Source: Gemmatimonadota bacterium (GTDB lineage Bacteria; Gemmatimonadota; Gemmatimonadetes; Palauibacterales; Palauibacteraceae). Taken from it: a stretch of DNA of 37,527 nucleotides. The stretch lies in contig JAKSCH010000050.1 of NCBI GenBank assembly GCA_022360695.1, positions 1 through 37,527 of the forward strand, written 5' to 3'. The notes beneath the pieces were generated by a model. It was given only the letters and a program-made list of their open reading frames with translations. It did not search any database and was not told the DNA's origin. Below, piece after piece: positions 1 through 37,527 of this stretch. The position numbers were made by a program, and so were the translations under genes. The stretch's first letter is position 1, and each line of letters opens with the position of its first letter.

Positions 1-853
1 CGAGCTCGGAGCGGGTCAGACCCCCGCCGCCCCCCTCGCGCCGGCCGCGGCGACCTCCGAGCTCGTGGAGGCCACCTCCGCGCTCGGGGAAGGGCCCTCG
101 GCGCTTCGATCGTGGACCGAATTGGCTCGTATGGTGCGCACCTACCGATACGGCGTGATGGAGGCCCACCTGTATCCGTTTCCATGGGGGGCCGCGAACG
201 CCGTCTATCACGTCGGTACCCTCGGGCTGGCCATCATCGGCTGGCTGATATGGCTCAGAACCAAGTGGCGTAGCTTCGCGTTGCTGTTCACCGGGGCGTA
301 CGCTTCGATGCTGCTGGTCGCCCCCGTTTGGGCCGGTCGCTACGTCTGGCTCGTCCACCCGGTGCTGGCCATGGGGTTGGTGTCGGGTCTGTCGTGGGCC
401 GTCGGGTTCTTGCGACCGGGCGTGTCGCCGGGTCGGCGCGCGTTCGTCGGCGGTCTCTTGATCTCGGGACTCGTGGCGGGGGCGACCTGGAGCGCGGCCG
501 CACGGAGCCTCGCGGCCCGTCCACCCGACGCGGATGCATGGCGATCGATCGGCTCCGCGTTGCAGAGCGAAGACCCGCGGGCGCGCGTCGCGTCGAACCG
601 GCCGCGCAAGCTGACGTGGTACTCCGGCGTGCCGGCGATGGGGGTCGTTCCGAGACGACCGGGGGTCTGGCTCGCCGAGATGGAGCGACTCGGCGTGTCC
701 CACGTGGTGATCGACACGTCGGTCGCGGATCGCTGGCTACCGGGCATTCGCGACAGCCTGGCGACCTATCCGGAGTACTTCCCTCGGCTGCGCAGCATCG
801 ACGTGCTCGTGGTGCACGGGGTCAGACAGCCCGAGGGGTCGCCTACGCCGTGA
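1..853 (+). CDS. Partial (5'-truncated) multi-pass membrane protein, probable GT-C/ArnT-PMT-like glycosyltransferase C-terminal part
   Basis: The frame is open from the window edge (ORF track starts at 65). Several hydrophobic helices, a 'WAGRYVWLVHP' RY-type loop and a soluble C-terminal domain resemble GT-C glycosyltransferases. The family call is by resemblance only. Confidence 0.5.
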   Translation, partial: ELGAGQTPAAPLAPAAATSELVEATSALGEGPSALRSWTELARMVRTYRYGVMEAHLYPFPWGAANAVYHVGTLGLAIIGWLIWLRTKWRSFALLFTGAYASMLLVAPVWAGRYVWLVHPVLAMGLVSGLSWAVGFLRPGVSPGRRAFVGGLLISGLVAGATWSAAARSLAARPPDADAWRSIGSALQSEDPRARVASNRPRKLTWYSGVPAMGVVPRRPGVWLAEMERLGVSHVVIDTSVADRWLPGIRDSLATYPEYFPRLRSIDVLVVHGVRQPEGSPTP

Positions 854-957
854 ATCGCGCCGGGCACCGCGCTCGCGTCGATCGCGACGAAACACGTTGA
901 TCCCCGCTTGATCGCCTCCGGTACGCTGGACCGTCGGTTCAGCGAGGGAGGTGGGCG

Positions 958-1614
958 TTGTGGGACCTGAACCAAGCGGAGCGAAAGGCGCTTCGGAGCG
1001 CGGTGTGTCTGATCGGCCTCGGGCTGATCGGTCGCACCGCGCTCGTACCCTCCCCCGGCGTCGTCGGGTCGGATCGGCCGGGCGGTGCCCGGGCGACGCT
1101 GGTCGAGACGTCCGCCGCGGTTCAAGAGGCGCTCGAGCTCGAGCAGCGAGCGCAAACGCCGCTCGAGGATGGCGAGCTTCTCGACCCCAACTCGGCAACC
1201 GAGGCGGACCTACGGCGGCTGCCCGGCGTCGGGCCGGGGCTCGCGGCCGCGATCGTGCGCGAGCGCGCCCGGGCGTTATTCGTCGACCCGAAGGACCTGG
1301 AGCGTGTGCCCGGGATCGGTCGAGTCACGGCCGAGCGCCTCACCCCCCACCTGGCGTTTCGAGCTCGGCGGGCGTCGTCGTCGATCGCGGTGGGGGGCTG
1401 CGGCTCGGGCCACGAGCGAGTGGACATCAACGCCGCTCCGCGCTCCGAGCTGGAGCAGCTCCCCGGCATCGGACCGGTCCTCGCGGATCGCGTCATCGAG
1501 CACCGGGGGCGGGTCGGACCCTTCAGGACCCCGAGCGAGTTGTTGGCCGTGCGCGGGATCGGTCCTTCCGTGCTCGAGCGGTTGGCCGGTCACGTATGTG
1601 CGGAAAACCCATGA
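958..1614 (+). CDS. comEA: ComEA-family DNA-binding competence protein (two helix-hairpin-helix modules)
   Basis: N-terminal hydrophobic anchor, then two HhH modules (DPNSATEADLRRLPGVGPGLA...RVPGIG; VDINAAPRSELEQLPGIGPVLA...VRGIGP). GGGAGG RBS upstream. Confidence 0.88.
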   Translation: MWDLNQAERKALRSAVCLIGLGLIGRTALVPSPGVVGSDRPGGARATLVETSAAVQEALELEQRAQTPLEDGELLDPNSATEADLRRLPGVGPGLAAAIVRERARALFVDPKDLERVPGIGRVTAERLTPHLAFRARRASSSIAVGGCGSGHERVDINAAPRSELEQLPGIGPVLADRVIEHRGRVGPFRTPSELLAVRGIGPSVLERLAGHVCAENP

Positions 1615-1720
1615 GTTACGGGGCCTGCGAGAGGCATGCTTCTTGACTCCCCCGGCGTCGGCGTGGGGCCGGTGTCGCGGCCCCAGGGCAGAACCGCGAC
1701 CTGTGCCCAGGTGGGCTCAC

Positions 1721-3481
1721 ATGACCGTCGACCCACAGATGCTCGAGCAAGCCGAGATCGCGTTCGACGCGGCGGGGTTGACCGTCGGAGAGCGCAAGAT
1801 CATCCAGCGCTTGCTCTCCGACGGGCTGATCACGACGGCCGATCTCGACAAGGCGCGAGGCGAACAGCGCAATTCGGGGATGCGTATCGGCTATTGCCTC
1901 GTGTCGCTGGGCATCGTCCCCGAGAACGACTATACGCGCGTGGCCGGTCATGCGTACGGCGTCCCCGCTATCGACCTGTCACAAGTGACGTTGGAGGAAA
2001 AGGTCCTTTCGCTGATCCCGGCGGATTTTGCAAGCAAGCACCTCGTTTTGCCGCTTCGCCGTATGGGCCGGACGCTCACCGTCGCCATGGCGGAACCGAC
2101 CGACCTCAACGTCGTCGATGATCTGAAGTTCATCACCCGGTTCGACATCGAGCCGGTCGTGGCCGGCGAATACACGCTTCGTCAGTCGATCGACAAGAAC
2201 TACGAGGTCGCGCACGGGAAGCTCGGCGAGCTGCTGAGCGAGCTCGAGGAACAGGACGTCGAGCTCGTCGAGGAGGCCGATACCGACGCGGCGGAGGAAG
2301 TCGCGCTGCGAGAGGTCGAGGACGAGCCCGTCGTGAAGCTCATCAACGGGATCCTCGGCGACGCGGTGCGGCGAGGCGCCTCCGACATCCACGTCGAGCC
2401 CTACGAGCGCGAGCTGCGCGTGCGGTACCGGATCGACGGCGCGCTCCAGGAGATCATGCAGCCGCCGCCCCGCATGCGGGCCGCGCTCACTTCGCGGCTG
2501 AAGATCCTAGCCGATTTGAACATCGCGGAACGGCGCGTCCCGCAGGACGGCCGGATCAAGATGAAGATCGGGAAGAAAGTCATCGACTTCCGCGTCTCCA
2601 CGCTTCCGACGCTGTTCGGGGAGAAGATCGTGCTTCGGATCCTCGACAAGGGGAACCTGGCGTTCGATCTCGAGACCTTCGGGATGGAGCCTAGCGCGGA
2701 GCAGTCGTTTCTCGACGCGATCGCCAATCCGTACGGGATGGTGCTCGTCACGGGACCGACCGGGTCGGGGAAAACGACGACCCTCTACAGCGCACTCAGC
2801 CGGATCAACACGGACGAGGTCAACATCATGACCGCCGAGGATCCGGTCGAGTACAACCTGCGCGGGATCAACCAGGTCCAGGTGCGGAACGAGATCGGCT
2901 TGACGTTCGCGTCGGCGCTGAAGGCGTTCCTGCGGCAGGATCCGAACGTCGTGATGGTCGGTGAGATTCGCGACCTTGAAACCGGCGGTATCGCGGTCAA
3001 GGCCGCGCTTACCGGTCATTTGGTGCTTTCGACGCTCCACACGAACGACGCCGCGTCGACGATCACTCGCATGGTCGACATGGGGATCGAGCCGTTCAAC
3101 GTGTCGGCCGCCGTCAACCTCATCACGGCGCAGCGACTCGTCAGGAGGATCTGCACCAACTGCAAGGTGGAAACGAGCTATCTGCCCGAGGTCCTGCGAT
3201 CGGCCGGGATCAAAGGGTCCGAGGTCGACGACTACGTCTTCTATCGGGGCGAGGGTTGTGACTCGTGCGGAGGCTCGGGCTACGCCGGTCGACAGGGGCT
3301 CTACGAGGTGCTGGCCATGTCGCCCGCGATCCGGCGCATGGTGCTCACGGGCGAGTCCACGGCCGACATCAAGGCCCAGGCCGTCGAGGAAGGTCTGATC
3401 ACGCTCCGCGCCGACGGCCTGCTCAAGGTGAAGCGTGGCATCACGACGCTCGACGAAGTGATCAAGGAGACGGCGGCCTAA
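1721..3481 (+). CDS. pilB: Type IV pilus assembly ATPase PilB
   Basis: GspE/PilB N-terminal domain, Walker A GPTGSGKTT, AEDPVE, LRQDPNVVMVGEIRD, and tetracysteine CTNC/CDSC. Start moved to the in-frame ATG at 1721 because the upstream part of the 798-aa ORF overlaps comEA. Confidence 0.95.
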   Translation: MTVDPQMLEQAEIAFDAAGLTVGERKIIQRLLSDGLITTADLDKARGEQRNSGMRIGYCLVSLGIVPENDYTRVAGHAYGVPAIDLSQVTLEEKVLSLIPADFASKHLVLPLRRMGRTLTVAMAEPTDLNVVDDLKFITRFDIEPVVAGEYTLRQSIDKNYEVAHGKLGELLSELEEQDVELVEEADTDAAEEVALREVEDEPVVKLINGILGDAVRRGASDIHVEPYERELRVRYRIDGALQEIMQPPPRMRAALTSRLKILADLNIAERRVPQDGRIKMKIGKKVIDFRVSTLPTLFGEKIVLRILDKGNLAFDLETFGMEPSAEQSFLDAIANPYGMVLVTGPTGSGKTTTLYSALSRINTDEVNIMTAEDPVEYNLRGINQVQVRNEIGLTFASALKAFLRQDPNVVMVGEIRDLETGGIAVKAALTGHLVLSTLHTNDAASTITRMVDMGIEPFNVSAAVNLITAQRLVRRICTNCKVETSYLPEVLRSAGIKGSEVDDYVFYRGEGCDSCGGSGYAGRQGLYEVLAMSPAIRRMVLTGESTADIKAQAVEEGLITLRADGLLKVKRGITTLDEVIKETAA

Positions 3482-3535
3482 GCCGTCCACGAGAAAAGCG
3501 TCGGCCGATCGCGCCACGCCCCACAGAGAGGATCG

Positions 3536-4636
3536 ATGGAGACACCCAACACGACCACGGTCAGCCTTCGAGCGCTTCTCGACGAGATGATCAAGCGAGG
3601 CGCGTCGGATCTCCATCTGACTGTGGGCGAGCGACCGAAATTCCGCGTCGACGGTCAGCTGACCGACGCTTCGGTCGATGCGATTCTGCGGCCCAAGGAT
3701 ACCATGGCGCTCGGCTACTCCGTGCTGACAGAACAGCAAAAGAAGCGCTTCGAGCAGGAAGACGAGCTCGACTTCAGCTTCTCGATCGAAAACGTATCTC
3801 GATTCCGTGCGAACCTGTTCAAGCAACGGGGCAGCATCGGCTGCGCGATCCGTCAGATTCCGTTCGAGATCAAGAGCTTCCATGAGCTCGGCGTGCCGCC
3901 GATCATCGCAAAGCTCGCCGAGAAGCCCCGAGGCCTCGTCCTCGTGACCGGACCGACCGGCTCCGGTAAGTCGACGACCCTTGCCGCAATGGTCGACAAG
4001 ATCAACACCGAGCGGCAAGGGCACATCATGACGATCGAAGATCCGATCGAGTTCGTGCACTTCCACAAGGGCTGCGTGGTGAACCAGCGCGAGGTCGGGT
4101 CCGACACGAGGAGCTTCCCGACCGCGCTCAAGTACGTGCTTCGACAAGATCCGGATGTGATCCTCATCGGTGAGATGCGTGACCTGGAAACGATTCAGGC
4201 TGCCCTGACGATCGCGGAAACCGGTCACTTGGCGTTCGCGACGCTGCACACGAACTCCGCGGCCGAGTCGATCAACCGTGTGATCGACGTGTTTCCAGCT
4301 CATCAACAAGAGCAGGTGCGGGCGCAACTGGCGTTCGTGCTCGAGGGCGTGGTCACGCAAACGCTCCTTCCAAAAGCGAGCGGCAAGGGTCGCGTGGTGG
4401 CGACGGAGATTCTGGTCGCAACGCCCGCGATCCGCGCGCTGATCCGCGAGGAGAAGGTTCACCAGATCTACTCCGCGATGCAGGCCGGCAAGAAGTTCGG
4501 TATGCAGACGCTGAACGACTCGCTCTATCAGCTCTACGTGCAGCGTCAGGTCGCGCTCGAGGAGTGCCTGCGCGTGTCCTCGGATCCGACCGAGTTCAAA
4601 CGGATGGTCGGGGCGCCGGTGCAGGCGGCCGGCTGA
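3536..4636 (+). CDS. pilT: Type IV pilus retraction ATPase PilT
   Basis: GASDLHL, GPTGSGKSTT, IEDPIEF, LRQDPDVILIGEMRD, AIRALIRE (AIRNLIRE box) and GMQTL. Confidence 0.96.
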   Translation: METPNTTTVSLRALLDEMIKRGASDLHLTVGERPKFRVDGQLTDASVDAILRPKDTMALGYSVLTEQQKKRFEQEDELDFSFSIENVSRFRANLFKQRGSIGCAIRQIPFEIKSFHELGVPPIIAKLAEKPRGLVLVTGPTGSGKSTTLAAMVDKINTERQGHIMTIEDPIEFVHFHKGCVVNQREVGSDTRSFPTALKYVLRQDPDVILIGEMRDLETIQAALTIAETGHLAFATLHTNSAAESINRVIDVFPAHQQEQVRAQLAFVLEGVVTQTLLPKASGKGRVVATEILVATPAIRALIREEKVHQIYSAMQAGKKFGMQTLNDSLYQLYVQRQVALEECLRVSSDPTEFKRMVGAPVQAAG

Positions 4637-4821
4637 ACCGACCGGGGGAGAGCGCGGCATCCGGGGCGTCCGGTCGAGTCACCGGACACGGCCGATCGCG
4701 GACGACATCGCGTTTCGCGACCGAGGGACCGGCTTCGCACAAGCGGAGTGCCGCGGCGCGAGAGCCCGGCAAACGCATGCTCGACCGTCGTTTGCGGCGC
4801 GGCGCGTCGATAGGGGAGCCT

Positions 4822-4837
4822 GGGCACCGGGCTTGCA
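4822..4837 (+). promoter_or_regulatory. Putative sigma54 (-24/-12) promoter for pilC
   Basis: GGGCACCGGGCTTGCA gives GG-N10-GC with CAC and TTGCA, close to the consensus TGGCAC-N5-TTGCW. It lies in the pilT-pilC intergenic region. Confidence 0.6.
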
Positions 4838-4970
4838 AGCGAGGTGCGTGACTTCGCGGTAGCGGAGACGAGTGCTAAGACCGGCCGCCGGCGGTCGACT
4901 GGGTGGATGACGTGTGGGGGCTGGCGGCCGGTCTTTCTCATCCTGATCAGGAAGAACGGGGAGAACTTCG

Positions 4971-6170
4971 ATGCCCGTCTGGACGTACAGCGCTCGAAGC
5001 GTTGCCGGCGATATTCGCCGGGCCGAGGTCGACCTACCCTCGAAGGACCACGTAATCGCGTATCTGCGTAAGCAGAAGCTGATCCCGGTCTCGGTACGCG
5101 AAAAACCCAAAGAGATCTCGTTCGGACAGCGCAAAAAGGTCAAGTCACGCGACATCGTGATCTTTACGCGCCAGTTCTCGACGATGATCAACGCCGGTCT
5201 ACCGCTCGTACAGGCGTTGGACATCTTGGCGAGGCAGACCGACAACGAAGTTCTGAAGAAGGCGATTCAGGAGACGCTGTACGATGTCGAGGCGGGGAAT
5301 ACACTCGCCGACGCGCTGCGGCAGCACCCGAAGATCTTTTCGAATCTCTACGTGAATATGGTGGCGGCCGGTGAATCCGGCGGTCTCCTCGACACGATTC
5401 TGCTTCGCCTGGCGACCTTCCTCGAGAAGAGCGAACAGCTCCAACGGAAGGTGAAAGGGGCGATGATCTACCCCGGCGTCGTGCTCAGCGTCGCCGTGAT
5501 GGCCATCGCGATCTTGCTGCTGTTCGTCATCCCGACCTTCGAGTCGGTGTTCTCTAGCTTCGGTCAGGTTCTGCCGCTGCCCACGCGGATGGTGATCGCG
5601 CTGTCGAACATCCTCCAGTCGTACTGGTGGGTGATCCTCGGATCGATGGGCATCGGGTTCTTCATCTTCCGTCGTTGGGTCGCGACCGAGACGGGGCGGT
5701 TGCAATTCGACCGATTGCTGCTGCGCATCCCCGTGCTCGGCTCCTTGGTGCGGAAAGCGGCTGTTTCGCGCTTTACGCGGACGTTGGGCACCATGCTCTC
5801 CTCGGGCGTCACGATCCTGGACGGACTCGAGATCACGGCTCGGACGTCGGGCAACCGGGTGATCCACGACGCGGTGATGGAGAGCCGTTCCGCGATCGCC
5901 GGCGGTAAGTCGATCGCCGAGCCGCTCAAGGAGAGTGAAGTGTTCCCGCCGATGGTCACGCAGATGATCCACGTCGGTGAGGAGACCGGTGACCTCGATG
6001 GGATGCTGGCGAAGATCGCCGACTTCTACGACGACGAGGTCGACGTGGCCGTCGAGAACCTGCTCAAGGTGCTCGAGCCGGCGTTGATCGTGATCCTGGG
6101 AACCGTCGTCGGTGGGATGATCGTAGCCATGTATCTTCCGATCTTCAGCCTCGTCAACGCGATCCAGTAG
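4971..6170 (+). CDS. pilC: Type IV pilus inner-membrane platform protein PilC (T2SS F family)
   Basis: FTRQFSTMINAGLPL, MVAAGESGG, KVKGAMIYP, GEETGDLDGML and AMYLPIF motifs. It follows pilB-pilT. Confidence 0.95.
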   Translation: MPVWTYSARSVAGDIRRAEVDLPSKDHVIAYLRKQKLIPVSVREKPKEISFGQRKKVKSRDIVIFTRQFSTMINAGLPLVQALDILARQTDNEVLKKAIQETLYDVEAGNTLADALRQHPKIFSNLYVNMVAAGESGGLLDTILLRLATFLEKSEQLQRKVKGAMIYPGVVLSVAVMAIAILLLFVIPTFESVFSSFGQVLPLPTRMVIALSNILQSYWWVILGSMGIGFFIFRRWVATETGRLQFDRLLLRIPVLGSLVRKAAVSRFTRTLGTMLSSGVTILDGLEITARTSGNRVIHDAVMESRSAIAGGKSIAEPLKESEVFPPMVTQMIHVGEETGDLDGMLAKIADFYDDEVDVAVENLLKVLEPALIVILGTVVGGMIVAMYLPIFSLVNAIQ

Positions 6171-6252
6171 CGTTCGCCGTCTCGGGCGAGCGACCACGCA
6201 CGAGGGCGGTTCGTGGAGCGGGTCGCGCCGTCCCGGTCGTCTCGATCGACCG

Positions 6253-6406
6253 GCCCGGCCTGGCGAGGTGGCCGGCGCAAGGGGGGCGTGCGGTCGATCC
6301 GTCGTCTCTCCTCCTCGAAGTAGGGCTGCCACTCCTTCGTCGTCGCTCCTAGGCCGAACCGCACGAGACCCTGCGCGCGATCCGCCGGGGTTCTTCCGCA
6401 GCCTGC
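6253..6406 (-). repeat. Degenerate solo half-copy of the structured palindromic element
   Basis: 6296-6406 aligns with 27026-27136 (88 of 112 columns identical by manual alignment), with weaker similarity back to 6253/26985. It contains the conserved core at 6301-6351 on the minus strand. Confidence 0.8.
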
Positions 6407-6545
6407 TGCGGTCTGCAACGTGTGCAAGAGCCTGAAGCGCTTTGCACCGAGCGGGAAGCGGACGGACCTCGCGCGTCCCGGTCTCCGGAGTCGTAAGAGG
6501 TTGGCTCAGATCGCATTGAGCACGGCGCGCCGGAGCGATCGACGG

Positions 6546-6561
6546 GGGCTCGATAGTTGCG
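6546..6561 (+). promoter_or_regulatory. Putative sigma54 promoter for minor pilin operon 1
   Basis: GGGCTCGATAGTTGCG gives GG-N10-GC with TTGC. A TGCAACGTGTGCA dyad lies about 130 bp upstream, near 6414-6426. Confidence 0.5.
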
Positions 6562-6687
6562 AATTCGACATCGTTCGATCGGCCGAATCACCAGACCCGA
6601 TCGACCGATTCGAAAGATGGCGGGGACGATCCCGGAGGATCGGGAGATCCGAGCACGGAGGCGCCGGCGCGCGTGAGGGATTCCGAG

Positions 6688-7323
6688 ATGAGACGAACGG
6701 ACGGACGGACGTTACACGTCCGCTCCACGATGGGAGAGCGACGCGAGGCGGGCTTCACGCTCGTCGAGATGCTCATCGTGATGACGTTGGTGGGCACTGC
6801 GGTCGGCTTCAGCATCGAAGGCTTTCGGAACTTCCGCGAGCAGCAGCGCGCCAAGTCCAGCACCGTCGAGCTCGTGACCGTGCTGAACATGGCCAAGTCG
6901 AGGGCCGTCTCGATGAACGAGATGATCATCGTCGACTTCGCGCCGGGCGCGCTCAGTCCGACCGTCGACGCGTTCTATGAGGTCTATCTCGACATCAACG
7001 ACAACTTCACGCGCGACAGCGGCGAAGTCATCGCGGCGAATCTCGCGAACGCGACGTCAAACGGCAGCATCGTCGGCTACCAATTGGGTGCCGAGATGCT
7101 CTTCGGACAGCCGAGCGGAACCTCGAGCGGACCGCTCGGCATCCCGACGACCGTCGACGGCGTCACCTTCACGAACAACGAGATCGCTTTCTTCCCCGAC
7201 GGCACTGCGTTCGAGGCCGGACTTCTGACCTTCATGGATCCCGAAGAGCGCACGTACGGCGTAACCGTCACCGCCGGTGGGGCCATCCGAATGTACCGAT
7301 GGACCGGCTCCGTATGGCAATGA
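6688..7323 (+). CDS. FimT/FimU (GspH-like) minor pilin
   Basis: Class III signal peptide EAG|FTLVEMLIVMTLVG, 'LNMAKSRAVS' helix and C-terminal 'IAFFPDG...VTVTAGGAIR'. Start is uncertain (6673, 6688 or 6730). Confidence 0.85.
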   Translation: MRRTDGRTLHVRSTMGERREAGFTLVEMLIVMTLVGTAVGFSIEGFRNFREQQRAKSSTVELVTVLNMAKSRAVSMNEMIIVDFAPGALSPTVDAFYEVYLDINDNFTRDSGEVIAANLANATSNGSIVGYQLGAEMLFGQPSGTSSGPLGIPTTVDGVTFTNNEIAFFPDGTAFEAGLLTFMDPEERTYGVTVTAGGAIRMYRWTGSVWQ

Positions 7324-7736
7324 ACACGAGTCCAACTATGGAACGGAACGCGAAGCGCGGAAGCGAAGGCTTCACGCTCATCGAGGTCGGTGTGGCGGTC
7401 GCCCTGTTTTCGATCGTGCTCGTAGCTGCGGGGGGTATGCTCTCGGCGATTTCGACCGGGAACGCCCACACGCAAGTCAAGACGACCGGCACGTTCCACA
7501 TGCAGCGCCAAGTGGAGCAGCTGTACGAGACGGACTACGACTCGCTTCCCATGGGGAGCGCGCAGGCGGACACCACATTGCCCAACAGCGTGGTCTTACG
7601 CGCGTCATGGGTCGTTTCCGAACCGGTGGTCGACAAGCTCAAGCAAGTGGATCTCACGGTTCGCAGCCTGCCGAAGTTCCCCGGTGGCTACGAACGGGCG
7701 GTACGCCTGTTCATCGTCAACCGGGACCCTCCTTGA
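7320..7736 (+). CDS. PilV-like minor pilin
   Basis: SEG|FTLIEVGVAVALFSIVL prepilin motif. ATGA overlap with the upstream stop. Confidence 0.82.
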   Translation: MNTSPTMERNAKRGSEGFTLIEVGVAVALFSIVLVAAGGMLSAISTGNAHTQVKTTGTFHMQRQVEQLYETDYDSLPMGSAQADTTLPNSVVLRASWVVSEPVVDKLKQVDLTVRSLPKFPGGYERAVRLFIVNRDPP

Positions 7737-7779
7737 TTTGGAAAGCGAAGCGGTACTGCGCATAGAGGCGGACAAGCGA

Positions 7780-8661
7780 ATGAACCACGCACGAGCGAAA
7801 CGAGCGCGGGGGTTCACCCTCGTCGAGATGTTGATCGCACTCGTGATGTTCTCCGTGATCGGGCTCGCGGCCACGAACTTCATGATGAAGCAGAGTCAGT
7901 TCATGGGGCGAACCTCGGAGGTCGCTTCGGCCCAGCAGGGTGTTCGAGCGGCGGCGGATCGGATCGCCACGGACGTACGGGTCGTTGGTCAGGGGCTGAA
8001 CTTCTACCAGATCCAGCTCCCGGACATGATCGTTCCGAACGACGGCACGGTGGGGGTCAACGTGCACCAGTCGAACGCGATCAGTCTGATCGGGATTCCC
8101 GACCCGACCGACCCGTCGAACCAGCTCGCCATGGCGTCCGGCGTCGTCGGAAACGGCGATGTGGGTGACACGCAGATCACGGTCGACAGCACCGCGAACC
8201 TCACCGGTCTCGCGATTGGCGAGCGCCTGATCCTCTACGACCCGAACAGCGGCAACAGCCAGGTCGTGGCGCTGACGGGGATCGTCGGGTTCGATCTCCA
8301 GTTCACGGGCGACACGCTGATCTATCAGTTCCCGGCGGGCGGAACGACGCCGGCGCGCGCGATCAAGCTCAACGAGGTGCGGTACCGGCAGCGAACGGTG
8401 GGCGGTACGCCGTTCCTGGAGCGAAAGGTCAACCGGGACGCTTGGCAACGGTTCATCGATGGCATCGTCACGCTCGACTTCAAGTATTACGACCCGACCG
8501 GGACCGAGATGACCAGCATCACGACCAAGACGCAGCGTCGAAACATCCACGAGGTTCGTGTCGAGGTCGAAGGCATCCAGCTACGGCTGGGCTCGGGCGG
8601 TGAGAACCGGGCGCATGTGAAGTACAGATCGAGTGCCGTACCCAGGAACATGATTCCGTAG
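7780..8661 (+). CDS. PilW-like minor pilin
   Basis: ARG|FTLVEMLIALVMFSVIG, 'AQQGVRAAADRIATDVRVVG' and C-terminal 'PRN' are typical of PilW/GspJ-like proteins. Confidence 0.85.
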   Translation: MNHARAKRARGFTLVEMLIALVMFSVIGLAATNFMMKQSQFMGRTSEVASAQQGVRAAADRIATDVRVVGQGLNFYQIQLPDMIVPNDGTVGVNVHQSNAISLIGIPDPTDPSNQLAMASGVVGNGDVGDTQITVDSTANLTGLAIGERLILYDPNSGNSQVVALTGIVGFDLQFTGDTLIYQFPAGGTTPARAIKLNEVRYRQRTVGGTPFLERKVNRDAWQRFIDGIVTLDFKYYDPTGTEMTSITTKTQRRNIHEVRVEVEGIQLRLGSGGENRAHVKYRSSAVPRNMIP

Positions 8662-8721
8662 GCGCACGGACCGAAACGTGGGGAACGGTCGCTGTCGACC
8701 GAGGCCAGGAAGCTTGAGACT

Positions 8722-10485
8722 ATGAACAGGACAAATTTGGTAATACGTGCGCTCGACGAGCTACGGAAGCCGCTCAGGGACGAGCGGGGCGGTGCGATCA
8801 TCATGGCGATTCTCGTCTCGATGGTCGTACTCGGAGCGGGCGCCCTCGCCCTGACCGTGTCGCGAAACGACATGAGGATCACGGCGAATCACAACCGTGG
8901 CGTGCTCGCCAAGTACCATGCGGAATCACAACTCCAGCGCTCGATCGGTCTCCAGAACGATCTGACGCAATCGCCGCGCTGGCTTCGCGATGGCGCGAAC
9001 TACGCGTACCGGGCTACAGGCGTCGGAGACACGTCCCGAACGGTTCCACAAACCGCCAACGCACCGTTCGCGGGTGGAACCGCATCCGATGGGACGGTCG
9101 AGATCCGTGTGATCGACAAGGATCCGGTCACCGAGACGGCGCCGTACACGATCCAGGCGCGGTCACAGCTCGCGGACGGTAGCTCGGCCACGTATCAAGC
9201 CGTGGTGGACGTCCTGAGTCTCTTGGATTTCGCCGTGTTCTCGGATAGCGACATCAACGTCGGTGGAAATATCACCATCTCGGGTCGCATGTACGCCGGC
9301 GATGACATCACGCTATGGGGGACGAACGCGAACTTCCTCCAGCGCGTCGAATACGTGGACCAGCTCAATAATCCGTGGAACGGGACCTTCTTCCAGGGGA
9401 GCGAGCAGGTCGAGCCACTGCCGTCGATCTCCGCGTTGACGAACCTCGACTTCTTCGAGAACGCCTCGAAGAACGCCGGGGTATGTACGTCCGGCATCGG
9501 GATCTACATCGGCGACGACAACCCGGTCGCCGCGGCGCAGACGGCCGCGCTTTTCACCGCCTACGAGGGGAGCAGCCCGGCGAACAGCGCGAGCTGGGGC
9601 GCGAACCAGGCCGCTTGCCGCACCGGCACGCCGTGCTACGCGCTCGACATGACGTTGTTCGACTTCTCGGCCACGCCGATCACGTATGGTGGCAACGTCG
9701 TCGTCGACTTCAGCGGCAACCCGATCACCAACTTCAACGGGGTGATCTGGGCGGATGACGAGATCCACGTCTGGGGGCACCTCGGTGGACGCTCGATCGA
9801 GGAGAACACCGTCACCGACACCGAGGGCTATATCAACCCGCCGTTCGCTTGGCCGAACGTCTACAGCAACAATCGCCTCGACCCGGGTGAGGATGGAAAC
9901 AACGGCGGCATCGTCAACGGGATATTGGACCCGGGCAATCGCGGTGCGAACCTCGGAATCTACACCGATTCTATGATGGTGATCGACCACAACATCTGGG
10001 CGGGGACCGACGTGAACGGCGAGCCCGTCCGAATGGCGTTGGTTGCCCGCCAAAACGTCCGTATCGACGCGTACTCCCCGCTGATCATGGTGGTCGAGGC
10101 CGCGACGCTGTCGGTGACCGCTCGTTGGGATCCGCAAGGATCGCACAGCGACCACCAGCCGAACCACTGGACGAACGTCAACGGCGATCAGCCGCCCAAC
10201 ACGTACCAGTGGGACCTCGACTACGACGGCGTCATCGAGACGAACAACGGGTACGGTTGGGCCGACCGCGACGAGACCGATGTGTACTGGGCTGCGGGTC
10301 TGCTCAACCTGGGGAACCTCGTCTCGGCCACGAACCCCGTCTCCGGGCACTGGGCGAGCATGGGTCACCCGCGATTCTACACGTACGACACGCAGCTCCA
10401 GACGGCCGAGATCCCGTGCTACCCGACGTTGCCCAACTACGGGATCGTACCGGGGTCCTTCACCGAAGTGCTGAACGCCCCGTGA
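8722..10485 (+). CDS. PilX/GspK-like minor pilin with a large C-terminal domain
   Basis: DERG|GAIIMAILVSMVVLGAG (no Glu5, as in PilX) and 'AKYHAESQL', followed by an N/G/D/T-rich extracellular-type domain of roughly 400 aa. Confidence 0.8.
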   Translation: MNRTNLVIRALDELRKPLRDERGGAIIMAILVSMVVLGAGALALTVSRNDMRITANHNRGVLAKYHAESQLQRSIGLQNDLTQSPRWLRDGANYAYRATGVGDTSRTVPQTANAPFAGGTASDGTVEIRVIDKDPVTETAPYTIQARSQLADGSSATYQAVVDVLSLLDFAVFSDSDINVGGNITISGRMYAGDDITLWGTNANFLQRVEYVDQLNNPWNGTFFQGSEQVEPLPSISALTNLDFFENASKNAGVCTSGIGIYIGDDNPVAAAQTAALFTAYEGSSPANSASWGANQAACRTGTPCYALDMTLFDFSATPITYGGNVVVDFSGNPITNFNGVIWADDEIHVWGHLGGRSIEENTVTDTEGYINPPFAWPNVYSNNRLDPGEDGNNGGIVNGILDPGNRGANLGIYTDSMMVIDHNIWAGTDVNGEPVRMALVARQNVRIDAYSPLIMVVEAATLSVTARWDPQGSHSDHQPNHWTNVNGDQPPNTYQWDLDYDGVIETNNGYGWADRDETDVYWAAGLLNLGNLVSATNPVSGHWASMGHPRFYTYDTQLQTAEIPCYPTLPNYGIVPGSFTEVLNAP

Positions 10486-10835
10486 TGGACGCGGACGACG
10501 TCCAGCTCGATCCCGTCGCCGAGACGCCGGTTCGCGATGAGTCGCCCCTTCTGAAAGGGGCGATCATCGCGTCTCTGTTGGCCTTCGTGGCGATCATCTG
10601 GTTCGCGCCCCGCGGAGGCGACGCGAGCCCGCCGCCGGGCTCGCTCGCTGATCCGCACGGAGCACCCGCCGACCCGGCGTCGGATACGGCGTACTCGGGA
10701 TACAGAGGGCCCGGCCCTCGCTTCGCCGAGCCACGGACGCCGCCTCTGAGCCCATACGAGGAAGCCCAGCGGTGGGCGGAAGGTGAGGAGGATGAGACGC
10801 CTCCGACGGACGCCGAGGCGCCGCCGACCCTCTGA
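10485..10835 (+). CDS. Hypothetical single-pass membrane protein with an acidic/Pro-rich tail
   Basis: ATG overlaps the stop of the PilX-like gene (TGATG). TM segment GAIIASLLAFVAIIWFAP. Confidence 0.6.
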   Translation: MDADDVQLDPVAETPVRDESPLLKGAIIASLLAFVAIIWFAPRGGDASPPPGSLADPHGAPADPASDTAYSGYRGPGPRFAEPRTPPLSPYEEAQRWAEGEEDETPPTDAEAPPTL

Positions 10836-10887
10836 TCTCCATACGCCACGCCCTCGTCGTTTGCCTGGCGTCGGCGGGGCGGTGTAT

Positions 10888-11054
10888 CTAGTGGGGTGCA
10901 TCAAACGTCCCTTGCCATTCGAGCGGCGATGCATCCCGCTCGCCGGCGTTGCTCGATCTCGACGTAGCTATGGCTACGCCTTCGTTCTCGCGCCTTGGCG
11001 AGCGGGCGCCTCTCCACTCTCGGTGGTCAAGGGACGTTTGATGTACCACACTAG
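10888..11054. mobile_element. 167-bp MITE-like palindromic element bounded by CTAG
   Basis: 27-bp terminal inverted repeats at 10888-10914 and 11028-11054 (2 mismatches), each ending in CTAG. Inner stem CCCGCTCGCC/GGCGAGCGGG and central hairpin CGTAGC-TATG-GCTACG (10963-10978). No transposase. Confidence 0.75.
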
Positions 11055-11060
11055 GTGGGC

Positions 11061-11495
11061 ATGACCGGGCCCATCCCCGACCTTTCGGGCACCCTGCAGG
11101 AGCGCCTGCCCGTCCTCGAGACGCGGCTCGGTCGACCGGTAGCCGATCGGACGTCGGGCGCGGATCGGTGGATCCTGTACGAGGGGGACGGTTGGTCGCT
11201 GCGGCTACGCGCCCGCGCTTCGCGAGAAGGGGAAGACGCACGCGTCCGCTCGTGGACCGTGACCTTTGACGAGGGGTTCGAAACGCTCTCTCAGGCGTGT
11301 ACCGCGCTCGGTCTTCCCGCCGTCGTGGCGGAAGAGGTGGCCCGAGGGGATCACGCGTCGCTGCGGGCGCCGCTCTCGAGCGACGCCCGTGGGGCCGTCT
11401 GCTCGTTGACCGCCCTACGACGGGACGGACGGGTTCGATCGGTGACGGTCTTCGACGAGGCACCCGACTGGGGGCCCGAGGACACGAGCTCATGA
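11061..11495 (+). CDS. Hypothetical protein translationally coupled to pilS
   Basis: Globular-looking 144-aa ORF whose TGA overlaps the pilS ATG (ATGA). Alternative GTG start at 11055. Confidence 0.6.
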   Translation: MTGPIPDLSGTLQERLPVLETRLGRPVADRTSGADRWILYEGDGWSLRLRARASREGEDARVRSWTVTFDEGFETLSQACTALGLPAVVAEEVARGDHASLRAPLSSDARGAVCSLTALRRDGRVRSVTVFDEAPDWGPEDTSS

Positions 11496-13297
11496 CGTCG
11501 GAAGACCTTCGCGACGGGGGCGCCCGCACAGAGCCGCAGCGGGTTCTCTATTGGATCTACGCGAGCCGACTCACCGTCGCGGCGTCGATCTACGGCGTGG
11601 CGCTGTTCGTCGGCGAGGAGCCGCTGTTGCCAGGCGTGCTTTCGGCCTTCGACGTGCGCCCGCTCGCGCTCACGATGCTCCTCATCATCGTCCTGCTCAC
11701 CGCCCTCTCGTATTGGTGGAGCCATCGCCAACGGGTTCGGGCGTCGCCGCGGTTCTTCTACGCCCAGGCCACGCTCGACGTGTTGCTGGTGAGCGGAATC
11801 ATCGTATTGACGGGTGGAAGCGAGAGCGTCCTCCCACCGCTCCTGTACATCGCGCTCGTCTCGGGCTATGCGCTGATCCTGACCGTGTCGGCGGGGGTGC
11901 TGATCGCCGTGCTCACCGGCGCGTGCTACCTCGGTGTCGTCGCCCTCGCGTACCCGGATCAGTTCGGGCTCGGCGTCCTCCTCCAGACCGGGATCTTCAC
12001 GGTCGTGGCCCTCGTCAGCGGGTTCGTCGGCGGCCGCCTTCGTCAGGTCGACGATCGGTTGAGCAGTCTGGAAGGCGAGCTCCACCGCCTCCGGTTCGGT
12101 ACGTCCGACATCCTGCGGACGATCGAAGCCGCGGTCATCACGGTCGACGAGGAGCAGCGCGTGGTCTATCTGAACCCCGCCGCGGGGAGCCTGTTCGATC
12201 TCAACGCGGACGAGTGGATCGGCAAACCGGTCGACGACGCCTTCGGAGAGCGCGCTCCCGGGATCCTCGACTCGTTGCGAGATACGCTGGAGCTGCGAGA
12301 GCCGGTGCGAGCGCGCGACATCGAAGTCGATTCGCCGGAGCACGGAACGATTCCGTTCTCGGTGTCTTCCGCGCTGCTTCAGCGCGAGGGAGCCCCGACG
12401 CTGGCGACCATCGTGCTCCAGGACCTTCGCATGGCGCGGCAGCTCGAGGAGCTCCATCTCCGAGCCACACGGCTCGGCGTGGTCGCCGAGTTGTCCGCCT
12501 CGCTGGCGCACGAGATCAAGAACCCGCTGGCGTCCATCCGTAGCGCGATCGAGCAGATCGCGGATCCGTCCGCCGATGCCGGAGATCGGCGCACCCTATC
12601 GCAGCTCGTGGTGCGCGAGACCGATCGCTTGTCGCGACTGCTCGGGGAGTTCAACGACTTCGCGCGGGTCGACGTAGCCGAACGCAAACCGATCGATCTC
12701 GACCAGTTGATCCGCGACGCGGTGGCGATGGTGGCACAAAGCCCGGAAGCACGCGACCGCGCGACGTTCGATATCGAGGTGGCTTCCGGGCTTGACGATC
12801 TCTGGGGAGATCCGGACCTTGTCCACAGGACGCTGGCGAACCTGTTGCTCAACGCGGTTCAGGTCAGCGATCCGAACGGAACCGTCACCGTCCGCGTGAT
12901 CGCGGATGCGCTGCGCTCGGGGTACACGCCGGCAGGCATGAGCTCGGGCGTGCCGGTGCGGGTTCGGGTCATCGACGACGGGCCGGGGATCGACCCCGAG
13001 GACGTCGCGCGTGTGTTCGACCCGTTCTATACGCGACGGCAAGGGGGGAGTGGGATGGGGTTGGCGATTGCGCATCGCGCCGTTCAGGCACACGGCGGAG
13101 CTCTGCTGGTGAGCTCGACGCCGGGTCAGGGTGCCACCTTCGCGATGATCCTACCCCGCCGCGAGCCTTCTGCTCGGCAGGCGTTCGACGAGCTGGCCGG
13201 GGACGAGCCTCTATCCGATCGGCTCGGCCTCACGGATTCGGAACGAACTTCGGAGGCATCCGCCACCCTCGACGGGTTCGCGGATCGACTGGGATGA
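11492..13297 (+). CDS. pilS: PilS-like sensor histidine kinase (TM region, PAS, HisKA, HATPase)
   Basis: About 6 TM helices with 'LTGGSESV..LY', a PAS-like segment (YLNPAA), H-box LAHEIKNPL, N-box NLLLNA, DDGPGI, FDPFYT and GSGMGL. It lies next to pilR and pilA. Confidence 0.88.
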   Translation: MTSEDLRDGGARTEPQRVLYWIYASRLTVAASIYGVALFVGEEPLLPGVLSAFDVRPLALTMLLIIVLLTALSYWWSHRQRVRASPRFFYAQATLDVLLVSGIIVLTGGSESVLPPLLYIALVSGYALILTVSAGVLIAVLTGACYLGVVALAYPDQFGLGVLLQTGIFTVVALVSGFVGGRLRQVDDRLSSLEGELHRLRFGTSDILRTIEAAVITVDEEQRVVYLNPAAGSLFDLNADEWIGKPVDDAFGERAPGILDSLRDTLELREPVRARDIEVDSPEHGTIPFSVSSALLQREGAPTLATIVLQDLRMARQLEELHLRATRLGVVAELSASLAHEIKNPLASIRSAIEQIADPSADAGDRRTLSQLVVRETDRLSRLLGEFNDFARVDVAERKPIDLDQLIRDAVAMVAQSPEARDRATFDIEVASGLDDLWGDPDLVHRTLANLLLNAVQVSDPNGTVTVRVIADALRSGYTPAGMSSGVPVRVRVIDDGPGIDPEDVARVFDPFYTRRQGGSGMGLAIAHRAVQAHGGALLVSSTPGQGATFAMILPRREPSARQAFDELAGDEPLSDRLGLTDSERTSEASATLDGFADRLG

Positions 13298-13351
13298 CGA
13301 CAGCCGCGCGCGTCGGCGGACGCGCTGCGCGCTAGGGGGAGGAGTGGATTC

Positions 13352-14719
13352 ATGAGCGACCGGCCCAAAGTCCTGCTCATCGACGACGAGCAGAGCATCA
13401 TCGAAACATTGAGCATTCTCCTCAAGAAAGAGGGATTCGAAGTGCTGTCGGCTCTTTCAGGCACCGAGGGGCTCGAGCGCTTCGGAGAGACGCAGCCCGA
13501 CCTGGTGCTCACCGACGTTCGCATGCCCAAGGTCAGCGGTGTCGATGTGCTGGAAGCGATCCGTGAGCGAGACCCGACGACACCGGTCGTCTTGATGACG
13601 GCGCAGGCCTCGCTGCAATCGGCGATCCAAGCCGTGAACCTCGGCGCGACACACTACGTCCAGAAGCCGTTCTCGAACGACGAGCTCGTCACGATCCTTC
13701 GCCGCTCCCTCGACATCGGGCGGGTCGAGCGAGAGAACGTGAAGCTCAAGAAGGAAATTCGAAAAACACGCTCGCGAGAGATGGTCAGCCCGATCGGCGC
13801 GAGCCCCGAGTTCCGAAAAGCGCTCGAGCTGGCGGAGTCGGTCGCGAGCAGCGACTCGACGATTCTGATCCGCGGCGCGAGCGGATCCGGCAAGGAAGTC
13901 TTCGCTCGCTACATTCACGAGCTTTCCGAGCGTTCCGATCAACACTTCCTCTCGCTCAACTGCGCGGCGCTTCCCGAGGGGCTCCTCGAGTCCGAGCTGT
14001 TCGGTCACGTGAAGGGGTCGTTCACGGGTGCCGTTCGCGACAAGGAAGGCCTGTTCGTCGCGGCGTCGGGCGGCAGCTTCTTCCTGGACGAAGTGGGCGA
14101 GATGGTGCCGTCGACACAGGTGAAGCTTCTGCGCGTCCTCCAGCAGCGCGAGGTGATCCCGGTCGGCTCGACGAAGCCCGTGCAGGTCGACGTGCGACTG
14201 ATCGCCGCGACGAACCGCGACCTCGAGCGCGATATCGAACAAGGACGATTCCGGAGCGACCTCTACTACCGCTTGAACGTGATCTCGGTCGAGCTCCCTC
14301 CGCTTCGCGCACGGCTCGATGATATCCCGTTGCTAGCCGAGCACTTCTTGAAGCGGGAAGCGGAGCGAGTGGGGGAGAAGCCGCGCAAGCTCTCGGACGA
14401 GGTCATCAAGATTCTCCAGGAGTACCAGTGGCCGGGAAACGTCCGCGAGCTCGAGAACGTGATCGAGCGAGCGCTCGTCCTGGGTAACGGACCGACGATT
14501 CGCGAGGACGCGTTGCCGCCTCGGCTGAGGGAACAGCCGGTACAGCCTCTGATCCAGGATGCACCCCCGGCGAACCCGACGTTGGAGGTCATCGAACGCG
14601 CGTATATCGAGCACGTCTTGCGAGCCGAGAACAGCAACAAGAGTCGAGCGGCCGAGGTGCTCGGAATCGATCCGAGCACGCTATATCGCAAGATCAAGAG
14701 GTATCAACTGGACATCTGA
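13352..14719 (+). CDS. pilR: PilR-like NtrC-family sigma54 response regulator
   Basis: Receiver domain (IDDE, DLVLTDVRMP, QKPF), AAA+ domain (GASGSGKE, GSFTGA, FLDEVGE, WPGNVRELEN) and Fis-type HTH. Directly upstream of pilA. Confidence 0.9.
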   Translation: MSDRPKVLLIDDEQSIIETLSILLKKEGFEVLSALSGTEGLERFGETQPDLVLTDVRMPKVSGVDVLEAIRERDPTTPVVLMTAQASLQSAIQAVNLGATHYVQKPFSNDELVTILRRSLDIGRVERENVKLKKEIRKTRSREMVSPIGASPEFRKALELAESVASSDSTILIRGASGSGKEVFARYIHELSERSDQHFLSLNCAALPEGLLESELFGHVKGSFTGAVRDKEGLFVAASGGSFFLDEVGEMVPSTQVKLLRVLQQREVIPVGSTKPVQVDVRLIAATNRDLERDIEQGRFRSDLYYRLNVISVELPPLRARLDDIPLLAEHFLKREAERVGEKPRKLSDEVIKILQEYQWPGNVRELENVIERALVLGNGPTIREDALPPRLREQPVQPLIQDAPPANPTLEVIERAYIEHVLRAENSNKSRAAEVLGIDPSTLYRKIKRYQLDI

Positions 14720-14883
14720 AAGGGCCAGAAGGCCCCGTAACACGGGGCGATTCGGGCCTTGGCAGACGCGAAGTCGGGTCGTGCATCCTGCAAGGTGAGC
14801 GAAAGGCCACCGGGGGCCGGAAGGGCTCCCATCTCCACCCCAATCTCCCGCTTTCAAAGCACTTAACCCTGGACGGTCGGTAA

Positions 14884-14899
14884 GGGCACAGGGCCTGCC
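14884..14899 (+). promoter_or_regulatory. Putative sigma54 promoter of pilA
   Basis: GGGCACAGGGCCTGCC gives GG-N10-GC about 100 bp upstream of the pilA ATG. A TGCATCCTGCA dyad lies near 14782-14792. PilR/sigma54 control of pilA is established in Pseudomonas and Myxococcus. Confidence 0.6.
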
Positions 14900-14997
14900 C
14901 AACCAGCCCCGTGCGTGAGGCGGAGTCCACCAAATCGGCGGCTCCGATGCTCGGAAAGATCGCCCCGGGTATCAACCAATTGTAAAGCGAGGGACAG

Positions 14998-15408
14998 ATG
15001 CGCAACGAGAAAGGTTTCACGCTGATCGAGCTGCTGATTGTCGTCGTGATCATCGGCATTCTTGCCGCGATCGCGATTCCGCAGTTCGCGAGCACGAAGG
15101 AGAAGGCGTTCGACGCCGGCGCGAAGAGCGATCTTCGTAATCTGATGACGGCCGAAGAGGCCTACTTCTCCGATTTCCAGGCCTACACCGCCAGCTCGGT
15201 TTCGGGCGGTGGCACGGCGGACTTGGATGGTGACGGTAACGCGGACTTCCAGGCTAGCCAGAGCATCTCGCTCACGGCGACCGCCTACACGGACGGTTAC
15301 CAGATTACGGCGCAGCACGCGAGCTCCAACAAGATGTGGTGCGTCAACTCGTCGGCTTCCGAGGCGTCGGGTGCCGTCGGTCAAATCGTCCAGGCAACGA
15401 GCTGCTGA
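14998..15408 (+). CDS. pilA: Type IVa major pilin PilA
   Basis: MRNEKG|FTLIELLIVVVIIGILAAIAIPQF, 'KSDLRNLMTAEEAYF' and a C-terminal Cys pair. It has its own putative promoter and terminator. Confidence 0.93.
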   Translation: MRNEKGFTLIELLIVVVIIGILAAIAIPQFASTKEKAFDAGAKSDLRNLMTAEEAYFSDFQAYTASSVSGGGTADLDGDGNADFQASQSISLTATAYTDGYQITAQHASSNKMWCVNSSASEASGAVGQIVQATSC

Positions 15409-15445
15409 GGACACTCGACCGAATAGAACAGCCTGCGAGGGCTGT

Positions 15446-15479
15446 AAAGGGCGCGGCGGAACCGCCGCGCCCTTTTTTT
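15446..15479 (+). terminator. Rho-independent terminator after pilA
   Basis: AAAGGGCGCGGCGG-AA-CCGCCGCGCCC followed by T7. Confidence 0.9.
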
Positions 15480-15542
15480 GTCTCACCGACAGTCGTTTGG
15501 CCGCATAGCCGGGGAACGGTATCGTGCCCGCGAGGAGATCGA

Positions 15543-15574
15543 GGCGGTAGGCGCGACGGGCGGTAGGCGCGACG
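15543..15574 (+). repeat. 16-bp perfect tandem duplication
   Basis: GGCGGTAGGCGCGACG occurs twice in tandem in the leader of the YfhO-like gene. Confidence 0.85.
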
Positions 15575-15604
15575 GATCGTCTCGCTCGGAAGGGGGTTCG
15601 GGAG

Positions 15605-17155
15605 GTGGAGAGGAGCAGGGTCGTCCAGCTCGTCCCGGTCGCGATCCTGATCGCGGTCGGTGCGGGGTATCTTTGGGAGATCGCGTCGCTCACGGGCGTC
15701 CCCATCGCCCGCGACGTGCAGATGTTCTTCGTCCCGCAGAAGCGGCTCCTGTGGGAGGCACTTCAGGCGCGGGAGATCCCCCTGTGGACGCCGTTCATCG
15801 GGACGGGCGCGCCGTTCCTGGCGAACATCCAGTCCGGCTTCTTCTATCCACCTCATTGGTTGTACGCCGTCCTCCCGTTCTACGTCGCCTTCGATCTACT
15901 GATCGTCTTCCACGTCGTGCTCGGCGGTCTGTTTGCGTTCGCCCTGTGCCGACGTCTCGGACGCGGGTTGGCCGGCAGCTACGTGGGCGCAGCCACCTGG
16001 ATGTTGGGAGGGTACTTCGCTTCCCTGCTCAATCTGCTCAACGCCCTGCAAGCAGGTGCGTGGGCCCCCGGGGTCGCGTGGGCGGCGCTCGGGACGATGC
16101 AGTCCGTCGCTACATCGGTCGATACATCGAAGGTGGGCGGACTCGGTTCTCCCCGCGGCTCGATCGCTGTCCTCGCAGGGGTCGTCGCCTGCGCCGCGCT
16201 CGCGGGTGAGCCTCAATCCGTGCTGCTCGCGATGGTCTGCGCGGCGATCACCGTCGTCACCTGGTCGATCCGCGAGCACCCGTCGCGAGGAACGCTTCTG
16301 CGGAGCATGGGAGCATACGGCGTCGCGGCGCTCGTCGTGCTCGGTCTCGTCATGGCGCAGGTTCTCCCGACGCTGGAGTTCCTCTCCGACTCCGGCCGAG
16401 GGAGCGGGCTCTCGCTCGAACGAGCCGCGGCCTTCGATATCAAGCCGGTTCGGCTCCTCTACATGTTCGTCCCGACCGATTTCCGGGACCCCGAGTACGA
16501 GTTCGGGCTGCGGTCGATCATCGGCAGCGGAGACCCCTGGCTGTTTTCCATCTACCTCGGGGCGTTGTTCCCGCTTCTCGCGGCCCTCGCGCTGCGTAGC
16601 GACCGAAAGCGCGAGGCTCGGGTTTGGCTCGCCGCCGCCGCCCTCGCGATCCTCGTCGGGCTCGGTGACTCCACGCCGGTCTTCCCTTGGTTGTTCGAGC
16701 ACGTGCCGGGGCTGTCCGCGTTCCGCTTCCCCGAGAAGTACTTCATGATCGCGGCGTTCGCCGCGATGCTCATCGCCGCGTTCGGGGCCGAAGAGGCGAC
16801 ATCCGCCCGCAGGCATCGTGGGGATCGATGGTGGGCGCTCGCGTACGTCGCCGTCCCGTTGGCCGTCCTGGGTTTCATCAACCTCCGCTACGACGCGGTC
16901 CGAGACTGGGCCCTGGCGTTCGGCAACACCAGGATGGCGGAGGACTACGCGTACGCGTTCGGCCTTTGGAGCCAGAACCTGGCGAAGCTGGCGGGCTTCG
17001 CCGCGCTCGCCGTGGGATTGGTTTGGATCTACCGAAAGGGGAGGATCCAGCGTCACTGGTTCGCCATCCTGCTCGGGGCGCTGGTGTCCGGGGATCTGGC
17101 GATCGCGGGCCGGCATCTCAACCCGGTGGTCGATGTCGAGTTCTACGAGACCTAG
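15605..17155 (+). CDS. YfhO-like protein, N-terminal multi-TM fragment
   Basis: GGAGG RBS and GTG start, many TM helices, 'FRFPEKY' motif. Ends at the internal TAG. Confidence 0.6.
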   Translation: MERSRVVQLVPVAILIAVGAGYLWEIASLTGVPIARDVQMFFVPQKRLLWEALQAREIPLWTPFIGTGAPFLANIQSGFFYPPHWLYAVLPFYVAFDLLIVFHVVLGGLFAFALCRRLGRGLAGSYVGAATWMLGGYFASLLNLLNALQAGAWAPGVAWAALGTMQSVATSVDTSKVGGLGSPRGSIAVLAGVVACAALAGEPQSVLLAMVCAAITVVTWSIREHPSRGTLLRSMGAYGVAALVVLGLVMAQVLPTLEFLSDSGRGSGLSLERAAAFDIKPVRLLYMFVPTDFRDPEYEFGLRSIIGSGDPWLFSIYLGALFPLLAALALRSDRKREARVWLAAAALAILVGLGDSTPVFPWLFEHVPGLSAFRFPEKYFMIAAFAAMLIAAFGAEEATSARRHRGDRWWALAYVAVPLAVLGFINLRYDAVRDWALAFGNTRMAEDYAYAFGLWSQNLAKLAGFAALAVGLVWIYRKGRIQRHWFAILLGALVSGDLAIAGRHLNPVVDVEFYET

Positions 17156-17173
17156 CCCGCCGTCTTTCGGCAC

Positions 17174-18136
17174 GTGCCCATCGACGACGTCCGCCGAGAC
17201 TATCGGTACCGGGCCAGTCGCTTCGATACGCTCTCGGGGACGTTGCCCGTGCTGGCCCGCGTTCCGTTGGAGCCTCAGAAATGGTATTGGCAGCAGATCG
17301 TCGGTCCCAACGTGGGCCAGCCCTGGCGCGTCCTACAGCAGGACGCGTGGGATGCGATCAAGCTCCGCCGGACGGAGGACGAACGCGATCTCCTGCGAGT
17401 GCTGGATCTCGAACGCCGTTGGAAGCTCCTTCGGCTACAAAGCGTTCGATACGTGCACAGCGTCTTCCCGGTCGAGTTCGAGCCCTTCGCGCGGGAGATC
17501 GAGCTCGATTCGTTGGCCGGTCACCTGTACGAGCTGCACGAGCCGTTGCCTCGGGCCTACGTGGTATCGCAGCACACGACCGCTTCGGACGAGGTCGAGT
17601 CGATCAACCGCGTTCTCGAGCCGGAGTTCGATCTCCATCGATCCGTGGTGATCACCGCGGCGTCGGATGCCGCGCCGTTCGCGTCTCCTCTCGTGGAGGG
17701 CGAGCGCGCGTCGGCCCCGGGGGCGAGCCTCGCCGGGGGCGCGGACCGGGATGGGCAGCCGGCGTCCGGCGGTGAGAGCCGGGTCGGCCCCGCAGAGCCG
17801 ACGTTCCCCGGGGCGACGATCGTCGAGTCTTCCGGCACCCGCGTGCGGGTGCGGCTCGACGCGTCGGTCGAGGGGTTCCTCGTACTCACGGACTCCCATT
17901 ATCCCGGCTGGACCGCGCACGTCGATGGCGCCCGCCGCGACATCGAGCTCGCGAACTACTTCTTCCGAGCGGTCCCCGTCGCGCCGGGCGACCGCGAGGT
18001 CGTGTTCACGTATCGCTCTTCCGCGTTCACCCTCGGCGCACGTCTCAGCGGCGCCTCGCTGATCGGAGCGGTCGTCCTCTGGGTGTCCCTCGCGCTTCGC
18101 GACCGGCGACGACGAGGTGCCGGTTTACCCGTTTGA
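17174..18136 (+). CDS. YfhO-like protein, C-terminal periplasmic fragment plus final TM
   Basis: 'PLPRAYVV', 'DSHYPGWTAHVDG' and a terminal TM helix. There is no obvious RBS before the GTG at 17174, so it is probably not an independent gene. Confidence 0.5.
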   Translation: MPIDDVRRDYRYRASRFDTLSGTLPVLARVPLEPQKWYWQQIVGPNVGQPWRVLQQDAWDAIKLRRTEDERDLLRVLDLERRWKLLRLQSVRYVHSVFPVEFEPFAREIELDSLAGHLYELHEPLPRAYVVSQHTTASDEVESINRVLEPEFDLHRSVVITAASDAAPFASPLVEGERASAPGASLAGGADRDGQPASGGESRVGPAEPTFPGATIVESSGTRVRVRLDASVEGFLVLTDSHYPGWTAHVDGARRDIELANYFFRAVPVAPGDREVVFTYRSSAFTLGARLSGASLIGAVVLWVSLALRDRRRRGAGLPV

Positions 18137-18207
18137 GAGTCCGTTGATGCTCCACGGGAGGATCTGACCGCTTCGGGGGCGCGACGTCGCGAACGGCGTC
18201 GCCAAAC

Positions 18208-18684
18208 GTGGGGGTCGGCATCGTCGACGCATCGAGTCGAGGGATCGAGGGGAGGCGACGACCGTCGAGGGGCTTCGGGTCGATCGAGCTCCTGATCGCG
18301 ATCGCGCTCATCGGGCTGCTGCTCGCGACGACGGTTTCGTGGGAGCCGATCGATCGTTGGAGCCTCGCGAGGGCGACGCGCCTCGCCGAGACCGAGCTAC
18401 GGCGCGCGCGGTCGGTCGCGCTCTCGGAGCACCGTCGGATCGACGTGAGAGCGGACGACGGTTGGCTCGAGCTGTCGGCCCCGGGTTCCGGACCGATCGG
18501 TCGCATCCAGCTGGCCGGTCCGGGTGGACTGGCGGACTCGATCCGCCTGAGACCGAGGGTCCTGCGGTTCAACGGGCGGGGACAGGGCTCGGCGGGGAGT
18601 CTTTTCATATACCGCGGAAGTCGCGGAATGCGGGTAATCAGCAACTTCCTGGGCAGGGTGCGAACAATTCGGTTTCGCCTTTGA
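18208..18684 (+). CDS. Divergent FimT/GspH-like minor pilin (set 2)
   Basis: SRG|FGSIELLIAIALIGLLL, 'ELRRARSVAL', 'LRFNGRG' and 'NFLGRVR'. Start is uncertain. Confidence 0.7.
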   Translation: MGVGIVDASSRGIEGRRRPSRGFGSIELLIAIALIGLLLATTVSWEPIDRWSLARATRLAETELRRARSVALSEHRRIDVRADDGWLELSAPGSGPIGRIQLAGPGGLADSIRLRPRVLRFNGRGQGSAGSLFIYRGSRGMRVISNFLGRVRTIRFRL

Positions 18685-18887
18685 TCCAGGCGTCCGATAC
18701 ACGATCGCGCCTCCGGACGCTCGGGAATTCGGCGGACATCGCGCCGGGGTGGCGCGTTGCTACGCGGTATCTCCGCTCCAGGCCCCTGAATAGACGGCCG
18801 GGAAGCCTCTGCGCACGGCTGAAAAGTTTTTCGTGTCGAGGGGCCGGCAAACCCGGCGAAAGCCAAGGGCGGCAAGGGCTTAGGATC

Positions 18888-18903
18888 GGGCTCCGATCTT
18901 GCC
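18888..18903 (+). promoter_or_regulatory. Putative sigma54 promoter for minor pilin set 2
   Basis: GGGCTCCGATCTTGCC gives GG-N10-GC with TTGC, 40 bp upstream of the ATG at 18944. Confidence 0.5.
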
Positions 18904-18943
18904 CAAAGGCCGGAGGCTGCGGGCGGTTTCTCGAGAGGTCACG

Positions 18944-19348
18944 ATGGCTCGAAACGCGATCACGACGTCGACAGGTCGACTCGGACAGACCGGTGTGGGT
19001 CTGGTCGAGGCGCTGATCGCCATCGCGCTGACGACGACGGGCGTACTCGCGCTCGCCGGGGGCGCGTCGGTCATCATGGGCGAGACCGATCGCGGTCGAG
19101 TCGACACCGACCGAGCCCTCGTCGCGCGCGCGTCGCTCGAGACCGCGCTCCGAGGCCCGTTCGCGTCGGTCGACGACGGTCGGACCGACGTCCGACTCTC
19201 CGCTCGGTCCTACAGGGCGACGCGAACCGTCACGCCGATCACGCCTCGCCTCGCGGACATCCTCGTCGAGGTGACGTCCGCTTCCGGTGCGACGGCGACC
19301 TATCGGACCCGGATCCACGATCCGCGTCCGCTCCCGGTGGCTCCATGA
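18944..19348 (+). CDS. PilV/GspI-like minor pilin (set 2)
   Basis: QTG|VGLVEALIAIALTTTGVLALAG. GAGAGG RBS before the ATG at 18944. Confidence 0.75.
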   Translation: MARNAITTSTGRLGQTGVGLVEALIAIALTTTGVLALAGGASVIMGETDRGRVDTDRALVARASLETALRGPFASVDDGRTDVRLSARSYRATRTVTPITPRLADILVEVTSASGATATYRTRIHDPRPLPVAP

Positions 19349-20169
19349 CGACCTTCGAGCGGGACGGGTTCACCGTGGTGGAGGTCCTCATCGCCGTCGC
19401 GATCGCGAGCGTCCTGAGCGGTGTGCTCATGGCCACGATCTCGGGGCAGAACCGTCTGCAAGCGGAGCAGGACGCCCTCGCTCTGATCGAGGAGACGACG
19501 CGCGCTCTCGCGGACGGGCTGGTCCCGGAGGTTCGGGCGGCGGGCCCCGGTGACATCGTACGAGCCGAGTCGGACCGAATCGTCGTTCGGTCCGATCTCT
19601 CTCGCGCCATCGTTTGCGAGGCGCTCCCATCCGGTGAGATCGATCTCTACATCTACGACGCCGTCGAGGCGGCGAACCTGCCACGAGGCTTCCGGGGCAC
19701 CGCCATCTCGGAGCCGTATGAAGCGTCGTTCATCTACGCCGACGGTTTCACCCCCACGATGAGCCCATCGCGGGAGGCCGCGGCGAATTGTCGCGGGAAC
19801 GGCGCCGACGCCCCGATGATCGCCCCCAACTCCGCGTTTCAGCGCACGAGCGGGTGGTCGACGGGCTTCGCGACGCCCCCGGGTCGCGGTTCCGTCGTGC
19901 GGATGTATGGAACGCTGACGTACGAGCTCCGCGACGCAGCGGACGGTTCGGGGAATCTCACGGTTCGTCGCAACACGCAGGAGTTTGCCACGTTCTTGGC
20001 GCCGGACGCACGGTTCGAGTACGTCATGGCGAACGGTACGACGGCGACCGACGTGCGGCCGCCCAACCTTCGAGACGTACGCGACGTACGCTTGACGGCG
20101 ACCGCCCTGGGTCGTGTTTCAGGGGTCCCGGGACGATCTGTGGTACACGAAGTGCCCCTCCGGAACTAG
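19345..20169 (+). CDS. PilW/GspJ-like minor pilin (set 2)
   Basis: RDG|FTVVEVLIAVAIASVL and C-terminal 'VPLRN'. ATGA overlap with the upstream gene. Confidence 0.8.
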   Translation: MTTFERDGFTVVEVLIAVAIASVLSGVLMATISGQNRLQAEQDALALIEETTRALADGLVPEVRAAGPGDIVRAESDRIVVRSDLSRAIVCEALPSGEIDLYIYDAVEAANLPRGFRGTAISEPYEASFIYADGFTPTMSPSREAAANCRGNGADAPMIAPNSAFQRTSGWSTGFATPPGRGSVVRMYGTLTYELRDAADGSGNLTVRRNTQEFATFLAPDARFEYVMANGTTATDVRPPNLRDVRDVRLTATALGRVSGVPGRSVVHEVPLRN

Positions 20170-20260
20170 CGGATCGGTGATGAGGATGAAGGGGTCGTAC
20201 GGGGGCGGGGTGATCCGCGGGAAAGCGCGCCAGGTAGCGAAAAACCGGCCAAGTGTGGGT

Positions 20261-20289
20261 TTGACACCACGATGCCGCGTTCCTACCTT
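20261..20289 (+). promoter_or_regulatory. Putative sigma70-type promoter of pilMNOPQ
   Basis: TTGACA-17 bp-TACCTT, 51 bp upstream of the pilM ATG. Confidence 0.65.
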
Positions 20290-20340
20290 CAGCCGTCCCG
20301 CCATATCTCGTCCGTGGCAACCAATTAACGGACGAAACTG

Positions 20341-21387
20341 ATGCTGCGATTTGGGTTTGGGCGGAGGAAGACGACGGTTGGGCTGGATGTCGGCAGCGGC
20401 TTCATCAAAGCGGCCGTCATCGATCACAGCAAAGACATTCCGCAACTGGCCAAGGTCGCCGTAAGCCCCCTCGAGGGGGACGCGATCGTGGACGGCGATA
20501 TCGTCGATCCCGGTCTCGTCGCCGATGCCATCTCGTCCATGTTCGAGCGCGAGAAGATCGACCAGCGCGACGTCGTGATCGGTGTCGGCGGGCGCGATGT
20601 GATCATCAAGCTCATCAAGATGGATCGCATGGACGAGGAGGAAGCCCGCGAGGTGATCCCGTGGGAGGCCGAGCAGCACGTGCCGTTCGACATGGACAAC
20701 GTCCAGCTCGACTTCGAGATCACCGACCCGGACGGCGATGGCCTCCAGATGACCGTCTTACTCGTCGCCGCGAAACGGGAGCTCATCGAGACGCGCATCT
20801 CGCTCCTCCAGCAGGCGGGTCTCAATCCGACCGCGGTGGACGTCGAAGCCTTCGCGCTTCACAACGCCCTCGAGGTGAACTACCCGAGTGCCATGGAGGG
20901 CGTCACGGCACTGGTCAGCATCGGGAACGACACCACCACGGTGAACGTGCTCGACGACGGGGTCCCGGTGCTCACTCGCGACCTCAGCTTCGGGACACGG
21001 GGGCTCATCCTCGATCTGCAGCGCGAGCGCTCGCTGACGGCGGAGCAGGCACAAGCCGCGCTCCGCGGCGAAAGCGGCGACGCCAGCCTTCGAGAGTTCC
21101 TCGCGGAGCGTGCGCAGGAAGTGGCGCGTGGCGTGGAGCGAGCGGCCGCGTTTCTCGAGACCGATGAGATCGGGCTCGGCGTCGCGCGTTTGTACCTGTG
21201 TGGAGGTGGCGTCGGGATTGCGGGGCTGTCGGAGATCCTCGCCGAGCGTCTCGGTGTCGAGACGCACATCGCGAGCGCATTCGAGCGAGTCCAGGTGAAG
21301 GCGGACGCGATCGACTTCCTGGAGCTGCAGGAGATGGCGCCGATGCTGATGCTCTCGGTCGGGTTGGGGCTCCGGAAGGCTGCCTAG
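20341..21387 (+). CDS. pilM: Type IV pilus assembly protein PilM
   Basis: VGLDVGSG, WEAEQHVPF, VLLVAAKRE, VDVEAFAL, LYLCGGG and SVGLGLR (actin-like fold). Confidence 0.95.
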   Translation: MLRFGFGRRKTTVGLDVGSGFIKAAVIDHSKDIPQLAKVAVSPLEGDAIVDGDIVDPGLVADAISSMFEREKIDQRDVVIGVGGRDVIIKLIKMDRMDEEEAREVIPWEAEQHVPFDMDNVQLDFEITDPDGDGLQMTVLLVAAKRELIETRISLLQQAGLNPTAVDVEAFALHNALEVNYPSAMEGVTALVSIGNDTTTVNVLDDGVPVLTRDLSFGTRGLILDLQRERSLTAEQAQAALRGESGDASLREFLAERAQEVARGVERAAAFLETDEIGLGVARLYLCGGGVGIAGLSEILAERLGVETHIASAFERVQVKADAIDFLELQEMAPMLMLSVGLGLRKAA

Positions 21388-21435
21388 GTCGGTCACCGTA
21401 AACGGGCGGACGAGGATCGGGGGACGAGTAAGCGG

Positions 21436-22122
21436 ATGATCGAAGTCAATCTACTACCGGATTCACAAGGGTCCCGTGGTGGTGGGAAACGCGCCAAGAA
21501 GAAGGGTGCCGGACCATCGCTCGGCGGGGGCCTCGGCCTGGCGGGGAAGGGTGGGAACCCGTGGAGCACGGCGTTGCTCCTCGCGGGACTCGTCGTTCCG
21601 CTCGCCGCGGGCTTTCTCTGGTGGTCGCAGCGCTCGAGTGCCGCGAGCCTCCAGACGCGACTCGATTCGGCGACCGCGGATTCGGCCCGGCTCGCCGAGC
21701 TTCGGCAGGTCAGCGATAGCCTCACGGCCCGTCGCACCGAGATCCGAGACCGCGTGGCCCTCGTCGAGCAGCTGGATCGCAACCGGTTCGTCTGGCCGCA
21801 CATGATGGACGAGATCAGTCGCGCGGTGCCGCGAATGGCGTGGCTCAGCTCGCTCCGTCAGACGGCGCCGCTGCCCGACGTCGGCGTGCAGATCCAGGGC
21901 ATCGCCGCGAATCCGTTGGCGATTACGGAGTTCGTACGGAACCTCGAAGCGTCCGACTACATCACGGACGTTCGCATCCTGGGCTCGCAGCGTCAGGGGC
22001 TCGAAGCGGACGGCGACAATACGATCGCGGCGCAGAGCTTCACGCTGACGGCGCGGTTCGCCGAGCCCGAAGGAGGTGCAATGCGGACCGAGCCGATCAT
22101 CGCGAACACGGGAGGCGGATGA
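21436..22122 (+). CDS. pilN: Type IV pilus assembly protein PilN
   Basis: MIEVNLLP PilM-binding motif, TM helix, coiled coil and 'WPHMMDEISRAVP..AWL'. Confidence 0.92.
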   Translation: MIEVNLLPDSQGSRGGGKRAKKKGAGPSLGGGLGLAGKGGNPWSTALLLAGLVVPLAAGFLWWSQRSSAASLQTRLDSATADSARLAELRQVSDSLTARRTEIRDRVALVEQLDRNRFVWPHMMDEISRAVPRMAWLSSLRQTAPLPDVGVQIQGIAANPLAITEFVRNLEASDYITDVRILGSQRQGLEADGDNTIAAQSFTLTARFAEPEGGAMRTEPIIANTGGG

Positions 22123-22715
22123 TGGCGCTGTTGCCGCAGGATCCGAGCGACCAATACAAGATGCTCGGCGTCATTCTCCTCTTGGCGCTGGGCGCGGTCT
22201 TCTACCTGTACGCGTGGAGCCCGAAGAGCGAGGAGCTCGCGGAGCTCGAGCAACGGATCGAGCAGATCGAGCAGGCCAACACGCTCGCCGAGGCTCGCAC
22301 GCAGAACCTCGATACGGTGCGCGAAGAGCTCGAGCTCGGGGAGCGGCAGTTCGCCATGCTCCAGAGACTCGTACCCGCCGAGGGCGAGGTCCCCGCGATC
22401 TACGAGGCGATCGCCTCCGAGACACAATCGCTGGGCCTCGATCTCATCAACGTCGCACCGAGCGAGCCCATGCCGGATTCGGCCGCGTATTTCCTACGAC
22501 AGAACTGGGACATGCAGCTCGAGGGCGAGTACCACGACGTAGGCCAGTTCCTGACGCGCGTCGCGAGCTTCACCCGGATCGTTCGCCCCGACGTGTCGGA
22601 GATTCGACCCGCGGGAATCACGAACTCCGGGCGACAGATGGTGCTGGCCCGCTTCAGACTCGAGACGTTCGTTCTCCCGCCCGACGGGGGCGCGACGCCT
22701 ACGGAGGGCGGATGA
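22122..22715 (+). CDS. pilO: Type IV pilus assembly protein PilO
   Basis: TM helix, coiled coil, 'RLVPAEGEVP' and 'GEYHDVGQFLTRVASFTRIV'. Start overlaps the pilN stop. Confidence 0.9.
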   Translation: MALLPQDPSDQYKMLGVILLLALGAVFYLYAWSPKSEELAELEQRIEQIEQANTLAEARTQNLDTVREELELGERQFAMLQRLVPAEGEVPAIYEAIASETQSLGLDLINVAPSEPMPDSAAYFLRQNWDMQLEGEYHDVGQFLTRVASFTRIVRPDVSEIRPAGITNSGRQMVLARFRLETFVLPPDGGATPTEGG

Positions 22716-23155
22716 TGAAGAGGACGTGTGGAAGGGGCCAGCGAGGCCTGCCGCTGGCCGCGTGCGGGCTCGCCGTAGCGGCCGCGTTCGTCACGACGGC
22801 GGCACGAGCCGAGGCGCAGACCCCGGTGTCGACGGTGTACGAGCGGGAGGTGTTCACGTACCCGTCGTTCGGCCGCCGCGACCCGTTCCGCCCGCTCAAC
22901 GCAGGCGAACAGCTCGGGCCTCGCTTCGAGGACCTGACGCTGACCGGCGTGTTGTACAACCCGACGATCGGCAGCGTCGCGACGCTGATCGACGACAAGA
23001 CGGGACGCCGGTATCGCTCACGAGAGGGCGACGCGCTCGGAGAGATCCGAGTCGCGGCGATCCGATCGGACGAGGTGGACTTCGTGATCACGAGCTTCGG
23101 CATCAGCCGACGTGAGACTTTGACGGTCAAGAAAAACAAGGAGATTGAGGGATGA
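22715..23155 (+). CDS. pilP: PilP-like protein
   Basis: Signal peptide, 'Y...GRRDPFRPL', 'LTLTGVL' and 'REGDALG'. Located between pilO and pilQ. Confidence 0.75.
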   Translation: MKRTCGRGQRGLPLAACGLAVAAAFVTTAARAEAQTPVSTVYEREVFTYPSFGRRDPFRPLNAGEQLGPRFEDLTLTGVLYNPTIGSVATLIDDKTGRRYRSREGDALGEIRVAAIRSDEVDFVITSFGISRRETLTVKKNKEIEG

Positions 23156-24960
23156 TCGCTCGATCCATCCTCGCCTTTGCGCTGGCGGCGTGGTTCGGAG
23201 GAGCGCCCTCCGACCTCAGGGAAGTTCAGATCGCGCCGGCTGGTGCAGAGACCGAGATCACCGTCGTGGTCGGTGGTGACATCACCCCGCACCACTTCAT
23301 GCTCGCGGACCCGCCCCGCCTGATCCTCGACGTCGAGGGCGCGACCCACGATCTGGAGCGACATAGCTACGAAGCGATCGGGCGCGGCGGCGTGATCCGG
23401 ATGCGCACGAGCCAGTTCCGACCCGATGTCGTGCGGCTGGTCTTCGATCTGACGCGGGAGCTCGAGTACGCCGTCGAGAAAGCCCAGGGCAAGGTCCGGG
23501 TCACGTTCGAGAACCCGGGCGAGTCGTTCTCGCGCTGGTCGACGCAGCCCGGAGCGGCCGCGGCCATCGACCTGACGGGAGCGAGCCCGACGGGTCGCGA
23601 CATGCCGGCCGCGAACCCGGCGCCGGACGCTGCCGCGGCTCTGGCCGCCGTGCAGCAGGCCCAGCCTCGCATCTCCGTCGCCTACGACAGCGCGAGCATG
23701 CTCGACGTGCTGGCCGGATTCTCCGAGTTCGCGGGCGTGTCGATCGTCCCGAACGGCGACGCCGCGTCGGTCATGGTCCGAGGCATCGACATCAAGAACC
23801 AGCCTTGGGACGTGGCGCTGAGCGCGATCCTGTCGGCGCAGAACCTCGGCTGGCAGACTTCGGAGAGCGGGATCATCGTCGTGGATCTTCTGGAGAACCT
23901 GAAGACGCGCGACGAGCTCCTCACCGAGACCCGCGTCATGCGGATCAACTACGCCAGCGCCGACTCGGTGGCGCTGGCGCTCGAAAAGCTCGTCACGCCG
24001 GAGCGCGGCCAGGTAGTCGCCTACTCCGGGACGAACTCGATCATCGTCACCGACGCGCCCTCGGTGGTGGCGCGGATGGACACGCTCGTCACTTCGCTCG
24101 ACAAGCGGATGCCGCAGGTAGCGATCGAGGCCAAGATCGTCTTCGTGGACCGCACCGACGTCCAGGAGATGGGCATCGTCTACGACCTCAAGGAACGCGA
24201 GGGCGGGTTCGTCGAGCAGGGGATCAACCCCGAGATCTCGGTACCCGACCCCAACGAGCCGCCGCAGCTCGTCGACACGGACGGCGACGGCGTGCCCGAC
24301 CAGGCGTTCTTCAAGCGCACGAACGAGACGCTCGTGAACCTGGGCGGTGACGCGATCGCGGCGCTCGCGAACGCGAACGATCGAGTCACGTCGCCGGCGC
24401 TGTCGATATTGACCGCCGTGACGTTCGGTGAGTTCTCGCTGTTCTCGTTCATCGAGGCGCTCGAGTCGCACCAGCTGTCCGACGTCCAGGCGGCCCCGTC
24501 GATCCAGGTGGTCGACAACGCGAAGGCCCGTATCCAGGTCGGTGAGCGGACGCCGATCCGCGTGCTGGAGCGCGGGGCGCAGAGCGAGGAGGCGACGATC
24601 AACGTGCAGTTCGAGGATACCGGTATCATCCTCGAGGTTCAGCCGCACGTCACGAACAACAACCAGATCCTCCTCGCGCTCTCGGCGGAGCGGTCGGGTC
24701 TCCAGGTCGGTCTCTCGGACGTCGGGTTCGTGTTCGAGAAGCAGATCGGCGAGACGACGCTGCTGCTCGACGACGGAGAGACGGCGGTGATCGGCGGGCT
24801 GACCTTGAGCGAGGTGAGCCGTAGCGAGAGTGGGGTGCCCGGTCTCATGAACATCCCGCTGCTCGGAAACCTGTTCCGGACCACGAAGGAGAACGAGGTC
24901 AAGCAGGATCTGATCATCCTCGTTACGCCGCACGTGATCATGCCGCGCGAGCTGCCGTAG
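23152..24960 (+). CDS. pilQ: Type IV pilus secretin PilQ with an N-terminal AMIN domain
   Basis: AMIN domain (LADPPRLILDV, VVRLVFDL), PWDVAL, QVAIEAKIV, TGIILEVQPHV, DGETAVIGGL and VPGLMNIPLLGNLF. Confidence 0.95.
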   Translation: MIARSILAFALAAWFGGAPSDLREVQIAPAGAETEITVVVGGDITPHHFMLADPPRLILDVEGATHDLERHSYEAIGRGGVIRMRTSQFRPDVVRLVFDLTRELEYAVEKAQGKVRVTFENPGESFSRWSTQPGAAAAIDLTGASPTGRDMPAANPAPDAAAALAAVQQAQPRISVAYDSASMLDVLAGFSEFAGVSIVPNGDAASVMVRGIDIKNQPWDVALSAILSAQNLGWQTSESGIIVVDLLENLKTRDELLTETRVMRINYASADSVALALEKLVTPERGQVVAYSGTNSIIVTDAPSVVARMDTLVTSLDKRMPQVAIEAKIVFVDRTDVQEMGIVYDLKEREGGFVEQGINPEISVPDPNEPPQLVDTDGDGVPDQAFFKRTNETLVNLGGDAIAALANANDRVTSPALSILTAVTFGEFSLFSFIEALESHQLSDVQAAPSIQVVDNAKARIQVGERTPIRVLERGAQSEEATINVQFEDTGIILEVQPHVTNNNQILLALSAERSGLQVGLSDVGFVFEKQIGETTLLLDDGETAVIGGLTLSEVSRSESGVPGLMNIPLLGNLFRTTKENEVKQDLIILVTPHVIMPRELP

Positions 24961-25031
24961 CGGACGCGGAGCGCCGGGTCGACCGGACCCGGCGCTCGGC
25001 TTGTTCCGTAGGGCGAGCGCCCTCAGTTTCG

Positions 25032-25061
25032 AGGCCCGGCCGAGCGCCGGGCCTTTTTTTT
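25032..25061 (+). terminator. Rho-independent terminator after pilQ
   Basis: AGGCCCGGC-CGAGC-GCCGGGCC followed by T8. A further 12-bp hairpin lies at 24969-24997. Confidence 0.88.
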
Positions 25062-25122
25062 GTCCGGACGCGACGTCCGAGCCGCGACCGCCGAATCGAG
25101 TCACGAGATCGGATACCAATCC

Positions 25123-26331
25123 TTGAGGCGTATACAGCTGACAACCGCGGGCGAGTCGCACGGACCCGCGATCGTGTCGATCCTCGCCGGGATGCCGGCC
25201 GGTCTCCCCCTCGGCCCGGATGACGTGGCTCGCGAGCTCGTCCGACGGCAGGGCGGGCACGGCCGGGGTGGCCGGATGATGATCGAGGACGACGTGGGCG
25301 AGATCTTCGCCGGGGTCCGTCTCGGCCAGACGATCGGCGGTCCCATCGCGATCCGCATCCCGAACCGCGATTTCCGGAATTGGACCGAGGCGATGGCGGT
25401 CGAGGCGCCCCGGACGGAGGACGAGGAGCTGCTCCGCCGCGTCCACCTGCCGAGACCGGGGCACGCGGACCTGGTCGGGATGATCAAGTACGGGCGCGAC
25501 GACGCGCGCGACATCCTCGAGCGCGCGAGCGCGCGTGAGACCGCCGCACGGGTCGCCGCGGGGGCGATCGCGAAACGTCTCCTGGAGGAGTTCGGCGTCC
25601 GCGTGGAGAGTCACGTCGTGCGGATCGGGCCCGTCGCGGCGGATCCACCGCGCCGGCTCCCTGACGACATCGAGTCGACGGCCGATGCCTCTCCGGTTCG
25701 GTGTCTCGACGAAAGCGCGGCCGACCGAATGGTCGAGGCCATCGACGAGGCTCGGCGCGCGGGCGACTCGCTCGGGGGGGTGTTCGAGGTCGTAGCGCGT
25801 GGCCTTCCGGTCGGGCTGGGCAGCCACGTGAGCGGTGACTCGCGACTGGGAGGGCGGATCGCCGGGGCGCTCATGTCCATCCATGCGATGAAGGGCGTCG
25901 AGATCGGCATGGGATTCGAGGCGGCAGCTACGCTGGGCTCGGGTGTGCACGATGAGATCGAGCGCGATCCGAGCCGCGCGCGGACCGGCGGCTACCGACG
26001 TCGTCGCAACAACGCGGGTGGCCTGGAGGGCGGCATCACGACGGGGGAGCCGGTCGTGGCGCGCGTGGCCATGAAGCCGCTGAGCTCGCTCCGTCGGCCG
26101 CTCGACAGCGTCGACACGCGGACGGGGGAGCCGGCGAAGGCGATCCGCGAGCGGAGCGACGTCTGCGCGGTCCCGGCGGCGGCGATCGTGGGCGAGGCGA
26201 TGCTCGCGCTCGTGTTGGCGGATGCCTGGATCGAGAAGTTCGGCGGGGATTCCCTCGAAGAGATGCGCGCGAACTTCGACGCCTACCTCGCTCGTCTCGC
26301 GCCCCCGGAGACGGAGTCGCCCGAGGGGTGA
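25123..26331 (+). CDS. aroC: Chorismate synthase
   Basis: TAGESHGP, RRQGGHGRGGRM, PRPGHADL, ERASARETAARVAAG, NNAGGLEGG and ERSDVCAVP. Probable TTG start at 25123. Confidence 0.96.
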   Translation: MRRIQLTTAGESHGPAIVSILAGMPAGLPLGPDDVARELVRRQGGHGRGGRMMIEDDVGEIFAGVRLGQTIGGPIAIRIPNRDFRNWTEAMAVEAPRTEDEELLRRVHLPRPGHADLVGMIKYGRDDARDILERASARETAARVAAGAIAKRLLEEFGVRVESHVVRIGPVAADPPRRLPDDIESTADASPVRCLDESAADRMVEAIDEARRAGDSLGGVFEVVARGLPVGLGSHVSGDSRLGGRIAGALMSIHAMKGVEIGMGFEAAATLGSGVHDEIERDPSRARTGGYRRRRNNAGGLEGGITTGEPVVARVAMKPLSSLRRPLDSVDTRTGEPAKAIRERSDVCAVPAAAIVGEAMLALVLADAWIEKFGGDSLEEMRANFDAYLARLAPPETESPEG

Positions 26332-26849
26332 TCGAGGCCGTTCGTAGCGTGTGGCTGGTCGGCTTGTCGGGCTCCGGGAAGTCGACGACCGGTCCGCTGG
26401 TGGCCGATCGGATCGGGTTCGACTTCGTCGACCTCGATGCCCAGATCCAGCGGAAGACCGGCGAAACGATCCCTCAGATCTTCCGTACGGGCGGAGAGCC
26501 GCGGTTCCGCCGGCTGGAGGCCGCGGCGACGAGCGAGATCGCCACCCTGGCCGGCGTGGTCGTGGCGACGGGCGGAGGCTGGATGGCCCGGTCGGACGTG
26601 GAACGTGTCGGGGAGGGCCGCGTACGAGTTTGGTTGCGCGTCAGCCCGGAGGTCGCGATCCATCGGCTGGGCGACGGCGTCGGGAGCGGCCGACCGCTCC
26701 TCGACGCTCCGGACCCCGAGGCGGCGCTTACGGCGCTCTACCGGGCCCGAAAGCCGGCGTACGCCGAGGCGGAGCTGTCGGTCGAGACGGACGGTCGGTC
26801 GCCGGTTGAGGTTGCGGAGGAAGTCGTCCGGAGGTTAGAAGGGTGTTGA
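26328..26849 (+). CDS. aroK: Shikimate kinase
   Basis: GLSGSGKST, DLDAQI, GEPRFRRLE, VVATGGG and RPLL. The stop codon lies inside the left inverted repeat of the downstream element. Confidence 0.93.
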   Translation: MIEAVRSVWLVGLSGSGKSTTGPLVADRIGFDFVDLDAQIQRKTGETIPQIFRTGGEPRFRRLEAAATSEIATLAGVVVATGGGWMARSDVERVGEGRVRVWLRVSPEVAIHRLGDGVGSGRPLLDAPDPEAALTALYRARKPAYAEAELSVETDGRSPVEVAEEVVRRLEGC

Positions 26850-27136
26850 AGAAGTACGGCGGGTCGCGTTCCGAGCGCCACGGCCCCGGATCCGAGGCAG
26901 AACGGCGCAGGCATAGCCAAAGCTACGTCGAGCCGGTCGAACGACGGAGACGGGGCCGTGCCGCCGGAACCGGGCGGCACGGATGCCCGGGCAACGAGGT
27001 GAACGGCGCATGGGTGTCGCGGATTGATCCGTCGTCGTTCCTCCTCGCCGTAGCGCTGCTACGACTCGTCGTCTCTCCTTGCCTGAACCACGCGAGACCC
27101 ATGCGCGCGACCCGCCGTACTTCTTCAACACCCTTC
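26838..27136. mobile_element. 299-bp MITE-like element with perfect 31-bp terminal inverted repeats
   Basis: GAAGGGTGTTGAAGAAGTACGGCGGGTCGCG (26838-26868) and its exact reverse complement (27106-27136). It encloses two oppositely oriented structured cores and a hairpin GTGCCGCC/GGCGGCAC. No transposase and no clear target-site duplication. Confidence 0.8.
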
Positions 27137-27190
27137 GGGGAAGGCGCGGGCAAGACCATCACTCCTGAGCGGGAGATCGAGAAGAGCTAG

Positions 27191-29860
27191 ATGGATTTGG
27201 TGATCGTCGAGTCGCCGGCGAAGGCGCGGACATTGGAGGGGTATCTGGGATCCGGCTACCGAGTCGAGGCATCGGTGGGTCACGTCCGCGATCTGCCCAA
27301 GAGCGGATTGGGCGTGGACGTGGAGAGCGGGTTCGAGCCCGAGTACGTGACCATCGACGGCAAGGGGCCCGTGCTCAAGAAGCTGCGCACCGCCGCCAAG
27401 GAAGCGGAATCCGTGCTGCTCGCCACCGACCCCGATCGAGAAGGGGAGGCGATCGCCTACCACATCGCCGAAGTCTTGGGTGCGTCCAAGAAGGGCGCCG
27501 CGGAACGATTTCGGCGGATCACGTTCAACGAGATCACCAAGACCGCGGTTCTCGCCGCGCTCGAGACGCCCGGAGAGCTCGACCGGAATCGCATCGAGGC
27601 GCAGCAAGCGCGTCGTATCCTGGATCGTCTCGTAGGCTACAAGCTCTCGCCGCTTCTCTGGAAGAAGATCAGCCCCGGCTTGTCCGCCGGACGCGTGCAA
27701 TCGGTAGCGGTGCGGCTCCTCGTCGAGCGAGAACGGGAGCGTCGCGCGTTCCACAGCGCCTCGTTCTGGGATCTGCGGGCCCAGCTCGTCGCGGAAGGCC
27801 GAGAGTTCAGGGCGGATCTCACGGCGCTCGACGACGTCCCGGTGGCGACCGGTCGCGATTTCGACGAGCGGACCGGCGAGCTCAAGAAGGGGCGGCAGGT
27901 CGCGCTGCTCGACGAGGACGCCGCCAACGAGCTCCGCGATGCGCTCGTCGACGAGACGTTCCGCGTCCGTTCGCTCGAGGAGAAGAAGTCGAAACGGAGC
28001 CCGTACGCCCCGTTCACGACCGCCACGCTCCAGCAAGAGGCCAACCGCAAGCTGAACCTCGGAGCCCGCGAGACCATGCGGATCGCGCAGGGGCTGTACG
28101 AGGATGGACTCATCACCTATATGCGCACGGACTCGGTGCAGCTTTCGGAGGACGCGATCTCCGCGATCCGGACGCGCGTGGATGCCCGATACGGGGCCGA
28201 ATACCTGAGCCCGGAGCCCCGCCGGTTCCAGACCAAGTCGAAGAGCGCACAGGAGGCCCACGAGGCGATCCGACCGGCCGGGACCGAGATGCCCACCGCG
28301 AAGGAGCTCGGGCTCTCCAGCAAGCGTGCCGCGCTGTACGACCTCATCTGGAAACGTACGATCGCGACCCAGATGGCCGATGTCCGTCAACGGCACCTGA
28401 CGGCCCTGATCGAGGCCGGCGCAGCGCTGTTCCGCGCCACGGGGAAGGTGATCGAGTTCGCCGGCTTCTTCCGGGCCTACGTCGAGGGGTCCGACGACCC
28501 GACCGCGGCGCTCGAGGATCAAGAGGTCGTCCTCCCTGCGCTCGAGGAAGGTCAGGAGCTCGACTGCAAGGAGCTCGAGGCGCTTCACCACGAGACCAAG
28601 CCACCGGCGCGCTTCACGGATGCGACGCTGGTCAAGGAGCTGGAGGCGGATGGCATCGGTCGCCCGTCGACCTACGCCTCGATCATCTCGACGATCCTCG
28701 ACCGCGAGTACGCCGAACGGAAGAACAAGCAGCTCATTCCCACGTTCGTCGCCTTCGCCGTCACGGCCCTTCTCGAGCAGCACTTCCCGGATCTGGTCGA
28801 TACCGGCTTCACGGCGGACATGGAGGGATCGCTCGACGAGATCGCGCGCGGTCGCCAGGACTGGCGCACCTATCTGGGCGACTTCTACAGCGGTGACGAC
28901 GGGTTTGAGGCACGCGTCCTGGACCGCGAGGGCGCGATCGACCCGCGCGAGGCGTCGACGGTCACGCTTCGTGACCTGAGCCCGAGGATTCGGATCGGAC
29001 GCTACGGCCCGTTCCTGGAGCTGATCCGCGATGAGAACCGGATGACGGCGCCGCTCCCCGAGGGCGTCCCCCCGGCGGACTTGGCCGAGGCTGCGGCGAT
29101 CGAGATCCTGGAGCGCCGCGCCGAGGGGCCCGATCAGCTGGGGGTCGACCCCGAGACCGGTGAGCCGATCTATTTGATGACGGGTCGCTTCGGCCCCTAC
29201 GTACAGCGGGGCGAGATGGTCGAGGGCGGTGACAAGCCCAAGCGGGCCTCGATCCCCGAGAAGGTGCCGTACGACGACATGACGCTGGAGATCGCGCTCA
29301 AGCTGCTCGCGATGCCGGCGGAGCTCGGGACGCACCCGGCGGACGGCAAACCGGTCAAGGTCGGCATCGGACGCTACGGACCCTACGTCGTCCACGAAGG
29401 GGACTACCGCTCGCTCACCGAGACGGACGATCCCCTCACCGTGACCATCGACCGAGCGCTCGAGCTGCTCGCGATGCCGAAGCGCCGCGGTCGACGAGCG
29501 GCCGCGAAGCCCGTACGAGAGGTGGGGAAGCACCCGGACGACGATCAGCCGATCGGGCTCTACAACGGCCGCTACGGACCCTACGTCAAACACGGGAAAG
29601 TGAACGCGTCGCTCCCGAAGGGGATCGAGCCCGAAGACGTCACGGTTCCGATCGCGCTCGAGCTTTTGCAGAAGCGAATCGAGCGGGACGCCGCGAAGAA
29701 GGGCAAGAAGAGGACGACGACGAAAAAGAAGACGGCCAAGAAGACCACCGCCAAGAAGACCCCGAAGAAAGCCGCGTCCAAGACTACGCGCGCGACGTCG
29801 ACCGCCGAGAAACCCAGCGCGAAGAAGTCGAGCGGGGCCGAGAAGACGTCGAAGAAATGA
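27191..29860 (+). CDS. topA: DNA topoisomerase I
   Basis: LVIVESPAKA, GHVRDLP, ATDPDREGEAIA, SAGRVQS, ITYMRTDS, QEAHEAIRP and GIGRPSTYA, then four GR[YF]GP[YF] C-terminal repeats and a Lys-rich tail. Confidence 0.97.
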   Translation: MDLVIVESPAKARTLEGYLGSGYRVEASVGHVRDLPKSGLGVDVESGFEPEYVTIDGKGPVLKKLRTAAKEAESVLLATDPDREGEAIAYHIAEVLGASKKGAAERFRRITFNEITKTAVLAALETPGELDRNRIEAQQARRILDRLVGYKLSPLLWKKISPGLSAGRVQSVAVRLLVERERERRAFHSASFWDLRAQLVAEGREFRADLTALDDVPVATGRDFDERTGELKKGRQVALLDEDAANELRDALVDETFRVRSLEEKKSKRSPYAPFTTATLQQEANRKLNLGARETMRIAQGLYEDGLITYMRTDSVQLSEDAISAIRTRVDARYGAEYLSPEPRRFQTKSKSAQEAHEAIRPAGTEMPTAKELGLSSKRAALYDLIWKRTIATQMADVRQRHLTALIEAGAALFRATGKVIEFAGFFRAYVEGSDDPTAALEDQEVVLPALEEGQELDCKELEALHHETKPPARFTDATLVKELEADGIGRPSTYASIISTILDREYAERKNKQLIPTFVAFAVTALLEQHFPDLVDTGFTADMEGSLDEIARGRQDWRTYLGDFYSGDDGFEARVLDREGAIDPREASTVTLRDLSPRIRIGRYGPFLELIRDENRMTAPLPEGVPPADLAEAAAIEILERRAEGPDQLGVDPETGEPIYLMTGRFGPYVQRGEMVEGGDKPKRASIPEKVPYDDMTLEIALKLLAMPAELGTHPADGKPVKVGIGRYGPYVVHEGDYRSLTETDDPLTVTIDRALELLAMPKRRGRRAAAKPVREVGKHPDDDQPIGLYNGRYGPYVKHGKVNASLPKGIEPEDVTVPIALELLQKRIERDAAKKGKKRTTTKKKTAKKTTAKKTPKKAASKTTRATSTAEKPSAKKSSGAEKTSKK

Positions 29861-30810
29861 CGCGACACGTCGCACCCGCGGGCTCGCGGGGGCGAGCCGA
29901 AGTCGAGTGGCTGGAGGACTTCCTTCGGTACGCAGAGCGCGAGCGCCGTCTCTCCCCCAACACCGTCGCGGCGTACCGCCGCGACCTCGAGCAGCTCGCC
30001 GCGTTTCTCGCCAGCACCGAAGCGGTTGACGGGGGTCGGGACCCGATCTGGGCGCGCGTCGATCGGCTCGCGATCCGCGGGTTTCTCGGACAGCTCGAGA
30101 GCCGCGGTCTCGGGCGCGCGACAATCCAACGGAAGCTCGCGGCCGTCCGCGCGTTGTACGCGTTTCTCCATAGAACGGACCGCCTGACCTCGAACCCGGC
30201 GCGGCTCGTCCGCTCGCCGAAGCGGGAGCGATCGCTCCCGGGCTTCCTGGGGGAGGAAAAGGCACGCGAGCTGTTCGACCGGATCGGAGACGAGGCGGCG
30301 GCCTCCGAGGATCCGCTCGTCCTCCGTCGTTGGGCGCTGCTCGAGCTCCTGTACTCGTGCGGCCTTCGGTTGGGCGAGATCCACGGGCTCGACGTGGCGG
30401 ATGCCGATCTACACGACCGACAGGTGCGGGTGGTCGGCAAGGGCGCGAAGGAGCGGATCGTACCGCTCGGTGGCCGCGCGGCCGGCGCGATCGAGACATA
30501 TCTCGAGGCTCGCCCGTCCGTCGAGACGCGGGCCTTGTTCGTCTCCATGCGTGGAACTCGTCTATCGCGACGGCAGATCCAGCGCGACGTGACCGCCGCG
30601 CTCGCCGGCGTCGCCGACGGTGAACGGCTGACGGTCCACTCGCTGAGGCATACGTTCGCGACCCATCTGCTCGATCGGGGGGCGGACCTCGTGTCGGTCA
30701 AGGAGATGCTCGGGCATGCGAGCTTGAGCACGACCCGGATCTACACGCACACGTCCGTCGAACGGCTCAAGCGGGTGCACTCCCAGGCTCACCCGCGAGG
30801 AGGGGGATGA
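29857..30810 (+). CDS. xerC: Tyrosine recombinase XerC
   Basis: [40 protein letters not shown] and [14 protein letters not shown]. The topA-xerC-hslVU context is conserved in many bacteria. Confidence 0.9.
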
Positions 30811-31349
30811 TGGAACGGATCCGCGCCACGACGATCCTTTGCGTACGGAAGGGTGAGGACGTGGCCATGGCGGGTGATGGACAGGTGACGATGGGCGACA
30901 CCGTGGTCAAGGCGCGGGCGAGCAAGCTTCGCACGATGCGCGATGGGAAGATCCTGGCGGGGTTCGCGGGTGGCGTCGCCGACGCGCTCACGCTGTTCGA
31001 GAAATTCGAATCGCAGCTCGAACGACACCCCAAGAACCTGACACGCGCGGCCGTCGAGCTCGCCAAGGAATGGCGAAGCGATCGCTATCTTCGAAGGCTC
31101 GAGGCGCTGCTCGCGGTGGCGGACCGAGAGGCGAGCCTGCTGATCGCCGGCACGGGCGAAGTGATCGAGCCGGACGACGGGATCCTCGCGCTCGGCTCGG
31201 GCGGATCGTACGCGCTGGCGGCGGCCCGCGCCCTGTCACGACACACGGAGCTCACCGCGGCCGAGGTGGCCCGGCGGGGTCTGGAGATCGCGGCGGAGAT
31301 CTGCGTATACACGAATTCCGAGCTCACGCTGCTCGAACTGACGGAGTAG
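30810..31349 (+). CDS. hslV: ATP-dependent protease subunit HslV
   Basis: ATTIL catalytic Thr, [29 protein letters not shown] and ICVYTN. Start is at 30807 or 30810. Confidence 0.96.
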
Positions 31350-31356
31350 GGACGTC

Positions 31357-32835
<1,479 letters not shown>

Positions 32836-32890
32836 CTTCGACCGACCGTCGATGAGCTCGACCTCGAACCTCCCACCACCAGGAGTAGGC

Positions 32891-33802
32891 ATGGATGCAG
32901 CGGGACACTTCCTCTCGATCGCCGACTGGTCGACGGAGCGACTCACGCAGGCGCTCGATCTGGCCGATCGCCTCAAGGCGGATCCGGCGAGCGCCGGGCG
33001 GCCGCTGGCCGGGAAGACGTTGGCGATGCTCTTCACGAAGAGCTCGACGCGAACCCGCGTCTCGTTCGAGGTCGGTGCGCACCAATTGGGCGGGCAGGCG
33101 CTGTTTTTATCGGCTCGCGACATCCAGCTCGGTCGGGGGGAGCCCATCGCCGATACCGCTCGAGTGCTGTCGCGCTACGTACACGGGATCATGATCCGCA
33201 CGTTCGACCAGGAAGACGTCGTCGCGCTGGCCGAGCACGGGACGATCCCGGTCATCAACGGTCTGACGGATCTCTTGCACCCCTGTCAGATCATGGCCGA
33301 CGTGCAGACGATTCGGGAGGAGTTCGGCCCCGATCTGTCGGGAGTCACCGTGGCCTGGATCGGCGACGGGAACAACATGGCGAACTCCTGGCTCAACGCG
33401 GCCGCGCGTCTCGGGTTTTCGCTACGTCTCGCGTGCCCGGAGGGCTACGAGCCGGATGCGGCGACGCTCGAGGCGGCGCGGGACGCGACGTCCGTCGAGC
33501 TCGTGCGCGATCCGGCGGAGGCCGCGGTCGGGGCCCGGGTCGTCACGACCGACGTGTGGGCCTCGATGGGGCAGGAGGAAGAGGCGGCCGAGCGGGCGCG
33601 GGCGTTCGACGGCTACCACGTCGACGCGGAGATCATGTCGAACGCGACCGAAGATGCGATCTTCCTCCATTGCCTCCCGGCGCACCGCGGCGAGGAGGTC
33701 GCCGCGGAGGTCATCGATGGCCCGGCGTCTCGCGTGTGGGATGAAGCCGAGAATCGACTCCACGCGCAAAAGGCGATCCTCGCCATGCTGATGGGCGGCT
33801 AG
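32891..33802 (+). CDS. argF: Ornithine carbamoyltransferase
   Basis: STRTRVSF, HPCQ, GDGNNM, DVWASMGQE, HCLP and EAENRLH. AGGAG RBS before the ATG at 32891. Confidence 0.95.
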   Translation: MDAAGHFLSIADWSTERLTQALDLADRLKADPASAGRPLAGKTLAMLFTKSSTRTRVSFEVGAHQLGGQALFLSARDIQLGRGEPIADTARVLSRYVHGIMIRTFDQEDVVALAEHGTIPVINGLTDLLHPCQIMADVQTIREEFGPDLSGVTVAWIGDGNNMANSWLNAAARLGFSLRLACPEGYEPDAATLEAARDATSVELVRDPAEAAVGARVVTTDVWASMGQEEEAAERARAFDGYHVDAEIMSNATEDAIFLHCLPAHRGEEVAAEVIDGPASRVWDEAENRLHAQKAILAMLMGG

Positions 33803-33826
33803 GTCCGGAGACCGAAAGGGATCGAG

Positions 33827-34930
33827 GTGAGCGCAGAGGAACTGAAGAAGACGGCGTTGTTCGACGAGCACGTCCGTCTCAACGGGAAGCTCGTGCCCTT
33901 CGCCGGCTACGCGATGCCGGTTCAATACCCGAGCGGCATCCGCGCCGAGCACCAGGCGGTCCGCGAGACCGCAGGGTTGTTCGACGTGTCGCACATGGGG
34001 GAGTTCCGGATCCGGGGAGCCGATGCGTTGTCCTTCGTCTCCTACGCGACCACGAACGATCCGGGACAGCTCGCGGTCGGCGACGCGCAGTACAGCGCCA
34101 TGTGTCACGAATCGGGTGGGGTGGTCGACGATCTCCTGGTGTATCGCCTGGGCGAAGCGGATATCCGGCTCGTCGTCAACGCGGCGAACATGGAGAAGGA
34201 CTGGGATCACTTGTCGGGCATCGCGTCCTCGTTCGATGTGACCATGGAGGACGAGAGCGACGCGATCGGGCTCATCGCCCTTCAAGGCCCCTCCGCGGAG
34301 CGTCTCCTGGCCCCGCTGACCGAAGGCACCGACCTGGCGAGCATCGGCTACTACACGTTTGTAGAAGGTCGGATCGGCGACGGAGAGGGGGTGATCAGCC
34401 GCACGGGATACACCGGCGAGGATGGGTTCGAGCTCTATCTGCCCGCCTCCGAAGCGACCGCGGCGTGGCGTGCGTTGGAGGATGCCGGCGCCGTCCCCGC
34501 GGGTCTCGGGGCGCGGGACTCGCTCCGTCTCGAGATGGGATACGCGCTCTACGGGAACGACATCGATGACGAGACGACGGCGCTCGAGGCGGGTCTCGGC
34601 TGGTTGGTCAAGCTCGACAAGGGCGAGTTCGTCGGTCGCGAGGCGCTCGCCGCTCAGAAGGCCGACGGGCTGACCAAGCGGTTGCGAGGCATCCGTCTGC
34701 TGGAGCGCGGGTTCCCTCGACCCGGATACGATGTTCGGTGGGAAGGCGAGGTCGTCGGCCGAGTCCGGAGCGGCACGGTCAGCCCGACGCTCGGGCACGG
34801 GATCGCCACGGCATATCTCCCGGCCTCCTCGACGTTCGGCGATTCGGTGGAGATCCTCATCCGGGACGACGCGATCCCGGGCGAGGTGGTGCGCCCTCCC
34901 TTCTACGACGGCGGCTCGCTCAAGCGATGA
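33827..34930 (+). CDS. gcvT: Glycine cleavage system aminomethyltransferase T
   Basis: [31 protein letters not shown] and [13 protein letters not shown]. Confidence 0.96.
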
Positions 34931-35439
34931 CGCGATCCCCCCGGGTGGCCGTCCTCACCGTGTCCGATGGCGTCGCCGCGGGCGCGCGCGAAGATCTCTC
35001 CGGAGCTGCCATCCGCGAGTGGTTGGGGGAGCAGGACTACGAGCTCGCGTCCGCGGCCGTCGTACCGGATGAAACGCTCGCGATCGGCTCGCACCTCGCG
35101 GCATGGGCCGATTCGGACGACGTCGATTGCGTGCTGACGACCGGTGGAACCGGGCTGGGACCGCGTGACGTGACCCCGGAGGCGACACGAGCCGTGATCG
35201 AGCGAGAAGCGCCCGGGATCGCGGAGGCGATCCGCACGGCCGGTGCCGCGAGCACGGTCTTCGCGCCGCTCGCTCGCGGACTGGCGGGGGTTCGAGGGAG
35301 CACGCTCATCGTGAATCTGCCCGGTAGTCCGGGCGGCGTAGCCGACGGACTCGAAGTCCTGGCGCCGTTGCTCGACCACGCGGTGGATCTGTTGCGCGGA
35401 AGCACCGAGCACGCGGCCTCCGGACCGGAGACGTCCTGA
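34927..35439 (+). CDS. mog: MogA/MoaB-family molybdopterin adenylyltransferase
   Basis: [34 protein letters not shown] and NLPGSP. ATGA overlap with gcvT. Confidence 0.88.
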
Positions 35440-37127
35440 TGGCGCGGGTGTTCGTCGACGGTCGGAACCTCGAGACGGCGATCGGAGTGCGCGAGGCGGT
35501 CCAGGCCGACGGACACGAAGTCGAGCTCGTCGAGTCCGCGCGCGACATCGAGGGTCGGCTCGGCCGAGCCGAGGAGACGGCGCTCGTGTTGACCGGCTCG
35601 CCGGACGAACCGGTCGCGACCGCCATGCGCGGCTTGTTCGAGACCGAGATCCCGCGCCCTCCGATCCTGGGCGTGGCGGCGGACGACGATGTCGAGGGAC
35701 GCCGGAGGTTGGCCGACGCGTTCGACCTCGATGACGTGCTCGCGCTGCCGCTCGACGCCGACGAGGTTCGGGTGGTGCTCGAGGCGCAGCTCGACCGTTT
35801 CCAGCTTCAGCGCGAGACCGGCATCGTCGGTCGAACCGATCCGGTTCGCGAGATCCTCGAGCGCGTCAACATGATCGCGCCGGTCGCCAGCACGGTCCTC
35901 CTCACGGGCGAAAGCGGGACCGGCAAGGAGCTCATCGCGCGGGCCATCCACCGGCTTTCGCCGCGGCGCGGGAAGCCCTTCATCCCCGTCAACTGCGCCG
36001 CGCTTCCCGAATCTCTCCTCGAGTCGGAGCTGTTCGGCCACGAGAAAGGGGCCTTCACGGGGGCCACCTCGCTCCGACGCGGGATGTTCGAGCTCGCGGA
36101 CGGCGGGACGCTGTTGCTCGACGAGATCGCCGAGATGCCGCTCCCCACGCAGACGCGTCTCCTCCGGATCCTCGAGAGCCGGAGGTTCATGCGCGTCGGC
36201 GGCGATCGAGAGATCGAGGTCAACGTTCGCGTCGTGGCCGCGACGAATCGAGACCTTCGTCAGGCGGTCGAGGTGGGGGACTTTCGGCGGGATCTCTACT
36301 ATCGGCTCAACGTCCTGAACATCGAGCTCCCGCCGCTGCGTGCGCGCCGGGACGACATCCCGGTGCTCGTCCGAAGATTCGTAGCCGAGTTCAGCAGGGC
36401 GCACGACCGCGAGTTCCGCGGTCTGGCGCCCGAGGCGTTGGAGATCCTTCTCGGGTACGACTGGCCCGGAAACGTGCGAGAGCTCCGGAACCTCGTCGAG
36501 TCGATGGTCGTGCTCGCGCCCGGTTCCGTGATCCGCCCGGAGGACATCCCGAGCGAGATTCGCTCGAGTCGTGGGACGAGCATCGTGTCGTCTACCGAGC
36601 TCGCCTCGGTCGGACCGCGGGCGCTCGAAACGGCGACCGGCGGACTGACCGATCTGGCCGGCGCGCCGCAGCTCGAGTTCGTGTTCCGGACGCTGATCGC
36701 GCTGAAGGTCGACGTCGAGGATCTCAAGCGCGAGTTCGAGGCGTACAAGACCCGAGCTCGCCAGCTATCGCCGGCCGCGGAGCCGTTCGACGACGACTGG
36801 CCCGGGACCACGATCGAAGTGGAAGATGGAAGCGCGACGGTGATCGAGCCGGCCGGCGACCGGCCGTCCTGGCCCACGCCCGGCGATGGGCTCGGGTCTG
36901 CCGCCCCGGACGACGGCTCCAGCGCGGACGGAGCGCCCGATCCCGGCGACGACGGCGGGCCGACGATCCGCTTCCGGCCCGGGATGACGATGGCCGAGCT
37001 CGAGCGCGAAGCCATCGTCGCCACGCTGCGCGACGTGGGCGGCAACCGACGGAAGGCGGCCGAGCAGCTCCAGATCGGCGAGCGCACGCTCTATCGGAAG
37101 ATCAAGCAGTACGAGATCGACCTCTAG
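35439..37127 (+). CDS. Sigma54-dependent enhancer-binding protein with a degenerate receiver domain
   Basis: GESGTGKE, GAFTGA, LLDEIAEM, WPGNVRELRN and a C-terminal Fis HTH. The receiver-like N-terminus lacks the catalytic residues. Confidence 0.9.
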   Translation: MARVFVDGRNLETAIGVREAVQADGHEVELVESARDIEGRLGRAEETALVLTGSPDEPVATAMRGLFETEIPRPPILGVAADDDVEGRRRLADAFDLDDVLALPLDADEVRVVLEAQLDRFQLQRETGIVGRTDPVREILERVNMIAPVASTVLLTGESGTGKELIARAIHRLSPRRGKPFIPVNCAALPESLLESELFGHEKGAFTGATSLRRGMFELADGGTLLLDEIAEMPLPTQTRLLRILESRRFMRVGGDREIEVNVRVVAATNRDLRQAVEVGDFRRDLYYRLNVLNIELPPLRARRDDIPVLVRRFVAEFSRAHDREFRGLAPEALEILLGYDWPGNVRELRNLVESMVVLAPGSVIRPEDIPSEIRSSRGTSIVSSTELASVGPRALETATGGLTDLAGAPQLEFVFRTLIALKVDVEDLKREFEAYKTRARQLSPAAEPFDDDWPGTTIEVEDGSATVIEPAGDRPSWPTPGDGLGSAAPDDGSSADGAPDPGDDGGPTIRFRPGMTMAELEREAIVATLRDVGGNRRKAAEQLQIGERTLYRKIKQYEIDL

Positions 37128-37527
37128 TCTCCTGGCGACGCCCTCCAGGCGGCTGATCGAGCCGGAACGCGCGGGGGCCCTGCGCGTCCCGCCCGTCGAC
37201 AGGCCGGGGCGTCTCCGATCTCCGACGTGACTCCGCCCGTTGGCCACCCGGGGAGCTGCGGGCACATCGCGTATGGGCCGCTCGCCCGGGGAGGGGGAGG
37301 GGAAGTCGGAATCCGGTCGATGCGACCGCTCGAAGGAGATCGAGGCGTCCCTCGCTCGCGCCAGCCTCGCGCAGCGCCGCCGTGGGGACCGATCGACCGG
37401 GTCTCCATGGTCGCGGCGTCTATTCAGCCCGGCCGCATCCGGCGCGGAGCGCCAGCCAGCGATCGAGGGACGTCTCGATCTCCGCCCCCGACCCGTACGC
37501 AGCACTCGAATCCTGCGGAACGAGGAG

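What the first reader, a model, noticed from the sequence alone, without database searches (positions are those of the whole stretch)
6301..27080. Four copies of a fixed-spacing structured non-coding core shared by three otherwise different intergenic elements
Seen in sequence, all written in the same orientation. A (rc 10945-10996): AAGG CGCGAGAA CG AAG GCGTAGC CATA GCTACGT CGAG ATCGAGC AACGCC. B (+26894-26945): GAGG CAGAACGG CG CAG GCATAGC CAAA GCTACGT CGAG CCGGTCG AACGAC. C (rc 27031-27080): AAGG AGAGACGA CG AG TCGTAGC AGC GCTACGG CGAG GAGGAAC GACGAC. D (rc 6301-6351): TAGG AGCGACGA CG AAG GAGTGGC AGC CCTACTT CGAG GAGGAGA GACGAC. The consensus is NAGG-N8-CG-(N)AG-[7-bp stem, 3-4 nt loop]-CGAG-N7-RACGMC. 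Spacer lengths are conserved while spacer sequences vary. The hairpin is largely kept through compensatory and G-U/G-T changes that pair best on one strand. Each core sits at the tip of a long closing stem whose sequence differs between A, B and C/D. Inference: this is a single-stranded RNA or ssDNA structure recognised by a protein, such as a transposase/HUH nuclease or an RNA-binding factor. It may be an uncharacterised mobile or regulatory repeat family rather than decayed IS ends. I cannot assign it to a named Rfam or ISfinder family.
Basis: partly seen in the sequence, partly recalled or inferred. Interest (0 to 1): 0.9.

Follow-up and report, generated by a model that had tools for sequence, protein, structure and literature searches.

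The report
Structured core of Gemmatimonadota IS630-type MITEs
The four look-alike motifs are copies of the folded central module of small non-coding jumping elements that spread through this bacterium and its phylum, a new but recognisable kind of bacterial repeat whose conserved fold still lacks a known job.

Summary
The interpretation needs sharpening. A (10888-11054, minus) is one of at least 58-66 copies of a 167-nt element in this draft genome, a Candidatus Palauibacter-like member of Gemmatimonadota. B and C are the two arms of a single 299-nt element with perfect 31-nt terminal inverted repeats. D is a decayed relative of the C arm.

Both element types are flanked by CTA|...|TAG. Their ends resemble, in places over 21 identical bases, the ends of IS630-family (HTH + DDE_3) insertion sequences of the same genus. 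They are therefore IS630/Tc1-mariner-type MITEs that target the TA in CTAG. In this genome the target is often a gene's TAG stop codon.

The shared core is not the transposase site. It is an internal rod-like hairpin carried between at least three or four different kinds of ends. A covariance model finds it in 28 of 36 genomes of the genus and in 18 of 151 sampled genomes of the phylum. Twenty-four of 27 base pairs show double compensatory changes. Conserved tandem G·A pairs and a G·U pair favour one strand.

No Rfam family matches. There is no HUH/RAYT link, no orientation bias and no RNA data. The function of the core remains inferred.

The parts
10888..11054 (-). A-type MITE, 167 nt including the CTAG at each end. 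The element proper is 10891-11051, flanked by TA at 10889-10890 and 11052-11053.
   Evidence: The boundaries are shared by 20 aligned copies whose flanks are unrelated. There are 66 BLAST hits in the genome, 41 of them cut by contig ends. In DNA contigs of public runs the loose ends fall exactly at 10887/10888 and 11054-11059.
11028..11054 (-). Terminal inverted repeat at the 5' end of the sense strand: CTAG TGTGGTACATCAAACGTCCCTTG.
   Evidence: Inverted repeat I4. It shares CATCAAACGTC and the CTAGTGT start with the ends of IS630-family ISs of the genus.
10888..10914 (-). Terminal inverted repeat at the 3' end of the sense strand.
10945..10996 (-). Core A. The apical hairpin is 10962-10979. 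A closing stem lies at 10935-10944 / 10997-11007.
   Evidence: CM R1 scores 77.2 bits.
26838..27136 (.). BC-type MITE, 299 nt, lying between aroK and topA.
   Evidence: Perfect 31-nt TIRs (I3). Related copies in G001, G004 and G017 are flanked by CTA|GAAG...CTTC|TAG. The aroK-topA spacer of three Palauibacter relatives is short and lacks the element.
26838..26868 (+). Left TIR of the BC element.
   Evidence: I3.
27106..27136 (-). Right TIR of the BC element.
   Evidence: I3.
26894..26945 (+). Core B (hairpin 26911-26928), starting 56 nt from the left end.
   Evidence: R1 scores 56.9 bits.
27031..27080 (-). Core C (hairpin 27048-27064), starting 56 nt from the right end, in inverted orientation to B.
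   Evidence: R1 scores 54.9 bits.
6264..6400 (-). D: a decayed remnant of a BC-type element. It keeps the inner half of the TIR, the C-type arm and the central part. The B arm and the outer TIR are lost. It lies between pilC and the pilin genes.
   Evidence: 79.4% identity over 126 nt to 26995-27117. The sequence was compared by eye.
6301..6351 (-). Core D (hairpin about 6318-6334, weakened: one C.C and two G.T).
   Evidence: R1 scores 57.6 bits. The fold z-score is only -1.3.

Best explanation
The four cores are homologous copies of the conserved apical domain of non-autonomous IS630/Tc1-mariner-type transposons (MITEs) of Gemmatimonadota. The elements are moved in trans by IS630-family transposases (HTH + DDE_3). 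These bind the terminal inverted repeats and insert into the TA of CTAG. Because the element begins with G and ends with C, CTAG is rebuilt on both sides, so a gene's TAG stop codon survives an insertion into it. This part is shown or strongly implied.

The core is not a transposase site. It is an internal module of about 70 nt, part of a conserved inner region of about 115 nt, that travels between ends of several different sequence classes. It folds as a rod on one strand: closing stem, AA bulge, GGCG/CGCC, a CAA bulge, a helix of C-G pairs alternating with tandem G.A/A.G pairs, and a 7-8-bp hairpin closed by G.U. The pairing is maintained through many compensatory changes. This part is shown.

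How the core works is inferred. My preferred reading (about 0.35) is that it acts in RNA. Most copies in this genome sit directly behind a gene's 3' end and would be read through, so the purine-rich rod would be a protein-recognised or nuclease-resistant 3'-UTR structure that makes insertions tolerable or useful. The BC type carries one core in each direction, so either transcript contains a sense copy. A DNA-level fold-back role in transposition is nearly as likely (see rivals).
For: MITE identity.
- There are 66 BLAST hits of A in G000: 18 complete and 41 cut by contig ends.
- The end motif CTAGTGTNGTG occurs 55+63 times against 2+2 for the reversed control.
- In 20 aligned copies the flanks are unrelated outside CTAG...CTAG.
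- BC-type copies in G001, G004 and G017 are flanked by CTA|..|TAG.
- The aroK-topA spacer lacks the element in 3 of 3 relatives.
- An IS in G000:C426 encodes HTH_29/HTH_32 + DDE_3 and has ends CTAG|TGTCTTGTCCCAGAAAT.
- ISs of the genus have ends CTAGTGTCGTGTCCCGGAAAT, which are identical over 21 nt to MITE ends in L012 and over 20 of 21 nt in L007 (L007 starts CCAG). Other genus ISs end in ...CATCAAACGTC..., as in A.
- IS630-family elements duplicate TA, and IS630 prefers CTAG (PMC2170065: passages read, plus the title of its reference b29).

The core is internal and modular.
- None of the 30 IS loci holds the core hairpin.
- The 71 distinct cores sort as follows: 27 lie between CTAGTGT-type ends at fixed distances, 10 have one such end, 13 lie in BC-type arms, and 21 lie in other contexts. 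The last group includes a third end type (GCAGTCCGTGGATGAATCC) and tandem arrays.

Distribution.
- R1 hits 28 of 36 genus genomes.
- R1 hits 18 of 151 phylum genomes, in 13 of 82 genera.

Structure.
- On the 71 distinct sequences, 78.8% of cells are paired against 60.4% when shuffled.
- 24 of 27 pairs carry double changes.
- The covariation score is 0.409 against 0.127 (0 of 500 shuffles reach it), and the slid controls are <= 0.094.
- An independent RNAalifold run on 24 full elements gives 36 of 46 predicted pairs with compensatory changes.

Strand asymmetry.
- Tandem G.A/A.G sits at two adjacent pairs in 58 and 55 of 71 sequences.
- G.U or U.G sits at the hairpin base in 50 of 71.
- Overall there are 134 G.U against 56 A.C.
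- The sense strand folds better in 62 of 71 sequences with RNA parameters and 63 of 71 with DNA parameters.

Position.
- 54 of 65 element-gene junctions in G000 lie at a gene's 3' end.
- In 30 of the 65 the gene's TAG is the CTAG target (the gene calls come from my own crude ORF/GC3 filter).
Against: - No RNA data exist for these organisms in the runs on offer, so transcription of the elements is assumed, not seen.
- No sigma-70-like promoter was found in A or BC.
- Orientation is neutral. At 3' ends in G000, sense equals the gene strand in 30 cases and is opposite in 24. In relatives the split is 14 against 15 at 3' ends and 17 against 14 at 5' ends. A strictly sense-specific RNA function acting on neighbouring genes would predict a bias in old copies.
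- In relatives, insertions are as often at 5' as at 3' ends (31 against 29).
- No IS with the exact A1 or BC ends was found in G000.
- The TA duplication was inferred from flanks. No exact empty site was recovered (one search showed no joint).
- Alignment A2 was fitted to the model's structure, and the sequences are related, so the covariation statistics are inflated.
- Within-family double changes in the TIRs point to DNA fold-back rather than RNA.
Confidence: 0.8

Rival explanations
1. DNA-level fold-back. The whole 167-bp element folds back or extrudes as a hairpin or cruciform. This brings the two ends together for a transposase that could hardly synapse the ends of so short a stiff duplex. 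The conserved apex nucleates the fold or binds an architectural protein.
For: The entire element, TIRs included, is one rod. Length is 166-168 nt in 27 of 29 full copies from very different subfamilies. Within the recent burst in G000, three TIR positions show complementary double changes at the two ends. They include a singleton C-G to G-C, which separate binding of each end does not predict. Orientation is neutral towards genes and GC skew, as expected for a DNA-level role. The apex is the most A+T-rich part of the core. Correia elements carry a central IHF site thought to help transposition (PMC2229807, passages read).
Against: In a cruciform both strands must fold, and the antisense strand would carry tandem pyrimidine mismatches where the sense strand has G.A. 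Selection for extrusion should favour perfect pairs, yet the G.A and G.U positions are the most conserved. Tc1/mariner/IS630 cleavage needs no hairpin intermediate (PMC2170065, passage read). The BC type has two cores 56 nt inside each end rather than one central apex.
Confidence: 0.3
2. No function. The core is an inherited palindrome kept complementary by a mutational process: snap-back of single strands followed by mismatch correction. Its wide occurrence reflects recent horizontal spread of the MITEs together with their ISs.
For: Double changes occur even within the 95-97% identical burst, alongside G.T and mismatched intermediates. Distribution in the phylum is patchy (18 of 151), and a copy from another family scores as high as copies from the genus (G113, 88.1 bits), which suggests transfer. 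No orientation bias of any kind was found.
Against: A correcting process should erase mismatches. Instead the same G.A/A.G and G.U positions, the AA and CAA bulges, and the sequence CGAGGAGGAGCAACGCC persist across classes whose TIRs and stems have diverged completely. The module is kept while the ends are exchanged among at least 3-4 classes.
Confidence: 0.15
3. An independent small RNA gene or regulatory RNA family with its own promoter, merely embedded in repeats.
For: The fold is strand-asymmetric with RNA-typical G.U and tandem G.A. Sequence in the non-helical positions is conserved.
Against: No promoter-like site was found, and there is no U-tract terminator on the sense strand. Copy number ranges from 0 to more than 58 between species of one genus. 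50 of 71 cores lie inside recognisable TIR-bounded elements. No syntenic single-copy progenitor was seen.
Confidence: 0.07
4. One reading: a single-strand element moved by an HUH enzyme (REP/REPIN with RAYT, or an IS200/IS605-type PATE).
For: A hairpin containing GTAG and a strand-asymmetric fold.
Against: The elements have TIRs and symmetric CTA|..|TAG flanks. The one Y1_Tnp gene in G000 has no core in the 1.4 kb shown around it. Orientation against GC skew is 23 to 24. The ends match DDE_3 ISs.
Confidence: 0.03

Closest known systems
RUP (repeat unit of pneumococcus), the IS630-Spn1-dependent MITE of Streptococcus pneumoniae
   Same: A short non-coding element of about 100-170 bp in roughly a hundred copies. 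Its TIRs resemble those of an IS630-family IS of the same host, and it inserts at TA (PMC2229807, passages read).
   Different: Different sequence, different phylum, high G+C. The target is CTAG and often the TAG stop codon. The internal module is conserved across a phylum and shared between several TIR classes, which the passages I read do not report for RUP.
Correia/NEMIS elements of Neisseria
   Same: TA-flanked MITEs of about 105-155 bp. Their transcripts form long hairpins, and they carry an internal functional motif (an IHF site). RNA hairpins affect neighbouring mRNAs through RNase III (PMC2229807, passages read).
   Different: No sequence relation. Here the internal motif is a hairpin that covaries, not a duplex protein site. 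No RNase III or IHF evidence exists here.
bcr1 (Bacillus cereus group) and CIR (Caulobacter/alpha-proteobacteria) repeats
   Same: Interspersed repeats whose RNA fold is kept by compensatory changes (bcr1; PMC3184786, passage read). CIR is conserved between species and has an exposed conserved motif (PMC2229807, passage read).
   Different: Their ends and target duplications differ (5-bp direct repeats for bcr1). No IS630 link is reported in the passages read. No GA-rich rod.
REP/REPIN-RAYT and IS200/IS605-derived PATEs
   Same: Structured palindromic repeats whose fold matters on one strand.
   Different: They have no TIRs or TA duplication and are moved by HUH Y1 enzymes. These defining features were tested here and not met.

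Membership tests
MITE of the IS630/Tc1-mariner superfamily | Short, non-coding, multi-copy, at varied genomic sites | tested here: met
   The elements are 167 nt and 299 nt. There are 66 hits in G000 with unrelated flanks. Lengths vary by 1-2 nt between subfamilies, so no reading frame is kept.
MITE of the IS630/Tc1-mariner superfamily | Terminal inverted repeats | tested here: met
   A: about 27-36 nt at 83% (I4). BC: 31 nt at 100% (I3).
MITE of the IS630/Tc1-mariner superfamily | TA target-site duplication (CTAG preference for IS630 itself) | tested here: inconclusive
   CTAG stands on both sides in 18 of the 19 copies with both ends readable (pair 1-4/164-167). BC-type copies are flanked by CTA|..|TAG. 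No exact empty site with a single TA was recovered, so the duplication is inferred.
MITE of the IS630/Tc1-mariner superfamily | Ends resemble those of an autonomous IS630-family IS in the same lineage | tested here: met
   ISs with HTH + DDE_3 have ends CTAGTGTCGTGTCCCGGAAAT, which are identical over 21 nt to MITE ends in L012 and over 20 of 21 nt in L007. Other IS ends read CTAGTGTCATGTCACACATCAAACGTC, against CTAGTGTGGTGCATCAAACGTC in A. No IS was found for the BC-type ends.
MITE of the IS630/Tc1-mariner superfamily | Mobilised in trans by the transposase | not testable with these tools
   This needs a transposition assay.
REP/REPIN with RAYT | REP palindromes flank or accompany a Y1 (RAYT) gene; no TIR or TSD | tested here: not met
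   G000 has one PF01797 hit, with no core in the 1.4 kb shown around it. The elements have TIRs and CTAG flanks.
IS200/IS605-type PATE | Sub-terminal hairpins on one strand, no TIR, strand-biased insertion | tested here: not met
   TIRs are present. Orientation against contig GC skew is 23 to 24.
Any Rfam 15 family | Score at or above the family's gathering threshold | tested here: not met
   0 matches at gathering scores. At E <= 10 there are 6 weak matches, none at the four sites.

The most novel reading that the evidence does not exclude
The ~70-115-nt rod is a mobile structured nucleic-acid module in its own right. On this reading a dedicated, still unknown Gemmatimonadota factor recognises it through the invariant G.A/G.U/bulge signature. 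The module has repeatedly swapped its IS630-type ends (at least 3-4 end classes, single and double-core architectures, tandem arrays). It would then be a bacterial counterpart of a passenger ncRNA or SINE-like domain that rides on transposon ends, rather than inert filler between TIRs.
Probability: 0.2. Interest if true: 0.75.

Novelty: new variant of a known kind. Interest (0 to 1): 0.45.

Why it matters
Bacterial MITEs are usually defined by their ends, and their interiors are treated as filler. Here the interior is the conserved part. It has a fixed length and covaries. It is strand-asymmetric and is kept across a phylum while the ends change. That makes it a clean natural test case for what, beyond transposase sites, a non-autonomous element needs in order to persist.

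There are practical consequences too. The family explains much of the fragmentation of this MAG: 41 of 66 copies sit at contig ends. It marks a precise insertion habit (the TA of CTAG, frequently the TAG stop codon) that annotation pipelines for high-G+C genomes could recognise. And it supplies a candidate structured motif for Rfam-type curation in a phylum that has almost no cultured members.

Tried and rejected
- Rfam: no match at gathering scores or at E <= 10.
- K-turn reading of the hairpin base: rejected by inspection. The 5' strand lacks the G-A after a 3-nt bulge. The motif list is recalled and comes from no call.
- Integron attC reading: rejected by inspection. No GTTRRRY/RYYYAAC boxes are present; the consensus is recalled.
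- CsrA-type GGA sites and CcrM GANTC sites: present only in some subfamilies, so dropped.
- Coding potential: dropped, because lengths differ by 1-2 nt between subfamilies.
- Internal promoter: none found. One weak terminator-like site lies on the antisense strand of A only, and by inspection of the alignments it is not conserved in other subfamilies.
- Replication-strand bias: none.
- RNA evidence: no RNA holder was listed among 6 runs from 2 studies. The DNA contigs laid showed no joint across the element, so no empty site was obtained. Parts of the stretch had no cover.
- Viral contigs: one pattern scan gave 2 matches. Both lacked the hairpin and look like chance matches in coding-like sequence.
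- Plasmid collection: no match for A or BC.
- Search for the autonomous partner: no IS with the exact A1 or BC ends among 30 DDE_3 loci of the genus, nor among the 4 of 6 loci I examined (L190-L193) from three other genomes.
- Literature: four searches and one on CTAG/stop codons listed no description of these elements. Only listings and the passages named in the report were read.

Full report
**Observation.**
The four sequences are present exactly as quoted. Each caps a longer stem. The sense strands fold better than dinucleotide shuffles: z = -5.7, -6.9, -3.8 and -1.3 for A, B, C and D. A loose pattern for the consensus found 30 sites in the 3.99-Mb draft genome, against 6-7 in three Markov simulations. 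Outside family A, only B, C and D are convincing. So the motif is real. In this genome the B/C/D versions occur only in this window.

**What the elements are.**
A is a 167-nt repeat bounded by CTAG on both sides (10888-11054).
- BLAST finds 66 hits of at least 60 nt in the genome: 18 complete and 41 cut by contig ends.
- The end motif CTAGTGTNGTG occurs 118 times, against 4 for its reversed control.
- Twenty aligned copies share nothing outside the CTAGs.
- In public DNA contigs, unrelated sequence is joined exactly at 10887/10888 and 11054-11059, and the summed depth over the element far exceeds that of its flanks. That depth is not a copy number.

B and C are not separate elements. They lie 56 nt inside the two perfect 31-nt terminal repeats of one 299-nt element. 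D is 79% identical over 126 nt to the C arm and keeps only the inner half of the terminal repeat. The 'three elements' are therefore two families: the A type and the BC type, the latter with one decayed remnant.

**Organism and context.**
The nearest TopA loci are MAGs named Candidatus Palauibacter, of Gemmatimonadota. The window holds a type IV pilus cluster: pilB, pilT and pilC, then D, then pilins, then A, then pilS/pilR. Further on come aroC and aroK, then the BC element, then topA. Three relatives have a short aroK-topA spacer without the BC element.

**Mobilising system.**
The genome has one IS630-family IS (HTH_29/HTH_32 + DDE_3). Its ends read CTAG|TGTCTTGTCCCAGAAAT.... In the genus, 9 of 36 genomes hold DDE_3 genes. 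Their ISs are all flanked by (C)TA..TA(G). Their ends are either CTAGTGTCGTGTCCCGGAAAT or CTAGTGTCATGTCACACATCAAACGTC. The first is identical over 21 nt to the A-type end in L012 and over 20 of 21 nt in L007. The second shares its start and CATCAAACGTC with A of this window.

BC-type copies in three other genomes are flanked by CTA|GAAG...CTTC|TAG. IS630/Tc1-mariner elements insert into TA and duplicate it without a hairpin intermediate. IS630 itself prefers CTAG (PMC2170065: passages read, plus the title of its reference b29). Both families are therefore IS630-type MITEs. The exact partner IS for the A1 and BC ends was not found.

**The core is an internal, exchangeable module.**
None of the 30 IS loci contains it. 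Cores of different families are linked by intermediates:
- a BC-type element in G001 carries an A-like core;
- the B arm in G004 nearly equals the A2 core of this genome.

A covariance model built from 14 cores finds the module in 28 of 36 genomes of the genus. The model also finds it in 18 of 151 sampled genomes of the phylum, in 13 of 82 genera.

The 71 distinct cores sort as follows:

| Context | Count |
|---|---|
| Between CTAGTGT-type ends at fixed distances (49-51 and 45-46 nt) | 27 |
| One such end only | 10 |
| BC-type arms | 13 |
| Other contexts, including a third end class, a fourth in G146, and tandem arrays of 174- and 177-nt period | 21 |

Full A-type elements measure 166-168 nt in 27 of 29 cases, although their arms have diverged beyond recognition.

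**Structure.**
From the outside in, the rod consists of:
- a variable closing stem;
- an AA bulge;
- GGCG/CGCC;
- a CAA bulge;
- seven pairs in which C-G pairs alternate with tandem G.A/A.G, replaced in other copies by U-A/C-G and similar pairs;
- a further G.A/A.G next to the hairpin;
- a 7-8-bp hairpin closed by G-C and G.U.

On the 71 sequences, 78.8% of cells pair against 60.4% after shuffling. Twenty-four of 27 pairs show changes on both sides. The covariation score is 0.409 against 0.127, reached by 0 of 500 shuffles, and the slid controls are at most 0.094. The same held for the 14 seed sequences. This alignment was fitted to the model and the sequences are related, so these figures are generous. 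As an independent check, RNAalifold on 24 full elements predicts one rod with 36 of 46 pairs compensated.

The fold is strand-specific:
- G.A/A.G occupies two adjacent pairs in 58 and 55 of 71 sequences;
- G.U or U.G closes the hairpin base in 50 of 71;
- there are 134 G.U against 56 A.C overall;
- the sense strand is the more stable in 62 of 71 sequences with RNA parameters and 63 of 71 with DNA parameters.

**Where the elements land.**
I used a crude ORF/GC3 gene caller that reproduces the Pfam-supported genes of the window. In G000, 54 of 65 element-gene junctions are at a gene's 3' end, and in 30 of the 65 the gene's TAG is part of the CTAG target. Because the element starts with G and ends with C, the stop codon is rebuilt.

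Orientation is neutral:

| Comparison | Split |
|---|---|
| G000, 3' ends: sense same as gene vs opposite | 30 vs 24 |
| G000, against contig GC skew | 23 vs 24 |
| Relatives, 3' ends | 14 vs 15 |
| Relatives, 5' ends | 17 vs 14 |

**Function.**
What is shown: a transposon-borne, strand-asymmetric fold that is maintained while the ends change.

What is inferred: the molecule in which it acts. I favour RNA, at about 0.35, for four reasons. Copies sit behind stop codons and should be read through. G.U and tandem G.A are typical RNA features. The BC type offers a sense core in either direction of transcription. And there are precedents in bcr1, NEMIS and ERIC (PMC3184786 and PMC2229807, passages read).

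Against this reading, there is no orientation bias, no promoter and no RNA data.

A DNA fold-back that helps a 167-bp element bring its ends together is nearly as likely, at about 0.3. It is favoured by the fixed length and by complementary double changes at three TIR positions within the recent burst, one of them a singleton. It is weakened by the conserved purine-purine positions, which would be pyrimidine mismatches on the other strand.

A purely mutational upkeep of the palindrome (about 0.15) does not explain the conserved non-canonical positions and bulges. The HUH/RAYT idea is contradicted.

**Comparison and novelty.**
The nearest known kinds are RUP (an IS630-dependent MITE), Correia/NEMIS, bcr1 and CIR. 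No Rfam family matches. The plasmid records give no match. The one viral-contig pattern scan gave only 2 matches, both lacking the hairpin and looking like chance. Five literature searches listed no description; supplements and ISfinder could not be consulted.

I file this as a new variant of a known kind. It is an IS630-type MITE whose conserved part is an internal structured module shared between end classes and kept across a phylum. It is interesting for MITE biology and for annotating high-G+C genomes. It is not the categorically new system that the first score implied.

Noticed in passing
G000 genome-wide (e.g. C80:10285, C208, C478); window 26835-26849: In 30 of 65 element-gene junctions, the TAG stop codon of the neighbouring gene is the TAG of the CTAG insertion site, and the element's terminal G/C rebuilds it. 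In the window, aroK instead runs 4 codons into the BC element and stops at a TGA inside the left TIR.
   Followed up: partly
G000: pairs 12/156, 15/153, 19/149 of the 167-nt element in 20 complete copies: Complementary double changes between the two terminal repeats occur within a 95-97% identical burst (CG16/TA4; CG19/GC1; AT10/CG4/GT2 plus 4 mismatched). Separate transposase binding at each end does not explain this.
   Followed up: partly
G000: C420:4912, C491:1115, C513:8360, C517:164, C261:3467, C527:10711, C440:661: Mini or footprint-like forms that keep only the ends of the A element (about 17-52 nt between CTAG-like ends). They are possibly deletion derivatives or excision scars.
   Followed up: no
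G000: C179:5859-6042, C319, C446; C294:11763-11968, C363:19125-19330: Subfamilies with an extra 17-nt hairpin inserted in the 3' strand of the core (replacing CAA), or with an insert of about 40 nt in the 3' arm.
   Followed up: no
L177 (G190:C1:1303700-1304450), L187 (G120:C1:1659983-1660529): Head-to-tail arrays of core-bearing elements with periods of 174 and 177 nt and a third end type, GCAGTCCGTGGATGAATCC. In the closed genome G190 the strands of the 16 hits look clustered by chromosome region (list). This was not tested.
   Followed up: no
window 24987-25059 (+): A weak SorX-like Rfam match (29.3 bits, below the gathering score of 46.6). It is a hairpin followed by a U-run, so most likely just an intrinsic terminator between ORF 23152-24960 and aroC.
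   Followed up: no
window 37335-37359 / 37459-37483: A 25-nt inverted repeat, 92% complementary, with arms 99 nt apart, near the end of the window. It is unrelated in sequence to the MITEs.
   Followed up: no
G000:C426 about 5900-6800 (minus), beside the IS630-family IS: A second long open reading frame lies directly downstream of the IS630-type IS (sequence seen; a 313-aa ORF is listed at L013:380-1321). It was not scanned against any protein library and not analysed further.
   Followed up: no

Follow-up and report, generated by a model that had tools for sequence, protein, structure and literature searches.

The window analyzed here, a stretch of 37,527 nt from a Gemmatimonadota bacterium (genome of 4.0 Mb in 546 contigs, 68% G+C), carries the genes for chorismate synthase, shikimate kinase (aroK), topoisomerase (topA) and an XerC-type tyrosine recombinase in succession. 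A 299-bp element, which we call M2, separates aroK from topA and contains the aroK stop codon within its left end. The features of this locus, together with a second, decayed M2 relative (M2b) and a copy of a sister element (M1) found elsewhere in the window, are collected in Table 1.

Table 1. Genes, repeats and structural elements of the window discussed in the text.
Feature	Position	Strand	Remarks
M2b, decayed relative of M2, one module	6215-6406	-	77% identity to element positions 158-297 (141-nt match, 6264-6404)
M1 copy	10888-11054	-	about 60 other copies in the genome, for example at G000:C303:7207-7289
Chorismate synthase	25060-26331		upstream of aroK
aroK (shikimate kinase), tail truncated by insertion	26328-26849	+	Pfam SKI, residues 15-170 of 173, profile positions 2-158 of 159
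Host TA dinucleotide (target)	26836-26837	.	left junction; present in the empty site of G001 (AGGTTA/C...)
Left terminal inverted repeat of M2	26838-26868	+	first 17 nt agree at 16/17 with the IS end in G077:C474
Module copy 1 (arm 1)	26879-26964	+	nhmmer match, E 8.5e-15
Module copy 1, closing stem	26879-26887 / 26952-26960		
Module copy 1, inner hairpin P4	26910-26917 / 26922-26929		
Central 10-bp hairpin, between the modules	26956-26982	.	stem 26956-26965 / 26973-26982, 100% complementary
Module copy 2 (arm 2), inverted	27006-27106	-	nhmmer match 27094-27027 on the minus strand, E 1.5e-10
Module copy 2, closing stem	27006-27021 / 27091-27106		
Module copy 2, P4	27047-27065		
Right terminal inverted repeat	27106-27136	-	next bases GG, not TA
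Former last 18 aroK codons, orphaned	27137-27190	+	GEGAGKTITPEREIEKS, then TAG at 27188-27190
topA	27191-29860	+	341 nt downstream of the aroK stop, formerly abutting
XerC-type (tyrosine) recombinase gene	29857-30810		after topA

The architecture that the preliminary description had read from the letters was reproduced in all its parts. The perfect inverted ends measure 31 nt per arm, are 100% complementary and enclose 237 nt; apart from these two sites, the window has no match to the 31-mer at up to 3 mismatches, and neither does any of 100 shuffles. The two inverted cores correspond to matches of the module profile on opposite strands, and arm 1, a small hairpin and arm 2 are all present at stem coordinates computed from the sequence, the stem of arm 1 pairing 26875-26894 with 26945-26964. 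The aroK ORF does end at a TGA (26847-26849) supplied by the left repeat, which encodes the codons Glu-Gly-Cys in front of it. ORFs of both strands had been noticed to start with MLKKYGGSR and to contain ATRRTSSTPF, as expected from reading the same repeat twice, and the coding capacity of the element amounts to just such mirrored ORFs of 98-115 aa, with no transposase gene. The proposed multi-branch fold is predicted on either strand, with energies of -184 and -186.5 kcal/mol and z-scores of -9.7 and -9.9 against shuffles. The central hairpin is poorly conserved in sequence across M2 copies. A search of Rfam 15 with positions 26300-27700, at E values up to 10, gave no useful match, the sole hit inside the element scoring 16.7 bits (E 4.5) where the gathering score is 40.3, and scans of 26300-27400 for sigma-70 promoters and intrinsic terminators returned 0 sites of either kind. 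In public contigs from three DNA runs of a single study, the breaks are an end at 26867 and starts at 26838 and 27107; all of them fall at the 31-nt repeats, and 0 contigs cross the interior of the element. No RNA run is listed for the stretch.

Comparison with relatives revealed the empty site. Forty relatives and the source genome were searched with the topA start and 29 loci were fetched, at 28 of which aroK lies directly upstream of topA with a stop-to-start spacing of 0-219 nt; at the remaining one, aroK was not found by tblastn. The element is absent between the two genes in all 28 relatives keeping that order, and the module profile matched none of the fetched junction loci. In the nearest relative (G001), aroK ends with ...GKQEIEKS and a TAG that abuts the topA ATG (TAGATG). 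When exactly 299 nt are removed in silico from the window, the aroK tail continues in frame to ...RRLGEGAGKTITPEREIEKS and a stop codon, followed by TAGATG as in G001. Since the excised window agrees with the G001 junction, the last 18 codons of aroK have been replaced by Glu-Gly-Cys and a stop. The preliminary description had spoken of a recent non-autonomous insertion: the insertion stands, and "recent" holds only in a relative sense, the element being absent from the nearest genome sampled and its two ends being identical.

The aroK tail varies freely among relatives, and the Pfam match to the kinase domain spans 15-170 of the 173 residues that are left, so the shikimate kinase is probably intact, judging from its sequence, despite the lost tail. 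The abutment of the aroK stop and the topA start, which might have coupled the translation of the two genes, is lost. The insertion could also affect aroK-topA expression. As a separate observation, the gap of 145-219 nt between aroK and topA in a sister family (L087, L089, L091, L092, L094) holds a conserved stretch, with a TTGACA-like box first and then ...GATTCCTGTTAGCCATCCTCAGCGC..GG...GGGGTAAGCGGTGGACGGG, perhaps a leader or a small RNA; at the same loci, topA seemingly carries a lysine-rich N-terminal extension.

M2 is a mobile family. A search for other copies of the element, beyond the one intact M2 and the decayed relics of the source genome, found some M2 match in 21 of 61 genomes (60 relatives and the source genome), and full or near-full copies with 74-81% identity are dispersed at unrelated loci, on different contigs of G036, G004, G017, G001, G026 and G030, many of them at contig ends. 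Fifteen copies align end to end, with conserved ends. Overall, copies measure 167-340 bp, and internal-deletion derivatives of 167-249 nt retain both ends. When prokaryotes were scanned with one genome for each species, the M2 end motif came up in 28 stretches, all of them titled Gemmatimonadota, Gemmatimonadales or Longimicrobiales. Within the window, M2b keeps an intact right end (6376-6406), a degenerate left end and a module match (6359-6276 on the minus strand); this relic and four or five like it on other contigs have ends beginning GCAGGCTGCGGAAGAA, which by inspection agree at 15 of the first 16 nt with the end of a resident IS5-type IS. A solitary M2 end at L124:715-1232 lies in frame ahead of a lipoprotein gene, whose longest ORF starts with MKKYGGSR... 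within the repeat, a later start (MRPGLL...) being equally plausible. The literature on miniature inverted-repeat elements and Gemmatimonadota yielded no description of such an element; the main text of PMC11602168 has 0 mentions of "Gemmatimon", and its supplementary MITE lists might hold M2.

M2 copies start with GAAG(G/C)(G/C)TG(T/C)TGAAGAAGTACGG, and their flanks are mostly cTA...TAg. Among 20 distinct two-ended copies, 12 have TA at the left, 15 have it at the right and 8 have it on both sides, whereas the background frequency of this dinucleotide is 1.2%. At the initial G and the final C of the element there are 0 changes in 40, compared with 27 in 120 at six flanking positions (p 3.6e-4). 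We think that TA represents a 2-bp duplication in a cTAg-like target, and a 4-bp CTAG duplication is disfavored; as TA and CTAG are palindromes, flank and repeat are not fully separable. With the host TA at its left and GG at its right, the window copy either made no duplication or lost two bases afterwards. The TA flanks are mostly unrecognizable in the closed genome G243 (2 of 11 at the left, 4 of 11 at the right). Many decayed M2 flanks (L051, L034, L033, L055) have CCAG or CTGG in place of CTAG, which suggests loss of TA by transitions (TA to CA or TG). CTAG is rare in bacteria, and the loss of TA in decayed flanks fits with this. Nested insertions sharing a TA were also observed: an IS630-family element abuts the end of an IS5-type element at G000:C426:5690-8060 (L115, L221), and an IS5-type element lies at a TA beside a solitary M2 end in a Longimicrobiales record (L199:990-2220).

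The preliminary description had likened the end to termini of the IS1182/IS5 type, and this resemblance holds. A 1515-nt contig from another, related genus (G077:C474) consists of TA, an IS with one 487-aa transposase and ends GAAGGCTGTTGAAGAAG / GAAGCCTGTTGAAAAAC, and TA; over the first 17 nt, its left end agrees with M2 ends at up to 17 positions, the window copy reaching 16. No M2 end motif was seen in G077 itself. A 1.29-kb element with a 356-aa transposase was found at G036:C143 and has relatives in the source genome at C96 (84% identical) and C426 (82%, one stop). These elements (C96, C426 and G036:C143) end in TA-GCAGGCTGCTGAA(A/G)AA and agree with M2 ends at 12-15 of 17 positions; the 356-aa IS5-type element is also present in G026. 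By chance, 12 of 97,614 TA-anchored 17-mers of the source genome reach 12/17. The transposases carry the Pfam domains DUF772, DDE_Tnp_1 and DDE_Tnp_1_6. NCBIfam assigns the 356-aa protein to IS5 (274.8 bits, cut-off 140) and places the 487-aa protein between IS1182 (242 bits, cut-off 270) and IS5 (151.5 bits, cut-off 140).

The match between M2 and these IS surfaced only once IS ends were read directly, and a scan of ten DDE_Tnp_1 loci for the M2 end at up to 6 mismatches found none. No autonomous IS with ends identical to those of M2 was found in any M2-holding genome, most of these assemblies being fragmented. Likewise, G004, G017 and G001, which hold many M2 copies, yielded no IS5-type IS, a weak indication given that these assemblies are fragmented. 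A possible autonomous partner was also sought beside about 35 solitary ends in G017, G036, G004, G001, G099, G102, G074, G066 and Longimicrobiales records; these were isolated ends or coding sequence of similar appearance, and none enclosed a transposase.

Taking the empty site, the dispersed copies and the IS-like ends together, we are confident that the 299 bp are a copy of a non-autonomous transposon, the MITE M2, with ends of the IS5/IS1182 type, inserted in the tail of aroK. We hypothesize that an IS5/IS1182-type transposase (DUF772 + DDE_Tnp_1), supplied in trans, most likely excised M2, and that the element was then pasted at a TA inside a cTAg-like site, just past the shikimate kinase domain. 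Because aroK is now read into the left end, 18 non-conserved tail codons have been exchanged for Glu-Gly-Cys-stop, and the topA ATG has been moved 341 nt away from the aroK stop, beyond a multi-branch structure of very high predicted stability.

The TA flanks deserve attention, as TA within cTAg is a hallmark of IS630 elements, and M2 could be a MITE of the IS630/Tc1-mariner type moved by the IS630-family transposases of the genus. Such elements occur both in the source genome (C426) and in 12 of the family's 113 other genomes, and IS630-type ends are found on an abundant sister MITE that shares the inner module. However, the IS630 ends begin TA-GTGT..., those of the source genome agree with M2 at only 7-9 of 17 positions, compared with 12-17 for IS5/IS1182-type ends, and, of 30 IS630 loci, 0 show an end that differs from that of M2 by 6 mismatches or fewer. 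Moreover, IS630 was not found in G017, G004, G001 and G036, the holders of most M2 copies. We therefore regard mobilization by IS630 as improbable. Even less support can be given to an invertible segment, in which the 237 bp would flip through recombination of the 31-nt arms or by means of the XerC-like recombinase and present either module to the aroK-topA transcript. The perfect inverted repeats, the tyrosine recombinase gene nearby (29857-30810) and the opposite orientation of the two modules could be accounted for in this way, but the same architecture at many unrelated loci makes it a property of a mobile family and not of the locus, and nothing shows both orientations. Inversion finds no support and has a very low probability.

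The behavior of the two ends bears on another mode of transfer. In G243, 11 M2-type copies were read (C1; L231, L241-L251), and they differ among themselves by a mean of 3.3 of 31 positions; yet in 10 of the 11, the outermost 20 nt at one end pair perfectly with those at the other. Where a copy has a substitution of its own at one end, the matching change occurs at its opposite end, and the same mirroring is seen in the M2 family of the source genome. A transposase of the DDE type that reads sequence does not by itself explain ends that co-vary. They could have arisen if mismatches were repaired in hairpin or cruciform DNA, or if pairing were under selection. Mirrored ends would also fit a REPIN-like doublet moved as single-stranded DNA by a Y1 (HUH, RAYT-like) transposase, with the ends acting as a stem; compensatory change is described for REPIN hairpins in the relevant part of PMC3116915. 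The two inverted modules, the single Y1_Tnp gene in 5 of 5 genomes tested, the window copy without duplication and the poor flanks in G243 agree with such a doublet. Yet the agreement of M2 ends with those of DDE-type IS reaches 17 of 17 positions, TA stands on both sides of 8 of the 20 copies, and just 1 of 5 Y1 loci has a module no more than 1.5 kb from the gene. REP doublets are also several times shorter than an element of the size of M2, which counts against this origin, and we find it quite improbable. The IS5/IS1182-type MITE is the reading that we retain.

Each arm of M2 is one copy of a module of about 90 nt, the two in opposite orientations, and this module is not exclusive to M2. 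The same module fills M1, an abundant 167-nt MITE of the source genome with 27-nt, cTAG-flanked ends. There, M1 and the module account for 59 BLAST matches to the core (58 without the window's own) and 65 profile matches, many of them less than 100 nt from contig ends. M1 is a main cause of assembly fragmentation, many contigs beginning or ending inside it. Sister MITEs of congeners combine this interior with different ends, some of which agree at 13-17 of 20 positions with the IS630 end of the source genome. Thus, the module rides in MITEs with IS630-type ends, IS5/IS1182-type ends and further end types. No IS locus holds one. A covariance model of the module matched in at least 37 of 151 genomes of the class (the unpublished G154 included) and at least 4 of 9 families, with at most 27 candidates scored per genome, and copies are many in G243, G207 and G195. 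As to the Y1 (HUH) gene, it is single-copy, as a RAYT-like gene should be, at G000:C310:6784-7101 and at one locus each in G017, G004, G001 and G036, and a module lies near it, about 1.3 kb away, only in G001.

The fold of the module is conserved. Its inner hairpin, formed by GGCRTAGCC, a 3-4-nt loop and GCTACGTC, is paired in 91.7% of cells in 42 module sequences from five element types, and 5 of its 8 pairs changed on both sides; 0 of 500 shuffles reach its covariation score. With RNAalifold, 15 full M2 copies give 85 pairs, 23 of them with compensatory changes, some of which lie in the terminal repeats. The module flanks are conserved, unpaired and purine-rich. Its orientation relative to flanking genes shows no bias among the 20 of 62 source-genome copies far enough from contig ends for this comparison, with 4 copies in the same sense and 6 antisense in tandem gene pairs. 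It is tempting to propose that the folded module of about 90 nt, rather than the 299-bp element, is the mobile unit, with a structure-dependent function and moved repeatedly between MITE chassis, although we consider this possibility rather doubtful. If it were true, the module, together with the concerted change of the ends, would point to a selected passenger function in single-stranded DNA or RNA, for instance as a cis-acting mobilization aid or a host-factor site. A functional module would represent a type of passenger new to bacterial miniature transposons.

A still smaller unit was noticed inside M1 and M2 copies. A mini-hairpin of about 21 nt (GGGG-Y-ACCC, a short stem-loop, GGGTC) swaps out 4-6 nt at four or more different places, as an inserted unit would do. 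It occurs in G004 and G036 copies (alignment A1, columns 71-88, 126-146 and 327-345), in G026_C6 and, in the source genome, at C179:5962, C319:46, C446:3474 and C466:1508. In the latter genome it is almost confined to one M1 subfamily, with 10 pattern matches compared with 3 for the reversed control.

M2 is a newly described MITE family of the IS5/IS1182 type, and its insertion in the aroK tail is an ordinary event. Less ordinary are the structured module, which MITEs of unrelated end types have in common, and the way in which the two ends change in concert. M2 explains why aroK ends inside a repeat, why ORFs are mirrored on the two strands and why an "intergenic" gap of 341 nt precedes topA. 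For annotation, it identifies a class of repeats that breaks the assemblies of these MAGs. It also provides a natural case in which the insertion of a very stable hairpin element has cost a gene of an essential pathway its tail and the direct contact of its stop with the topA start.

Among known systems, IS5 and IS1182 (NF033581, NF033551; DUF772 + DDE_Tnp_1 + DDE_Tnp_1_6) share with M2 similar ends and cTA...TAg flanks. They differ in that M2 is without a transposase gene, whereas the IS copies seen here measure 1.29-1.5 kb, and the ends of M2 diverge from theirs past nt 17-20 approximately. The IS5-group and IS1182 elements captured in Paracoccus generated 4-bp repeats, not 2, in the part of PMC3281130 concerned with them. 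A closer counterpart is MITEPye1 of Paracoccus yeei, an IS1182-derived element that, as far as the sections of PMC11578231 devoted to it go, resembles M2 in being non-coding and of intergenic type, with IS1182-like terminal inverted repeats, few copies per genome and a fold predicted to be stable, and for which mobilization in trans was also proposed. According to the same sections, MITEPye1 has 159 bp, 18-bp ends and 4-bp direct repeats, whereas M2 has about 300 bp, 31-nt ends and flanks that are best taken as TA; M2, in contrast, has two inverted copies of a module that is also found in MITEs with other ends, and it belongs to a different phylum. Rickettsia palindromic elements and intragenic ERIC and BOX sequences, in the portion of PMC10969869 that treats them, similarly alter a protein end by a palindromic repeat and spare the domain. 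Compared with the intragenic MITEs of that portion, M2 brings a stop after three codons instead of an in-frame insertion, and only a non-conserved tail is lost. Finally, the REPIN/RAYT system, within the scope of the text of PMC3116915 on its hairpins, shares with M2 the two inverted hairpin units, the compensatory changes that keep pairing and the single-copy Y1 gene, while M2 differs by its long terminal repeats of the DDE type, its TA flanks and a Y1 gene that is without a module at 4 of 5 loci.
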